Below are positions 1 to 64,000 of a stretch of DNA of 64,000 bases, piece after piece. The position numbers and the translations under genes are program-made. The stretch covers positions 6,784,001-6,848,000 of the forward strand of contig OZ244561.1 in NCBI GenBank assembly GCA_965217585.1. Direction: 5' to 3'. This stretch comes from Candidatus Latescibacterota bacterium. Its GTDB lineage: Bacteria > Latescibacterota > UBA2968 > UBA8231. The notes under the pieces are model-generated. The model was not told the origin of the DNA, did not search any database, and saw only the letters and a list, made by a program, of their open reading frames with translations. The number at the start of each line of letters is the position of its first letter. Position 1 is the stretch's first letter.

Positions 1-1415
1 ACCCCGCCGCGCCGACTGTCGTACCCGCCGCCGTAGCGCGGCCCCATGCGGAAGAGTTCCCCACCCACTTCCCAGCGACCGACGTCCTTGAGCGCGTTGA
101 CGTACCACGCGACCGCCCGCCGTTGGTCGCGCTGGCCGCGCAGCACCGGGAAGCTGCGGTAGAGCAGGTTGCGCTGGTATTCGGCGCGCACCTTCAAGCC
201 GACAAACGTGGCCTCCGCGTCAAAGCCGAAAATCGTCTGGCCGGTGGAAAAGCCATGCTCAAATTCCACGGCCCGCCGATTGGAAAAATCCCGCACCTCG
301 CCCGTCGCCCGCGCCCGCGTCTCAAAGGGTGTGTTGCGCGGCGTGAACTGATTGCGCAGCGCGTCGAAAAAGGGGTGCTGTTGCGCCACCTCAATGCGGT
401 AATCGTTGGCCACCAGCGCCCGCACCCGCGCCCGGCGCGGCGCGAAATCCTCTGGTACCACAAACAGGTATTCCACCGCCTCCTCGCCGCGCACCTCCCG
501 GAAGCCATCGCCGCGCCGCCCGCCCAACACTTGCGGTTGCAAACCCGGCGCAAAGTGGTCGTCGGCCGGGTCGCTGCTGATTGTCACCTCTCCCTCCGGC
601 CCTTCCCCTTCCAACTCAAGGACAATGTCGTACACAATGGCCCCGGCCTCATCGCTTTGCGGCGAGTCGTCGCGCACGCGCACGGTAATCTCGCTCGGCG
701 GCTGCATCGCCGGATAAGGGATACCACCGCTCAAAAAGCCGCCGGAGCTGCCCCGAGCCGTGTTGGCCTGATGTTGGTTGACAAAGGTCGTGCCAAAGCG
801 TAGCACATCGCCCAGCCGGGTCTGCCAGTGGCCGGCGATATTGTACACCGGGTTTTCCTCTGTCCGCTCCAAGTAGTCAATGAGCGATCCCCGTCCTTGG
901 GCCACCGGATCGGAAAAGCTGTTGAGCGTGGGGAACAGCGAAGAGTCAAAGCCGCGCGTGGTCAGCAAGGTGATCTTGTTAGCCGGAAAGATCACATCCC
1001 AGCGCAAGCCATTAAAGCCGGCCTGCCGCAACGTCAACGGCGTAAACTCCGTGCGCACCTCGTCGCCCACGGTCAAAGACCAGTGCCACGGGCCGTAGCT
1101 GTCGTGGGCGACGATCAGGTTGTTGAGCGAGCGGTAGAGCCGGTCCTTGCGGATGCGGCTGCCGCCAGGACGCTGCTCATCCAATTCATAGACGAGGAAG
1201 CCCTCGGCGAGGAAGCGGCCGAGAAAGTCGTAGCGCGGGGCCAAGCGGATCTCGCGGCGATAGGGCCGGTACAGATCTTCGCCGTAATTGGTGTACGCGC
1301 TCAGGGGCGGGCGGCGCAAAAAGTGACGCGAGGGTTGGGCGTCGGGCAGATCGGCCGCTAGCGGATGCCCGGACAACAGCAAGGCGAGCAAAAGAATCCA
1401 GCATCGGATGTTCAT
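1..1415 (-). CDS. Exported hypothetical protein, 3' end runs off window
   Basis: ATG at 1415 with GGAGA RBS. Manual translation begins MNIRCWILLLALLLSGHPLAAD (signal peptide) and later reads TVGDEVRTEFTPLTLRQAGFNGLRWD. Its absence from the ORF track is consistent with a frame open to the window edge. Confidence 0.8.
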   Translation of the reverse strand, partial: MNIRCWILLLALLLSGHPLAADLPDAQPSRHFLRRPPLSAYTNYGEDLYRPYRREIRLAPRYDFLGRFLAEGFLVYELDEQRPGGSRIRKDRLYRSLNNLIVAHDSYGPWHWSLTVGDEVRTEFTPLTLRQAGFNGLRWDVIFPANKITLLTTRGFDSSLFPTLNSFSDPVAQGRGSLIDYLERTEENPVYNIAGHWQTRLGDVLRFGTTFVNQHQANTARGSSGGFLSGGIPYPAMQPPSEITVRVRDDSPQSDEAGAIVYDIVLELEGEGPEGEVTISSDPADDHFAPGLQPQVLGGRRGDGFREVRGEEAVEYLFVVPEDFAPRRARVRALVANDYRIEVAQQHPFFDALRNQFTPRNTPFETRARATGEVRDFSNRRAVEFEHGFSTGQTIFGFDAEATFVGLKVRAEYQRNLLYRSFPVLRGQRDQRRAVAWYVNALKDVGRWEVGGELFRMGPRYGGGYDSRRGG

Positions 1416-1427
1416 AAGAATCTCCTT

Positions 1428-1457
1428 CGTAGGGGCGACCGGCCGGTCGCCCCTACG
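1428..1457. repeat. GTAG-type REP-like perfect palindrome
   Basis: CGTAGGGGCGACCGG|CCGGTCGCCCCTACG, a perfect 30-bp inverted repeat between two genes; the GTAG-flanked GC stem resembles RAYT-associated REP elements. Confidence 0.7.
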
Positions 1458-1460
1458 GCA

Positions 1461-3113
1461 TCAATACACCACCCCGACCAAACCCGTCCACACATCCCCG
1501 CGATCGGCGTCAATTTCAACGCGCAGCAAATAATGCCCAGGCGCGACCAGCCGCCCGCTGTCGTCGCGGCCATCCCACGCCAAGCGCTTGCGCCCCGCCG
1601 CCGCCTGCCCGTCCCACAGCACCCGCCGCTGCCGTCCCGCCAAGTCGTACAGGGCCACCGTCAACGCCTGCGGGTGCTGCACCTTGGCCAAGTCGATCTG
1701 AATTTGAGCCGCACCCGAGGCCGCGTTGAAGGGATTGGGCCGCACCGACACGCCAGCGCGCGGCAGGGCGCGGGAGACCACCCCCTCTCCTACCAAAGTC
1801 CAAGCATCTTCCTCCACCGGCCGTGCGTTCTGCCAATCCACGCTATCGCCCAAGGCCACCGCCGCCCGCACCGCCAGCGTCGGCCGCAACAGCACCGACG
1901 CAAACTCCACTTCGAGCCGCCCCGACCGACTCACCTCGTGCTCGGCCCCCAACACCAACCGGATGCCTTCGTCGTTCCACACCGCCTCATACCCATCCTC
2001 CGGCAGCACCAACCCATCGAACCTCACCTCCTGCACCACGCCCGGCAGGCCGATATGCACTCGATCAAAGCCGAGATCCTCCGGGCCGATTTCCACGTCG
2101 AAGGTATAGGTGAACACGGTCTCCTCACCCAATATCGGTCGCAGCGGCGTAATGGCCCCTGCCACCGCACGGGCAAAAAGCTGTTCCCCAAAGGCGACTG
2201 CCACCTGCATGAGCCTCGGCGCACTAAGCGGATCGCGCGTTTCCATAACCGCCCGATACTGCAAAAATCGCGCTGGCTCCGGCTCGGTCAGAGCCACGCC
2301 ATCGCCGACTTCCGCTAAGTCCCAAGCTGGCACCCGGTGCCACTCGGGCCACGCCTCTCCATCGCCCGACGTGCGGAACTGCACCTGCAAAACCGTGCCC
2401 GGCGGTGTCTGTCCTGCAAACCACGCCTTGCCAAAGTTGGCTGGCTGCCCCGCGTCGAACACCTCCGACTCAAACGTCCCCTCGGCGCGGAAGCCCTCGC
2501 CGAACACTTCCACCTCGCCGATGGAGACCCAGTTGGGCGGGTCTTCCCGCGTCAGCCGCAAGCGCACAAAGCGACCCAACACCGGCAGCGCCCCCCCGTC
2601 GGCGCTGGTCTCGATCCACGTTGAATCCACCGACGTATCGACTGTCGGACGGGTGTTCTCCGCCTGTTGCGCCACCAATATCCAATCGTCAGGCGTGGCC
2701 TCCCGAGCTACTTCAAGGCGATAGCCTTTGACGAAAAACAGTGGCCGTTGGGTCACGGTCTTGCCCGGCAGAAGGCGCACTTGGCTGACGCCGCGATCAC
2801 CGCCCAAGTCGAGCCGAATCCACTTGCCCAACACTTCGACCTCGTTTTCAAAGCGCCACTCGGTGTCGGTATTGCCGTCGGTAACGCTGCGGCGACCGCT
2901 CAAGGTGTTCGGCCCGGACGAAGCCACCGCATCCAAGGCGAGGTTGACCCCGCGAAAGGAGGCCAGCGACACCCGCCCCAAGCTGTCTATCTCCGTGCCA
3001 GCAAAACGTCCAGCCGAGAAACTGTCGGCCCCCTTTTGTACCCACTCTCCAGCCATTGCTGGAGCGCAGCTCAGTACGACCATGCCGAGCCAATAACGCA
3101 TCCTACTCATCAT
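1461..3113 (-). CDS. Secreted protein with discoidin/F5-8-like domain and C-terminal FlgD-Ig-like domain
   Basis: Signal peptide (YWLGMVVLSCAPAMA); discoidin-like motifs TDGNTDTEW, WIRLDLG, RFVRLR, IGEVEVFG; C-terminal PNPFN...LYDLAGR...WDGRDDSG...PGHY. Confidence 0.8.
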   Translation of the reverse strand: MMSRMRYWLGMVVLSCAPAMAGEWVQKGADSFSAGRFAGTEIDSLGRVSLASFRGVNLALDAVASSGPNTLSGRRSVTDGNTDTEWRFENEVEVLGKWIRLDLGGDRGVSQVRLLPGKTVTQRPLFFVKGYRLEVAREATPDDWILVAQQAENTRPTVDTSVDSTWIETSADGGALPVLGRFVRLRLTREDPPNWVSIGEVEVFGEGFRAEGTFESEVFDAGQPANFGKAWFAGQTPPGTVLQVQFRTSGDGEAWPEWHRVPAWDLAEVGDGVALTEPEPARFLQYRAVMETRDPLSAPRLMQVAVAFGEQLFARAVAGAITPLRPILGEETVFTYTFDVEIGPEDLGFDRVHIGLPGVVQEVRFDGLVLPEDGYEAVWNDEGIRLVLGAEHEVSRSGRLEVEFASVLLRPTLAVRAAVALGDSVDWQNARPVEEDAWTLVGEGVVSRALPRAGVSVRPNPFNAASGAAQIQIDLAKVQHPQALTVALYDLAGRQRRVLWDGQAAAGRKRLAWDGRDDSGRLVAPGHYLLRVEIDADRGDVWTGLVGVVY

Positions 3114-3399
3114 CTATCCACGCCTCCAAGCCCCAAATCTCCAGCGACCTCTGTATGGAGGAAGGGAGCTGCTGAAAGCGCAACGTCAGACCCAGTTGTC
3201 CCAAACGGATCGCGTCTCGCCCAAGCAATGGATTGAGGCTCCGCACTTCGTTCGCCACGATGCAGACCTTCTCTACCCCCTCTTCGCCATACGATTTCAG
3301 GCACTCATGCAGGATGTCGAACTCCGTCTTATTGATATACCCCATGAGTTCGAGGGTTAAGGTTTTGCCACAGCGATGCAATGTATTAATGCGTATCAC
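3103..3399 (-). CDS. Small STAS-like domain protein
   Basis: 98 aa with STAS-like pattern TLELMGYI...L.F..LPSSIQRSLEIWGL; GGGAG RBS; stop overlaps start of next gene; conserved full paralog at 36645-36938. Confidence 0.65.
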   Translation of the reverse strand: MIRINTLHRCGKTLTLELMGYINKTEFDILHECLKSYGEEGVEKVCIVANEVRSLNPLLGRDAIRLGQLGLTLRFQQLPSSIQRSLEIWGLEAWIDDE

Positions 3400-3411
3400 A
3401 CTGACTCCCTC

Positions 3412-3548
3412 CTACACCACAATATTACCTCCAAATTATAGACCAACGGCTCCTCTGCAGTGGTGAGAAACGAGCTGTTGGCTACGTTATTCACCAAAGC
3501 CCAATCTGACTCCTGCTTGGCGATTCCCGCTCAGAAATCGGCGTAGCA
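3412..3548 (-). pseudogene. Remnant of a DUF4159 gene 3' region
   Basis: Matches 29935-30067 of the intact DUF4159 paralog (e.g. ctcctgcttggcgattcccg); near-identical remnant at ~27997-28070. Confidence 0.7.
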
Positions 3549-3568
3549 TCACCTCCATATTTTGTCCT

Positions 3569-4774
3569 TTACATTCGGCTGCTCGTCCTCAGTAGCTTTT
3601 CTACGAACTCAACCTTGTCGTCTAGCTGGAGTTCGCGGTATAGTTCCAGTGCTTGCCGCCACTGAAGTAAGGCATCAAAAGGAGCCTGATTCGATTCATA
3701 GACCCTTCCCAAGCTAACTCTAACGTCGGCTACGGCCTCCAAGTCCGACACTTTCTCAAACAGTTGCACCGCCTGCCGATACGCCTCCTCAGCCGCCTTA
3801 AAGTTTTCAACGTCCATATAGACATTGCCCAAAAGAGCTGCTTGTATCCCCCCGCTTTTGTTGTCCCCGATCTCGCCAAACAGTCCTCTAGCCTGCTGGA
3901 ACAACGCCGCAGCTTCTCGCGTGTCGCCTTTCTCCCCGAGCACCTGCCCCAGACCGCTCGTGGTGCGGGCTTCAAACAGTCTATTGCCCAATTTTTGTTG
4001 GGTGGCCAACGTCCGACGGTACATTTCTTCTGCCTCATCAAATCGACCCGCCTGTCTATATACGCCTCCCAAGACGCTGTAATGATGAGCCAACCCCTCG
4101 TCGCGCTGGAGTTGCTCTTCAGCCGCAATGCCTTTTTTGAGGATGGCTTCGGCCTCGGCTAAACGATTCTGTTCGAGATAGGCCATCCCCAGGCCCTGAT
4201 AGTGGCCGGAAATACCCGGCATATCGCCGAGTTCTTGGCACACGTTCAGTCCCTGCTGGAAGTAAGCTTCGGCCTCCTCTGGTTTGTTCTGCTGGAGTGC
4301 CAACTGGCCCAAGTTGCCGCATTCTTCGGCCCAATAGGCTCTATTTCCCAACGCCTCGTGGAGTTGCTGAGCGCGCATGTGGAGTTCTTGCGCCTCTGCG
4401 ACTTTTCCTTGGAGATGGGCGACAAAGCCTCTGTTGCTATAGCTGACGGCCAGACGCTCCTCATCGCGGCGATCCCTATTGATCTCAAAGGCTTTATTGA
4501 GATAGTCAACTGCCTCATCCATCTGCCCCATGACTTGGTACATAAGTCCCAAGCCGCTACACGCATCGGCTTCCATCTCCCAATCCTGCCACTGCCGTGC
4601 TTTCGCAAGGGCTCGTTGATACAGGACTTCAGCCTTGTGGAGTTCACCTTGTTCCTTGTAATAGCGGCCCAAAAGGAGACAAGCCTTCGCTTGGGTGCGT
4701 ACATCGCGATTTTGTGCGACCCGCGCCCGCTGTATCTCTATGTCTCGTTCGGGAATTAACGGAATGATTTCCAT
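3569..4774 (-). CDS. Tetratricopeptide repeat protein
   Basis: 401 aa of ~40-aa TPR units (LG..Y...G...EA...Y..AL); no signal peptide. Confidence 0.92.
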   Translation of the reverse strand: MEIIPLIPERDIEIQRARVAQNRDVRTQAKACLLLGRYYKEQGELHKAEVLYQRALAKARQWQDWEMEADACSGLGLMYQVMGQMDEAVDYLNKAFEINRDRRDEERLAVSYSNRGFVAHLQGKVAEAQELHMRAQQLHEALGNRAYWAEECGNLGQLALQQNKPEEAEAYFQQGLNVCQELGDMPGISGHYQGLGMAYLEQNRLAEAEAILKKGIAAEEQLQRDEGLAHHYSVLGGVYRQAGRFDEAEEMYRRTLATQQKLGNRLFEARTTSGLGQVLGEKGDTREAAALFQQARGLFGEIGDNKSGGIQAALLGNVYMDVENFKAAEEAYRQAVQLFEKVSDLEAVADVRVSLGRVYESNQAPFDALLQWRQALELYRELQLDDKVEFVEKLLRTSSRM

Positions 4775-4820
4775 ACCTCGCAGTGCCCTCCTCAGTTATA
4801 GTATCACGACAAAACATCTC

Positions 4821-6134
4821 TCAGTCCGCATCGACTAATTGCCGTGCCAATGATCCCTCGCGCGTCAACGCATACACCACGAGATTCACGCCGAGGTCAT
4901 AGACCGGCAACTCATCCGCCCCCGTGACAAAACGACCGCCGATAAAGCTCTCGCGGATCCGCTCGGCCTCGCCGGCGAACAGGTCCGCGTAGTTCTTTTG
5001 TGAGTAAACCCCCACGATGCGGCCATCCACCTCAATGCCCTCCAAGTAATTGGGCGACAATTCAAAGCGATACTCACTATGCCAAAACCAGATGTCCCAG
5101 AAGCCGCGCGGCAGAGAGTCCACGTCGTAGAAGCAATGGTAGAGCGGGTGCTCGGGCGGCAACCGCACAAAAGACCAATCTTTGTGTTCGGCGTAGTCAA
5201 TCTGCTGAAAGGCTTGGCGAATGAAATCGCGCAACGCCGGCAGGTCGTGCTGATAGCTGCCAGCGAGAGAGACAGGTTGGGAGATAATATCCGCATAGAG
5301 GAACCCACCCGAGATTAGATAACGGCCCAGATTTTTGGCTTCGACTTGGGTGAAGGAGACTTCGCCCCGAACCGTCAGCAGTAGAAACGGCACCTGCATC
5401 AGCAGCGGGTCATCTAAGGCGACGCCGTCGAGTACTTCGGTATGCACGCCGGTGCGCTCGCTCATTTTGTCGGCTAGGTTCTGCAGCATGCGCCGCTCGG
5501 AAATGCTGCGCGACCACCCCCCGCTGCGCTCCGAACGCGAGCTGGCGTCGGCGCGTTCGAGTGCTTCGCTGTGGATGCCCGATAAGTAGAGAAAACCCTT
5601 GAGTTTGCGCCGGTCTTTTGGATCAACCACTACCATCGCCCGGTGCCGACCCGTATCCATCGCCTCTACATCCATCAGTTCCAAGGACAAGTCAATCTCG
5701 TCAGCCCCCTGCCGCGTTCCTTGCAACGCCCCAGCGCGCAGTTGCGGCCCAATGTGCCGAGCGGGGAAATCCGGCACTGGCAGCACCAGTCGATCCGGCA
5801 GTGCCGCCGTCGGCAGCCGCAGAGCCGATGACTTGAACACCGGCAACGGACGCGACGCCGAGGGGGCCGGCCGCACGGCAGCCACCGGGGCAGCTTGAAG
5901 GGCGGGACGGCGCACCAATGGGCGTTGCATGGGCCGTTGGCGGCGGGTGAGGGTGCGCTGCGGCGGCGGACGCTTGGTAAACTTGAGCATGATCGGCGGC
6001 AGCACGGGGTATTGCGTAACCTGCTCGCGGTGCGTGATGCCGAAAATCACCAGCAGATGCAAGGCCAGCGACAACACCAAGCAGCTTTGCAGCTTTCTAT
6101 TCTTTCGGAACGGGACTTTCCACGGCCGTTTCAT
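4821..6134 (-). CDS. DUF4159 domain protein with N-terminal membrane anchor and Pro-rich linker
   Basis: TM segment CLVLSLALHLLVIFG and Pro/Arg-rich stalk; DUF4159-like motifs PFLLLT, NLGRYLISGGFLYAD, HPLYHCFYD, YLEGIEVDGR, LGVNLVVYALT; start placed at MKRPWK by paralog comparison. Confidence 0.85.
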   Translation of the reverse strand: MKRPWKVPFRKNRKLQSCLVLSLALHLLVIFGITHREQVTQYPVLPPIMLKFTKRPPPQRTLTRRQRPMQRPLVRRPALQAAPVAAVRPAPSASRPLPVFKSSALRLPTAALPDRLVLPVPDFPARHIGPQLRAGALQGTRQGADEIDLSLELMDVEAMDTGRHRAMVVVDPKDRRKLKGFLYLSGIHSEALERADASSRSERSGGWSRSISERRMLQNLADKMSERTGVHTEVLDGVALDDPLLMQVPFLLLTVRGEVSFTQVEAKNLGRYLISGGFLYADIISQPVSLAGSYQHDLPALRDFIRQAFQQIDYAEHKDWSFVRLPPEHPLYHCFYDVDSLPRGFWDIWFWHSEYRFELSPNYLEGIEVDGRIVGVYSQKNYADLFAGEAERIRESFIGGRFVTGADELPVYDLGVNLVVYALTREGSLARQLVDAD

Positions 6135-6162
6135 CTGCTTATGCCCTCTCTTTTCGGCAGAG

Positions 6163-7608
6163 TCACCCATTCAATCGTCCGTCTTTGTCTGGTTGGACAG
6201 AATCCGCCCGGTCAAAGACCACCTCACTGCCCTGTCGGACGTGTGGCAGACCGCGACTCAGGTTGCGGTGGAGCAAGGTGCGGAGCTCCTCGACGCCGAG
6301 GTTGGCCGGGGTGCTCAGGTTGAGGTAGTGGAGAAATTCGGGCTCGGGCATCCGATAGGCCGGCTCGATCTGGTGAGCGGAACGCTGGGCGACAAAAAAG
6401 GCGTCCACTGCATCGGCCGCGGCCTCGCCCCCATCCAATTCTCCAATATGTGCGGCAAGGGCTTGGCAACGCGGAGCGAATTCGTCGCTCCGAGATAGAA
6501 GATCGTCTATGGCCTCTAACAGGGGGTCCATCTGAAGAAACTCATCCCAGTTGAGCTTGCATCCCAAGCCAAGGTCGCGCACTCGGTTGAGGTGGTACTC
6601 CTCGTCCAACTTCTCGGGAGTGCCGATCACGGGCACACCTTGGCGCAAAGCATGGTAGATGGAACCAATGCCGCCCACACCAACGAAGAGAGCAGCACGT
6701 GCCAACACCCAAGCCGCCGGCACAAAGTCAACGACGCGGATATTGGGAGCCTCTATTTGTCCTGACCAACGACCGGCCGTGGTCACCAAGACGCGGTAGG
6801 GCTTGTTGGCCATGCGGTGTAGTGCCTCGTCGAGAAAGCCGAGATAAGCACCGGTGCTACCGCAATTGAAATAGACCAGCGGTAACGGATCGTCCCAATC
6901 GTCCAATTCCGCGATGGGGCGGGGCGGCGGCGACTCGATCAGTGGCCCCACATAGCAGTAGGAAGGAGTCTGTTCGCCCAGTGGATGGAATTGGGGCACA
7001 TCGGCGACCAAGTGGAGGGTATGGTGCGGCTTGAAGGTTGATATGTTGTCGCGAGCGTATTCGTCGAATGGCTCGGTGCCCAAGGAAAAGGTGGTGGGCA
7101 GGCGAATGGGAAACGGATAGTCCGGTTGGTTGTAGGCCGCCTCTATCAGGGCTATATCCATCCCCTCAAGAGAGGCGGTGAGCGGCAAGGTGGGCCGCAT
7201 GTCTGCCAGCGCGAGGGCGGGGCAAAGTTGCCGGATAAGGGTGCGTTCGGCTTGCACACAACGATCTATCCACTCCGCATTGTAATAGCCGTAGTCGCCG
7301 CGGGCCACGTACTCGTCCATGCGGCTTTGCGGCATGGTTTCTACTTCGTAAACCTGAAACCCTTCGGCGGCGATCCGGTCTGCGTGAGGCCCCACTCCCG
7401 CGAATTCCACGGGATACCCGCGCACTCGTAGAGCTCGTCCTACGACCAGAGGGCGGATGGTGTGGGCCAAGCTATAGCCGTGAAAAAAGATCAGTACTGG
7501 ACATTCGTGGCGCGGTAGGCCCTCAACCGTGCCGACCCGTTGCAGACGGACGCTCAAATGTTCCAAGCCAGCCGCTAGGTGTTGGCGCAATTTCTTCAGC
7601 ATGTCCAC
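6163..7608 (-). CDS. GT-B fold glycosyltransferase (GT1/MGT-like); C-terminus possibly truncated or fused
   Basis: N-terminal LAHTIRP; C-terminal PLVYFNCGS, NIRVVDFVP, FVGVGGIGSIYHALRQGVPVI nucleotide-sugar binding signature. Confidence 0.85.
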   Translation of the reverse strand: MDMLKKLRQHLAAGLEHLSVRLQRVGTVEGLPRHECPVLIFFHGYSLAHTIRPLVVGRALRVRGYPVEFAGVGPHADRIAAEGFQVYEVETMPQSRMDEYVARGDYGYYNAEWIDRCVQAERTLIRQLCPALALADMRPTLPLTASLEGMDIALIEAAYNQPDYPFPIRLPTTFSLGTEPFDEYARDNISTFKPHHTLHLVADVPQFHPLGEQTPSYCYVGPLIESPPPRPIAELDDWDDPLPLVYFNCGSTGAYLGFLDEALHRMANKPYRVLVTTAGRWSGQIEAPNIRVVDFVPAAWVLARAALFVGVGGIGSIYHALRQGVPVIGTPEKLDEEYHLNRVRDLGLGCKLNWDEFLQMDPLLEAIDDLLSRSDEFAPRCQALAAHIGELDGGEAAADAVDAFFVAQRSAHQIEPAYRMPEPEFLHYLNLSTPANLGVEELRTLLHRNLSRGLPHVRQGSEVVFDRADSVQPDKDGRLNG

Positions 7609-7623
7609 TCCAAGCTCGTGCGT

Positions 7624-9816
7624 CTATTCGAGTTTGACCATCTTGCGGATGCGCGTCTGCTCGCCTTGGTGTAGCCGCACCAGATAGACCCCAGCGGCGA
7701 CGGATTGCCCCTGTGCATCCCGACCATCCCAAGCCAGTCGGTGTTCGCCCGCCGCCAAGGGGCCATTCCACACTTGATGCACTGGCTGCCCCAAGACGTT
7801 GTAGATCGTTAAATCCACATCGCCAGCACCAGCCACCACCGATACGGGGATGGTCGTGGCCGGATTGAACGGGTTGGGATAGTTGGCACCAAGGACAAAG
7901 GCTGAGGGCGTGGTCGCCGTCTCGGCGGCGATAGCGGTAGCGGCTGGTACGCCTTGGTTGAGAAAGACGAAGGCCCCGCCATCGTCACCTTCCACACTCT
8001 GCCCCAACACCACCAAATCGGTCGCCCCATCGCCGTTGACATCGCCCGCGAGCACTTGATCGCCCATGCCCGGCAGGGGGTAGCGCCCTTCGACGACGGG
8101 CACCCCATCGCGCTGACCGACCAAGACGATCAGTGCCGGACCCGTCGCCGGGTTGATATCGACCACGGCCAAGTCCTGCAGACCATCGCCGGTCAGGTCA
8201 CTGGCAACGACCCCACCACCACCAGAATACGGATTCGACACGAGCACCTGCGGACCGAGCAGGGTGTGGCGTTCCACCTCGCCCGAGGCGTCCACCCGCC
8301 ACAGCACCAAACCGTGGTAGGTGGTGCGAAAATCAAAGTCGAAGAATAGATCGCGCTCGGACGTCCCAACCAACTCCACCGCCCCATCCCCATCCAAGTC
8401 GGTGAGCAGGCGCAGGTCACAGAGATTGACCTCGGCGTCAAAAAACAGCGGCGGTGGCTGGCTGGCCGCCCACGGCTGGGTCAGACGCCAAGCCCCCTGC
8501 TTGCACGATCGGGTCCACAACACGCGCACGGGCTCGCCCTCCGGTTGCCCTGCCAGCAGCCAAGGAAAGAGCTCTTCTTCGGTGTCGAGGTCAAACCGAT
8601 CGCTGTGGGCAAACCCAGCCGCGCCGTCATTGACCCACATAGTCACGTTGGACCATCGGTCGTCGAGGTCCTCGACGACCACCAGGTCCACATCGCCATC
8701 GCCGTCGCCATCGACTAGGCCACCGAACGAGACGTCGGATAGCTGCAGGATGGTTTCAAAGCCATTCTCGCCTCGGTTGTGCCACAATTCGAGGGCCAGA
8801 CCTTCACGAAAGGCCAGATCAAGCAGCCCATCCCCGTCCAAATCGCCCCCATCAAGCTCCCGCAACCTGCTTTCTGATAAAAGCACCTGTCGGGTGGGAA
8901 TCAAGCCGCCCAAACCGTCGCTGGACGCTACCGTCCAGCCCGATTGGCCCGTCCTCTCAAACGTCTCTTCGGTCACTTTGACGGTCGTGAAGTATAGCCA
9001 GACCACCACCAGATCGGCATCCCCATCGCCGTCCACATCGCCCAAAACACCTTGCGATAGTCCCTCACCGATACCCCGGCCCAGCACAGAAAAACGCGGG
9101 GCAGCGAACAACGCCCCGGGCAACCCGGCCGCGGCGTGTTCCCGAGGCTGCAATTCCCCCAGCAGCAACTCTTCGGCCCCCTCCAGTTGAATCCAATCCA
9201 CTTCGACAAAGGCCGGATGATCGGCCGGACTCTGTGGGTTTGAGTTTAACACGAGCTTGAGTTGCAAGTGGAAGAGGGTGTCTTGCCAAACGAGCGCGGT
9301 ATCCGCCCAGATGGTCGCAATCGGCTCTTGTCGTCTCGCTTCCAAACCGGCTTCCAAGGCGCGTATATCTATGGTGATGTTTTCCCATTCGATGGGATAG
9401 TATTGATAACGGCCCGTATAAAGCCCCGACAGGTCGGGCATTGCGCTTGGGTCCGCTTCCTGCTTGCGGCGTCTGGACTCGACATTGGACCAGTGCATCA
9501 GGAGGGTTCCCCCGGTAGGGCGATCATGGATGATGCGCAGCCGGAGGGTGACCCGGTCGAACAGGGCCGAGTCTTCCCCAATCAGCGGCGAGAGCAAGTT
9601 AATGGCCGGTCGTTGCGCGTTCGGCACCGGCGCAATGCGCCAGACGCCGTCTTCTACTTCGCTGTACACCGCGGTGGGAGTACCTCCACTGAGACTGCCT
9701 AAGTCGCTCTCGTGGGCGGTCCAGCCCCACGTGGTGCCCTCGTCAAAATCCCACGTTAAAGCCAAGGCTCCCAGCGGAGCCGACAACAATCCTATTGTAA
9801 TGAGCAAGCAGCGCAT
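7624..9816 (-). CDS. Secreted FG-GAP/VCBS repeat protein, CBM-like N-terminus, FlgD-Ig/T9SS-like CTD (KMVKLE class)
   Basis: Signal peptide; WDFDEGTTWGW...EVDWIQL domain; multiple GDxDGDGxxDL repeats; LGANYPNPFNP...WDGRD...GVY...RKMVKLE. Confidence 0.9.
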   Translation of the reverse strand: MRCLLITIGLLSAPLGALALTWDFDEGTTWGWTAHESDLGSLSGGTPTAVYSEVEDGVWRIAPVPNAQRPAINLLSPLIGEDSALFDRVTLRLRIIHDRPTGGTLLMHWSNVESRRRKQEADPSAMPDLSGLYTGRYQYYPIEWENITIDIRALEAGLEARRQEPIATIWADTALVWQDTLFHLQLKLVLNSNPQSPADHPAFVEVDWIQLEGAEELLLGELQPREHAAAGLPGALFAAPRFSVLGRGIGEGLSQGVLGDVDGDGDADLVVVWLYFTTVKVTEETFERTGQSGWTVASSDGLGGLIPTRQVLLSESRLRELDGGDLDGDGLLDLAFREGLALELWHNRGENGFETILQLSDVSFGGLVDGDGDGDVDLVVVEDLDDRWSNVTMWVNDGAAGFAHSDRFDLDTEEELFPWLLAGQPEGEPVRVLWTRSCKQGAWRLTQPWAASQPPPLFFDAEVNLCDLRLLTDLDGDGAVELVGTSERDLFFDFDFRTTYHGLVLWRVDASGEVERHTLLGPQVLVSNPYSGGGGVVASDLTGDGLQDLAVVDINPATGPALIVLVGQRDGVPVVEGRYPLPGMGDQVLAGDVNGDGATDLVVLGQSVEGDDGGAFVFLNQGVPAATAIAAETATTPSAFVLGANYPNPFNPATTIPVSVVAGAGDVDLTIYNVLGQPVHQVWNGPLAAGEHRLAWDGRDAQGQSVAAGVYLVRLHQGEQTRIRKMVKLE

Positions 9817-9909
9817 AATGCACCTCCAGAGTGAGGGGGTGGATGTAGTCGCCGGTCTAACCCCCTACTTCTATGCGCCCGACCAACGCAGTAGAACAGA
9901 AGCCAAAAA

Positions 9910-9947
9910 GCCCATGTGGTACCCGGCCCTAGAAGTGCCACATGGGC
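9910..9947. other. Conserved stem-loop in leader of FG-GAP gene
   Basis: GCCCATGTGGTAC-12nt-GTGCCACATGGGC; second copy at 12354-12394. Confidence 0.6.
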
Positions 9948-10070
9948 CATACGTCTCAGCATGTACTACAGAACCACCCTCCTATTTGGACAGCCGCGAT
10001 ATACCCGGATGGTCCTGCGAGTATGGGATACACCTCCTTTCTGGTCGTAGGGATGATAGACTCGGGTCGT

Positions 10071-12266
10071 CTATTCAAGTTTGACCATCTTGCGGATGCG
10101 CGTCTGCTCGCCCATCTGCAACCGATATAAATAGACCCCGGCAGCGACGGATTTCCCCTGCGCGTCCCGGCCATCCCAAGCCAGCCGATGCTCACCCGCC
10201 GCCAGCGGACCATTCCACACCTGGCGCACCGGCTGCCCCAAGACGTTGTAGATAGTTAAATCCACATCGCCAGCTTCGGCAGGCACAGCAAAGGGGATCG
10301 TCGTGCCTGGATTGAATGGATTGGGATAGTTGGCACCGAGGACAAAGGCCGAGGGCGTGGCTGCTGTCTCGGCCGCGATAGCTGTGACTGCTGGAACACC
10401 TTGGTTGAGGAAGACGAAGGCCCCGCCATCGTCACCTTCCACGCTCCGCCCCAACACCACCACATCGGTCGCCCCATCGCCGTTGACATCGCCCGCGAGC
10501 ACTTGGCTACCCATGCCCGGCAGGGGGTAGCGCCCTTCGACGACGGGCACCCCATCGCGCTGACCGACCAAGACGATCAGTGCCGGACCCGTCGCCGGGT
10601 TGATATCGACCACGGCCAAATCCAGCAGACCATCGCCGGTCAGGTCACTGGCAACGACCCCACCACCACCAGAATACGGATTCGATACGAGCACCTGCGG
10701 ACCGAGTAGGGTGTGGCGTTCCACCTCGCCCGAGGCGTCCACCCGCCACAGCACCAAACCGTGGTAGGTGGTGCGAAAATCAAAGTCGAAGAATAGATCG
10801 CGCTCGGGCGTCCCAACCAACTCCACCGCCCCATCCCCATCCAAGTCGGTGAGCAGGCGCAGGTCACAGGGATTGCCCACGACGTCAAAAAACAGCGGCG
10901 GTGGCTGGCTGGCCGCCCACGGCTGGGTCAGACGCCAAGACCCCTGCTTGCACGATCGGGTCCACAACACGCGCACGGCCTCGCCCTCCGGTTGCCCTGC
11001 CAGCAGGAGACTACTGAACTCTTCTTCAGTGTCGAGGTCAAACCGATCACTGTGGGCAAACCCAGCCGCGCCGTCATTGACCCACATAGTCACGTTGGAC
11101 CATTGGGCGTCGAGGTCCTCGACAACCACCAGGTCCACATCGCCATCGCCGTCGCCATCGACTAGGCCACGGAACAAGACGTCGGATAGCTGCAGGATGG
11201 TTTCAAAGCCATTCTCGCCTCGGTTGTGCCACAATTCGAGGGCCAGACCTTCACGAAAGGCCAGATCGAGCAGCCCATCCCCGTCCAAATCGCCCCCCGC
11301 AAAATTCCGCAGCAACCCGCTTTCTGAGAAAAGCACCTGTCGGGTGGGAATCAAGCCGCCCAAACCGTCGCTGGACGCTACCGTCCAGCCCGATTGGTCC
11401 GTCATCTCAAACGTCTCTTCGGTCACTTGAACGGTCGTGAAGTATAGCCAGACCACCACCAGATCGGCATCCCCATCGCCGTCCACATCGCCCAAAACAC
11501 CTTGCGATATTGGGCCACCGATACCTTGGCCCAGCACAGAAAAACGCGGGGCAGCGAACAACGCCCCGGGCAACCCGGCCTCGACGATTTCCCGAGGCTG
11601 CAATTCCCCCAGCAGCAACTCTTCGGCCCCCTCCAGTTGAATCCAATCGACTTCGACAAAGGCCGGATGATCGGCCGGACTCTGTGGGTTTGAGTTTAAC
11701 ACGAGCTTGAGTTGCAAGTGGAAGAGGGTGTCCTGCCAAACGAGCGCGGTATCCCCCCAAATGGTCGCAATCGGCTCTTGTCGTCTCGCTTCCAAACCGG
11801 CTTCCAAGGCGCGTATATCTATGGTGATGTTTTCCCATTCGATGGGATAGTATTGATAACGGATCGTATAAAGCCCCGACAGGTCGGGCACTGCGCTTGG
11901 GTCCGCTTCCTGCTTGCGGCGTCTGGACTCGACATTGGACCAGTTCATCAGGAGGTTTCCCCCGGTAGGGCGATCATGGATGATGCGCAGCCGGAGGGTG
12001 ACCCGGTCGAACAGGGCCGAGTCTTCCCCAATCAGCGGCGAGAGCAAGTTAATGGCCGGTCGTTGCCCGTCCGGCACCGGCGCAATGCGCCAGACGCCGT
12101 CTTCTACTTCGCTGTACACCGCGGTGGGAGTACCTCCACTGAGACTGCCTAAGTCGCTCTCGTGGGCGGTCCAGCCCCACGTGGTGCCCTCGTCAAAATC
12201 CCACGTTAAAGCGAAAGCTCCAAGTGGTGCCGACAACAATCCTATTGTAATGAGCAAGTAGCGCAT
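10071..12266 (-). CDS. Secreted FG-GAP/VCBS repeat protein with CTD (KMVKLE class), recent tandem paralog of 7624-9816
   Basis: Nearly collinear with 7624-9816; start MRYLLITIG after GGAGG RBS. Confidence 0.9.
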   Translation of the reverse strand: MRYLLITIGLLSAPLGAFALTWDFDEGTTWGWTAHESDLGSLSGGTPTAVYSEVEDGVWRIAPVPDGQRPAINLLSPLIGEDSALFDRVTLRLRIIHDRPTGGNLLMNWSNVESRRRKQEADPSAVPDLSGLYTIRYQYYPIEWENITIDIRALEAGLEARRQEPIATIWGDTALVWQDTLFHLQLKLVLNSNPQSPADHPAFVEVDWIQLEGAEELLLGELQPREIVEAGLPGALFAAPRFSVLGQGIGGPISQGVLGDVDGDGDADLVVVWLYFTTVQVTEETFEMTDQSGWTVASSDGLGGLIPTRQVLFSESGLLRNFAGGDLDGDGLLDLAFREGLALELWHNRGENGFETILQLSDVLFRGLVDGDGDGDVDLVVVEDLDAQWSNVTMWVNDGAAGFAHSDRFDLDTEEEFSSLLLAGQPEGEAVRVLWTRSCKQGSWRLTQPWAASQPPPLFFDVVGNPCDLRLLTDLDGDGAVELVGTPERDLFFDFDFRTTYHGLVLWRVDASGEVERHTLLGPQVLVSNPYSGGGGVVASDLTGDGLLDLAVVDINPATGPALIVLVGQRDGVPVVEGRYPLPGMGSQVLAGDVNGDGATDVVVLGRSVEGDDGGAFVFLNQGVPAVTAIAAETAATPSAFVLGANYPNPFNPGTTIPFAVPAEAGDVDLTIYNVLGQPVRQVWNGPLAAGEHRLAWDGRDAQGKSVAAGVYLYRLQMGEQTRIRKMVKLE

Positions 12267-12353
12267 AATGCACCTCCAGCTGTGGGGGGAGTGTGAGCCT
12301 ATCAAACGCCCTACCTCTATTCGAGCGACAGACGCAGTAGACCAGAGGACCAT

Positions 12354-12394
12354 TAGCCCATGTGGCACCCGGCCCTAGAGTGCCACATGGGCTA
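12354..12394. other. 15-bp perfect stem-loop in leader of FG-GAP gene
   Basis: TAGCCCATGTGGCAC-11nt-GTGCCACATGGGCTA. Confidence 0.65.
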
Positions 12395-12508
12395 TACCTC
12401 TCAGCACTTACTGCAGAACCATCCCCCTATTTGGATAGCCGCGATATCCCCCGGATGGTAGATCACGGAGGACAGGTACAGGACGTATCCTTGACTACGC
12501 ATCCTTTA

Positions 12509-13168
12509 TCAGGATGGTGGGCCCATTTCTTGTCCAACGAATTTGTAAGGATGTGATGGTGATCCCAGTCGCATATTACGTTGGAGCAGTGCCAGCCTTC
12601 GCTGCAGGGATCGGCCTGCGCCCGCTCGGTGCAGCGTCGCCAGCCACGTCGTACCCGCTGAGTCGGTGGCTGCGTCGTACACCCGCCCTATGGGCTGATC
12701 CCCAATAGTCGTCGTACGCTCTACGCACCGATCCCCAACAAACCAGCCAATCCCCGCGCCGGTCAGGACCTGTATCGAGCCATCAGTCTGCGGTTGCAGG
12801 CTCAAAATGTCGTTGCAGGGCAGCCCGTGCTCGATGGTGTACACCTGAAACCCACGCGGGCCTAAGACAGCCAGTCCACCGCCGAGCGTACCGAAGAGGA
12901 GCCGTCCGTCTGTGTCCTCGGCAACGGTCATTACCGTCAGATGAGGTAGCCCCTCCCCCAAGCCAAAGGTATCGAAATGCTCCCCGTCGAACCGACTCAC
13001 CCCACCGTCGGCCGTGGCGATCCAGAGCAGCCCCCGGCGGTCCTGATAGACATCTTCCACTTGCATGCCGGCCAGCCCATCAGAAACGGTGTACCGGTGC
13101 CCCAGCACATGATTAAAGGACTTTATTTGTTTCGGGTTCTGTTCGGCTTGGCTCGTCTCGTCCACCAC
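12509..13168 (-). pseudogene. Truncated two-component-regulator propeller protein (N-terminal fragment homologous to the EBP sensors)
   Basis: YTVSDGLAGMQVEDVYQDRRGLLWIATADGGVSRFDG aligns with the EBP N-termini up to TTWLATL (~12630), then similarity stops; first ORF after the sigma54 promoter. Confidence 0.8.
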
Positions 13169-13264
13169 TGCCCTCTCTCTCCCTATCTATGTTTTAAAGT
13201 TCTACCGCATCGGCCTTGCTCTCTTGCTGCTGCGCTGCTGAGGAGATATAAACACATTGTAATA

Positions 13265-13281
13265 GGCACATTCCGTGCCAA
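13265..13281 (-). promoter_or_regulatory. Sigma54 (-24/-12) promoter 1
   Basis: Minus strand TTGGCACG-GAAT-GTGCC, fits YTGGCACG-N4-TTGC with correct GG-N10-GC spacing; downstream of an EBP gene. Confidence 0.88.
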
Positions 13282-13302
13282 AAATTAGGGTGCCGACAAA
13301 AA

Positions 13303-13328
13303 AATCCTTTAGGACACCCTAAAGGATT
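13303..13328. promoter_or_regulatory. Conserved palindromic operator-like site, copy 1
   Basis: AATCCTTTAGG-ACAC-CCTAAAGGATT at about -49 to -74 of promoter 1. Confidence 0.8.
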
Positions 13329-13400
13329 GAAAAACATACGACTTAAAATATGGTACGGGTCTTTATATAATGCGTGGCCTCGCCATCAGCACAAGGCAAC

Positions 13401-13479
13401 ATACGATTTTCCGTATCCTCAATACGATTTTCCGTATCCTCAATACGATTTTCCGTATCCTCAATACGATTTTCCGTAT
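13401..13479. repeat. 21-bp tandem repeat (~3.8 copies) carrying 4 ATACG-N6-CGTAT dyads; putative upstream activator sequence
   Basis: Unit ATACGATTTTCCGTATCCTCA; same position (~-148) as the CACG-N6-CGTG dyads at the other three promoters. Confidence 0.85.
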
Positions 13480-13630
13480 GCGCCGAGGCCCAGCCATCCC
13501 ATTTTCGCTCCACAGCATCGAGGCGGATAGAAGGAGCCGCGGGATAGACATAAAGTAAAGCTGTCCGCTTTGAAGACTTGGCTTTTGAGTTAGACGCGCG
13601 CTAGCTCCGGCTCCTGTAAGGAGTTGCCCT

Positions 13631-16600
13631 CTACTTGCCCGTGCTGGGCTTTTTTGGTCGTCGCAGTCCATAGTAGCGCATGCGAGAGCGCAGCTTCTCT
13701 GGGTTCATGCCCAACAAGCGCGCCGCACCCCGCTCGCCATAGATCATCCAATTGGTCGCTTGCAGCGCCTCCACAAGCTGCTGCTTTTCGTCCAAGCCTT
13801 CGCCAGCCGCTGGCGCTGGTGCCACTGCATCCCCAGCCCACCGACCAACCGACGGCAGCAGCAAATCGCCAGCGCGTATCACCCTGCCCTCGCACAGCAA
13901 AACCGCCCGATGGATCAGATGCTCCAGTTCGCGCACATTCCCCGGCCAAGCATACGCCTGCAAGTGCGCGACCACCCCGTCGTCTATCGTCGGCACCGGA
14001 CGCCGCAGGTGCTGAGCATACCGCTCGGCAAAATGCGCCGCCAAAGTCGGGATATCCTCTTGCCGCTGCCGCAGTGGCGGAAGCTCTAACGTAAAAACGC
14101 TCAAGCGGTAGAATAGGTCTTCGCGGAACGTGCCTTCCTGGATGGCCTGACGCAGATCGCGGTTGGTCGCCGCGATGACCCGCACATCCACGCGTACAGG
14201 CTGCTCGCCGCCGATGCGGGTCAGCACATTCTCCTCTAAGATGTTCAGCAACACCCGCTGAGAGTCCAACGGCAAATCGCCGATTTCATCCAGAAAGAGC
14301 GTGCCGCCATCGGCCAGTTCAAAGCGGCCGAGCTGACGGCTAGCGGCGCCGGTGAAGGCCCCCTTCTCGTGGCCGAACAACTCGCTTTCGACCAATCCAG
14401 CCGGCAGCGCCCCGCAATTGACTTGGATGAAAGGCCGCTCGCGGCGGGTGCTTGTTTCGTGGATGGTCTGCGCCAGTAAGCCCTTGCCGGTACCGGTCTC
14501 GCCTAGCACCAGCACGGTCATCGCTGTCTCGGCGACGCGCACAGTCTGTTCCAGCACTTGGCGCATAGCCCAGCTCTGACTATGCACGACGTGGTCAGTA
14601 GTTCGCAGCACGTTTTCAAGGGCGTGGATGCGTTCGGTTTTGGCGTCGGGGAGGACTCGAATCTCCACGCTGGCCACCTCGGACAGCAGACCATCGCGGT
14701 CCATCGTCCGCACCTCAAAGCGGTACTCGCCCACCGGTAGGGCGCTGTATGCGACGGTATTGGCGGCCGTAAACGCGCTCCACTGTTCCACCGGACCGTG
14801 GCCTAACAGACGATGGCTGTAGCGCATCTGCCCAGCGCCGGTGCGGAAGCTGATGCCTTGAAAGTAAATGCGGATTTCAGGGGTACTCTCTGGGCAGGAT
14901 ACGGCTTCGGGCGCGTCCAAGAGCGTGCCGGCCATCACCTCGCGGATGACCAAGCGCGGCGGCGTGTGTCCCGGCTGGTAAGCGACCAGTCCCGCCCGCG
15001 TCCCAAACCACAGCCGGCCGCGACGGTCGCACAGGACGGCTTCGACCATGTTTTCGAGAGCGGATGGTCCCAAGCGGATGCTCTGGAAGGTCTGGCCGTC
15101 GTAGCGGAGGACGCCGCCGCCGCTGGTGCCCATCCAGATATTGCCCTGCGAGTCGGCCGTCAGTGCCAAGATGCCATTGGCCGACAACCCAAACTGCTCG
15201 GCGGTAAAGTGACGCACCTTCCGCGACGCGAGATCAAGGGCGAAAAGTCCCTTGGCCGTGCCTATCCACAGGGTGTTTTGGTGCTCCCACAAGACGTTGA
15301 CATAGGCGATAGACTCTGCTTCGGCCATATCCGCCGGGCGCAAGTGCCCATCCTCGTAACAGTAGAGTGCCGGCACTTCTCCGTATGAACCGAGCCATAA
15401 TACTCCGTCTCGGTCTCGCAGCAGCGATCCGACCCAGAATACCCTGTCTTGGTCTTGTAGCAAGGTGCCGCATTCATCAAGGAGAATAAAGCGATTTTCC
15501 TCTATCCAGCCGAAGCGACCCTCGGACGTGCCGACCCAGATACGCCCTTGCCCATCTTCGCATAGCCCAGCGATTTCTTCGGGATGAGTCTCTTCGGACA
15601 CTGCGATCGCTTGTGGCATTTGGCCCTCCCACTTGTACACCTTGCCCGCATCCCCACCGCTCCAGACCTGCCCCTGGCCATCCACCACCATCGCCCAGAC
15701 GATTTCCCTTGTCTCGACCGGGTGGACTTGACCCTCTTCCATGCAGGCCATGCCCCCCATCGTGCCGATCCACATCCGTCCCTCGGAATCTTCACCCAAG
15801 TAGCGAATCTCGCGGTCGGGCAAACCGTCGGCTTCCGTGTAGCGACGGATGCTAGTCGGGTCACAAAAAATCAGTCCGCCACCCCAAAGCCCAATCCAAA
15901 TATTGCCCTCGCGATCCCCGTACGTCAGACGCGTAACCGAAAAGTCAACATCCGGCAAAGAAGCAGAAAAGGGATGCCACTCCTGCCCGTCATGCACCAC
16001 CACGCCCCGGTGGGTCAGCCAGAGCCAGCCCCTCTCGTCAGTCCGCACGTGCCGCGCCCCGCTCTGCGCCACCCCTTCGTCGCCCTTACCCACATTAATG
16101 CACGCAAAATGTTGGTCCCGTGGATCGTAGCGGCCGATCAAGACTTCGCTACCTGAGTAACTGAAGGCGATCCATAGATGGCCGGAGGGATCTTGGGCGA
16201 ACTTCCAAGGCCATTGGCCCGCCCCCTCGCCGATACCCATGCGCTGCCCATCCAAGCTGATAACGCCTCGGCTCATCGTCGCCAGCCAAGTGGTACCAGC
16301 CGCGTCGGTAGCCATATCGTACACCCGCCCCAACGGTTGGCCACCAATTTCAGTTATGCACTTTATACAGCGGCCTCGGCAAAACCAAGCTACGCCCGCG
16401 CCAGTCAGCACCAGAATCGAGCCATCCGGCTGGGCTTGCAGACCCAAAATCTCGTTAGAAGGCAGGCCGTGCTCGGTGGTGTACACCTGAAAGCCGCGCC
16501 CATCGTAGGCGGCAAGCCCCCCGCCGAACGTGCCGAACAGCAGCCGTCCGTCCGCCTCCTCGGCAATGGCCATGACCGTCAGATTGGGCAGACCGTCCTT

Positions 16601-16774
16601 GAGGCCAAACGTATCAAATCGGGCACTGTCGAACCGGCTGACGCCGCCGTCGGCCGTGGCGATCCAGAGAAAACCCTGGCGATCTTGGTAGATGTCTTCC
16701 ACGTGCATCCCAGCCAGTCCATCAAAGACCGTGTACTGGCTGCTCAACACATGCTCAAAGGATATGTCGCTCAT
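13631..16774 (-). CDS. Sigma54-dependent EBP 1: regulator propeller + Y_Y_Y-like + AAA+ + Fis-type HTH
   Basis: GLP...V..I.ED..G.LW.GT repeats; YSALPVGEYRFEVR; Walker A GETGTGKG, ESELFGHEKGAFTGA, LFLDEIG, FREDLFYRL, WPGNVREL; HTH GAARLLGMNPEKLRSRM. Confidence 0.95.
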   Translation of the reverse strand: MSDISFEHVLSSQYTVFDGLAGMHVEDIYQDRQGFLWIATADGGVSRFDSARFDTFGLKDGLPNLTVMAIAEEADGRLLFGTFGGGLAAYDGRGFQVYTTEHGLPSNEILGLQAQPDGSILVLTGAGVAWFCRGRCIKCITEIGGQPLGRVYDMATDAAGTTWLATMSRGVISLDGQRMGIGEGAGQWPWKFAQDPSGHLWIAFSYSGSEVLIGRYDPRDQHFACINVGKGDEGVAQSGARHVRTDERGWLWLTHRGVVVHDGQEWHPFSASLPDVDFSVTRLTYGDREGNIWIGLWGGGLIFCDPTSIRRYTEADGLPDREIRYLGEDSEGRMWIGTMGGMACMEEGQVHPVETREIVWAMVVDGQGQVWSGGDAGKVYKWEGQMPQAIAVSEETHPEEIAGLCEDGQGRIWVGTSEGRFGWIEENRFILLDECGTLLQDQDRVFWVGSLLRDRDGVLWLGSYGEVPALYCYEDGHLRPADMAEAESIAYVNVLWEHQNTLWIGTAKGLFALDLASRKVRHFTAEQFGLSANGILALTADSQGNIWMGTSGGGVLRYDGQTFQSIRLGPSALENMVEAVLCDRRGRLWFGTRAGLVAYQPGHTPPRLVIREVMAGTLLDAPEAVSCPESTPEIRIYFQGISFRTGAGQMRYSHRLLGHGPVEQWSAFTAANTVAYSALPVGEYRFEVRTMDRDGLLSEVASVEIRVLPDAKTERIHALENVLRTTDHVVHSQSWAMRQVLEQTVRVAETAMTVLVLGETGTGKGLLAQTIHETSTRRERPFIQVNCGALPAGLVESELFGHEKGAFTGAASRQLGRFELADGGTLFLDEIGDLPLDSQRVLLNILEENVLTRIGGEQPVRVDVRVIAATNRDLRQAIQEGTFREDLFYRLSVFTLELPPLRQRQEDIPTLAAHFAERYAQHLRRPVPTIDDGVVAHLQAYAWPGNVRELEHLIHRAVLLCEGRVIRAGDLLLPSVGRWAGDAVAPAPAAGEGLDEKQQLVEALQATNWMIYGERGAARLLGMNPEKLRSRMRYYGLRRPKKPSTGK

Positions 16775-16818
16775 ACTCGTCCTTCCGACGCTTTGGAGGT
16801 CCGGCCAAACGCCTCGGC

Positions 16819-16980
16819 TTACTCCACCGCCACCAATCGCTAGATCATGATCCCTTTCCGCGTCAAGGCGTAGGCCAAGATATTAACACCGAGGTCATAG
16901 TCGGCAACTCCTGGACCCACTCGCCAGCCATCGCTGGAGCGCAGCACAGCACGGCCAAGCCGAGCAAATAACACATCGCA
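16819..16980 (-). pseudogene. Fused remnants: start of the discoidin/FlgD gene joined to the 3' end of a DUF4159 gene
   Basis: 16913-16980 matches ~3040-3113; 16819-16912 reads ..YDLGVNILAYALTRKG..; same mosaic at 27709-27870. Confidence 0.75.
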
Positions 16981-17231
16981 CTAATCATCTATCCAAGCCT
17001 CCAAACCCCATCTTTCTAACGTGCTCTGTATGGCAGGAGCCAGTTGCTGGAAGTGCAACGTCGGGCCCAGTTGTCCCAAACGGAGCGCGTCTCGCCCAAG
17101 CAATGGATTGAGACTCCGCACTTCGTTAGCCACGATGCAGACCTCTGTTACCCCCTCTTCGACATGCGATTGCAGGCACTCATACAGGATGTCGAACTCC
17201 GTCTTATTGATATATCCCATGAGTTCGAGGG
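16981..17231 (-). pseudogene. 5'-truncated STAS-like paralog
   Basis: MGYINKTEFDIL...WGLEAWIDD nearly identical to 3103-3399 but the first ~15 codons are replaced by DUF4159 sequence. Confidence 0.8.
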
Positions 17232-17700
17232 ATTGGATAAATAGAGAAAGCCTTTGAGGTTGCGCCGATCTTTTGGATCGACTACTACCATCGCCCGGTG
17301 CCGACCCGTGTCCAGCGCCTGCACATCCATTAACTCCAAGGACAAGTCGATCTCATCCGCGCCTTGCCGCACCCCTTCTAGCGCCCCAACCCGCAGTTGC
17401 GGGCCAATGTGCCGAGCGGGGAAATCCGGCACGGGCAACACCGGCCGTTCCGGCAGCGCCGCCGTCGGCAGCCGGGGAGCCGATGTCTGGAACATGGGTA
17501 GCGGGCGCGCCGCCGAGGGAGCGCTGCGGTGGCGGGCGCTTCGTAAACTTCACCATGATCGGCGGTAGGACGGTAAAGTGGGTGACCCGCTCGCGGGGCG
17601 TTATCCCGAAAATCACCAGCAGATGCAAGGCCAGCGATAACGCCAAGCAACTTTGGAGCTTTCTATTCTTCCAGAGCGGGACTTTCCATGGCCGTCTCAT
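17232..17700 (-). pseudogene. DUF4159 paralog, N-terminal part only, with internal frameshifting deletion
   Basis: MRRPWKVPLWKNRK... start, frame change near 17524, ends at LKGFLYLS where it joins the STAS fragment. Confidence 0.85.
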
Positions 17701-17766
17701 CTGCCCACGTCCCTCCCATGCCGTCTTATCTTCGTTCGAGTTAAATAGCTCAACGAAACTTACCCA

Positions 17767-18603
17767 TTAGGGCAGCTTGGTCGTCTTCTTGGCTTCTATC
17801 AGTCCGTCCACCTCGACCTTATAGATATACACCCCGGCGGCCACCACCTTGCCCTCCTCGTCGCGGCCATTCCACATAAACCGATGGCTACCCGCCCCAA
17901 GCGGCCCATCCCACAACTGCCGCACCCGATGCCCTAACACGTCGTAGAGTGCCAAGTGGACCCGCTCCTCGTCGGTAGCTAGGTCGAGGGGAATGACCAT
18001 CTGGGGATTAAACGGATTGGGATAACTATCGCCCAGCCGATGCTGCGCCGGCCGCGCATCCGCCGACGTCAGCACGGCGGTCGCAGTCGGCTGTTCAGCC
18101 TCCGAACAAGGGGTGGAGGAGCACCAGCAATCTAACCAATAAACGTTGTCATCGTCGTCTTGGTACGTGGTGCAGTACCGGTACGGCTCGGTCGAGTTCA
18201 ACTCCGCGCAATCGTCGAAGTAGCTGCACTCAGTCTTTAGAGTGAGGTCGAGGCAAGGGACGGTCTGCATGGCAGTCGCGAACGGCTGCTCAGCCTCCGC
18301 ACAGGGCGTGGAGGAGTGCCAGCAATCTCCGGTTATGTAGAAGTTGCACTCCCAGTCCAAGCCATAGGTGCAGTAGAGGTATTTCTCCGTCGAATCCGCC
18401 GGTGCACTATCGAAGCAGGGGTTGGAACTGGGGCTACAGCCTATCCAAGTGCTCGGGCACACTATGTCGTCTTCGGATTCCCTAGCGTCGGCGAGGATCG
18501 CAAGCCCCGCGAGGACACTTACGACCCACACGAGCCCTACTAGCCCCTGCCGAGCCGGGACCAAGCCGCTGGACGAGCCAATAAATTCACGCAACCTGTT
18601 CAT
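17767..18603 (-). CDS. Secreted Cys-rich two-repeat protein with FlgD-Ig/T9SS-like CTD (KTTKLP class)
   Basis: AAGGAG RBS; hydrophobic N-terminal segment; two ~58-aa repeats with 7 Cys each ending DCWxSSTPCxEAEQPxATA; LGDSYPNPFNP CTD. Confidence 0.85.
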   Translation of the reverse strand: MNRLREFIGSSSGLVPARQGLVGLVWVVSVLAGLAILADARESEDDIVCPSTWIGCSPSSNPCFDSAPADSTEKYLYCTYGLDWECNFYITGDCWHSSTPCAEAEQPFATAMQTVPCLDLTLKTECSYFDDCAELNSTEPYRYCTTYQDDDDNVYWLDCWCSSTPCSEAEQPTATAVLTSADARPAQHRLGDSYPNPFNPQMVIPLDLATDEERVHLALYDVLGHRVRQLWDGPLGAGSHRFMWNGRDEEGKVVAAGVYIYKVEVDGLIEAKKTTKLP

Positions 18604-18726
18604 CTCTTGGTCTCCTTAGTTGTCCAGTACACCCACGGCCCGGTGCCGCTGCGGTGCTGGGAGTGGAGGTTGGGCAACGACCGATACGAATTTGTAAGGA
18701 TGCGGATCATGCTGATACCTCTAAGC

Positions 18727-20052
18727 TCAATCCGCGGCGATTAATTGCCGTGCCAATGATCCCTCCCGCGTCAACGCGTACACCACGATATTGACGCCGA
18801 GGTCATAGACCGGCAACTCATCAGCACCCGTGACAAAACGACCTATAAAGTTGCGGGCCCGATCCGCCTCGCGGATCCGCTCGGCCTCGCCGGCCAACAG
18901 GTCCGCGTAGTTCTTTTGTGAGTAAATCCCCACTATACGGCCATCCACCTGAATGCCCTCCAAGTAATCGGGCGACGATTCGGAGCGAGGATCAAGATAC
19001 CAAAACCAGATGTCCCAAAAGCCTCGCGGCAGAGAGTCCACATCGTAGAAGCAATGGTAGAGCGGGTGCTCGGGTGGCAACCGCACAAAAGACCAATCTT
19101 TGTGTTCGGCGTAGTCAACTTGCTGAAAGGCTTGGCGAATGAAATCGCGCAACGCCGGCAGGTCGTGCTGATAGACGCCAGCGAGCGCGATAGGTCGGGA
19201 GACAATATCCGCATAGAGGAACCCACCCGACGTGAGATAACGGCCCAGATTTTTGGCTTCGGCTTGGGTGAAGGAGACTTCGCCTCCAACCGTCAGCGAC
19301 AGAAACGGCACCTGCATCAGCCGCGGGTCGTCCAAGGCGATACCATCGAGCACTTGGGTGCGCACGCTGGTGCGCTCGCTCATTTTGTCGGCTAGCCCCT
19401 GCAGCATGCGCCGCTCGGCAATGCTGCGCGACCACCCCCCGCTGCGCTCCGAACGAGAGCTGGCGTCGGCGCGTTCGAGTGCTTCACTGTGGATGCCCGA
19501 TAAGTAAAGAAAACCCTTGAGTTGACGCCGGTCTTTTGGATCAACCACTACCATTGCCCGGTGCCGACCCGTGTCCATCGCCTGCACATCCATCAGTTCC
19601 AAGGACAAGTCAATCTCGTCGGCCCCCTGCCGCGTTCCTTCCAACGCCCCAGCGCGCATTTGCGGCCCAATGTGCCGAGCCGGGAAATCCGGGACCGGCA
19701 GCACCAGTCGATCCGGCAACGACGCCGTCGGTAGTCGAAGAGCCGATGACTTGAACACCGGCAACGGACGCGACGCCGAGGGAGCGGGACGGACCGCGGC
19801 GACCGGAGCGGCTTGCAGGGCTGGGCGGCGCACCAACGGGCGTTGCATGGGCCGTTGGCGACGGGTGAGAGTGCGCTGCGGCGGCGGACGTTTGGTAAAC
19901 TTCAGCATGATCGGCGGTAGGACGGGAAATTGAGTGACCCGCTCGCGGTGCGTGATCCCGAAAATCACCAGCAGATGTAAGGCCAGCGACAACACCAAGC
20001 AACTTTGCAGTTTTCTATTTTTTCGGAACGAAACTTTCCATGGCCGTTTCAT
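18727..20052 (-). CDS. DUF4159 domain protein, close paralog of 4821-6134
   Basis: Same TM, Pro-rich stalk and DUF4159 motifs. Confidence 0.87.
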   Translation of the reverse strand: MKRPWKVSFRKNRKLQSCLVLSLALHLLVIFGITHRERVTQFPVLPPIMLKFTKRPPPQRTLTRRQRPMQRPLVRRPALQAAPVAAVRPAPSASRPLPVFKSSALRLPTASLPDRLVLPVPDFPARHIGPQMRAGALEGTRQGADEIDLSLELMDVQAMDTGRHRAMVVVDPKDRRQLKGFLYLSGIHSEALERADASSRSERSGGWSRSIAERRMLQGLADKMSERTSVRTQVLDGIALDDPRLMQVPFLSLTVGGEVSFTQAEAKNLGRYLTSGGFLYADIVSRPIALAGVYQHDLPALRDFIRQAFQQVDYAEHKDWSFVRLPPEHPLYHCFYDVDSLPRGFWDIWFWYLDPRSESSPDYLEGIQVDGRIVGIYSQKNYADLLAGEAERIREADRARNFIGRFVTGADELPVYDLGVNIVVYALTREGSLARQLIAAD

Positions 20053-20086
20053 CTGTTCACATCCCTTCGCAAAAACACAAGGCACT

Positions 20087-20190
20087 CACGGCGCAGCAGG
20101 CCCTCAACCGTGCCGGCCCGTTCCAGACAGACGCTCAGACGCTGCAAGCCACCCGCTAGGTGTTGGCGCAATTTCTCCAGCATGTCCGCT
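20087..20190 (-). pseudogene. Remnant of glycosyltransferase 5' end
   Basis: Matches 7520-7612, in the same context (after an FG-GAP KMVKLE gene, before DUF4159); the rest of the gene is deleted. Confidence 0.8.
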
Positions 20191-20204
20191 CCAAGCCCTA
20201 TCGT

Positions 20205-22334
20205 CTATTCGAGTTTGACCATCTTGCGGATGCGCGTCTGATCGCCCACTTGCAACCGATACAAATAGACCCCGGCGGCGACGGATCGCCCTTGGGCATC
20301 CCGACCATCCCAAGCCAGCCGATGCTCACCAGCCGCCAGTGAACCCGCCCACACCTGGCGAATCGGCTGTCCTAGGACGTTGTAGATGGTTAAGTCCACA
20401 TCGCCAGCTTCGGTGGGCACGGCCAAAGGGATGGTCGTGGTGGGATTGAATGGATTGGGGTAGTTAGCACCGAGGGCAAAGGCCGAGGGCGTGGTCGCCG
20501 TCTCGGCCGCGACGGCGGTGGCTGGGACGCCTCGATTGAGAAAGACGAAGGCCCCGCCGTCGCCTTCCACATTCCGCCCCAGCACCACCAGATCGGTCGC
20601 CCCATCGCCGTTTACATCGCCCGCGAGCACCTCCCTGCCGATGCCCGGCAGCCGGTAGCGCCCTTCGACGACCGGCACCCCATCGCGCTGGCCGACCAGC
20701 ACCACCAGCGCCGGACCCGTCGCCGGGTTGATATCGACCACGGCCAAGTCCAGCAGGCCATCGCCGGTCAGGTCACTGGCAATGACCCCCCTATCAAAAT
20801 GCTGCGGAGACGGTACGAGCACCTGCGGACCGAGCAGGGTGTGGCGTTCCACCCCGCCCGAGGGATCCACCCGCCACAGCGCCAAACCGTGGTAGGTGGT
20901 CTTAAAATCAAAGTCGAAGAATAGATTCCGCTCGGGCGTCCCGACCAACTCCACCGCCCCATCCCCATCCAAGTCGGTGAGCAGGTGCAGGTCACAGGGA
21001 TTGACCGCGGCCTCAAAAAACAGCGGGGGCGGCTGGCTGGCCGCCCACGGCTGGGTCAAACGCCAAGGCCCCACCGGCTCGGAGCACCCTCGGTTCCACA
21101 ACAGGCGCACGGCCTCGCCCAACGGTTGCCCTGCCAGCAGGAAACGACCGAGCTCTTCTTCGGTGTCGAGGTCGAACCGATCACTGTGGGCAAAACCGGC
21201 CGCGCCGTCATTGACCCACATAGTCACGTTGGACCATAGGTCGTCGAGATCCTCGATCACCAACAGGTCCACATCGCCGTCGCCGTCGCCGTCGGCTAGA
21301 CCAACGATCCAGCCGACGGATAGCTGTAGGCTGGTTTCAAAGCCATCCTCGCCCCGGTTGAGCCACAATTCGATGGTCCGACCGTTACTATAGGCCAGAT
21401 CGAGCAGCCCATCCCCGTCGAAATCGCCCCCCGCAATCATGCTGAACGCCGACTCGTCTTGGCTTAGGCGAAGCACCTCTCCGGTGGGAACCAAGCCGCC
21501 CCAACCATCGCTGGCCGCTATGATCCAGCCCGCAGAGACTTTCACCACCAGATCGGCATCCCCATCGCCGTCGAAATCGCCCAAAGTATCTTGCAATCTC
21601 GATATTCCCTCACCGATACCCCGGCCCAACACAGAAAAACGCGGTTCAGCGAACAATGCGCCGGGCAACCCGGCCTCCACGGCCAGCGCCCGGGGCTGCA
21701 ATTCTCCCAGCAGCAGCTCTTCGGCCCCCGTCAGTTGAATCCAGTCTACTTCGACAAAGGCCGGATGATCGGCCGGACCCTTTAAGTTTAGGTCTAGTTG
21801 CAAGTGGAAGAGGGTGTCCTGCCAAGTGACCGCTCTCCACTTTTCTTCTGGGTTCGCTTCCGCAGCGGCTTCCAAGGCGCGTAAGTCTATCGTGATATTT
21901 TCCCATTCGATGGGATAGAGTTGAAGCCGGATCGTATAAAACCCCGACGGGTCTGGTAGGGCGCCTTGGTCCGCTTCCTTCTTGCGGCGTCTGGACTCGA
22001 CATTGGACCAGTGCATCAGGAGGTTGCCCTCGGTGGGGCGATCGTGGATGATGCGCAGCCGTAAGGTGACCCGGTCGAACAGGGCCGAGTCTTCCCCAAT
22101 CAGCGGCGAGAGCAAGCGAATGGCCGGTCGGTGCCCGCCCGGCACCGGCGCAATGCGCCAGACGCCGGCTTCGACTTCGCTGTACACCGTGGTGGGAGTA
22201 ACGTCACCCAATCTGCCTAATTCGCTCTCCCGGGCGGTCCAGCCCCAAGTCGTGCCCTCGTCAAAATCCCACGTTAAAGCGAAGGCCCCCAGCGGAGCCG
22301 CCAACAATCCAATAGCAACGAGCAAGCAGCGCAT
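20205..22334 (-). CDS. Secreted FG-GAP/VCBS repeat protein with CTD (KMVKLE class)
   Basis: Signal peptide, WDFDEGTTWGW domain, GDxDGDG repeats, YPNPFNP CTD. Confidence 0.9.
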   Translation of the reverse strand: MRCLLVAIGLLAAPLGAFALTWDFDEGTTWGWTARESELGRLGDVTPTTVYSEVEAGVWRIAPVPGGHRPAIRLLSPLIGEDSALFDRVTLRLRIIHDRPTEGNLLMHWSNVESRRRKKEADQGALPDPSGFYTIRLQLYPIEWENITIDLRALEAAAEANPEEKWRAVTWQDTLFHLQLDLNLKGPADHPAFVEVDWIQLTGAEELLLGELQPRALAVEAGLPGALFAEPRFSVLGRGIGEGISRLQDTLGDFDGDGDADLVVKVSAGWIIAASDGWGGLVPTGEVLRLSQDESAFSMIAGGDFDGDGLLDLAYSNGRTIELWLNRGEDGFETSLQLSVGWIVGLADGDGDGDVDLLVIEDLDDLWSNVTMWVNDGAAGFAHSDRFDLDTEEELGRFLLAGQPLGEAVRLLWNRGCSEPVGPWRLTQPWAASQPPPLFFEAAVNPCDLHLLTDLDGDGAVELVGTPERNLFFDFDFKTTYHGLALWRVDPSGGVERHTLLGPQVLVPSPQHFDRGVIASDLTGDGLLDLAVVDINPATGPALVVLVGQRDGVPVVEGRYRLPGIGREVLAGDVNGDGATDLVVLGRNVEGDGGAFVFLNRGVPATAVAAETATTPSAFALGANYPNPFNPTTTIPLAVPTEAGDVDLTIYNVLGQPIRQVWAGSLAAGEHRLAWDGRDAQGRSVAAGVYLYRLQVGDQTRIRKMVKLE

Positions 22335-22394
22335 AATAAACCTCCAGAGCTTGTGATCGTGCGGTTTAGACCCCTCATTTCCAAGCCCTATCGT

Positions 22395-24181
22395 CTATTC
22401 GAGTTTGACCATCTTGCGGATGCGCGTCTGATCGCCCACTTGCAACCGATACAAATAGACCCCGGCGGCGACGGATTGCCCTTGGGCATCCCGACCATCC
22501 CAAGCCAGCCGATGTTCGCCAGCCACCAGTGAACCCGCCCACACTTGGCGCACTGGCTGCCCCAAGACGTTGTAGATGGTTAAGTCCACATCACCAGCTC
22601 CGGCGGGCACGGCCAAGGGGATGGTCGTGCCCGGATTGAATGGATTGGGGTAGTTGGCACCGAGGGCAAAGGCCGAGGGCGTTGCCGCCGTCTCGCTGGC
22701 AACGGCTGTGGCTGGAACGCCTTGGTTGAGGAAGACGAAGGCCCCGCCGCCCCCTTCCACACTCCGCCCCAGTACGACCAGATCGGTCGCCTCATCGCCG
22801 TTTACATCGCCAGCGAGCATCTCGTTGCCGATGCCCGGCAGCGGGTAGCGCCCTTCGACGACGGGCACCCCATCGCGCTGGCCGACCAATATTACCAGTG
22901 CCGGACCCGTCGTCGCGTTGGCATCGACCACGGCCAAGTCCAAAAGGCCATCGCCGGTCAGGTCACGGGCAATGACCTGACCATTATACACATACGGATT
23001 CCGCACAAGCACCTGCGGCCCGAGCAGGTCATGGCGTTCGACCCCGCCCGAGGCGTCCACCCGCCACAGTGCCAAACCGTGGTAGGTGTTGCGAAAAAGA
23101 AAGTCGAAGAACAGATTCCGCTCGGGCGTCCCGACCAACTCCACCGCCCCATCCCCATCCAGATCGGCGAGCAGGTGCATATCGCAGGGATTGACCGCGA
23201 TCTCAAAAAACAGCGAGGGCGGCTGGCTGGTCGCCCACGGCTGGGTCAGACGCCAAGGCCCCACCGGCTTGTAGCACGGTCGGTTCCACAACAGGCGCAC
23301 GGCCTCGCCCAACGATTGCCCTGGCAGCAGTAAATGACCGAGCTCCTCTTCGGTGTCGAGGACGAACCGATCGCTGTCGGCAAACCCGGCCGCGCCATCA
23401 TTGATCCACATAGTCACGTTGGACCATAGGTCGTCGCGATCCTCGACCACCAACAGGTCCACATCACCGTCGCCGTCGCCATCGGCTAGGCCAAGGAAAT
23501 AGCTGTCGGATAGCTGTAGGATGGTTTCAAAGCCATCCTCGCCCCGGTTGTGCCACAATTCGAGGGTGGAACCTTGATTAAAGGCCAGATCGAGCAGCCC
23601 ATCCCCGTCAAAATCGCCCCCCGCAATCTCCGGAAAAGCCTCGCTTGGGAGGAGGACCTCTCGGGTGGGGACCAAGCCGCCCACTCTTCTTCTGGGTGCG
23701 CTTCCGCAGCGGCTTCCAAGGCGCGTATATCTATGGTGATGTTTTCCCATTCGATGGGGTAAAGTTGATCACGGCCCATAGAAAACCCCAACGGTATTAT
23801 GGAGCGTTGGCTGCGTTGGCCCGCTTCCTTCTTGCGGCGTCTGGACTCGCCATTGGACCACGCCATCAGGAGGTTCCCCTCGGTGGGGCGATCGTGGATG
23901 ATGCGCAGCCGTAAGGTAACCCAGTCGAACAGGGCCGAGTCTTCCCCAATCAGCGGCGAGACCAAGCTAATGGCGGGTTCTTGCCCCGTCGGCACCGGCG
24001 CAATGCGCCAGACGCCCTCTTCGACTTCGCTGTACACTGTGGTGGGGACACCACGGTCAGTTCCTAAGAGACTCTCGTGGGCGGTCCATCCCCAAGTAGT
24101 GCCCTCGTCAAAATCCCACGTTAAAGCGAAGGCTCCAAGTGGAGCCACCAACAACAAAATTGCTAAGAGCAAGCAGCGCAT
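22395..24181 (-). pseudogene. FG-GAP/CTD paralog broken by an internal frameshifting deletion near 23683
   Basis: ORF 23486-24181 holds the N-terminus to AHPEEEW; ORF 22395-23750 resumes at GGLVPT; roughly 330 bp present in paralog 20205-22334 is missing. Confidence 0.85.
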
Positions 24182-24296
24182 AATGAACCTCCAGAGTCAG
24201 GGAGGGAGTGTTAGCCGATCGAATGCCTTACATCTACTAAGTGAGGTGTGGAGCAATAATGCTGCTGTGTCCTGCCTCGCCTTCAACGACGATATA

Positions 24297-24313
24297 TGCA
24301 GGTTGCGTGCCAA
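24297..24313 (-). promoter_or_regulatory. Sigma54 (-24/-12) promoter 2
   Basis: Minus strand TTGGCACG-CAAC-CTGCA. Confidence 0.88.
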
Positions 24314-24334
24314 CGATCAGGCCATGCACAAAAA

Positions 24335-24361
24335 AATCCTTTAGGATACACCTAAAGAATT
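24335..24361. promoter_or_regulatory. Conserved palindromic site, copy 2
   Basis: AATCCTTTAGG-ATACA-CCTAAAGAATT at about -49 to -75. Confidence 0.8.
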
Positions 24362-24435
24362 GAAAAACATGATACTTAAAATTATGGGACGAGTCTTTCT
24401 ACGAGGCACCGCCTCGCCGTCGGCGCAAGGCTTTC

Positions 24436-24490
24436 CACGATTTTTCGTGTATTTCCACGATTTTTTCGTGGGTCTCCACGACTTTCGTTG
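24436..24490. promoter_or_regulatory. Putative UAS: three phased CACG-N5/7-CGT(G/T) dyads
   Basis: CACGATTTTTCGTG, CACGATTTTTTCGTG, CACGACTTTCGTT at 20-21 bp spacing, starting about -150. Confidence 0.78.
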
Positions 24491-24526
24491 GCCGTTGGCC
24501 TCCTGTATAAGCTCTTGCGTCCTGCG

Positions 24527-27500
24527 CTACTTCTTCGGGCGTCGTAACCCGTATTTCTGCATGCGGTAACGCAGCTTCTCCGGGTGCATACCCAACAACG
24601 CGGCTGCACCGTGTACGCCATAGATCCTCCAGTGGGTCGCTTGCAGTGCCTCCACAATCTGCTGCTTTTCGTCCACATCTTTGGCCGGCGGCGTCGCTTC
24701 GTCCGCGTCTTCAGTTCGTCGTTCAGCCGACGGGAGTTCCCCATCCCCGGCGGGCGGCGCAACCGACGACAACGACAAATCCTCCACCCGCACCACGCCG
24801 TCCTTGCACAGCAAGACGGCGCGTTGAATCACGTGCTCCAGCTCGCGCACATTCCCCGGCCAAGCATACCCCTGCAAGTGCGCGACCACCCCGTCGTCTA
24901 AGGTCGGCACTGGTCGCCGTAGGTGCCGAGCATACCGCTCCGCAAAATGCGCCGCCAAAGCCGGGATATCCTCTTGCCGCTGCCGCAGTGGTGGAAGCTC
25001 TAGCGTGAAGACGCTCAGGCGATAGAATAGATCTTCGCGGAACGTGCCGTCTTGGATGGCCTGCCGCAGGTCGCGGTTGGTCGCCGCGATGACCCGCACG
25101 TCCACGCTCACAGGCTGCTGGCCGCCGACGCGGGTCAGTGTATTCTCCTCTAAGATGTGCAGCAGCACCCGCTGAGACTCCAACGGCAAATCGCCGATTT
25201 CGTCCAAAAAGAGCGTGCCACCATCGGCCAGTTCAAAGCGGCCGAGTTGACGGCTAGCCGCCCCGGTAAAGGCCCCTTTCTCGTGGCCGAATAACTCGCT
25301 TTCGACCAACCCGGCCGGCAGCGCTCCGCAGTTGACGCGGATAAAGGGCCGCTTGCGGCGAGTGCTTGTTTCGTGGATGATCTGCGCGAGTATGCCCTTG
25401 CCCGTACCGGTCTCGCCCAGCACCAGCACGGTCATCGCCGTCTCGGCGACGCGCACGGTCTGTTCCAGCACTTGGCGCATAGCCCAACTCTGGCTGTGCA
25501 CGACGTGGTCGGTAGCCCGCAAGACGCTTTCAAGGGCGTGGATGCGTTCGGTTTTGGCGTCGGGGAGGATTTGAATCTCCACGCTGGCCACCTCGGACAG
25601 CAGGCCATCGCGGTCCATCGTCCGCACCTCAAAGCAATACTCGCCCACCGGCAAAGCATTGTACGCGACGGTATCGGCGGCTGTAAACGCGCTCCATTGT
25701 TCCACCGGACCGTGCCCTAACAAGCGGTGGCTGTAGCGCATTTGTCCAGCACCCGTGCGGAAGCTGATGCCCTGGAAGTGAATACGGATTTCAGGGGTAC
25801 TCTCTGGGCAGGCTACAGCTTCGGGCGCGGCCAAGAGGGTGCCGGCCATGACCTCGCGGATGACCAAGCGCGGCGGTGTGTGTCCCGGCTGGTAGGCAAC
25901 CAGCCCCGCCCGCGTCCCAAACCATAGCCGGCCGAGATGATCGCATAGGACGGCTTCGACCTTGTTTTCGAGGGCGGATGGCCCCAAGCGGATGCTCTGG
26001 AAGGTCTCGCCGTCGTAGCGGAGGACGCCGCCACCGCTGGTGCCCATCCAGATGTTGCCCTGCGAATCGGCGGTCAGCGCCAAGATGCCATTGGCGGACA
26101 GCCCAAACTGCTCGGCAGTAAACCGGCGCACCTCTCGCGACGAGAGATCAAGGGCGAAAAGTCCCTTGGCCGTGCCTATCCACAGGGTGTTTTGATGCTC
26201 CCACAAGACGTTGACGTAGGCAATGGTTTCCGTCTCGGCCACTTCCGCTGGACGGAACTGACCGTCCTCGTAATAGTAGAGTGCCGGCACCATTCCGTAT
26301 GAACTAACCCAGAATACTCCCCTCTGGTCTTGCAGTAGGGCGCGGCATTCTTCAAACATCCAACCGGCGAGAGGGGTGAAGCGATTTTCCTCTATCCAGC
26401 CGAGGCGGCCCGTAAGCTCGGTGGCCCATATACGCCCTTGCCCATCCTCGCACAATCCCGAGATTTCCCCAGAGTGGGGATCTTCGGCCACTACGATCAT
26501 TTGCGGCGTTTGCCCCTCCCACCTGAACACTTTGCCCGCGTCCCCACCGCTCCAGACCTGCCCTTGGCTATCCACCACCATCGCCGAGACCATTTCACGA
26601 GGTCCTACCGGAAGAATCTGGTCGTCTTCCATGTAGGCCATGCCCCCCATCGTGCCGATCCACATCCGATTCTTGTGATCTTCGCCTAAGTAGCGAATCT
26701 CGTGGTCGGGCAGACCGTCGACTTCGATGTAGCGACGGATGCTGGCCGGATCGCAAAAAATTAGACCACCGCCCCAAAGCCCGATCCAGATATTGCCCTC
26801 GCGATCCTCGTAGGTCAGGCGCGTATCCGAAAAGTCAATATCCGGTAGGGTGGCGGAAAAGGGGTACCACTCTTGACCGTCGTGTACCACCACACCCCGA
26901 TGGGTCAACCAGAGCCAACCCCTAGCGTCAACTCGCATGTGCCGCGTCCCGTTCTGCGCGGCTCTGTCGGTTCCATTGCCCACGTTAATGAACGCAAACT
27001 GCTCATCTTTCGGATCGTAGCGACCGATCAAAACTTCAGTACCCGTGTAACGGAAGGCGATCCACAGATGGCCAGAAGGGTCTTGGGCGAATTTCCAAGG
27101 CCATTGGACTGCCTGGTTCCCGATACCCATGCGCCTTCCATCTAAGCTGATGACGCCTTGACCCGTAGTCGCCAGCCAAGTAGTACCGCCCGCGTCGGTA
27201 GCCATATCGTACACTCGCCCCAAAGGTTGGCCGCCAACATCGGTTATACACTTCACACAGCGGCCCTCGGCAAACCAAGCCACGCCCGCGCTGGTCATCG
27301 CCACAATCGAACCGTCCGGCTGGTCTTGTAGGCCCAAAATCTCGTTGGAAGGCAGGCCGTGATCGATGGTGTACACCTGAAAACCGCGCCCGTCGTACGC
27401 GGCAAGCCCCCCGCCTAACGTGCCAAACAGTAGCCGCCCGTCCGCATCCTCAGCAATGGCCATGACCGTCAGATTGGGCAGACCGTCTTTGAGACCAAGG

Positions 27501-27664
27501 TTATCAAAATGGGCGCTGTCGAACCGGCTGACGCCGCCGTCGGCGGTGGCAACCCAGAGAAAGCCTTGGCGGTCTTGGTAGATGTCTTCCACATGCATCC
27601 CAGCCAGTCCGTCAAAGACCGTGTACTGGCTGCTCAACACGTGCTCAAAGGATATGTCGCTCAT
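24527..27664 (-). CDS. Sigma54-dependent EBP 2 (propeller + Y_Y_Y-like + AAA+ + HTH)
   Basis: Same architecture and motifs as EBP1, including GAFTGA. Confidence 0.95.
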   Translation of the reverse strand: MSDISFEHVLSSQYTVFDGLAGMHVEDIYQDRQGFLWVATADGGVSRFDSAHFDNLGLKDGLPNLTVMAIAEDADGRLLFGTLGGGLAAYDGRGFQVYTIDHGLPSNEILGLQDQPDGSIVAMTSAGVAWFAEGRCVKCITDVGGQPLGRVYDMATDAGGTTWLATTGQGVISLDGRRMGIGNQAVQWPWKFAQDPSGHLWIAFRYTGTEVLIGRYDPKDEQFAFINVGNGTDRAAQNGTRHMRVDARGWLWLTHRGVVVHDGQEWYPFSATLPDIDFSDTRLTYEDREGNIWIGLWGGGLIFCDPASIRRYIEVDGLPDHEIRYLGEDHKNRMWIGTMGGMAYMEDDQILPVGPREMVSAMVVDSQGQVWSGGDAGKVFRWEGQTPQMIVVAEDPHSGEISGLCEDGQGRIWATELTGRLGWIEENRFTPLAGWMFEECRALLQDQRGVFWVSSYGMVPALYYYEDGQFRPAEVAETETIAYVNVLWEHQNTLWIGTAKGLFALDLSSREVRRFTAEQFGLSANGILALTADSQGNIWMGTSGGGVLRYDGETFQSIRLGPSALENKVEAVLCDHLGRLWFGTRAGLVAYQPGHTPPRLVIREVMAGTLLAAPEAVACPESTPEIRIHFQGISFRTGAGQMRYSHRLLGHGPVEQWSAFTAADTVAYNALPVGEYCFEVRTMDRDGLLSEVASVEIQILPDAKTERIHALESVLRATDHVVHSQSWAMRQVLEQTVRVAETAMTVLVLGETGTGKGILAQIIHETSTRRKRPFIRVNCGALPAGLVESELFGHEKGAFTGAASRQLGRFELADGGTLFLDEIGDLPLESQRVLLHILEENTLTRVGGQQPVSVDVRVIAATNRDLRQAIQDGTFREDLFYRLSVFTLELPPLRQRQEDIPALAAHFAERYARHLRRPVPTLDDGVVAHLQGYAWPGNVRELEHVIQRAVLLCKDGVVRVEDLSLSSVAPPAGDGELPSAERRTEDADEATPPAKDVDEKQQIVEALQATHWRIYGVHGAAALLGMHPEKLRYRMQKYGLRRPKK

Positions 27665-27708
27665 ACTCGTCCTTTACGACGCTTGGGAGGTCCGGCCAAA
27701 CGCCTCTG

Positions 27709-28075
27709 CTCACTTCACCGTCGTCAATCGCTGGATCATGATCCCTTTCCGCGTCAAGGCGTAGGCCAAGATATTAACGCCGCGGTCATAGCCGGCAACT
27801 CCTGCACCCACTCGCCGGCCATTGCCGGAGCGCAGCACAGCAGGACCAAGCCGAGCCAACAACGCATCGCCCTAATCATCTGCCCACGCCTCCAACCTCT
27901 GGATGGAGGAAGGGAGCTGCTGGAAGCGCAACGTCAGACCCAGTTGTCCCAAACGGAGCGCGTCTCGCCCAAGCAATGGATTGAGGCTCCGCACTTTATA
28001 GACCAACGACTCCTCGGCAGTGGTGAGAAACGAGCTGTTGGCTACGTTATTCACCAAAGCCCAATCTAGCTCCAG
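27709..28075 (-). pseudogene. Mosaic of four remnants (DUF4159 internal piece, STAS 3' half, discoidin gene start, DUF4159 3' end)
   Basis: Segments match 3436-3510, 3110-3250, 3040-3110 and 16819-16912. Confidence 0.78.
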
Positions 28076-28129
28076 CCCGCATCTGCGGCCCATCTTCGTT
28101 CAAATCAAATAGCTCAACGCAATGTTCTC

Positions 28130-29778
28130 TCACGGCAGCTTCGTCGTCTTTTTCGCTTCCACCCGCCCGTCGATTTCGACCTTATAGATATACACCCCGG
28201 CGGCAACTCCCTTGCCCGCCTCGTCGCGCCCATCCCAAGTAAAGCGATGTGTACCCGCCCCCAGCGGTCCGTCCCACACCTGCCGCACCCGACGACCCAA
28301 CACATCGTACACCGTCAGCGACACCCCCGCCGCGTCCATCGCCAAATCGAGGGGAATCACCACTTGGGGATTGAATGGATTCGGATAGCTGTCGCCCAGC
28401 CGATACTGCGCTGGCCGCACGGCTGCGGTCGTCAGTACCGCGGTCGCCTGCTCGCCCAACGAACTCTTGAGCACATGCACCCCACCCAAGATCGGATCCA
28501 ACGCGACCAAATCCACATCGCCGTCCCCATCCATATCCCCCGACAGCACGGTGGTCGCCCGGCCCTCCAGCCGATGCCGCTCCCCGGCTTGAGTAGGACG
28601 GACACTGCCGCCCCATTCGACAAACACCCCAAAGCCCGAGGCGCGGTCTCCCCCGATAAACACCCAGTCTTCTACCCCATCGGCATTCAGGTCGCCCATC
28701 GCCACGGGCGAACCGCGAAACAGCCGCTCATCATACAGCACCGCCGCTTCTACCCGATCCCCGGTGCGCTTTTGCTGCAAGGCCAGCCCCTTGCTGCCTT
28801 CCATTCCATCAAAGATGAACTCCGTGAGCAAATCCACCTGACCATCGCCATCAAAATCGCCCACCCCCAAGAGCCGCTTCCACTCATCGAATTCAAATAT
28901 CTCGCCGCTTTGCAGATCCTCGCCCAAGGTAGCCAGAATCAACCTGTTCGCCTGACCAGCGATCGGCAACCACAACACGTCGAGTGCGCCATCGCCGGTA
29001 AAGTCGCCGATGGTGTCGGCCGAATGCGTTTCGGTCACCCCGACCTCTTCGGCGGTCCACACGCCCTGTGCTACATCCCAGACCTCTAAAAGGCTTCCCT
29101 CCAACGTCGTCTTCCCGACAAATAATTCGACCCGGCCATCCCCATCCCAATCCGCCACATCCCTAGGCGATCTATCTTTAATCTGTACAAGCACCTCGAC
29201 TTGGAGTTCTGGATCGATAGACCAAACCTCTGTTACATGACCATTATTGATTGTAAATAGCACGATTTCGTCTTGCCCATCGCCCGTCAAATCAGCACCC
29301 AGCACCGTTAAGGCCACCCATGAAGATGCCGCTACCTCCTCTATGTGCCTAAGTTCCAAGGCCCCTTGCCCGTCATTGAGCGCCATGAGCCAGCCCGTCG
29401 TAGGCAACCTCCCTTGATAGTACTGCCAGACAGCAAACAGGTCTAAGTCGCCATCGCCATCCAAGTCCGTCAACACGCCGACCTGCTCTGGGCTTAGACC
29501 TTCTCCTAGGCCCGACGCAAGCGGATAGAACACCGGCGGGGCAAAAACGCCCGTCTCATCCCAGCGAAAATAGTCCACGTGAGGAGGGGCTAATTCCCCC
29601 TGTAAGAGCTCTTCCACGCCGGTCAACTCGATCCAGTCGATCTCAAACCACTTGACTAGCTCGCCCAACAGCGGGGCTTCCGCTCTATCCACCCTTGCGT
29701 CGTCCCATCGTCGAAATCCCACTTGATCGCCTCGGCGGAACTGCCCAATAGCACGACGCCTGCAACAACGGCACACAT
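28130..29778 (-). pseudogene. FG-GAP/CTD (KTTKLP class) gene with deleted N-terminal domain and frameshift
   Basis: One frame reads MCAVVAGVVLLGSSAEAIKWDFDDGTTQGWIERK then stops; another frame resumes at ELVKWFEIDWIEL and runs through the propeller and CTD. Confidence 0.82.
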
Positions 29779-29782
29779 AGCC

Positions 29783-29857
29783 CTAATCATCTATCCAAGC
29801 CTCCAAACCCCAGCTTTCTAACAAGCTCTGTATGGAAGGAGCGAGTTGCTGGATCAT
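29783..29857 (-). pseudogene. STAS-like gene collapsed to 24 codons by in-frame deletion
   Basis: GGAGG RBS then MIQQLAPSIQSLLESWGLEAWIDD*: the first 2 and last 22 residues of the STAS-like protein. Confidence 0.75.
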
Positions 29858-29880
29858 ACTGATGCCCTCCAATGCAAATG

Positions 29881-31212
29881 TCAATCTGCGGCGATTAATT
29901 GCCGTGCCAAGGATCCCTCGCGCGTTAGGGCATACACCACTATATTCACCCCCAAATCATAGACCAACTCTTCTTCGGCACTGTCGCGAAACGGACTATT
30001 GATCACATTAAGCGCCATAGCCCAATCCCGCTCCTGCTTGGCGATTCCCGACCAAAAATCGGCGTAGCCCCGCATCGAGTACACCCCCACCAACTGCTCC
30101 CCTACCATTATGCCCTCCAAATAGTCAGGAGTTGGCGGCGGTTTATTTTCTGTTATAAAGTGCATATCGCGCATCCCGCGCGGGAGGCTGCCTACATCGT
30201 AGAAGCAATGATAGATCGGATGGGTTATCTCTAGGCGGGTAAACTGCCAGTCCTTCCCTTCTTGATAGCCTACCGACCGCAAGCTAGCCCGAATCAGGGA
30301 ACGCACCGCGGGGATGTCTAATTCGTCGTCGCTGTAATTGGGAATCAAAAAGCGCACAATATCCGCAAACAAGAAGCCGCCCGAAGTCAAATACGCCCCT
30401 AAATTGGCCGCCTCCGCCTCGGTAAACTCAAAGGGCGTATTCGCCGTCAGCAGTACAAAGGGGACCTGCAAAAGCTGCGGATCGTCGAGTGCCACCGCGT
30501 CGCGCACCTCGACATGGACCTGTGTACTGGCGACCATCTTATCGGCCAACCCATGCAGCATCCGCTTTTCCGCCACTTGGCGCGTCAGGTAAAACCGGCG
30601 CGCTTCAATGCCGATTTTTCCCTGTTCAGCTCGCTCGATGGAAGGGCTATGGACATTGGACAAATAGAGAAAGCCCTTGAGCTTGCGCCGATCCGCTGGA
30701 TCAACTATTACCACGGCCCGATGCCGACCCGTGTCCAACGCCTCCACATCCATTAGCTCCAAGCCCAAGTCGATCTCGTCCGCGCCCTGCCGCACCCCTT
30801 CTAGCGCCCCAACGCGCAGTTGCGGGCCGATGTGCCGAGCGGGAAAATCCGGGATGGGGAGTGCTTGCCGTTCCGGCAGCGATGCCGTAGGCAGCCGAGG
30901 GGCCGACGATTGCAATACTGGCAACGGGCGCACTGCCGAGGGAGCGGGTCGCACAGCAGCAGTCGGGACAGCCTGAAGGGCTGGACGACGCACCAAGGGG
31001 CGCTGGAGGGGGCGTTGGCGGCGGGCGAGGACGCGCGGCGGCGGCGGGCGTTTCATAAATTTTACCACGGACGGAGGTAAGACGGGAAATTGAGTAACCC
31101 GTTCGCGGGGCGTTATCCCGAAAATCACCAACAGATGTAAGGCTAGCGATAACGCCAAGCACCCTTGGAGTTTTCTATTTTTCCAGAGCGGTACTTTCCA
31201 CGGCCGTCTCAT
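29881..31212 (-). CDS. DUF4159 domain protein, more divergent paralog
   Basis: MRRPWK start, TM, Pro-rich stalk, NLGAYLTSGGFLFAD, HPIYHCFYD, LGVNIVVYALT. Confidence 0.87.
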   Translation of the reverse strand: MRRPWKVPLWKNRKLQGCLALSLALHLLVIFGITPRERVTQFPVLPPSVVKFMKRPPPPRVLARRQRPLQRPLVRRPALQAVPTAAVRPAPSAVRPLPVLQSSAPRLPTASLPERQALPIPDFPARHIGPQLRVGALEGVRQGADEIDLGLELMDVEALDTGRHRAVVIVDPADRRKLKGFLYLSNVHSPSIERAEQGKIGIEARRFYLTRQVAEKRMLHGLADKMVASTQVHVEVRDAVALDDPQLLQVPFVLLTANTPFEFTEAEAANLGAYLTSGGFLFADIVRFLIPNYSDDELDIPAVRSLIRASLRSVGYQEGKDWQFTRLEITHPIYHCFYDVGSLPRGMRDMHFITENKPPPTPDYLEGIMVGEQLVGVYSMRGYADFWSGIAKQERDWAMALNVINSPFRDSAEEELVYDLGVNIVVYALTREGSLARQLIAAD

Positions 31213-31229
31213 CTGCCCACGTCCCTTCC

Positions 31230-33332
31230 TCACGGCAGCTTGGTCGTCTTTTTCGCTTCCGCCCGTCCGTCCACCTCGACCTGATAGATATACACCCCAG
31301 CGGCCACCGCTTTGCCCACCTCGTCGCGGCCATCCCACACAAAACGATGCCTACCCGCCCCAAGTGGCCCCTGCCACACCTGCCGTACCCGACGACCCAA
31401 CACATCATATACCGTCAGCGACACCCCCGCCGCGTCCGTCGCCAAATCAAGGGGAAGCACGACAGCCGGATTGAACGGATTGGGATAGCTATCGCCTAGC
31501 CGATACTGTGCCGGCTGCGCTGCCGACGACGTCAGCACCGCCGTCATCTGCTCGCCCACCGAACTCTTCAACACTTGCACACCGCCCAAGATGGGATTTA
31601 ACACCACCAAGTCCACATCGCCGTCGCCATCGACATCCCCCGGCAACACCCGTACTCCCTCGCCGGCCAAACGATGTCGCTCCACCTCCTTAGCTGGATT
31701 CAAGCCCCCACCCCATTCGACAAACACCCCCAAACCCGAGGCGCGATCCCCGCCGACAAATACCCAATCATCCACCCCGTCCCCATTCAGGTCGCGCACC
31801 ACTACCGGCGAGCGTACAAACAGCCGATCATCATACAGCACCGTCTCCTCCACACCACCCGTTGGTTGGCCTCTCCATAGGAGCAGGCCCTTGTTCTGTT
31901 CGAAGAGGTTGTGTTCGACCGCCCTGAGCAGGTCCACCTGCCCATCGCCATCAAAATCGCCCACTTGGAAAAGACGAGAAAAAGGAATACTCCTCAGATC
32001 GGCTTCAAAGAGGGGGTCGCCCTCCCCAGGCGCGGCTTCTAAGTCCGTCACTATCCACGTGTTGTCCTCGCCGGATAACGGCTCCCACAGTACCTCCAAC
32101 CCCCCATCGCCGGTAAAGTCGCCTATCCGATAGGGCGCATGGTTTTCGGCCACCGCCAACCGGGTAGCCGTCCACTCCCCATGCTCGACCTCCCAGACCT
32201 CTAACGCTCTTCCTCCGACCACTATATGGTCTGAAAATAACTCGACATCGCCGTCCCCATCCCAATCCATCAAGCCTACGGGTCGGCGGTCAAGTAGCTG
32301 CGTGAGCACCTCAATCTGAAGATCCGGCTCGATGGACCAAACCGCTATGTCTGAGGTAGCGAACACGATCTCGTCGGTGCCATCGCCGGTCAGATCGCCA
32401 CTCCGCACACTCAAGTAAGTCCCCGATCCGAGCGCCTCAGTGCGCACCGTTTCAAAGGTCCCTCGGCCGTCATTGAGCGCCATGACCCAGCCGCTTATGA
32501 AAGGATTCGGGCCGGTTCCTATAACATCCCAAGTGGAGAACAGGTCGAGATCGCCGTCGCCATCCAAGTCCGTCAAGACACCAGAGCCCCCTAAACCCGG
32601 CGCAATCGGAGAGAAGACCGGCGGGGCGAAAAGCCCGACCCCCTCAAAACGAAAATACGCTACCAACGGCGGGGCTAATTCCCCCAATAACAGCTCTTCC
32701 ACGCCGGTCAACTCGATCCAGTCGATCTCCAACCAACCAACCACCTCCGCCGCTGACCGGGGCACATCTCGCTCACCCCAATCCAAGCTAAAACTCAGCC
32801 GAATATCCCGTAAAAGACCCTCCCACACCTCCCGGTCGTCCGGGGCGACCTCCCCGTCCGATTCGGGCAGTGTTACCTCTACTTCCTGCCACTCGGTGGT
32901 ATAGACAATGCCGGCTTGTCCGATCAGCGAAAACCGGTTGCTAAACAGACTAGCTGGATCTCGACCTGGAGCCGTGCGGTTGTGCTCATTGGTCCAAGAC
33001 AGCCGAAAGGCACCAACCGTAGGACGGTGATGGACCGTGCGAAGCCGAACCCGGACCCGGTCGAACAGACCCGAATCGTAGCCTATGGTCGAAGAAATCA
33101 CTTGGACAAGCGGATTGGGATACTTCTTGCCGGCCACTGACGGCGACACATCAATCGTCCACACGCCGTCTGTGACCTGCCCTGGAAACAGGTTAAACTC
33201 AGCCGGACCACCCGCTGCAGCACCTTGTTTGGCGGCCCATCCTTGGGTCGTCCCATCGTCGAAATCCCACGTGAGCGCCTCGGCGAGGCCGCTCCATGAC
33301 ACAACGAACACAACAACGGCGAGCTTCAACAT
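31230..33332 (-). CDS. Secreted FG-GAP/VCBS protein with CTD (KTTKLP class)
   Basis: GGAGG RBS, MLKLAVVV signal peptide, WDFDDGTTQGW...EIDWIEL, DxDGDG repeats, LGDSYPNPFNP CTD. Confidence 0.9.
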   Translation of the reverse strand: MLKLAVVVFVVSWSGLAEALTWDFDDGTTQGWAAKQGAAAGGPAEFNLFPGQVTDGVWTIDVSPSVAGKKYPNPLVQVISSTIGYDSGLFDRVRVRLRTVHHRPTVGAFRLSWTNEHNRTAPGRDPASLFSNRFSLIGQAGIVYTTEWQEVEVTLPESDGEVAPDDREVWEGLLRDIRLSFSLDWGERDVPRSAAEVVGWLEIDWIELTGVEELLLGELAPPLVAYFRFEGVGLFAPPVFSPIAPGLGGSGVLTDLDGDGDLDLFSTWDVIGTGPNPFISGWVMALNDGRGTFETVRTEALGSGTYLSVRSGDLTGDGTDEIVFATSDIAVWSIEPDLQIEVLTQLLDRRPVGLMDWDGDGDVELFSDHIVVGGRALEVWEVEHGEWTATRLAVAENHAPYRIGDFTGDGGLEVLWEPLSGEDNTWIVTDLEAAPGEGDPLFEADLRSIPFSRLFQVGDFDGDGQVDLLRAVEHNLFEQNKGLLLWRGQPTGGVEETVLYDDRLFVRSPVVVRDLNGDGVDDWVFVGGDRASGLGVFVEWGGGLNPAKEVERHRLAGEGVRVLPGDVDGDGDVDLVVLNPILGGVQVLKSSVGEQMTAVLTSSAAQPAQYRLGDSYPNPFNPAVVLPLDLATDAAGVSLTVYDVLGRRVRQVWQGPLGAGRHRFVWDGRDEVGKAVAAGVYIYQVEVDGRAEAKKTTKLP

Positions 33333-33387
33333 GATATCCCCTCCATAGAGAACGTCCCGGCAAGACCGCATACTTGGCTCCATCTCC

Positions 33388-35520
33388 TCACGGCAGCTTC
33401 GTCGTCTTCTTGGCCTCCGCCCGTCCGTCCACCTCGACTTGATAGATATACACCCCAGCGGCCACCGCTTTGCCCACCTCGTCGCGACCATCCCAAGTAA
33501 AACGATGCGTACCCGCTCCCAGCGGCCCTTGCCACACCTGCCGCACCCGACGACCCAACACATCGTACACCGTCAACGACACCCTCGCCGCGTCCGTCGC
33601 TAAATCAAGGGGAATCACTACAGCCGGATTGAACGGATTGGGATAACTGTCGCCCAGCCGATGCTGTGCCGGCCGCGCTACTGCTGGCGTCAGCACCGCC
33701 GTCATCTGCTCGCCCACCGAACTCTTCAACACCTGCACCCCGCCCAAGAGGTGATTTAACACCACCAAGTCCACATCGCCGTCGCCATCGACATCCCCCG
33801 GCAGCACCTGTACCCCATCGCCGGCCAAACGATGCCACTCCACCTCCTTGGCCGGATTCAAGCCCCCACCCCATTCGACAAACACCCCCAAACCCGAGGC
33901 GCGATCCCCGCCGAAAAACACCCAATCATCCACCCCGTCCCCGTTCAAATCGCGCATCACTACTGGCGAGCGCAGAAGCAGCCGATCATCATACAGCACC
34001 CTCTCCTCTACACCGCCCCCTAATCGGCTACTCCGGATGACAAGGCCCTTGCGAAGTTCCCACGTGTTGTGTTCGAGCGGCGTGAGCAAGTCCACCTGCC
34101 CATCGCCATCAAAATCACCCACTTGTAAGAGGTAAGAAAGAATACCCGCCGTATCGGCTGCGGCTTCAAAGACGGCTTCGCCCGCCTCCGGCGCGTCGCC
34201 CAAGCGCGAGACCATCCACCTGCCCACCCAGCTTCTCGGTGACCACAGCACATCCAACTGCCCATCGCCGGTAAAGTCGCCCAGCCGCAAGGGAAAATAG
34301 GTTTCGGCCACCGCCAACTGGGTAGTCGTCCACCCCCCCTGCTCAACCTCCCAGACCTCTAACGCTCTTGCTTCCTTCACCCTCAGGTCGGCTGTAAACA
34401 GTTCGACCCGACCGTCGCCATCCCCATCCACCAGATCTACCAGCCCGCGATCCTGGATCTGCGTGAGCACCTCCATTTGCAGATCCGGCTCAATAGACCA
34501 GACCGTTATTTCCCAATCTTCTCCTGTCACGATCTCGTCTTGGCCATCGCCGGTCAAATCGCCGACGTGCAGATAATCGAACCCCTCTCCGATTTCCTTT
34601 TCGGAGCGCGCCGTTTCAAAGGCCCCGCTCCCATCATTGAGGGCCATGACCCAGCCGTTTACGAAAGGATTCGGGCCGGTTCCTCTATCACGCCACGTGG
34701 AAAACAGGTCGAGATCGCCGTCTGCATCCAAGTCCGTCAAGACGCCAACCTTCCTTCCTCTAAAGACGAGGGAGCGCCCTAACCTCGGCCTAATGGGCGA
34801 GAAGACCGGCGGGGCGAAGAGCTTGGCCCCCTCAAAGCGGAAATACTCTACCGACGGCGGGGCTAATTCCCCCCCTAACAGCTCTTCCACGCCAGTCAAC
34901 TCGATCCAGTCAATCTCAAACCACCCGACTAGCCCGTCCGCCGACCGAGACACCCCTATCTCGCCCCAATCCAAGTGAAAACTCAGCCGAATATCCCGTA
35001 AAAGACCCTCCCACACCTTCGCGTCGTTCGGGGCGACCTCCCCGTCCGATTCGGGCAGGGCGAACGCCACTTCCTGCCATTCGGTGGTATAGGCGAAGCT
35101 GCCTTGTCCAAAAAGGAAAAACCGGCTGCTACTCCGCTTCTCTGGATCTCGACCTGGAGCCGTGCGGTTATGCTCATTGGTCCAAGTCAGCGAAAAGGAA
35201 CCGACCGTAGGACTATGATGGACAGTGCGGACCCGGGCCCGAACCCGGTCGAACAGGCCCGAATCATAGTCTATGGTCGGCGAAATCACTTGGACACTCG
35301 GACTAGGAGACTCATCTCTGGCCATCGAGGGCGACACATCTATCGTCCACACGCCGTCTGTGACGTGCCCTGGAAACAGGTTAACTTCAAACGTGCCGCC
35401 CCATCCATTGCCTGTTTTGGCGGCCCATCCTTGGGTCGTCCCATCGTCGAAATCCCACGTCATCGCCTCGGCGAAACTGCTCCATAGCACAACGCATACA
35501 ACAACGGCGAACTTCAACAT
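33388..35520 (-). CDS. Secreted FG-GAP/VCBS protein with CTD (KTTKLP class)
   Basis: Same architecture; start MLKFAVVV after GGAGG. Confidence 0.9.
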   Translation of the reverse strand: MLKFAVVVCVVLWSSFAEAMTWDFDDGTTQGWAAKTGNGWGGTFEVNLFPGHVTDGVWTIDVSPSMARDESPSPSVQVISPTIDYDSGLFDRVRARVRTVHHSPTVGSFSLTWTNEHNRTAPGRDPEKRSSSRFFLFGQGSFAYTTEWQEVAFALPESDGEVAPNDAKVWEGLLRDIRLSFHLDWGEIGVSRSADGLVGWFEIDWIELTGVEELLGGELAPPSVEYFRFEGAKLFAPPVFSPIRPRLGRSLVFRGRKVGVLTDLDADGDLDLFSTWRDRGTGPNPFVNGWVMALNDGSGAFETARSEKEIGEGFDYLHVGDLTGDGQDEIVTGEDWEITVWSIEPDLQMEVLTQIQDRGLVDLVDGDGDGRVELFTADLRVKEARALEVWEVEQGGWTTTQLAVAETYFPLRLGDFTGDGQLDVLWSPRSWVGRWMVSRLGDAPEAGEAVFEAAADTAGILSYLLQVGDFDGDGQVDLLTPLEHNTWELRKGLVIRSSRLGGGVEERVLYDDRLLLRSPVVMRDLNGDGVDDWVFFGGDRASGLGVFVEWGGGLNPAKEVEWHRLAGDGVQVLPGDVDGDGDVDLVVLNHLLGGVQVLKSSVGEQMTAVLTPAVARPAQHRLGDSYPNPFNPAVVIPLDLATDAARVSLTVYDVLGRRVRQVWQGPLGAGTHRFTWDGRDEVGKAVAAGVYIYQVEVDGRAEAKKTTKLP

Positions 35521-35558
35521 GACAGCACCTCCATACCGAACTCCGCAGGACGGCTTCC

Positions 35559-36535
35559 TCACAGATTTTCCTCGATTTTCGCCACAACCTCATCAACGTT
35601 CCATACCCCCAAACGATCCTCCACAATCAGCCCTTGTGGATCCACCAGATAATACCGAGGAATGTCGAACACATTATAGGCTTGCGTTACCGCGCCGTCC
35701 GAGCGCACGTGGACGCCTTTGATTTGGTGTTTGGCAATGGCTTGCTTCCAAGCTCCTTCATTCGCGTCCAACGAGACGTTGAGGAAGACGACCGGCTGAG
35801 TGGCCTGCTATTGAAGGGTGTTTTTCTATTAAAGGGTTTGATGCTTAATATGCGCCCCAAGACGCCGTTTATAGACGAAAACCGCGTATAGGAAATCTTC
35901 TGATTGGCCCACTTGTAGTTGAAGAAGGCCGTCATATAGTCGATGAATCCCGGAGAAAGCGCGTATTGCTCGCGTCCATCGGCTAGCAGCGCAAATTCAT
36001 CCCGACGCCGCTGTTCTGCTTGGCGTGCAAACTCTTCGGACTCCAGCGCATAGTCGGGTTCGAAGGCACTATGTTGAGGCCAGAACTCCGCTAAGAAGCG
36101 ATTGTTGTCCGCACCCCGGCCGTTAAAAGTCAGGGAGTAGGAGGGAGGCGCTTCATCGGCGGCACTGTGCAAACTGTCGGGTTCCACCGCCGCGGAAGAG
36201 TCGGTCTCCGTCACCTCGGCGAAGGTTACGACCGCGTACAGGCTGTCACCGGGTTCGACAAAGAAAGGGAAGTGGATGTGTTGCTCGCCTTTGTAAGACC
36301 CAGTGACGAAAATTCCTCTGGGAATGTTCAAGAGCAGGGCAAAGCGGTTTTGCTCGTCCAAGACGATGGGGTGTTGGGACGGCCCGGGAGCGAGTAGCGG
36401 TTCGTGGCCGAACTCGACTTCCCGCGACGGAGCGTTGTGTACCTCACCGGTGACAATCGCGGCGTGGGGGGCTTGGGCTAGCCCCACACTCGCTGTACTG
36501 AACAGGGCGACGAGGATGTAAAGGCATAGATGCAT
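35559..36535 (-). pseudogene. TlpA-family paralog with large internal deletion and frameshift (CXXC lost)
   Basis: N-terminus matches 44501-46567; junction near 35808; C-terminal IPRYYLVDPQG..KIEENL in another frame. Confidence 0.85.
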
Positions 36536-36572
36536 GGTCTTTCCCTTCTTAATGGTCTGTAAAAGCTCCCCC

Positions 36573-36644
36573 TTATGGGAGCTTAGTCGTCTTCTTGGCT
36601 TCTATCTGTCCATCGCTGCCAAGCCGAGCAAATGACACATCGCA
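36573..36644 (-). pseudogene. Remnant: discoidin gene start fused to the last codons of a CTD (DGQIEAKKTTKLP*)
   Basis: Direct match to 46609-46650 and to 16955-16980. Confidence 0.72.
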
Positions 36645-36938
36645 CTAATCATCTACCCACGCCTCCAAGCCCCAACACTCCAGCGACCTCTGGATGGAGG
36701 GAGGGAGTTGCTGAAAACGCAACGTCAGACCCAATTGCCCCAAACGGATCGCGTCTCGCTCAAGCAATGGACTAATGCTCCGCACTTCGTTAGCCACGAT
36801 GCAGACCTCCCTTACCCCCTCCTCGACATGCGATTTTAGGCAATCATACAGGATGTCGAACTCCGTCTTATTGATATACCCCATGAGTTCGATGGTTAAG
36901 GTCCGGCCGCAGCGATTTAATGTGTTAATGCGCACCAT
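36645..36938 (-). CDS. Small STAS-like domain protein, paralog of 3103-3399
   Basis: 97 aa, GGAGG RBS, highly similar to 3103-3399. Confidence 0.7.
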   Translation of the reverse strand: MVRINTLNRCGRTLTIELMGYINKTEFDILYDCLKSHVEEGVREVCIVANEVRSISPLLERDAIRLGQLGLTLRFQQLPPSIQRSLECWGLEAWVDD

Positions 36939-36981
36939 GCTGATGTCCTCCGTGACCGTCTCATCTGCCCATGTCCCTCCC

Positions 36982-39102
36982 TCAAGGTAGCTTGGTCATC
37001 TTCTTAGCTTCTACCTGTCCATCCACCTCGACCCGATAGAGATACACCCCAGCGGCCACCCCCTTCCCCGCCTCGTCGCGGCCATCCCAAGAAAAACGAT
37101 GGCTGCCCGCCCCCAGCGGCCCTTGCCACACCCGCTGCACCCGCCGCCCCAACACGTCGTACACCGTCAGCGACATCTGCGCCGCGTCTGTCGCCAAATC
37201 AAGGGGGATCACTACAGCCGGATTGAACGGATTGGGATAGCTGTCGCCCAGCCGATACTGCGCCGGCCGCGCTACTGCTGGCGTCATCACCGCGGTCGCT
37301 GACGCTCCCACCGAACTCTTCAACACTTGCACGCCACCCAAGACGCTATTTAACACCACCAAATCCACATCGCCGTCCCCATCCACATCCCCCGGCAGCA
37401 CCTGTACCCCTTCGCCGACCAAACGATGCCGCTCCACCTCCTTAGTCGGATTCGCGCCCCCACCCCATTCGATGAACACGCCAAAGCCCGATCCGCGGTC
37501 CCCGCCGACAAATGCCCAATCCTCTACGCCGTCGGCGTTCAGGTCGCGCGCTACCACCGGTGAGCGCATAAACAGCCCATCATACAGCACCCTCTCCTCT
37601 ACACCGCCCCCTAATCGGCTGCTCCGCACGACAAGGCCCTTGGGCCCTTCCCACCTGTTGCGTTCGAGCGGCGTGAGCAGGTCCACCTGCCCATCGCCAT
37701 CAAAATCACCCACTTGTAGAAGGGAAGAAAGAATACCCGCCATATCGGCTGCGGCTTCAAAGACGACCTCGCCCGCCTCCGGCGCGTCGCCCAAGCCCGC
37801 TACTACCCACCTGCCCACCCGGCCTCTCGGCGACCACAGCATGTCCACCTGCCCATCGCCGGTAAAGTCGCCCATCCGCGAGGGAAAATAGTTTTCGGTG
37901 ACCGCCAACTGGGCGGTCGTCCACACCCCCTGCTCGACCTCCCAGACCTCTAACGCTCTTGTTTCCTCCACCGTAAAGTCGGTTGTAAATAGTTCGACCC
38001 GGCCGTCGCCATCCCAATCCACCATATCCACCAGCCCACGACCCTCGATCTGCGTGAGCACCTCCATTTGCAGATCTGGCCCAATAGACCAGACCGTTAT
38101 TTCCCAATCTTTTCTCGTCGCGATCTCGTCTTGGCCATCGCCGGTCAAATCGCCGACGTGCAGATAATCGATCCCTTCTCCGATCCTCTTTTCAATGTGC
38201 ACCGTTTCAAAGGTCCCCCTCCCATCATTGAGGGCCATGATCCAGACGTTTACGAAAGGAGGCGAGTGGAAATTCTCCCAAGTAGAGAACAAGTCGAGAT
38301 CGCCGTCCCCATCTAAGTCCGTCAAGGCGGCAGCGCTCCATCCTTTTAAGAAGGAGCGCTCTGACTCCGATATAATGGGAGAGAAGACCGGCGGGGCAAA
38401 AAGTCCGGCCTCCTCAAAGCGGAAATACTCTACCGACGGCGGGGCTAATTCCCCTGCTAACAGCTCTTCCTCGCCGGTCAACTCGATCCAGTCGATCTCC
38501 AACCACCCGACTAGCTCGTCCACCGGCCGGGACACCCCCATCTCGCCCCAATCCAAGTGAAAACTCAGCCGAATATCTTGTAAAAGCCCCTCCCAGACCT
38601 CCCGGTCGTCCGGTGCGATCTCCCCGTCCGCTTCGGGCAATGTGAACTCCACTTCCTGCCATTCGGTCGTATAGGCGAAGCCGCTTTGTCCAATAAGAAA
38701 AAACCGGCTTCTACCTCGTCTATCTGGATCGAGACCTGGATCTGTGCGATTGTGCTCATTGGTCCAAGTCAGCGAAAAAGAACCGACCGTAGGACCGTGA
38801 TGGATAGTGCGGACCCGAGCCCGGACCCGGTCGAACAGGCCCGAATCATGTCCTATGATAGGCGAAATTACTTGGACACTCGGGCTAGGAAGCGGATCTC
38901 CGGCCATCGAGGGCGACACATCAATCGTCCACACGCCGTCTTCTACTACCCCCGGAAACAGGTTAAATTCAAACGTGCCACCCCATCCATTGCCTGTTTT
39001 GGCAGCCCATCCTTGGGTCGTCCCATCGTCGAAATCCCACGTCATCGCCTCGGCGAAACTGCTCCACAGCACAGCGCATGCAATGATAGCGAACCTCAAC
39101 AT
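36982..39102 (-). CDS. Secreted FG-GAP/VCBS protein with CTD, close paralog of 33388-35520
   Basis: Start MLRFAIIA after GGAGG; same domain order; ends KMTKLP. Confidence 0.9.
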   Translation of the reverse strand: MLRFAIIACAVLWSSFAEAMTWDFDDGTTQGWAAKTGNGWGGTFEFNLFPGVVEDGVWTIDVSPSMAGDPLPSPSVQVISPIIGHDSGLFDRVRARVRTIHHGPTVGSFSLTWTNEHNRTDPGLDPDRRGRSRFFLIGQSGFAYTTEWQEVEFTLPEADGEIAPDDREVWEGLLQDIRLSFHLDWGEMGVSRPVDELVGWLEIDWIELTGEEELLAGELAPPSVEYFRFEEAGLFAPPVFSPIISESERSFLKGWSAAALTDLDGDGDLDLFSTWENFHSPPFVNVWIMALNDGRGTFETVHIEKRIGEGIDYLHVGDLTGDGQDEIATRKDWEITVWSIGPDLQMEVLTQIEGRGLVDMVDWDGDGRVELFTTDFTVEETRALEVWEVEQGVWTTAQLAVTENYFPSRMGDFTGDGQVDMLWSPRGRVGRWVVAGLGDAPEAGEVVFEAAADMAGILSSLLQVGDFDGDGQVDLLTPLERNRWEGPKGLVVRSSRLGGGVEERVLYDGLFMRSPVVARDLNADGVEDWAFVGGDRGSGFGVFIEWGGGANPTKEVERHRLVGEGVQVLPGDVDGDGDVDLVVLNSVLGGVQVLKSSVGASATAVMTPAVARPAQYRLGDSYPNPFNPAVVIPLDLATDAAQMSLTVYDVLGRRVQRVWQGPLGAGSHRFSWDGRDEAGKGVAAGVYLYRVEVDGQVEAKKMTKLP

Positions 39103-39124
39103 GATATTACCTCCATATTCTCCG

Positions 39125-39209
39125 CGATGGTCGCGGCGTGTGGTGATTGGGTCAGCCCTATACTCGCGGTACTGAGCAGGGCGACGAGGATGCAAAGGTA
39201 TGAATTCAT
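39125..39209 (-). pseudogene. Remnant of a TlpA gene signal-peptide region
   Basis: MNSYLCILVALLSTASIGLTQSPHAA matches the TlpA N-termini, then joins the FG-GAP leader. Confidence 0.78.
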
Positions 39210-39231
39210 CGTCTTTTCCTTTCTAATTGCG

Positions 39232-40218
39232 CTATGGACAATCCGCGCCTCGCGCGCTATCAATGCCGTCAAGCCAGCTTTGAAAGTCCGCGTCCACCGG
39301 CGCACAAAGCCCTGGGTCGTCGAACCAAAAAGTCTCCAGCCGCAACAGCTTCGTCAGGCTCTGCGGAAGCGGGCCAGTCAATGAGCGATTAGAGGTAAAC
39401 CTCAGGTTTGTAAGGTTGGACAAATTGCCCAACGACGACGGAATCCCGCCCGACAAAGCATTGAAAAAAAGACCCAGTGTCTCAAGGTTGGACAGATTGC
39501 CCAAGGACGACGGAATCTCACCCGACAGAGCATTGAAAAAAAGACCTAGATACTCAAGGTTAGATAAATTGCCCAAAGCGTCTGGAATCCCACCCGATAG
39601 ATTATTTGTCCCAAGATGCAGGTACTCGAGGTTGGACAAATTGCCCAAGGCGTCTGGTAGCTCACCCGACAGACCGTTTGAACGAAGATCTAATTCCGTG
39701 ACATGACCGTCGATAACCCTGACGCCGTGCCAAGCAAGACCATGGTCGGTCAACCAATTTGTATTCATCGTCCAGTTGGGACCATCGGTCGCCTCGTAGA
39801 GCGCGACTAAAGCCTCGCGTTCGTGCGCGACTGTCGGTGCCACCGGCTTGACGACGGTGACCTCAAAGGTCACTTCGTTGCTCTGCTGACCGCTGGCATC
39901 CGTGGCGGAGACCGTGATCGTCGTAGTACCCACCGCAACCCCTGTGAGAGTAAGGATGGCTCCGTTCAGGGAGGCGAGGGCGACCCCGGTATGGTCAGAC
40001 GAGACCCGTAGCGCATAAATGTCCTCGGAATCGGCATCGATAAGAATGACCTCTACCTTCACTTGGCCACCTACATCGACGATCTGATCGGCGATAGCCT
40101 CAATAGAGGGCGCGTTCACGGGATTGTCACCGCCACAGCCGACGAGGCAAAGCGCAAGGCCCAAAAGGGAGAGTACGGTAACACAGAAAAATCGCGTAGC
40201 GCGCTCCTGGAGTCGCAT
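39232..40218 (-). CDS. Lipoprotein with Ig/cadherin-like domain and plant-type leucine-rich repeats
   Basis: Lipobox LVGC; NAPSIEAIADQ...TTITVSATD Ig-like segment; EREALVALYEATDGPNW cap; 24-aa repeats LSGxIPxxLGNLSNLExLxLxxN. Confidence 0.9.
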   Translation of the reverse strand: MRLQERATRFFCVTVLSLLGLALCLVGCGGDNPVNAPSIEAIADQIVDVGGQVKVEVILIDADSEDIYALRVSSDHTGVALASLNGAILTLTGVAVGTTTITVSATDASGQQSNEVTFEVTVVKPVAPTVAHEREALVALYEATDGPNWTMNTNWLTDHGLAWHGVRVIDGHVTELDLRSNGLSGELPDALGNLSNLEYLHLGTNNLSGGIPDALGNLSNLEYLGLFFNALSGEIPSSLGNLSNLETLGLFFNALSGGIPSSLGNLSNLTNLRFTSNRSLTGPLPQSLTKLLRLETFWFDDPGLCAPVDADFQSWLDGIDSARGADCP

Positions 40219-40324
40219 GGGATTTCTCCTTTTGCTGGCTGCACAACGCCGCCTACTCGTCCTCGTTCGGCTCGTGCATGTTCCCTAGTGGGGGGTGTCC
40301 AGATGAACGGCTAGCCCCATCCCC

Positions 40325-42421
40325 TCATGGGAGCTTGGTCGTCTTCTTAGCTTCTATCTGTCCATCCACCTCGACCTTATAGATATACATCCCGGCGGCT
40401 ACCCCCTTGCCCGCCTCGTCGCGGCCATCCCAAGTAAAACGATGCGTACCCGCGCCGAGCGGCCCGTCCCACAACTGCCGCACCCGACGACCCAACACAT
40501 CGTACAGGATCAGCGACACCTGCGCCGCGTCCGTCGCCAAATCAAGGGGGATCACTACAGCGGGATTGAATGGATTGGGATAGCTGTCGCCGAGCCGATA
40601 CTGTGCCGGTCGAATTATCGTCGGCGTCTGTACTGCCGTCGGTTGCTCGCCCAGCGAACTTTTGAGCACATGTACCCCACCCAACAGCGGATCTAACACA
40701 ACCAAGTCGAGAGCGCCGTCGCTATCGACATCTCCAGAGAGTACTTCTACCCCATGCCCCTGCAGGCGATGCCTTTCCACTGCTCGGGTTGGATTTACGC
40801 CTCCGCCCCATTCGACAAACACCCCAAGGCCCGAGGCGCGATTCCCGCCGATAAATACCCAATCCTCGACCCCGTCGGCGTCCAAGTCGCGCACCATCAC
40901 CGGCGAGCGCAGAAACAGCCGATCGTCGTATAGTACCTCCTCTTCTACTACGCCCCCGGCTCCCCCTCTCTGTACGACCAAGCCCTTGAGACCTTCGTAT
41001 CGGACGCGGACGAGCGACGTCAGCAGATCTACTTGCCCATCGCCATCAAAATCGCCCACTCCTAACGTCCTCGCCTCGGCATCGAATTCAAACATCTCGC
41101 CGCTCTGAAGCTCATCGCCCAAGGCCCCCACGATCCGCGTGTTCGCCTGCCCGTGGATCGGTTGCCACAGCACCTCCAGCATTCCATCGCCCGTAAAGTT
41201 GCCGATCTGAGCGGCCACATGGTTTTCAGCGGCAGCCACCTCGGAAGAGATCCACATCCCATTCTCTATATCCCAGACATCTAACGTGCTTCCTTCTAAC
41301 GTAGCATGCCCTACAAACAACTCGACATCGCCGTCGCCATCCCAATCCGCCATATCCCTCAACCAACGATCATCTATCTCGATAAGCATCTCCAGTTGGA
41401 GGTCCGACTCGATGGACCAAACTTCGGTCACGGCACTGATACGCCTATTCCCGCGTTCATCCTGCGTCACCTTGGCGAGTCGATACGTCACTATTTCGTC
41501 CTTGCCATCACCGGTCAAATCGCCGGCAAGCATCTCTATCGTCCCAAGAGAGACGACCTCCTCTGTGAGCACGGCCTCAAAGGTACCCTCGCCGTCATTG
41601 AGGGCCATGGTCCAGCCACTTTCTTCTATGACCCTATCCCAAACACTATCCCAAGAGGCAAAAAGGTCTGCGTCGCCATCGCCATCCAAGTCCGTCAAGA
41701 TGCCGGCCCTCTCTCCATAAGCTCCTACTCCCGGCGTAATCGGATAGAAAACCGGCGGCGCAAAAAATCCATCCCCATCAAAACGAAAGTACTCTACGTG
41801 CGGCGGCGGGAGTTCACCCTGTAGGGATTCTTCAAAGCCGCTCAACTCGATCCAGTCAATCTCAATCTCCCCAACCACATCGTCCTCGTTCCGATCTAGG
41901 ATAAAATTCAGCCGAATATCCCTTAATAAATCCTCCCACATGACCTCGTCTTGGCCGACAAAGGAAAACTCTACTTCCTGCCACTCGGTGGTGTAAACGA
42001 AGTCTGTTTGTCCTAAAAGCTCAAATCGACTTTTGGACCGATTATCTGGGTCCTCACCCGGAGATATAAAGTTGTGCTCATTGGTCCAGGTGAGCCAAAA
42101 GGAACCGACCGTAGGGCTGTGATGTACGGTGCGGAATCGGACCCAGATCTGGTCGAACAGATGCGAATCGTGCCCTATGGTGGGGGAAATCAATTCGGCA
42201 CTCGGCCTAGACCAATCCCCAGTAATAGAGGGTGAGACATCGATCTTCCACACGCCGTCTTCGACTATACCGGGAAAAACGTCAAATTCACGCGGCCCAC
42301 CCAATGTAAGAGGATCTTTAGCGACCCATCCTTGCGTCGTCCCATCGTCGAACTCCCAAATGATCGCCTCGGCGAGGCCAGGCCACAGCGCAATCCACAC
42401 AACAACGGCGAGCTTCAACAT
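40325..42421 (-). CDS. Secreted FG-GAP/VCBS protein with CTD (KTTKLP class)
   Basis: MLKLAVVVW signal peptide; same architecture; close paralog of 46609-48720. Confidence 0.9.
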   Translation of the reverse strand: MLKLAVVVWIALWPGLAEAIIWEFDDGTTQGWVAKDPLTLGGPREFDVFPGIVEDGVWKIDVSPSITGDWSRPSAELISPTIGHDSHLFDQIWVRFRTVHHSPTVGSFWLTWTNEHNFISPGEDPDNRSKSRFELLGQTDFVYTTEWQEVEFSFVGQDEVMWEDLLRDIRLNFILDRNEDDVVGEIEIDWIELSGFEESLQGELPPPHVEYFRFDGDGFFAPPVFYPITPGVGAYGERAGILTDLDGDGDADLFASWDSVWDRVIEESGWTMALNDGEGTFEAVLTEEVVSLGTIEMLAGDLTGDGKDEIVTYRLAKVTQDERGNRRISAVTEVWSIESDLQLEMLIEIDDRWLRDMADWDGDGDVELFVGHATLEGSTLDVWDIENGMWISSEVAAAENHVAAQIGNFTGDGMLEVLWQPIHGQANTRIVGALGDELQSGEMFEFDAEARTLGVGDFDGDGQVDLLTSLVRVRYEGLKGLVVQRGGAGGVVEEEVLYDDRLFLRSPVMVRDLDADGVEDWVFIGGNRASGLGVFVEWGGGVNPTRAVERHRLQGHGVEVLSGDVDSDGALDLVVLDPLLGGVHVLKSSLGEQPTAVQTPTIIRPAQYRLGDSYPNPFNPAVVIPLDLATDAAQVSLILYDVLGRRVRQLWDGPLGAGTHRFTWDGRDEAGKGVAAGMYIYKVEVDGQIEAKKTTKLP

Positions 42422-42459
42422 GACGGAACCTCCATACCGAACTCCGCAGGACGGGTTCA

Positions 42460-44430
42460 TCACAAATGTTCCTCGATTTTTGTCACAATCTCATCAACGT
42501 CCCATACCCGCAAAAACTTTTCCACAATCAGCCCTTGTGGATCCACCAGATAATACCGGGGGATGCCGCTCACATTATAGGCTTGCGCTACTTGCTCCGA
42601 GCGCACGTGGACGCCTTTGATCTCGTGTTTGGCAATGGCCCTCTTCCAAGCTCCCCCGTCCACGTCCTTCGAGATATTAAGGAAGACGACCGGCTGAGCG
42701 GCCATTTGTTGCTTGATCTTGCGGAGGGACCGAAAGTCGGCGATACAAGGTCCGCACCAACTCGCCCAGAAATCCAGCAAGACCACCTTGCCCTTGAACT
42801 GGCTCAGCGATACGGGCTGGCCGTCGAGGTCATTCAGGGTAAAATCGGGAGCCGGTTGCCCCGGTTGCAGCGTCAAGAGCTTGTTCATTTCTGCTTGGAG
42901 CGCCTCGGTGTATTCTGGGAAGGGATTGCTCGCCTCAAAGGATTGCCAGCGGGCATCCACATAGGCTTCATAGCTGCGCCTAATTCCATGCATCAACTCT
43001 CCAGCCAAAAACCAGTAGAGCACCCGCCCTTGCAGTTTTTGCTTGGCGAGGTCGTATCGTTCTGCACCTTCTCGGGAGGCATGAAAACTTGGTCCGGCAA
43101 GGACGGAGTCGAGTTGGGCGTGGACAGCCGGCGATAGACCCAAGGCCGCTAAATCAATCCCATGGGACGGCTTGAGCGGTTGACGGTTTTGGTACATGGA
43201 GTCGAGTTGGGCTTGGGCGGCTGGTGATAACTCCAAACTCGACAAGTCAACCTCTGCCGATAGCGGGCGATTGTGTGTGTATTCAAACCACTCGTTGAGT
43301 TTGGCCCGTAGTATATGGAAGGTCAAACTCCCGCCCGTCGTATCGATCCTCGTGGTATCACTGATGTGAATACTATGCTTCTCATAAGAGTCGAGTTGGG
43401 CTTGGGCGGCTGGCGATAACTCCAAACCCAACCAAGCGGCCTTTTCGGACGCACTGATCTCTTTGGGATCTTCGTACATGGAGTCGAGTTGGGATTGGAC
43501 GGACTCTGACAGACCCAATCCCGCCATATCGATCATTTGTGATAGCTTGGGCGGATTGTTCGCGTCGTACATAGAGTCGAGTAGGGCGTGGACGGCCGGC
43601 GACAGATCCAACCCCGACAACTTGTACCTATCGGCAAGTCTAGGTGGCCTGTCCGACTTCTTCGCCAACTCTAGGATGTTCACCAGAAACCGGCGATACT
43701 CCTGCACGCCAATAGCCTTTTCATCCATCAAGGCGATTTCTTGCAGGAAGTCGTAGTAATCCGAGGGAACCGCTCTTCTGTCGGAGGGCTTGACGTTGAC
43801 CCTGCCCACTACGCCGTTTTTAAACGAATACAGCGGATATTGGGTCATCTGCCTAGCCCACTTGTAGTTGATGAAGGCCGTCATATAGTCGATGAACCCC
43901 TGAGAAAGGGCGTGTTTTTCGCGGCCCTCGGCTAGCAAGGCAAATTCATCCCGACGCTGCTGTTCCACTTCGCGTGAAAATTCTTCCGGCTCCAGTGCAG
44001 GATCTGAGCCGTAACGATATTGGGGTCGATCGGCTAAGAAGCGATTGTTGTCCGCGCCCCGGCCGCTAAAAGTCAGGGTGTCGGTTTCCACCCACATCGA
44101 CGAGTCGGTCTCCGGCACCTCAAAGGTTACGACCGCATGCAGGCTGTCGCCGGGTTCGACAAATAAGGGGAAGTATTCCCCGTCTTTGTAATACCCACTG
44201 ACCAAAACTCCCTTGGGAATGTTCAAGAGCAGGGCAAAGCGGTTTTGCTCGTCCAAGACGATGTAGTGTTCGGACGGCCCGGGAGCGAGTAGTGGTTCGT
44301 GGCGGAACTCGATGTCCCGCGATGGAGCGTTGTGGACTTCGCCGGTGATGATCGCGGTGTGTGGTGCTTGGGCTAGCCCCACACTCGCTGTACTGAGCAG
44401 GGCGACGAGGACGCAACGGTATGGATTCAT
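42460..44430 (-). CDS. Exported TlpA-family thiol-disulfide oxidoreductase with long N-terminal region
   Basis: Signal peptide; C-terminal PAPDFTL...KGKVVLLDFWASWCGPC...IPRYYLVDPQG. Confidence 0.92.
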   Translation of the reverse strand: MNPYRCVLVALLSTASVGLAQAPHTAIITGEVHNAPSRDIEFRHEPLLAPGPSEHYIVLDEQNRFALLLNIPKGVLVSGYYKDGEYFPLFVEPGDSLHAVVTFEVPETDSSMWVETDTLTFSGRGADNNRFLADRPQYRYGSDPALEPEEFSREVEQQRRDEFALLAEGREKHALSQGFIDYMTAFINYKWARQMTQYPLYSFKNGVVGRVNVKPSDRRAVPSDYYDFLQEIALMDEKAIGVQEYRRFLVNILELAKKSDRPPRLADRYKLSGLDLSPAVHALLDSMYDANNPPKLSQMIDMAGLGLSESVQSQLDSMYEDPKEISASEKAAWLGLELSPAAQAQLDSYEKHSIHISDTTRIDTTGGSLTFHILRAKLNEWFEYTHNRPLSAEVDLSSLELSPAAQAQLDSMYQNRQPLKPSHGIDLAALGLSPAVHAQLDSVLAGPSFHASREGAERYDLAKQKLQGRVLYWFLAGELMHGIRRSYEAYVDARWQSFEASNPFPEYTEALQAEMNKLLTLQPGQPAPDFTLNDLDGQPVSLSQFKGKVVLLDFWASWCGPCIADFRSLRKIKQQMAAQPVVFLNISKDVDGGAWKRAIAKHEIKGVHVRSEQVAQAYNVSGIPRYYLVDPQGLIVEKFLRVWDVDEIVTKIEEHL

Positions 44431-44469
44431 CAGGCTTTTCCTTTTTAATGGTCTGTAAAAGACCTCCCT

Positions 44470-44500
44470 TTATGGCAGCTTGGTCGTCTTCTTGGCTTCC
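44470..44500 (-). pseudogene. 31-bp scar of a deleted FG-GAP gene (EAKKTTKLP*)
   Basis: Only the CTD terminus remains between two TlpA genes; junction at GGAAGCC. Confidence 0.75.
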
Positions 44501-46567
44501 TCACAGATTCTCCTCGATTTTTGCCACAACCTCATCAACGTCCCATACCCTCAAACGATCCTCCACAATCATCCCTTGTGGATTGACCAGATAATACCGA
44601 GGGATGCCGCTTACATTATAGGATTGCGCTACTTGGTTCGAGCGCACGTGGACGCCTTTGATCTCGTGTTTGGCAATGGCCTGCTTCCAAGCTTCGGCGT
44701 TCGCATCCAACGAGACGTTGAGGAAGACGACCGGCTGAGCGGCCACTTGTTCCTTGATCTGGCGGAGGAGGCCCAAGTCGCCGATGCACGGTCCACACCA
44801 ACTCGCCCAGAAATCCAGCAAGACCACTTTGCCCTTGAACTGGCTCAGCGATACGGGTTGGCCGTCGAGATCATTGAGGGTAAAATCGGGAGCGGGTTGC
44901 CCCGGTTGCAGCGTCGAGAGCTTATTCAGTTCCGCTTGGAGGGCCTCGGTGTATTCGGGGAAGGGATTGCTCTCCGCAAAGGATTGCCAGCGGGCATCTA
45001 CAAAGGCTTCGCAGCCGAAGCTAATTCCAAGCATCAACTCCCTAGCCAGAGACCAATAGAGCACTCGCCCTTGCAGTTTTTGCGGGGTGAGGTCGTATCG
45101 TTCTGGAGTCCCTGGATAGATTCGAAAACTCGGTCCGGCAAAGATGGAGTCGAGTTGGGCTTGGACAGCCGGCGACAGACCCAAGGCCGCTAAGTCAATC
45201 CTCTGGGACAGCTTGAGCGGTGGACTGTCTTGGTACATGGAGAACATGGAGTCGAGTTGGACTTGGGCTGCGGGCGCTAACTCCAAACTCGACAAGTCAA
45301 TCCGTGCAGACAGCGGGCGATTGCGTGTGTATTCGTACCACTCTTTGATTTTTGCCGATGGTATATTGAGGGTCAACTCTCCACCCGTCGTATCGATCCT
45401 AACAGTATCCTCCCTACTGTGGGCCGTAATATACTCCTCATAGGAGTCGAGTTCGGCTTGGGCAGCAGGTGATAACTCCAACCCCAACCAAGCGGCCTTT
45501 TCAGAGGCACTGATCTTTTTGCGGTCTTCGTACATGGAGTCGAGTCGAGCCTGGACGCTCTCTGCTAGCCCTACCCCCGCCAGATCGATCCTCTGCGATA
45601 GTTTGCGGTGGATGTGGATGTCCGCGTTGTACATGGAGTCGAGCCGGGCGTGGACGGCCGGCGACAGACCCAACCCCGACAACTTGTACCTATCGGCAAG
45701 TCTAGATGGCCTGTGCTCCTCCGCCTCCAACGCTAGCGCGTTATCCACCTCCAAGTCTAGCGCGTTCACCACAAACCAGCGGTACTCTTGGACGCCAATC
45801 GCCTTTTCATCCATCAAGGGGATTTCTTGCAGGAAGTCGTAGTAGTCCGGGGGAACCGCTCTTCTCTCGGAGGGTTTGACGTTGAATCGGCGCATCCAAT
45901 GGCCGTCTCTAAACGCAAACATCGGATAGGAAATCATCTGATCGGCCCACTTGTAGTTGAAGAAGGCCGTCATATAGTCGATGAACCCCGGAGAAAGGGC
46001 CTGTTTTTCGCGCCCCTCGGCCAACAAGGCAAACTCATCCCGACGCCGCTGTTCTATTTGGCGTGAAAACTCTTCGGGCTCCAGCGCATTGTCTGGATCG
46101 AAGGCACTATGTCGAGGCCAGAACTCCGCTAAAAAGCGATTGTTGTCCGCACCCCGGCCGCTAAAAGTCAGGGAGTAGGGGGCCTCATCTGCGGCACTGG
46201 GCAAACTGTCGGGTTCCACCGCCGCCGAAGAATCGGCCTCCGTCACCTCGGCGAAGGTAACAACAGCGTGCAGGCTGTCGCCGGGTTCGACAAAGAATGG
46301 GATGAGGAAGTATCGCTCGCCTTTGTAATACCCGGTGACGAAAATTCCTTTGGAAGTGTTCAAGAGCAGGGCAAAGCGGTTTTGCTCGTCCAAGACGATG
46401 GGGTGCTCGGACGGCCCAAGAGCGAGTAGCGGTTCGTGGCGGAACTCGACTTCCCGCGACGGGGCGTTGTGGACTTCACCGGTGACAATCGCGGCGTGTG
46501 GTGATTGGGCTAGCCCCACGCTTGCTGTACTAAGCAGGGCGACGAGGATGCTAAGGTATGGGTTCAT
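44501..46567 (-). CDS. Exported TlpA-family thiol-disulfide oxidoreductase, tandem paralog
   Basis: DFWASWCGPC; collinear with 42460-44430. Confidence 0.92.
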   Translation of the reverse strand: MNPYLSILVALLSTASVGLAQSPHAAIVTGEVHNAPSREVEFRHEPLLALGPSEHPIVLDEQNRFALLLNTSKGIFVTGYYKGERYFLIPFFVEPGDSLHAVVTFAEVTEADSSAAVEPDSLPSAADEAPYSLTFSGRGADNNRFLAEFWPRHSAFDPDNALEPEEFSRQIEQRRRDEFALLAEGREKQALSPGFIDYMTAFFNYKWADQMISYPMFAFRDGHWMRRFNVKPSERRAVPPDYYDFLQEIPLMDEKAIGVQEYRWFVVNALDLEVDNALALEAEEHRPSRLADRYKLSGLGLSPAVHARLDSMYNADIHIHRKLSQRIDLAGVGLAESVQARLDSMYEDRKKISASEKAAWLGLELSPAAQAELDSYEEYITAHSREDTVRIDTTGGELTLNIPSAKIKEWYEYTRNRPLSARIDLSSLELAPAAQVQLDSMFSMYQDSPPLKLSQRIDLAALGLSPAVQAQLDSIFAGPSFRIYPGTPERYDLTPQKLQGRVLYWSLARELMLGISFGCEAFVDARWQSFAESNPFPEYTEALQAELNKLSTLQPGQPAPDFTLNDLDGQPVSLSQFKGKVVLLDFWASWCGPCIGDLGLLRQIKEQVAAQPVVFLNVSLDANAEAWKQAIAKHEIKGVHVRSNQVAQSYNVSGIPRYYLVNPQGMIVEDRLRVWDVDEVVAKIEENL

Positions 46568-46608
46568 CAGGCTTTTCCTTTCTAATGGTCTGTAAAAGAC
46601 CTCCTCCC

Positions 46609-48720
46609 TTATGGGAGCTTGGTCGTCTTCTTGGCTTCTATCTGTCCGTCCACCTCGACCTTATAGATATACACTCCAGCGGCCACCCCCTTGCCGACCT
46701 CGTCGCGGCCATCCCAAGTAAAACGATGGCTCCCCGCCCGCAGCGGCCCGTCCCACAACTGCCGCACTCTACGACCCAACACGTCGTAGAGTGCCAAGTG
46801 GACTTGCTTTTGGTCCGTCGCCAAATTGAGGGGAATCACCATTGTGGGATTGAACGGATTGGGATAGCTGTCGCCGAGCCGATACTGTGCTGGTCGAATT
46901 ATCGTCGGCGTCTGTACTGCCGTCGGCTGCCCGCCCAGCGAACTTTTGAGCACATGCACCCCACCCAACAGCGGATCTAACACGACCAAGTCGAGAGCGC
47001 CGTCGCTATCGACATCCCCGGAGAGCACTTCTACCCCATGCCCCTGCAGGCGATGCCTTTCCACTGCTCGGGTTGGATTCACGCCTCCGCCCCATTCGAC
47101 AAACACCCCAAGGCCCGAGGCGCGGTCTCCGCCGATAAACACCCAATCCTCTACCCCGTCGGCGTCCAAGTCGCGCACCATCACCGGCGAGTTCAGAAAC
47201 AGCCGCTCGTCGTATAGAACCGCCTCTTCTACTATGCCTCCGGTTCCCCCTTTCCGTACGACCAAGCCCTTGAGACCTTCGTTTCGCGTGCGGATGAACG
47301 ACGTGAGCAGATCTACTTGCCCATCGTTATCAAAATCGCCCACCCTTAACGCCTTTGCCTCGGCATCGAATTCAAATATCTCGCCGCTCTGAAGCTCGTC
47401 TCCCAAGGCTCTCACGATCTGCGTGTTCGCCTGCCCGTGGAACGGTACCCACAGCACCTCCAGCATTCCATCGCCCGTAAAGTCGCCGATCTGAGCGGGC
47501 AAATGGTTTTCAGCGGCAGCTACCTCGGAAGAGGTCCACATCCCGTTCTCTATATCCCAGACCTCTAACATGCTTCCTTCTAACGTATCCTTCATTACAA
47601 ACAATTCGACATCGCCGTCGCCATCCCAATCCGCCACATCCCTGAGCCAACGATCATCTATCTCGGTAAGCATTTCCAGTTGGAGGTCCGGCCCGATAGA
47701 CCAAACCTCGGTCGCGGGTCCACTGACACGCATGTGCCCGCTTTCTTCATCCTCCGTCGCCTCAGTAAGTCGATGCGTCACTATTTCGTCCTTGCCATCG
47801 CCGGTCAAATCGCCGCCAAGCACCTCTATCTGCCCATAGCCGACCTCCTCTGTACGCACGGTCGCAAAGGTGCCATCGCCGTCATTGAGGGCCATGGTCC
47901 AGCCGCTTTTTTCTTCAATAGACAGCATAGGAAACTCACTATCCCAAGAGGCGAAAAGGTCTGCATCGCCATCGCCATCCAAGTCCGTCAAGATGCCGGT
48001 CCTCTGTCGTCCATAACCCTTCCCTATACCCGGCGCAATCGGATAGAAAACTGGCGGGGCAAAAAATCCAGCCCCATCAAAGCGAAAGTACTCTACGTGC
48101 GGCGGAGGGAGTTCACCCTGTAGGAGTTCTTCAACGCCGCTCAACTCAATCCAGTCAATCTCAATCTCCCCAACCACGTCGTCCTCGTTCCGATCTAGGA
48201 CAAAATTCAGCCGAATATCCCTTAATAGACCCTCCCATACGACCTCGTCACGGCCGAGGAAGGAAAACTCCACTTCCTGCCACTCGGTGGTGTAAACGAA
48301 GTCCCTTTGTCCTGAAAGCATAAATCGACTTTTGGACCGATTATCTGGGTCCTTACCCGGAGATATAAGGTTGTGGTCATTGGTCCAAACAAGCCAAAAG
48401 AAACCGACTGTAGGGCTGTGATGTACGGTGCGGAATCGGACCCAGATCTGGTCGAACAGACGCGAATCGTACCCTATGGTGGGAGAAATTAATTCGACAT
48501 TCGGACTAGACCAATCCCCGGTGACAGAGGGCGAGACATCGATCTTCCACACGCCGTCTTCGACCGCCCCCGGAAACAGGTTAAATTCAGGCGGCCCACC
48601 CGATGTATGAATTTCTTTAGCGACCCATCCTTGCGTCGTCCCGTCGTCGAACTCCCAAATGATCGCCTCGGCGAGGCCGGGCCACAGCGCAATCCACACA
48701 ACAACGGCGAGCTTTAACAT
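46609..48720 (-). CDS. Secreted FG-GAP/VCBS protein with CTD (KTTKLP class)
   Basis: Same architecture; GGAGG RBS before MLKLAVVVW. Confidence 0.9.
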   Translation of the reverse strand: MLKLAVVVWIALWPGLAEAIIWEFDDGTTQGWVAKEIHTSGGPPEFNLFPGAVEDGVWKIDVSPSVTGDWSSPNVELISPTIGYDSRLFDQIWVRFRTVHHSPTVGFFWLVWTNDHNLISPGKDPDNRSKSRFMLSGQRDFVYTTEWQEVEFSFLGRDEVVWEGLLRDIRLNFVLDRNEDDVVGEIEIDWIELSGVEELLQGELPPPHVEYFRFDGAGFFAPPVFYPIAPGIGKGYGRQRTGILTDLDGDGDADLFASWDSEFPMLSIEEKSGWTMALNDGDGTFATVRTEEVGYGQIEVLGGDLTGDGKDEIVTHRLTEATEDEESGHMRVSGPATEVWSIGPDLQLEMLTEIDDRWLRDVADWDGDGDVELFVMKDTLEGSMLEVWDIENGMWTSSEVAAAENHLPAQIGDFTGDGMLEVLWVPFHGQANTQIVRALGDELQSGEIFEFDAEAKALRVGDFDNDGQVDLLTSFIRTRNEGLKGLVVRKGGTGGIVEEAVLYDERLFLNSPVMVRDLDADGVEDWVFIGGDRASGLGVFVEWGGGVNPTRAVERHRLQGHGVEVLSGDVDSDGALDLVVLDPLLGGVHVLKSSLGGQPTAVQTPTIIRPAQYRLGDSYPNPFNPTMVIPLNLATDQKQVHLALYDVLGRRVRQLWDGPLRAGSHRFTWDGRDEVGKGVAAGVYIYKVEVDGQIEAKKTTKLP

Positions 48721-48759
48721 GACATCACCTCCATACCTAAAGTCCAAAGGACGACTTCC

Positions 48760-49701
48760 TCACAGATGTTCCTCGATTTTTGCCACAACTTTATCAATGT
48801 TCGATACCCCCAATAGACCCAACCCCGACAGCTTGTACCAATCGGCAAGTCTAATTGGCCTGTCCAACTTCACATCCAAGTCTAGGGTGTACTCCAGAAA
48901 CCCGCGATACTCCTGCACGCCAATAGCCTTTTCATCTATCAAGGGGATTTCTTGCAGGAAGTCGTAGTAGTCCGGAGGAACCGCTCTTCTGTCGGAGGGG
49001 TCGGAACTGAAGCGGCGTACTAGTGCGCCGTTTTCAAACAAAAACTGCGGATAGAGAGCCATCTGTTCGGCCCACGTATAGTTGATGCAGGCCGTCATAT
49101 AGTCGATGAATCCCGGTGAAAGCGCGTATTGCTCGCGTCCCTCATCTAGCAAGGCAAATTCATCCCGACGTCGCTGTTCTATTTGGCGTGAAAACTCCTC
49201 GGGCTCCAGCGCATGATCTGGTTTGAAGGAAAGATATTGAGGCCAGAACTCCGCTAAAAAGCGATTGTTCTCCGCGCCCCGGCCGCTAAAAGTCAAGGTG
49301 TAGGAGGGAGGGGCTTCATCGGCTGCACTGTGCAGACTGTCAGGTTCCACCGCCGCTGCAGAGTCGGCTTCCGTCACCTCGGCGAAGGTTACAACAGCGT
49401 GCAGGCTATCGCCGGGTTCAAAAAAGAAGGGGAAGTGGATGTGTTGCTCGCCTTCGTAATCACCGGTGACGAAAATTCCTTTGGGAATGTTCAAGAGAAG
49501 GGCAAAGCGGTTTTGGTCGTCCAAAACGATGTGGTGTTGGGACGGTCCGGGAGCGAGTAGGGGTTTGTAGTAGAACTCGATTTCCCGCGATGGAGGGTTG
49601 TGGAATTCGCCGGTGACGATTGCGGCGCGGGGCTGACTTTGAGCGCTTGTTGCATATAGACAGAGGATCAGGGCCATTAGGGCTGCGGAATATACGCTCA
49701 T
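48760..49701 (-). pseudogene. TlpA paralog with in-frame deletion of the repeats and thioredoxin domain
   Basis: N-terminal domain intact to YKLSGLGL then jumps to the last ~17 residues; no CXXC; could still be expressed. Confidence 0.7.
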
Positions 49702-49763
49702 CAGATTTCCTCTTCCGTTGGGGTTTGAGGAGGACCACGCGGTGCGCGGCTGATGAGATATAA

Positions 49764-49780
49764 GGCACATTCCGTGCCAA
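49764..49780 (-). promoter_or_regulatory. Sigma54 (-24/-12) promoter 3
   Basis: Minus strand TTGGCACG-GAAT-GTGCC. Confidence 0.88.
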
Positions 49781-49801
49781 AGATTGGGCCGCCGACAAAA
49801 A

Positions 49802-49828
49802 AATCCTTTAGGAAGACCCTAAAGGATT
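49802..49828. promoter_or_regulatory. Conserved palindromic site, copy 3
   Basis: AATCCTTTAGG-AAGAC-CCTAAAGGATT. Confidence 0.8.
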
Positions 49829-49902
49829 GAAAAACATGATACTTAAAATAATGTAGTGGAGCGTCCTACGATGCGTGGCCCCAGCCGTCACACAAGACTT
49901 TC

Positions 49903-49957
49903 CACGGCTTTCCGTGGATAGTCCACGATTTTTCGTGTCTTTCCACGACTTTCCGTG
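49903..49957. promoter_or_regulatory. Putative UAS: three phased CACG-N6-CGTG dyads
   Basis: Dyads start at 49903, 49924, 49944. Confidence 0.82.
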
Positions 49958-49965
49958 TTCGCCAC

Positions 49966-52900
49966 CTACGACTTCTTCGGTCGGCGCAACCCGTACTTCT
50001 GCATGCGGTAGCGCAGCTTCTCCGGGTTCATGTCCAACAAGCGCGCCGCACCCCGTTCGCCATAGATCATCCAGTTAGTCGCTTGCAGCGCTTCCACAAG
50101 CTGCTGCTTTTCGTCCAAGCCTTCGCCAGCCGCTGGCGCGGGTGGCACCACATCCCTGCGCCGTGCAGCCGACAGCAGCGGCAAATCGCCCGCGCGTATC
50201 ACCCCGCCCTCGCACAGCAAAACCGCTCGATTGATCAGATGCTCCAGCTCGCGCACATTCCCCGGCCAAGAGTACGCTTGCAAGTGTGCGACCACCCCCT
50301 CGTCTAGCGTCGGCACCGGCCGCCGCAGATGCTGGGCATACCGCTCCGCAAAATGCGCCGCCAAGGCTGGTATATCCTCTTGCCGCTGCCGCAGCGGCGG
50401 AAGCTCTAGCGTGAAAACGCTCAGGCGGTAGAACAGGTCTTCGCGGAACGTGCCCTCTTGGATGGCCTGCCGCAGGTCGCGGTTGGTCGCCGCGATAACC
50501 CGCACATCCACGCTCACAGGCTGTTGGCCGCCGACGCGGGTCAGGGCATTCTCCTCTAAGATGTGCAGCAGCACCCGCTGAGACTCCAACGGCAAATCGC
50601 CGATTTCGTCCAAAAAGAGCGTGCCGCTATCGGCCAGTTCAAAGCGCCCAAGTTGACGGCTAGCTGCGCCGGTAAAGGCCCCTTTCTCATGGCCGAACAA
50701 CTCGCTTTCGACCAATCCGGCGGGCAGCGCCCCGCAATTGACGCGGATAAAGGGCCGCTTGCGGCGGGTGCTTGTTTCGTGGATGGTCTGCGCGAGTAAG
50801 CCCTTACCCGTGCCGGTCTCTCCCAGCACCAGCACGGTCATCGCCGTCTCGGCGACCCGCACAGTCTGCTCCAACACCTGGCGCATGGACCAGCTCTGAC
50901 TATGTACGACGTGGTCGGTCGCTCGCAGTACGTTTTCGAGGGCGTGGATGCGTTCGGTTTTGGCGTCGGGGAGGATCTGAATCTCCACGCCGGCCACCTC
51001 GGACAGCAGGCCATCGCGGTCCATCGTCCGCACCTCAAAGCGGTACTCGCCCACTGGTAAGGCGCTGTATGCAACAGCATTGGCGGCTGCAAACGCGCTC
51101 CACGGTTCCGTCGGGCCGTGGCCTACCAAGCGATGGCTGTAGCGCATCTGTCCAGCACCAGTGCGGAAGCTGATGCCCTGGAAGTGAATGCGGATCTCAG
51201 GCGTGCTCTCTGGGCAGGATACGGCTTCGGGCGCGGCCAAGAGGGTACCGGCCATCACCTCGCGGATCACCAAGCGCGGCGGCGTGTGCCCTGGTTGGTA
51301 GGCGACCAGCCCCGCCCGCGTCCCAAACCAGAGCCGACCGCGACGGTCGCACAGGACGGCTTCGACCTTGTTTTCGAGGGCAGATGGCCCCAAGCGGATG
51401 CTTTGGAAGGTCTCGCCGTCGTAGCGGAGGACGCCGCCGCCGCTGGTGCCCATCCAAATATGGCCCTCCGAGTCGGCGGTCAGCGCCAAGATGCCATTAG
51501 CCGACAACCCGAACTGCTCGGCGGTAAAGTGGCGCACCTGCCGCGACGAGAGATCAAGGGCGAACAGCCCCTTGGCCGTGCCCACCCACAAGGTGTTTTT
51601 GTGTTCCCGCAAGACGTTGACATAGGCGATGGACTCCGCTTCGGCCATATCCGCCGGGCGCAAGTGCCCATCCTCGTAACAGTAGAGTGCCGGTACTACT
51701 CCGTATAAACCGATCCAGAATACTCCGTCTCGGTCTTGCAGCAGCGCTCCGACCCAGAATATCCCGTCTTGGTCTTGCAGCGCGGTGCCGCATTCATCAA
51801 GATGGATAAAGCGATTTTCCTCTATCCAGCCAAAGCGGCCATTGGACGTGCCGACCCAGATACGCCCTTGCTCATCTTCGCATAGCCCGGCGATTTCTTC
51901 GAGATGGGTCTCTTCGGGCACTGCGATCACTTGTGGTGTTTGGCCCTCCCACTTATATACTTTGCCCGCCCCCCCGCCGCTCCAGACCTGCCCCTGGCCA
52001 TCCACCACCATCGCCGAGATGGTTTCCCCCGTCTTGACCGGGCGGATTTGGCCCTCTTCCATACAGGCCATGCCCCCCATCGTGCCAATCCACATCCGAC
52101 CCTTATGGTCCTCTCCTAAGTGGCAAATCTCGCGGTCGGGCAAACCGTCGGCTTCCGTGTAGTGCCGGATACTAGTCGGGTCACAAAAAATCAATCCGCC
52201 GCCCCAAAGCCCGATCCAGATATTGCCCTCGCGGTCCTCGTATGTCAGACGCGTAGCCGAAAAGTCAATATCCGACAAAGAAGCAGAAAAGGGATGCCAC
52301 TCCTGCCCGTCGTGTACCATCACGCCCCGATGGGTCAGCCAGAGCCAGCCCCTCTCGTCAGCCCGCACATGCCGCGTCCCGTTCTGCGCCACTCCTTCGT
52401 CGCCCTTGCCCACGTTAATGCACGCAAGATGTTGGTCCCGTGGATCGTAGCGACCAATCAAGACCTCGCTACTAGTGAAATGGAAGGCGATCCACAGATG
52501 GCCGGAGGAGTCTTGGGCGAATTTCCAGGGCCATTGACTCACCCGGTTGCCAATACCCATGTGCTGCCCATCCAAGCTGATGACGCCTCGCCACGCCGCC
52601 AGCCAGGTAGTACCGCTCGCGTCGGTAGCCATATCGTACACTCGCCCCAACGGTTGGCCGCCAATATCGGTTATGCACTTTATGCAGCGGCCCTCGGCAA
52701 ACCACGCCACGCCCGCGCCGGTCAACGCCAAAATCGAGCCATCCGGCTGAGCTTGCAGACCCACGATCTCGTTGGAAGGCAGGCCGTGCTCGGTGGTGTA
52801 CACCTGAAAGCTGCGCCCATCGTAGGCGGCAATCCCCCCGCCGAACGTGCCGAACAAAAGCCGCCCGTCGGCTTCCTCGGCAATGGCCATGACCGTCAGA

Positions 52901-53091
52901 TTGGGCAGACCATCCTTGATGCCAAACGTATCAAACCGGGCACTGTCGAACCGGCTGACGCCGCCATCGGCCGTGGCGATCCAGAGAAAGCCGCGACGGT
53001 CTTGGTAGATGTCTTCCACATGCATCCCAGCCAGCCCATCAAAAACCGTGTACTGGCTGCTCAACACGTGCTCAAAGGAGATGTCGCTCAT
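49966..53091 (-). CDS. Sigma54-dependent EBP 3 (propeller + Y_Y_Y-like + AAA+ + HTH)
   Basis: Same architecture and motifs, including GAFTGA. Confidence 0.95.
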   Translation of the reverse strand: MSDISFEHVLSSQYTVFDGLAGMHVEDIYQDRRGFLWIATADGGVSRFDSARFDTFGIKDGLPNLTVMAIAEEADGRLLFGTFGGGIAAYDGRSFQVYTTEHGLPSNEIVGLQAQPDGSILALTGAGVAWFAEGRCIKCITDIGGQPLGRVYDMATDASGTTWLAAWRGVISLDGQHMGIGNRVSQWPWKFAQDSSGHLWIAFHFTSSEVLIGRYDPRDQHLACINVGKGDEGVAQNGTRHVRADERGWLWLTHRGVMVHDGQEWHPFSASLSDIDFSATRLTYEDREGNIWIGLWGGGLIFCDPTSIRHYTEADGLPDREICHLGEDHKGRMWIGTMGGMACMEEGQIRPVKTGETISAMVVDGQGQVWSGGGAGKVYKWEGQTPQVIAVPEETHLEEIAGLCEDEQGRIWVGTSNGRFGWIEENRFIHLDECGTALQDQDGIFWVGALLQDRDGVFWIGLYGVVPALYCYEDGHLRPADMAEAESIAYVNVLREHKNTLWVGTAKGLFALDLSSRQVRHFTAEQFGLSANGILALTADSEGHIWMGTSGGGVLRYDGETFQSIRLGPSALENKVEAVLCDRRGRLWFGTRAGLVAYQPGHTPPRLVIREVMAGTLLAAPEAVSCPESTPEIRIHFQGISFRTGAGQMRYSHRLVGHGPTEPWSAFAAANAVAYSALPVGEYRFEVRTMDRDGLLSEVAGVEIQILPDAKTERIHALENVLRATDHVVHSQSWSMRQVLEQTVRVAETAMTVLVLGETGTGKGLLAQTIHETSTRRKRPFIRVNCGALPAGLVESELFGHEKGAFTGAASRQLGRFELADSGTLFLDEIGDLPLESQRVLLHILEENALTRVGGQQPVSVDVRVIAATNRDLRQAIQEGTFREDLFYRLSVFTLELPPLRQRQEDIPALAAHFAERYAQHLRRPVPTLDEGVVAHLQAYSWPGNVRELEHLINRAVLLCEGGVIRAGDLPLLSAARRRDVVPPAPAAGEGLDEKQQLVEALQATNWMIYGERGAARLLDMNPEKLRYRMQKYGLRRPKKS

Positions 53092-53363
53092 ACGCGTCCT
53101 TCCGACGATTGGGAGATCCCGGCCTTTAATACAGGACCCATCCCTAAGATACGACTGCCGACGTCCTAAATCTGATCCTAAGCTAGGATTGCCTCAAGTT
53201 GAATTTCACCAGCAGCGCACGAGGGGACGGTACGATGCGCAGCTTCAGCCGTCAGCGCAAGGCTTTCCACGACTGTGCTGTGACCTACGACTTTTTCGGG
53301 TAGTGATTACTTTTGGATTTTGCGCTTGTGGACCGATAAGGCAGGATTGGTGCGGAAGGGCGC

Positions 53364-53391
53364 GTAGGAGCGGCTTGAGGACCGCCCCTAC
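53364..53391. repeat. GTAG-type REP-like imperfect palindrome
   Basis: GTAGGAGCGG-8nt-CCGCCCCTAC overlapping a stop codon; related to 1428-1457 and 62124-62160. Confidence 0.55.
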
Positions 53392-54389
53392 GGACGAGGC
53401 GAGATTAATGATTTGATCCGTCCCCACGACTGGGACTCGACGCTCGTCGCAGTAGTAGAAGGGACGACAGGTTGCCAAACGGGATACTCTCCGCCCAAAC
53501 CGTTGGTCAGATTGACCAAATTGCTCCCGTCTATATCGACAGCCCAAATCTCCCCCGTGTCGGGGTAATAGGAGTAAGAAGTGCCAGAACTGTTGAAAAT
53601 GGTGTATGAGGTGAAGGCTACCCTCGTGCTGTTGGGTGCCCAAGTAATGGGAAAAGCAGTAGAGGCCCAAGAATAGCCGACATCCACATCCCTAAAAAAG
53701 GAATCAACAGGTTGGCCGGACGGGAGCATGACCGTGACCTCGTCTGAACCGATCATAGCAGGTTCTTCACGGATCAGGATGAATAGATCCCGGCTCTCTT
53801 CGTCATCAGCTTGGCCCTCTTCGTCACCATGCAGCACGCCGACGTATGCCCGTTTGGTTTCGTCTGGAGAAAGATAGCGATGGTCCCAGAAGCGGCGGAT
53901 TATCAAAGCCGCCTCCCTCCATTCCACACCTCTCCATTCCACAAGTGAAGATCCGCTGCCGTCCGGTGCCACGGCGAACAGCTCAGAGCGATCCCACACA
54001 AAGTAGAAAATGCTTTGGCCGTCTTCAGACCAAAACAAGTCTTCTCCGCTATTAAGACCTATTTTTTTAATATGGTCTGTTAGCTGCTTTCGATTGCCGC
54101 CGTCGGCGTCCATCACCCAGATGTCCCTACCGGAATAATTCCTACGGGAATAATCGGCACCAACGTCGAGATAGGCGATCTTCGTGCCATCCGGAGACCA
54201 AATCGGGCTAGCGCAATACTGTCCTTGGGTTAGGTTCACGGGGTTGCTCCCGTCCGCATTCATAATCCACACGTCATTGTACCCCTCGCGATAGGAGAGA
54301 AATGCTATTTTACCGTCGGCTTGCCCCCAGCCTGAGACGGCCAGCCCCAGTGTTGCCAAGCAGACTATCAGTATGGATCGATAGTTCAT
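53388..54389 (-). CDS. Secreted TolB-like/PD40 propeller protein with SVESQSWGRIK tail
   Basis: Signal peptide; KIAFLS, VWIMNADGS, PIWSPDGTKIAY, IWAVDIDGSNL, PVWQP. Confidence 0.88.
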   Translation of the reverse strand: MNYRSILIVCLATLGLAVSGWGQADGKIAFLSYREGYNDVWIMNADGSNPVNLTQGQYCASPIWSPDGTKIAYLDVGADYSRRNYSGRDIWVMDADGGNRKQLTDHIKKIGLNSGEDLFWSEDGQSIFYFVWDRSELFAVAPDGSGSSLVEWRGVEWREAALIIRRFWDHRYLSPDETKRAYVGVLHGDEEGQADDEESRDLFILIREEPAMIGSDEVTVMLPSGQPVDSFFRDVDVGYSWASTAFPITWAPNSTRVAFTSYTIFNSSGTSYSYYPDTGEIWAVDIDGSNLVNLTNGLGGEYPVWQPVVPSTTATSVESQSWGRIKSLISPRP

Positions 54390-54437
54390 AACATGCCTCC
54401 TTGCATAAAGGCTATGAATAAGATGGTTAAAGGTATG

Positions 54438-55370
54438 TCATGGGACTGAAAGCAGCGATTTGATATGTCCCCACGACTGGGTTTCGACGCTCGTCGCAGC
54501 CGGGGTCGTCGGCTGCCAAGAGGGTTCGCGTCCACCTAAGCCGTTGGTCAATTCGACCAAGTTGCTCCCGTCTATATCAACAACCCAAACCTCCTTGTCC
54601 CCTTGCTCGCTAGCGGCAGAGAAGGCGATTCTCATGCTGTCAGGCGACCAAGTAGTTGGGTCAGCTATTCTCTCCCAGCCGGGTTCAAGTTCAGCTTGTT
54701 GATAGGGTAGATCGGGAAGGAGAATCTCCGAGAAATCTTCTATCTGTTTAGAAGGCTGCGGCCCCTTACTGGGAGCGAAGCTAACTAGGCGTAGGTAGGC
54801 ATTGCCCTCGTCGTCCTGCAACACGACTTCTGCTCGTTTGGTTCCGTCTGGAGAACGACCGCGATTATCGAGGAAACGGCGGACTATCCCAGCCCCTTCC
54901 TTCCAATCCACGGGTGAGGAGCCACTGCCGTCCAACTCCACCACGAACAGTTGTTCATTGCGGGACCTCCTATAGTAGTAAATGCGACTCCCGTCTTCAG
55001 CCCAAAAGAACTCCCCATGTCCGGGATCTACTAGATATCCCACTTGTTGCGGATTGCCGCCGTCGGCGTCCATCACCCAGATGGCACCTTGGGAATAATC
55101 GACCCAGATGACACCATCGGAATCGAAATAATCGTCAAAGGCGAGATAGGCGATCTTCGTGCCATCCGGTGACCAAGCCAAGTTAACGCAATGCCGATGC
55201 CGGCCTTGGGTTAAGTTGACGGGGGCGCTCCCATCCGCATTCATAATCCAAACGTCGGAAGGTCTCTCACGATAGGAGAGAAATGCTATTTTACCGTCGG
55301 CTTGCCCCCAGCCAGCGACGGCTAGCCCCAGCGTTGCCAAGTAGGCGATCAGTAGGGATCGATAGCTCAT
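54438..55370 (-). CDS. Secreted TolB-like/PD40 protein with SVETQSWGHIK tail
   Basis: Same motifs; start MSYRSLL after AAGGAG. Confidence 0.88.
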   Translation of the reverse strand: MSYRSLLIAYLATLGLAVAGWGQADGKIAFLSYRERPSDVWIMNADGSAPVNLTQGRHRHCVNLAWSPDGTKIAYLAFDDYFDSDGVIWVDYSQGAIWVMDADGGNPQQVGYLVDPGHGEFFWAEDGSRIYYYRRSRNEQLFVVELDGSGSSPVDWKEGAGIVRRFLDNRGRSPDGTKRAEVVLQDDEGNAYLRLVSFAPSKGPQPSKQIEDFSEILLPDLPYQQAELEPGWERIADPTTWSPDSMRIAFSAASEQGDKEVWVVDIDGSNLVELTNGLGGREPSWQPTTPAATSVETQSWGHIKSLLSVP

Positions 55371-55435
55371 AACGTAGCTCCTTTCATATATGGATTCATC
55401 GGTCTTTCCTTTTAACAACTAAAAAACCTCTCTCC

Positions 55436-57417
55436 TTATGGGAGCCTGGTCGTCTTTTTCGCTTCCACCTGTCCGGCCACCTCGACCCGATAGATATACA
55501 CTCCGGCGGCTACTGCCTTCCCCGCCGCGTCGCGGCCATTCCACACAAACCGATGGCTACCCGCCTGAAGCGGCCCCTGCCACAACTGCCGCACCCGACG
55601 ACCCAACACGTCGTAGAGTGTCAAGGAGACCTGCTTTTGGTCTGTCGCCAAATCGAGGGGAATCACCATTGTGGGATTGAACGGATTGGGATAGCTGTCG
55701 CCGAGCCGATACTGGGCCGGTCGAACTGTCGTCGGCGTCTGCACTGCCGTCGGCTGCTCGCTCAGCGAACTCTTGAGCACATACACCCCGCCCAAGATCG
55801 GATCTAACACGACCAAGTCGAGATCGCCGTCGCTATCCATATCCCCGGAGAGTACATGTGTACCACTTCCTGGCAGACGATGCCGCTCCCCTTGTTGGGT
55901 AGGATGGACACCCCCACCCCACTCGACGAACACCCCAAAGCCCGAAGCGCGATCTCCGCCAATAAACACCCAGTCCTCAACCCCATCGGCGTTTAGATCA
56001 CGCACCATCACCGACGAGCGGAGGAACAGCCGATCATCATATAATACCTCCGCGACTTCTAGGCCGCCTCCGGCGCTCTTCTTCAAGACCAGCCCCCTGC
56101 GATCTTCAAATGGATCGCGTGTGAACTCTGTGACGAAATCCATCTGCCCATCGCCGTCAAAATCTACCATTTCTTCGCCTCCCACAATCAGCGTGTTCGG
56201 CCACAATATGTCTAGTAATGACCCTTCGCCGATAAGGTCGTCGATCTCCACCTCCTCGTAAGTCCATACGCCCTGTTCTATATACCATACTTCGCCTTCT
56301 CCAGAAGCAATATCTTCTACATATAATTCACCCCGGCCGTCGTCATTCCAATCAACCACAGCCACGAGCCAGCTATCCTCGATCTGTACCAACACCTCGA
56401 CTTGGAGTTCCGGCCCGATAGACCAAACTTCTATCATCTCCTCCTCCTCCCCATCCCAGCGGGGATATCTCACGATTTCGTCTCGGCCATCGCCGGTCAA
56501 ATCAGCACCTACCACACCTAAGTATGACCTATGGACCACTGTTAAGAAGTCGCCTGTGGCCTCTACCTCTATAGGCCCCAGTTCCAAGGCACCTTGTCCG
56601 TCATTGAGTGCCATCAGCCATCCAGCTTTATGCTCAGACGTCCCCCGGGTATAATCTGTGTGATAAAAGAAGGCGAAAAGGTCTAGGTCGCCATCTCCAT
56701 CCAAATCCATCAAGGCACCAGCCACATCACTCGCCAATTCTCCCCCGATACCCCGCGCAATCGGATAGAAAACCGGCGGGGCAAAAAGTCCGGCCCGATC
56801 AAAGCGAAAATACTCTACGGGTGGCGGAGGCAGTTCTCCCTGTGCGAGCTCTTCCTCACCGGTCACTCAATCCAGTCGATCTCAAGCCATTCGACCATCT
56901 CTGCCGACGGGCCTCTTGAAAAACTGAGCTGAATATCTTTTAACCAGCCCTCCCAATTGTCTTGACCCGCCAACGAGAACATTACTTCCTGCCACTCGGG
57001 GGAGATATCGACTGTTTCTCCGGAGGAGATTGACCGGTCGCTAGGTAGCTGTTCCGAATCCCCCATGTTGTGCTCGTTAGTCCACTCCATCCAAAAACCA
57101 CCATGAACGACCGTAGAGACGATGCGGAACCGGATGCGGACTTGGTCGAACAGACCCGAATCGTACCCAATGGTAGGAGAAACCAATTCGACACTCGGCC
57201 AAGGGTAGAAACTCTTGGTGACGGAGGGCGCGACCGCAATCCTCCACACGCCCGCTTCGACCTCCCCTGGAAACAGGTGGGTTTCACGCGTACCACCCGA
57301 CAAAAAAGCTTCTCTGGCAGACCACCCTTGCGTCGTCCCGTCGTCGAACTCCCAAGTGATCGCCGCGACAGGACCGCTCCATAGTATCACGCATACAACA
57401 ACGGAGAACTTCGACAT
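55436..57417 (-). pseudogene. FG-GAP/CTD gene split by a 1-nt deletion at ~56864
   Basis: Paralogs read GAG-TTG-ACC (E-L-T); here GAG-TGA-CC gives a stop exactly after IDWIE; downstream ORF 55436-56866 holds propeller and CTD. Confidence 0.8.
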
Positions 57418-57471
57418 GACATCCCCTCCATAGAGAACATTCCGGTAAGACTGCGTAGTTGGCCCCACCCC

Positions 57472-57574
57472 TCAAGGCAACTTGGTCGTCTTCTTGGTTT
57501 CCGCTCGCCCATCTACCTCAAAGCGATAGAGATATACTCCGGCTACCACCCCCTTGCCGACCTCGTCGCAGCCA
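57472..57574 (-). pseudogene. Degenerate remnant of a CTD 3' end
   Basis: Resembles GRDEVGKGVxxGVYLYRxEVDGRAETKKTTKLP* directly after the TolB-like gene stop. Confidence 0.72.
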
Positions 57575-58534
57575 TTAACGAGTACCTGTTGAAAGCAGCG
57601 CTTTGATCTGTCCCCACGACTGAACCTCGACGCTCGTCGCAGTAGCAGAAGGGGAAACTGGTTGCCAAGCGGGATTAGCTCCGTCCAAACCGTTGGTCAG
57701 ATTGACCAAGTTGCTCCCGTCTATATCAACAACCCAAACTCCCATGTACCCTTGCTCGTTATTGGCAGTGAAGGCGATTCTCATGCTGTCAGGCGACCAA
57801 GTAGGGTGGAGATCCACTTTAGACCAGCCGGGTTCAAGTTCAGCTTGTTGATAGGGTAGATCGGGAAGGGGAACATCCCATAAATCTTCTATCTGGTCAG
57901 AAGGCTGTGGCCCCTCAGTGGGAGCGAAGATAACTAGGCGTAGGTAGGCATTGCCCTCGTCGTCCTGCAACACGACACTTGCTCGTTTGGTTCCGTCTGG
58001 AGAGCGACCGCGATCGAGGAAACGGCGGACTATCCCAGCCGCCTCCCTCCAGTCCACGGGTGAAGAGCCACTGCCGTCCAGTGCCACAACGAACAGTTCA
58101 TAGCGGGGATACTGCACGTAGTAGTAAATGCTACTTCCGTCTTCAGCCCAAAAAAGCTCCTCAGATCTGGGCGGTGTTAGAGATGCCACAGATCTGGGCG
58201 GTGTTAGAGATGCCACTGGTTGCGGATTGCCGCCATCGGCGTCCATCACCCAGATATCGGCAACGGAATAATCGACCCAGGCGGAATCGAGATCGACACT
58301 AAAGGCGAAATAGGCGATCTTCGTGCCATCCGGAGACCAAACCAAGTCAACGCAATAAGCATGCCGGCCTTGGGTTAAGTTGACGGGGTCGCCCCCATCC
58401 GCATTCATAATCCACACGTCATTGTTCCCCTCGCGCCACGAGGTAAATGCGATTTTACCGTCGGTTTGCCCCCAGCTAGCGATGGCTAGCCCCAGCGTTG
58501 CCAAGCAGACGAGCAGTAGGGAGCGATAGTTCAT
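57575..58534 (-). CDS. Secreted TolB-like/PD40 protein with SVEVQSWGQIK tail; paralog of 54438-55370
   Basis: Same motifs; first gene after promoter 4. Confidence 0.88.
   Translation of the reverse strand: MNYRSLLLVCLATLGLAIASWGQTDGKIAFTSWREGNNDVWIMNADGGDPVNLTQGRHAYCVDLVWSPDGTKIAYFAFSVDLDSAWVDYSVADIWVMDADGGNPQPVASLTPPRSVASLTPPRSEELFWAEDGSSIYYYVQYPRYELFVVALDGSGSSPVDWREAAGIVRRFLDRGRSPDGTKRASVVLQDDEGNAYLRLVIFAPTEGPQPSDQIEDLWDVPLPDLPYQQAELEPGWSKVDLHPTWSPDSMRIAFTANNEQGYMGVWVVDIDGSNLVNLTNGLDGANPAWQPVSPSATATSVEVQSWGQIKALLSTGTR
58162..58216. repeat. Exact 27-bp in-frame tandem duplication (VASLTPPRS x2)
   Basis: CAGATCTGGGCGGTGTTAGAGATGCCA twice. Confidence 0.9.
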
Positions 58535-58577
58535 AACGTGCCTCCTTGCATAAGAGATCTATTCTATAATTATGATA

Positions 58578-58594
58578 TGCACATTTCGTGCCAA
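58578..58594 (-). promoter_or_regulatory. Sigma54 (-24/-12) promoter 4
   Basis: Minus strand TTGGCACG-AAAT-GTGCA. Confidence 0.88.
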
Positions 58595-58614
58595 AAACTC
58601 GAGCACCGACAAAA

Positions 58615-58641
58615 AATCCTTTAGGAATACCCTAAAGGATT
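58615..58641. promoter_or_regulatory. Conserved palindromic site, copy 4
   Basis: AATCCTTTAGG-AATAC-CCTAAAGGATT. Confidence 0.8.
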
Positions 58642-58715
58642 GAAAAATATAATACTTGAAATATGAAACGAGTCTTTTTACGAAGTGCAGCCTCAGCCGT
58701 CGGCGCAAGGTTTTA

Positions 58716-58750
58716 CACGATTTTTCGTGCAATCTGAACGATTTTTCGTG
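58716..58750. promoter_or_regulatory. Putative UAS: two phased (C/A)ACG-N6-CGTG dyads
   Basis: CACGATTTTTCGTG and AACGATTTTTCGTG, 21 bp apart. Confidence 0.8.
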
Positions 58751-58758
58751 TTGGCCGC

Positions 58759-61700
58759 CTACGACTTCTTCGGTCGGCGCAACCCGTACTTCCTCATGCG
58801 ATAGCGCAGCTTCTCCGGGTTCATGCCCAACAAATGCGCCGCACCCCGCTCGCCATAGATCATCCAGTTGGTCGCCTGCAGCGCCTCCACAAGCTGCTGC
58901 TTTTCGTCCAAGCCTGCGCCGACCACTACCGCTGGTGCCACCCCAGCCCCAGCCCGCCGACCAACCGACGGCAGCAGCAAATCACCAACGCGTATTACCC
59001 CGTCCTCACACAACAAAACCGCCCTATTGATCAGGTGCTCCAACTCGCGCACATTCCCCGGCCAAGCATACGCCTGCAAGTGCCCGATCACCCCCTCGTC
59101 TATCGTCGGCACCGGCCGCCGCAGGTGCTGAGCATATCGCTCCGCAAAATGCGCCGCCAAAGCCGGGATATCCTCTTGCCGCTGCCGCAGCGGCGGAAGC
59201 TCTAACGTAAAAACGCTCAGGCGGTAGAATAAGTCTTCGCGGAACGTGCCTTCCTCGATGGCCTGCCGCAAGTCGCGGTTAGTCGCCGCAATGACCCGCA
59301 CATCCACGCTTACAGAATGCTCGCCGCCGACGCGGGTCAGGGCATTCTCCTCTAAGATGTGCAGCAGCACCCGCTGAGACTCCAACGGCAAATCGCCGAT
59401 TTCGTCCAAAAAGAGCGTGCCGCCATCGGCCAGTTCAAAGCGCCCAAGCTGACGGCCCGCCGCCCCGGTAAAGGCCCCTTTCTCATGGCCGAATAACTCG
59501 CTTTCGACCAACCCGGCCGGCAGCGCCCCGCAATTGACGCGGATAAAGGGCCGCTTGCGGCGAGTGCTTGTTTCGTGGATGGTCTGCGCCAGTAAGCCCT
59601 TGCCCGTGCCGGTCTCGCCCAGCACGAGCACGGTCATCGCGGTCTCGGCGACGCGCACGGTCTGTTCCAGCACTTGGCGCATAGCCCAGCTCTCGCTATG
59701 CACGACGTGGTCAGTGGCTCGCAGTGCGTTTTCAAGGGCGTGGATGCGTTCGGTTTTGGCATCAGGTAAAACATGGACCTCCAAACAGGATACCTCGGAC
59801 AGCAGACCATCGCGGTCCATCGTCCGCACCTCAAAGCGGTACTCGCCTACTGGCAAGGCGCTGTACGCGACCGCATCGGCGACCGTAAACGAACTCCACT
59901 GTTCCGTGGGATCGTGGCCTAAAAGGCGATGACTGTAGCGCATTTGCCTCGCGCCAGTGCGAAAGCTGATGCCTTGAAAGTGAATGCGGATTTCAGGCGT
60001 GCTCTCTGGGCAGGATACCGCTTCGGGCGCGGCCAAGCGGGTACCGGCCATAACCTCGCGGATGACCAAGCGCGGCGGGGTGTGTCCCGGCTGGTAGGCG
60101 ACCAGCCCCGCCCGCGTCCCAAACCACATCCGACCGCGACGGTCGCACAGGACGGCTTCGACCTTATTTTCGAGGGCAGATGGCCCCAAGCGGATGCTTT
60201 GGAAGGTCTCGCCGTCGTAGCGGAGGATCCCGCCGCCGCTGGTGCCTATCCAGATATTGCCCTGCGGGTCGGAGGTCAGCGCCAAGATGCCATTAGCCGA
60301 CAGCCCAAACTGTTCAGCGGTAAAGTGGCGCACCTCCCGCGACGAGAGATCAAGGGCGAACAGCCCCTTGGCCGTACCCACCCATAGGGTGTTTTGGTGC
60401 TCCCACAAAACGTTGACATAGGCGATAGACTCTGCTTCGGCCATATCCGCCGGGTGGAAACGACCATTCTCGTAACAGTAGAGTGCCGGCACTCTTCCGT
60501 AGAAACCAACCCAGAATACTCCGTTTTGGTCTTGCAGCAGGGCATGGCACTCGTCGATTAACCATTCGTCGAAGGGGGTGAAGCAATTTTCCTCTATCCA
60601 GCCAAAGCCAAAGCAGCCCCGGAAAATGCCGACCCATATACGCCCTTGCCCATCCTCGCACAGCCCGGAGACTTCTCCGAAGTGGGCCTCTTCGGCCACA
60701 GAGATCGCTTGCGGCGTTTGGCCCTCCCACCTATACACTTGGCCAGTGTCTCCACCGCTCCAAACCTGTCCCTGACCATCCACCACCATCGCCGAGACGA
60801 CTTCACGAGTTCCTACCGGGAGAATTTGGCCCTCTTCCATGCAGGCCATGCCCCCCATCGTGCCAATCCACATCCGACCCTCATGGTCTTCTCCCAAACG
60901 ACGAATCTCGTGGTCGGGTAGGCCGTCGGCTTCGGTGTAGCGGCGGATGCTGGCTAGGTCGCAAAAAATCAGCCCGCCGCCCCAAAGCCCGATCCAGATA
61001 TTGCCCTCGCGGTCCTCGTAGCTCAGGCGCGTATCCGAAAAGTCAATGTCCGGCAAGGAGGCGGAAAGGTGGTACCACTCCTGCCCGTCGTAGCAGATCA
61101 CGCCCCGGTGGGTCAGCCAGAGCCAACCCCTCCCGTCAACTCGAATGTGCCGCGTCCCATTTTGTGCAGCCCTCTCAGCTCTATTGCCCACGTTAATGAG
61201 TGCGAACTGCTCGTTATGTGGATTGTAGCGGCCGATCAAGGCTTCGCTACCCGTATAATGGAAGGCGGTCCACAGATGGCCGGAGGGATCTTGAGCAAAT
61301 TTCCAAGGATCTTGGATTGCTCGGTCGCTGACACCCATGCGCCGTCCATCCAAGCTGAGGACACCTTGGTCCCAAGTCGCCAGCCAAGTGGTACCAGCCG
61401 CGTCGGTGACCATATCGTACACTCGCCCCAACCGTTGGCCACCAACGTCGGTTATGCACTTCATGCAGCGGCCCTCGGCAAACCACGCCACGCCTGCGCC
61501 GGTCAACGCCAAAATCGAGCCATCCGGCTGAGCTTGCAGACCCACAATCTCATTGGAAGGCAAGCCGTGCTCGGTGGTGTACACCTGAAAGCCGCGTCCG
61601 TCGTACGCGGCGATCCCACCGCCGAACGTGCCGAACAAAAGCCGCCCGTCTGCTTCCTCGGCAATGGCCATGACCGTCAGATTGGGCAGACCGTCCTTGA

Positions 61701-61872
61701 GCCCAAACGTATCAAACCGGGCGCTGTCGAACCGGCTGACGCCGCCGTCGGCCGTGGCAATCCAGAGAAAGCCCTGGCGATCTTGGTAGATGTCCTCCAC
61801 GTGCATCCCAGCCAGCCCATCAAAAACCGTGTACTGGCTGCTCAACACATGCTCAAAGGAGATGTCGCTCAT
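58759..61872 (-). CDS. Sigma54-dependent EBP 4 (propeller + Y_Y_Y-like + AAA+ + HTH)
   Basis: Same architecture and motifs, including GAFTGA. Confidence 0.95.
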   Translation of the reverse strand: MSDISFEHVLSSQYTVFDGLAGMHVEDIYQDRQGFLWIATADGGVSRFDSARFDTFGLKDGLPNLTVMAIAEEADGRLLFGTFGGGIAAYDGRGFQVYTTEHGLPSNEIVGLQAQPDGSILALTGAGVAWFAEGRCMKCITDVGGQRLGRVYDMVTDAAGTTWLATWDQGVLSLDGRRMGVSDRAIQDPWKFAQDPSGHLWTAFHYTGSEALIGRYNPHNEQFALINVGNRAERAAQNGTRHIRVDGRGWLWLTHRGVICYDGQEWYHLSASLPDIDFSDTRLSYEDREGNIWIGLWGGGLIFCDLASIRRYTEADGLPDHEIRRLGEDHEGRMWIGTMGGMACMEEGQILPVGTREVVSAMVVDGQGQVWSGGDTGQVYRWEGQTPQAISVAEEAHFGEVSGLCEDGQGRIWVGIFRGCFGFGWIEENCFTPFDEWLIDECHALLQDQNGVFWVGFYGRVPALYCYENGRFHPADMAEAESIAYVNVLWEHQNTLWVGTAKGLFALDLSSREVRHFTAEQFGLSANGILALTSDPQGNIWIGTSGGGILRYDGETFQSIRLGPSALENKVEAVLCDRRGRMWFGTRAGLVAYQPGHTPPRLVIREVMAGTRLAAPEAVSCPESTPEIRIHFQGISFRTGARQMRYSHRLLGHDPTEQWSSFTVADAVAYSALPVGEYRFEVRTMDRDGLLSEVSCLEVHVLPDAKTERIHALENALRATDHVVHSESWAMRQVLEQTVRVAETAMTVLVLGETGTGKGLLAQTIHETSTRRKRPFIRVNCGALPAGLVESELFGHEKGAFTGAAGRQLGRFELADGGTLFLDEIGDLPLESQRVLLHILEENALTRVGGEHSVSVDVRVIAATNRDLRQAIEEGTFREDLFYRLSVFTLELPPLRQRQEDIPALAAHFAERYAQHLRRPVPTIDEGVIGHLQAYAWPGNVRELEHLINRAVLLCEDGVIRVGDLLLPSVGRRAGAGVAPAVVVGAGLDEKQQLVEALQATNWMIYGERGAAHLLGMNPEKLRYRMRKYGLRRPKKS

Positions 61873-61946
61873 ACGCGTCCTTCCGACGATTGGGAGGTCC
61901 CGGCCTTTAACACATGACCTACCCTAAGATACAACCGCCAATAAAA

Positions 61947-62084
61947 AATCCTTTAGGAGGACCCTAAAGGATTGAAAAACATAACACTCAAAATATGAGA
62001 TGATTCTTTTTACGATGCGCAGCTTCAGCCGCCAGCGCAAGGCTTGCCACGACTTTCCGTGTTGGCCGCCTACGACTTTTTCGG
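61947..62084. promoter_or_regulatory. Fifth regulatory cassette (palindrome + one CACG-N6-CGTG + EBP stop-codon-like remnant) lacking the sigma54 box
   Basis: AATCCTTTAGG-AGGAC-CCTAAAGGATT at 61947-61973; CACGACTTTCCGTG at 62048; tacgactttttcgg resembles the EBP 3' end; no TGGCAC box seen before EBP4. Confidence 0.75.
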
Positions 62085-62123
62085 GGCTTGTGGACCGACA
62101 AGGCAGGATTGGTGCGGAAGGGC

Positions 62124-62160
62124 GCGTAGGGACGGCTTGCGCTCCGCACCGCCCCTACGC
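62124..62160. repeat. GTAG-type REP-like imperfect palindrome
   Basis: GCGTAGGGACGG-13nt-CCGCCCCTACGC. Confidence 0.55.
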
Positions 62161-62171
62161 ACGAGACACGA

Positions 62172-63155
62172 TTAACGGGCACCCGTTGAAAGCAGCGCTT
62201 TGATCCGTCCCCACGACTGGGACTCGACGCTCGTAGCAGTAGCTGAAGGGGAAACCGATTGCCAAACGGGATACTCTCCGCCCAAACCGTTGGTCAGATT
62301 GACCAAGTTGCTCCCGTCTATATCAACAGCCCAAATCTCCCCAGTGCCGGGGTAAAAGGAGAGAGAAGTGCCAGAACTGTTGAAAATGGTGTATGAAGTG
62401 AAAGCTACCTTCATGCTGTTGGGTGCCCAAGTAAGGGGAAAACCAGTAGAGGCCCAAGAATCGCCGACATCCCGATAAAAGAGATCGACGGGTTGGCCAG
62501 ACAGGAAAATGGCCGGGACCCTGTCTTCACCGATCACAGGGGGTTCTTCACTGATCATAATGAAGAGGGGTTGGCCATCTTCGTCACCAGCTTGACCATC
62601 TTCGTCACCATGTAGAAAGCCGACGTATGCTCGTTTGGTTCCGTCTGGAGAAAGATGGCGGTGGTCCCAGAAGCGGCGGAGTATCAAAGCCGCCTCCCTC
62701 CATTCCATACCTCTCCATTCCACAAGTGAGGATCCGCTGCCGTCCGGTGCCACGGCAAACATCTCAGAGCGATCCCACACAAAGTAGTAAATGCTTTGGC
62801 CGTCTTCAGACCAAAACAGGTCATCTGCGCTGTTAGGGCCTATTTTTTCAATATGGTCTGTTAGCTGCTTTCGATTGCGACCGTCGGCGTCTAGCACCCA
62901 GATATCCCTACCGGAATAATCGGCACCAACGTCGAGATAGGCTATCTTCGTGCCATCCGGGGACCAAACCGGGCTAGCGCAATGCTGTCCTTGGGTTAGG
63001 TTCACGGGGTCGCTCCCATCCGCATTCATAATCCACACGTCATTGTACCCCTCGCGATAGGAGAGAAATGCTATTTTACCATCGGCTTGCCCCCAGCCTG
63101 CAGCGGCCAACCCCAGCGTTGCCAAGCAGACGATCAGTAGGGATCGATAGTTCAT
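62172..63155 (-). CDS. Secreted TolB-like/PD40 protein with SVESQSWGRIK tail; paralog of 53388-54389
   Basis: Same motifs, highly similar sequence. Confidence 0.88.
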   Translation of the reverse strand: MNYRSLLIVCLATLGLAAAGWGQADGKIAFLSYREGYNDVWIMNADGSDPVNLTQGQHCASPVWSPDGTKIAYLDVGADYSGRDIWVLDADGRNRKQLTDHIEKIGPNSADDLFWSEDGQSIYYFVWDRSEMFAVAPDGSGSSLVEWRGMEWREAALILRRFWDHRHLSPDGTKRAYVGFLHGDEDGQAGDEDGQPLFIMISEEPPVIGEDRVPAIFLSGQPVDLFYRDVGDSWASTGFPLTWAPNSMKVAFTSYTIFNSSGTSLSFYPGTGEIWAVDIDGSNLVNLTNGLGGEYPVWQSVSPSATATSVESQSWGRIKALLSTGAR

Positions 63156-63288
63156 AACGTGGCTCCTTTCAGAAGGTTAGGAATGGGATAAAGCGTTGTA
63201 ATAACGCACTGTACAAAACAGACGAAATCGCGACCCACCTACAGCAATTTGATATCGCTCTTTTCCTTCTTTTTTACGGTCGGATCGG

Positions 63289-64000
63289 CTATTCGAGCTT
63301 GACCATTTTTCGGGTGCGTAGCTGCTCGCCCACGCGTAGCTGATACAAATAGGCTCCAGAAGCGACGGGTCGGCCCTGCCCGTCTCGGCCATCCCAAGTC
63401 AGCCGGTGTTCGCCCGCCGCCAACGGCCCCGACCACACTTGGCGCACAAGCTGTCCCAAGAGGTTGTAGATGGCTACATCCACAGCCTCGGCACCGTCAG
63501 GCACCGATAGGGGGATGGTCGTGGCCGGATTAAACGGATTGGGATAGTTCGCACCCAAGACAAAGTCCGACGGCGTAGCCTGCTCAATGGCGACGGCTGT
63601 GGGCGGACTGCTCTGGTTGATAAAGACGAAAGCCCCACCAGGACCGCCTTCCACATTCTGCCCCAACACGACCAGCTCGGCGGCCCCATCGCCGTTGAGG
63701 TCACCGGCGAGCACCTCGCTGCCTGTGCCCGGCAGCCGGTAGCGGCCTTCGAGGACGGGCACGCCATCGCGCTGGCCGATCAAGACGACCAAGGCCGGAC
63801 CCGTTTCCAAGTTGCCATCGACCAAGGCCACGTCCGGCAGACCATCGCCGTTGAGGTCGCTGACAAGAGGGCGACCTTGCACGTGTACCTGCGAGCCGAG
63901 CAGCGTGTGGCGTGCCACCGCGCCCGAGGGGTCCAGACGCCACAACGCCAAGCCGTGGTAGGTGTGTGCGGTTAGCTCGGTGATCCCAACTAAATCCACC
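63289..64000 (-). CDS. FG-GAP/VCBS protein with CTD (KMVKLE class), 5' end outside window
   Basis: SDLNGDGLPD, AGDLNGDG, LGANYPNPFNP...RKMVKLE. Confidence 0.88.
   Translation of the reverse strand, partial: VDLVGITELTAHTYHGLALWRLDPSGAVARHTLLGSQVHVQGRPLVSDLNGDGLPDVALVDGNLETGPALVVLIGQRDGVPVLEGRYRLPGTGSEVLAGDLNGDGAAELVVLGQNVEGGPGGAFVFINQSSPPTAVAIEQATPSDFVLGANYPNPFNPATTIPLSVPDGAEAVDVAIYNLLGQLVRQVWSGPLAAGEHRLTWDGRDGQGRPVASGAYLYQLRVGEQLRTRKMVKLE

Follow-up and report, generated by a model that had tools for sequence, protein, structure and literature searches.

Four genes on the minus strand of the window, by which we mean the whole 64,000-nucleotide stretch of DNA analysed, encode proteins with Pfam domain matches to Reg_prop repeats, Y_Y_Y, Sigma54_activat and the AAA lid. 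Each gene is followed by a cis cassette and a row of cargo genes (Table 1). The four proteins (activators E1 to E4) are 82–90% identical in pairwise comparisons (82–89% for the other three with E3 as reference), have intact Walker A, Walker B and GAFTGA motifs, and score about 231 bits against PF00158. An HTH_8 match, at or near the cut-off, was found in three of the four, with none listed for E1 at E<=0.001, and the C-terminal domain is helical in the structure model of E3. The activators thus have the AAA+ domain with its motifs and the C-terminal HTH that characterize bacterial enhancer-binding proteins. The genome encodes rpoN, and the activators would drive the sigma-54 holoenzyme in an ATP-dependent manner.

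Table 1. Regulatory and coding features of the window, in the direction of transcription.
Feature	Position	Strand	Description
Derived cassette upstream of E4	61943..62061	-	One dyad (62048-62061); IHF core and hairpin/palindrome (61947-61973)
Activator E4	58759..61872	-	Tyr type; double 7-blade propeller, Y_Y_Y, AAA+, HTH
Putative enhancer of promoter 4	58716..58750	-	Two CACG-type dyads, 21 nt apart
Palindrome of promoter 4	58611..58645	-	IHF-type core (58633-58645) overlapping predicted terminator hairpin (58615-58641) with T run
Sigma-54 promoter 4	58579..58594	-	Predicted start 58567
Cargo 4	53388..58534	-	Three TolB-like propeller proteins with WGxIK tail; one frameshift-split FG-GAP/T9SS-tail gene (56863-57417, 55436-56866)
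Activator E3	49966..53091	-	Tyr type; AlphaFold model pLDDT 92
Putative enhancer of promoter 3	49903..49957	-	Three CACG-type dyads
Palindrome of promoter 3	49797..49832	-	IHF-type core and predicted terminator hairpin (49802-49828)
Sigma-54 promoter 3	49765..49780	-	Predicted start 49753
Cargo 3	28130..49701	-	Intact: five FG-GAP/T9SS-tail, two TlpA-like CxxC, LRR with lipoprotein-like signal, DUF4159. Broken: TlpA copies (first gene included), one FG-GAP
Activator E2	24527..27664	-	Tyr type; lacks the upstream box present before E3 and E4
Putative enhancer of promoter 2	24436..24489	-	Three dyads, mainly CACG type
Palindrome of promoter 2	24330..24365	-	IHF-type core and predicted terminator hairpin (24335-24361; one U-G pair)
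Sigma-54 promoter 2	24298..24313	-	Predicted start 24286
Cargo 2	17232..24181	-	Broken FG-GAP (first gene), intact FG-GAP/T9SS-tail, GT relic, DUF4159, Cys-rich protein with T9SS-type tail, DUF4159 relic
Activator E1	13631..16774	-	Ser type; dyad type differs from E2-E4; also lacks the upstream box
Putative enhancer of promoter 1	13402..13478	-	Four TACG-type dyads, 21-nt period
Palindrome of promoter 1	13298..13332	-	IHF-type core and predicted terminator hairpin (13303-13328)
Sigma-54 promoter 1	13266..13281	-	Predicted start 13254
Truncated fifth activator	12509..13168	-	Only N-terminal propeller blades; first gene behind promoter 1
Cargo 1	3569..12266	-	Two FG-GAP/T9SS-tail genes, GT1-like glycosyltransferase (no signal), DUF4159, TPR protein (no signal)

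In both sequence and models, a short helix joins an HTCS-type double propeller/Y_Y_Y region to a canonical AAA+ domain and HTH. The top Foldseek matches of the E3 model are the periplasmic Bacteroides HTCS sensors BT4663, BT3049 and BT4673 (4A2L/4A2M, 3V9F and 3OTT/3VA6), which likewise have two seven-bladed propellers and Y_Y_Y, and the next are sigma-54 AAA+ domains. Where the HTCS have a signal peptide, a membrane helix, a kinase and a receiver, the activators have none of these, and the sensor appears to be cytoplasmic and to drive an AAA+ domain. Kinase, receiver and AraC output Pfam matches are absent from the window activators, and a hydrophobic linker or N-terminus is absent from 99 of 99 full-length homologs. 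BT4663 binds disaccharides on its propeller entry faces, according to PMC5121618, and the same faces are the seat of sensor variation in these activators. For instance, dN/dS is 0.39 in the entry-face loops versus 0.14 in the bottom loops of the same blades, the variable blades having been chosen after entropy had been inspected, and 0.08 in the AAA domain. Positive selection on the sensor is not supported, as dN/dS stays below 1; across this range of values (0.08–0.39) the activators are under purifying selection.

Behind each activator stop codon lie two to four dyads, a palindrome with 11-bp arms and then a TTGGCACG-N4-NTGC promoter; the coordinates bear out the first-pass annotation, which had placed these three elements behind all four activators. 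GG-N10-GC is present at -24/-12 in all four window cassettes. Counted from the predicted start sites, the palindromes extend from -48/-49 to -74/-75 and the proximal dyads from -148/-150 to -161/-163, with an A/T-rich stretch between the phased dyads and the hairpin. The position of the dyads (100–250 bp upstream) and their phasing match those of sigma-54 enhancers, and covariation with the HTH, which is inseparable from linkage, suggests that the activators bind them.

The earlier proposal that the cassette is tied to homologous activators elsewhere is supported by related genomes. A loose sigma-54 motif within 450 nt of the stop was found behind 55 of the 66 close homologs (1.3 expected from dinucleotide shuffles), and a tight motif in the same span behind 49 (0.2 expected), compared to 9/76 and 6/76, respectively, for non-propeller activators from named genomes, which served as a control. 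The hairpin-plus-promoter pattern recurs in 23 of 31 genomes of the genus, with none in the reversed control. Eleven of the 66 close activators have no promoter motif, some by clean deletion of the cassette. Within this genome, the cassette lies directly behind all six full-length close activators, and six of the 15 other activators also have a downstream promoter motif. Across 11 near-complete genomes we counted 66 cassettes, of which 32 follow an activator gene and 34 do not follow any listed activator. Two orphan promoters, at positions 3655300 and 3659862 of the genome, are of the CACG and TACG types. The four palindromes reported previously are all present, and a fifth lies with one dyad upstream of E4. 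This derived cassette has no -24/-12 site and is followed by a box that is conserved before many homologous activator genes (14 of 25 close ones) and missing before E1, E2 and nine other homologs. E2 may be transcribed from the cargo array above it (cargo 3). A scan of the region for sigma-70 promoters gave nothing above chance.

The palindrome, previously proposed as a third regulatory element, is better explained by an intrinsic terminator, the left arm of which coincides in part with an IHF-type site. Its sequence combines a stable hairpin, a U run on the transcribed strand and conserved pairing, as expected for such terminators. The predicted folding energies of the cassette hairpins are -14 to -16 kcal/mol (z -3.2 to -5.6). 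In close loci, terminator-like hairpins occur on the sense strand in 48/57 versus 2 on the antisense strand and 2.3 in shuffled sequences; in distant loci, where the stem sequences are unrelated, the numbers are 17/27, 4 and 0.3. Sense-strand pairing is kept in 24 of 33 changed pairs, with a loop of 4 to 6 nt, and G-U exceed A-C pairs by 15:5, an excess that IHF constraint on the left arm could partly cause. With the general IHF consensus, at most two mismatches and A/T-rich DNA, an IHF-type core was found 39–41 nt before TGGCA in 52/57 close loci and, in 19/27 distant loci, 28–31 nt before it, one turn less and apart from the hairpin. The genome has three IHF/HU-family (DNABII) genes, which we take together as IHF or HU. 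Sigma-54 promoters bent by IHF include the NifA-dependent nifH and the XylR-dependent Pu. That the palindrome is instead an operator for a dimeric repressor or co-activator seems unlikely given that its spacer varies from 4 to 6 nt, its T run is always on one side, and in distant homologs its place is taken by hairpins of unrelated sequence that also end in T runs and in some cases have 24–40-nt loops. A promoterless copy just behind a housekeeping GTPase-like gene (genome 5573914) also argues against an operator, although the arms change little in sequence, with 209 of 242 pair cells unchanged, and stand at a constant 21–23 nt from the promoter, and the sole gene end directly before the copy upstream of E4 is that of a cargo gene.

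One residue of the HTH tracks the outer base of the dyad: Ser occurs with TACG..CGTA in 23/23, and of the 33 typed cases with Tyr, 32 have dyads of the CACG or AACG types. The HTH residue and the dyad each change 12 times on the sensor tree, and eight of nine independent pairs are concordant, with none opposite (p 0.008). On the HTH tree only one supported independent pair is left (five on all branches), and the match may stem from physical linkage instead of recognition. Distant homologs with Ser have TACG-type dyads in L021 and L022, and not in L024, L025, L154, L157 and L161. Because E2, E3 and E4 have one HTH/dyad type in common (Tyr) and E1 has another, cross-activation among the former three is expected. 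Comparisons between loci indicate that the HTH plus promoter recombine against the sensor. For instance, L019 and L124 are 93–100% identical over the gene body, then 82% and finally 49% at the 3' end, and Ser/Tyr changes number 13 on the AAA tree versus 6 on the HTH tree. We also considered a cognate, quorum-like pair of sensor and peptide and rejected it, given that L019 and L124 have near-identical sensors and unrelated Cys-peptide cores.

Every FG-GAP family match longer than 175 aa in the whole genome lies downstream of a cassette, and the TolB (7/11) and TlpA (9/18) families are partly tied to cassettes. The cargo FG-GAP proteins have signal-like N-termini, the TIGR04183 cut-off is passed by three of ten proteins scanned, FG-GAP proteins among them, and of the T9SS parts searched, PorV and SprA are encoded in the genome. 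Thus, with an N-terminal signal, a C-terminal sorting domain and a genome with T9SS parts, the FG-GAP proteins resemble type A cargo of the T9SS. Most of the cargo appears to be secreted. The cargo lists of the first-pass annotation were broadly right, apart from the glycosyltransferase and the TPR protein, which have no signal-like N-terminus, and the first genes behind promoters 1, 2 and 3, which are broken (that of promoter 1 being the truncated activator). Of the cargo genes in the window, about 15 are intact; relics and split genes number about ten. In keeping with a portable cassette whose cargo changes between loci, as had been suggested, the first cargo differs in 30 of 66 pairs of sensors that are at least 88% identical, 16 of these including an unclassified gene. 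The first cargo is constant in 11 of 12 loci of a G-PEK/Tyr sub-clade with AACG dyads. The idea of an inducible repertoire was not sustained, as no generator was found and the pattern is one of duplication, recombination and decay. No reverse transcriptase or site-specific recombinase indicative of a diversifying enzyme (DGR, shufflon, integron) is among the 35 window proteins scanned; genome-wide, a single RVT_1 match lies ~1.8 Mb away and the closest PF00589 match ~0.37 Mb away. A STAS label for small intergenic ORFs was dropped, given no Pfam or tblastn match at those ORFs. DNA contigs of four sequencing runs match unique pieces of the stretch, with many joints indistinguishable from paralog cross-mapping.

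We suggest, with a probability of roughly 0.7, that T9SS-type surface proteins are controlled here by a sigma-54 regulon that takes multiple inputs and has expanded within the lineage, probably Latescibacterota. In this scenario, a cytoplasmic ligand would bind the propeller entry faces and release the AAA+ domain. An imported sugar or some other small molecule is the likeliest ligand, sugar being suggested by the likeness of fold and by sub-0.9 Atlas leads for the cargo N-domain. Activator dimers would assemble on the dyads, IHF would bend the DNA near -70 and the sigma-54 holoenzyme would fire, while the hairpin would halt the activator's own mRNA before the cargo. The HTH residue would select which of the three dyad types is read, and therefore several sensors would feed each promoter class, orphan cassettes included. 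Since HTH, dyads and promoter lie within ~250–400 bp, homologous recombination could move them as a matched block, which would be transferred onto other sensors and before other cargo. Duplication and deletion would cause the rows of cargo, made up of T9SS-tailed FG-GAP proteins, TolB-like propellers, TlpA oxidoreductases and Cys-rich proteins, to grow and decay.

The modules had been called self-contained, and each activator with its cassette and cargo row could be a private, orthogonal circuit that moves as a whole. The cassettes directly behind all full-length close activators of the genome, the constant first cargo of the G-PEK/Tyr sub-clade and the dyad type that E1 has to itself within the window are consistent with this. 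However, three of the four activators share HTH and dyad type, 34 cassettes lie apart from any listed activator, the orphan promoters are of both types, and near-identical sensors often precede different first cargo, which together make private circuits very unlikely. It is highly improbable that the region is mostly a decaying, recombination-prone accordion with little selected function: broken first genes behind three of four promoters, numerous relics and clean cassette deletions point that way, but the activators are under purifying selection, spacing and pairing of the cassette are conserved across the 23 genomes, and many cargo genes are intact.

Another scenario is a daisy-chain cascade, in which each promoter would drive its cargo and then the next activator up to the terminator, so that E3/E4 would activate E2 and E2 would activate E1 in a timed or amplified manner. 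We regard it as possible, if tentative. All genes are on one strand, where the longest-stem terminator matches are mostly cassette hairpins, although this simple scan is compatible with internal promoters or Rho-dependent stops. E1 and E2, which have gene relics directly upstream, lack the conserved box, but so do nine other homologs. In five related loci the cassette is followed first by an activator gene, as promoter 1 is by the truncated one; yet 22 kb separate promoter 3 and E2, and tandem duplication may have produced the arrangement by accident. The cascade is compatible with the multi-input regulon.

From the perspective of known systems, the switch has a textbook design, and the activator family and its reshuffling appear undescribed. 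In surveys of sigma-54 regulons in Clostridiales (PMC6615313) and Desulfovibrio (PMC4641369), the activator gene lies beside its target, and AAA+ domains with GAFTGA, a C-terminal HTH, the -24/-12 element and several dyads ~150–210 bp upstream are features shared with our locus. An activator beside its target with enhancers 100–250 bp upstream is thus the usual layout, and the motifs downstream of other activators of the same genome are likewise at odds with the claim of a new system. What differs is the input, here a 700-residue double propeller/Y_Y_Y domain, as well as the many near-identical paralogs with three dyad classes, the predicted terminator that overlaps the putative bend site, and the targets, which are rows of paralogous secreted proteins instead of metabolic operons. 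BguR, a one-component regulator that spans the membrane and is described in a preprint (bioRxiv 10.64898/2026.01.10.698779), similarly links a propeller/Y_Y_Y sensor straight to a DNA-binding output, and its site lies between its own gene and that of the first target. BguR differs in carrying a signal peptide and a membrane helix; its HTH is of the GerE kind, and neither AAA+ nor sigma-54 is involved. Literature searches for Latescibacter with sigma54 or propeller-sensor activators, covering main texts and few subscription journals, found no description. Neither Latescibacter nor propeller occurs in PMC12316311. These activators could be among those listed in the supplements to surveys of sigma-54 regulons.

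The locus probably represents a regulon that covers T9SS-type proteins as well as eukaryote-like repeat proteins; for this uncultured lineage, literature searches found no described regulator. It would also be a case in which a fold of extracytoplasmic glycan sensors has apparently been recruited to a cytoplasmic AAA+ activator. Orthogonal sigma-54 parts could be derived from the putative HTH-to-enhancer code, which is short and has three classes. A bolder proposal, which we consider doubtful, is that of a selected, recombination-driven switchboard, partly chained as a cascade, in which cytoplasmic propeller sensors whose ligand faces diversify are re-wired via the one-residue-code block to interchangeable rows of secreted binding proteins and disulfide-rich miniproteins. 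If true, host-associated Latescibacterota would alter their surface and secretome in response to host-derived molecules, and the locus would be a natural combinatorial library that connects sensors to outputs with sigma-54 parts. In the main text of a study of eukaryote-like repeat proteins in sponge-associated Latescibacterota (PMC12993501), the terms 'sigma', 'FG-GAP' and 'secretion system' do not occur, and no regulator is described. The cargo of the genome studied here includes the LRR, TPR, WD40-like, cadherin and fn3 domain classes found among those repeat proteins.

The cassette behind each of the four activator genes in the window is a real and well-conserved feature. The activators (E1-E4), 1037-1047 aa long, combine Reg_prop repeats, a Y_Y_Y domain and a sigma-54 AAA+ domain with its lid (Pfam matches), and three of the four also match HTH_8. 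E1, E2 and E4 are 82-89% identical to E3; elsewhere in the source genome, two further homologs have about 63% identity to E3 and a third has 32%. Past each stop codon lie two to four dyads (putative enhancer sites) with a 19-21-nt period, an A/T-rich stretch, a palindrome with 11-bp arms and TTGGCACG-N4-NTGC, the sigma-54 promoter. The positions in the first-pass annotation were correct: relative to the predicted starts, the palindrome runs from -48/-49 to -74/-75, and the dyad closest to the promoter from -148/-150 to -161/-163.

Activator homologs were found in 33 of the 41 genomes examined, the source genome included, and 80 additional homologous loci were retrieved for comparison. The sensor family of the window (close homologs) is present in at least 36 of 168 genomes of the phylum, with six candidates scored per genome, all within the window's family. 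Latescibacterota and Gemmatimonadota MAGs supply the named homologs, and members of the nearest Atlas cluster are mostly Latescibacterota. The cassette had been proposed to accompany homologous activators elsewhere, and it does. Among loci with at least 450 nt of N-free downstream DNA, 55 of 66 close homologs have a loose sigma-54 motif in the 450 nt past the stop, vs 1.3 expected from shuffles; so do 25 of 48 distant homologs (1.3 expected) and 9 of 76 non-propeller activators from named genomes (2.1 expected). A tight motif is found in 49, 22 and 6, respectively. Of 31 genus genomes, 23 have the hairpin-plus-promoter pattern and none its reversed control.

The palindrome is best read as two elements in one, a terminator for the activator mRNA and a bend site. 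A T run follows it, its loop is 4-6 nt long and its folding energy is -14 to -16 kcal/mol. The 33 changed pair positions across 22 distinct arm pairs comprise 9 compensatory, 15 G-U (sense strand), 5 A-C and 4 other changes. The sense strand carries a terminator-like hairpin at 48 of 57 close loci, compared with 2 on the antisense strand and 2.3 in shuffles. At distant loci the count is 17 of 27 (antisense 4, shuffled 0.3), and the hairpin sequence is unrelated to that of close loci. An IHF-type core, called with up to two mismatches to the IHF consensus, overlaps the left arm at 52 of 57 close loci, 39-41 nt 5' of TGGCA. Its position at 19 of 27 distant loci is 28-31 nt 5' of TGGCA, one helical turn nearer and apart from the hairpin. 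The source genome encodes rpoN and three IHF/HU-family genes. Transcription would terminate at the hairpin, and IHF may bend the DNA. In distant loci L026-L030 and L159-L185, the terminator hairpin has a long loop, inside which the apparent proximal dyad is located. A fully compensated hairpin copy without a promoter directly follows a housekeeping GTPase-like gene, presumably ObgE.

In 58 close loci, we compared dyad type with the variable residue of the HTH motif LR-x-RM. Ser pairs with TACG..CGTA in 23 of 23 loci; Tyr pairs with CACG..CGTG in 20 and, in the G-PEK sub-clade, with AACG..CGTT in 12, the remaining Tyr loci being two untyped and one (L019) scored TA by pattern and C/G by eye. 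The window holds one Ser/TACG activator, E1; the other three, E2-E4, are of the Tyr/CACG type. Residue and dyad type have each switched 12 times on the sensor tree, with agreement in 8 of 9 independent pairs (p 0.008). The Ser/Tyr changes number 13 on the AAA tree and 6 on the HTH tree; one supported independent pair is left on the latter, so the covariation fits recognition or linkage alike. L019 and L124 share 93-100% identity up to the 3' end, where identity drops to 82% and 49%. On sequence grounds, the covariation is partly due to block exchange. Among distant Ser-type homologs, the dyads agree in L021 and L022 and disagree in five others.

An alignment-based activator model (pLDDT 92) shows, in order, 14 propeller blades, an Ig-like domain (Y_Y_Y), one short helix, AAA+ and HTH, and its top structural matches are periplasmic sensors of Bacteroides hybrid two-component systems (HTCS). 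Because a hydrophobic signal or linker segment is absent from all 99 full-length homologs, the predicted sensor is most likely cytoplasmic. Across 26 sequences sharing 80% identity or more, variation peaks in the loops on the entry face of blades 3-5 and 8-10. For blades picked after inspection of entropy, dN/dS is 0.39 in the entry-face loops (4-6 and 9-11) and 0.14 in the bottom loops, vs 0.08 in AAA+. The activators may sense ligands, which would differ among paralogs. Propeller/Y_Y_Y sensors are known in HTCS, and one of these, the Bacteroides sensor BT4663, binds disaccharides on its propeller entry faces (PMC5121618). BguR has a sensor like those of the window activators and, unlike them, spans the membrane (bioRxiv 10.64898/2026.01.10.698779). 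An activator gene adjoining its target, with several sites 100-250 bp upstream, is the norm (PMC6615313, PMC4641369), and the promoter motif also lies behind 6 of 15 other activators of the source genome. A search of main texts, covering few subscription journals, turned up no description of this regulon or of a membrane-free propeller/Y_Y_Y sigma-54 activator; the architecture itself is already on record in automatic annotation and as an Atlas cluster with 70 members.

The modules had been described as self-contained, which does not hold. Only 32 of 66 cassettes (11 genomes, up to three contigs each) lie directly behind an activator among the matches listed, which omit 14 weak ones, and some genomes have 7-9 cassettes vs three activators among those matches. 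The source genome has orphan promoters with both dyad types, and cassette copies behind activator remnants. 5' of E4 is a fifth hairpin, with a single dyad and without a sigma-54 site. E3 and E4 have in common an upstream box that precedes 14 of 25 close activator genes. The box is missing from E1 and E2, which are preceded by gene relics and may be read from the cargo arrays above them. In five related loci the first cargo gene is itself an activator. Modules could cross-activate, and a cascade between them is possible.

Most window cargo genes have signal-like N-termini, the FG-GAP proteins carry a C-terminal T9SS type A sorting domain, and PorV and SprA are encoded in the source genome. There, every FG-GAP family match above 175 aa has a cassette at most 30 kb upstream of it, which also holds for 7 of 11 TolB-like and 9 of 18 TlpA-like matches. 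By crude hydropathy, the first cargo gene has a secreted-looking product at 41 of 50 close loci and at 16 of 26 distant ones. At distant loci, cadherin/fn3, WD40, GPP34, a PL8 lyase and a TonB-dependent receptor are among the cargo. Between sensors at least 88% identical, the first cargo family is the same in 36 pairs and different in 30 (16 with an unclassified gene), and the cargo is constant in 11 of 12 loci of one sub-clade. The first gene is broken behind promoters 1-3 of the window, relics are frequent, and no reverse transcriptase or tyrosine recombinase was found near the locus. As far as sequences can tell, this pattern fits birth-and-death by homologous recombination, not programmed diversification. 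One frameshift, which splits an FG-GAP gene, appears polymorphic, with the window form and a one-base insertion both in public-run contigs; a paralog or a strain may be the source. WGxIK-type tails occur in 65 ORFs of the source genome and FlgD/T9SS-type tails in 132; as few lie downstream of cassettes (10 and 27), both tags are general export marks there.

A family of secreted miniproteins (90-97 aa), often first behind a cassette, has a conserved leader and a hypervariable core with mostly 8-10 cysteines; the two scanned, from L014 and L019, had no Pfam match. TlpA-like cargo could provide their folding partners. The window glycosyltransferase lacks a signal peptide and is nearest to macrolide-type GT1 models, below cut-off. 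By eye, it resembles genes in L021 and L022, without Pfam matches, that follow a short peptide behind the promoter. A small ORF (about 95-100 aa) that recurs between cargo genes also had no Pfam match, and a short REP-like intergenic hairpin pattern has 83 matches genome-wide, some counted on both strands.

Coordinates of activators and minor features (window positions unless a locus or contig is named; the window is G000:C1:6784001-6848000 of the source genome, G000)
Feature	Location	Strand
Activator E1	13631-16774	-
Activator E2	24527-27664	-
Activator E3	49966-53091	-
Activator E4	58759-61872	-
Cys miniproteins	L013:831-1109, L014:687-965	-
Cys miniproteins	L019:5021-5311, 5561-5839	+
Cys miniproteins	L122, L123, L124, L125, L137	
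Miniprotein-type leader with T9SS-type tail	17767-18603	
Glycosyltransferase	6163-7602	
Glycosyltransferase lookalikes	L021:2-502, L022:3-740	
Repeated small ORF	3115-3405, 36648-36956	
Relics of repeated small ORF	~16980-17163, ~27870-28093	
REP-like hairpin	1429-1456, ~53364-53391, ~62126-62158	
Frameshift in FG-GAP gene	56864	
Hairpin copy without promoter	G000:C1:5573914-5573940
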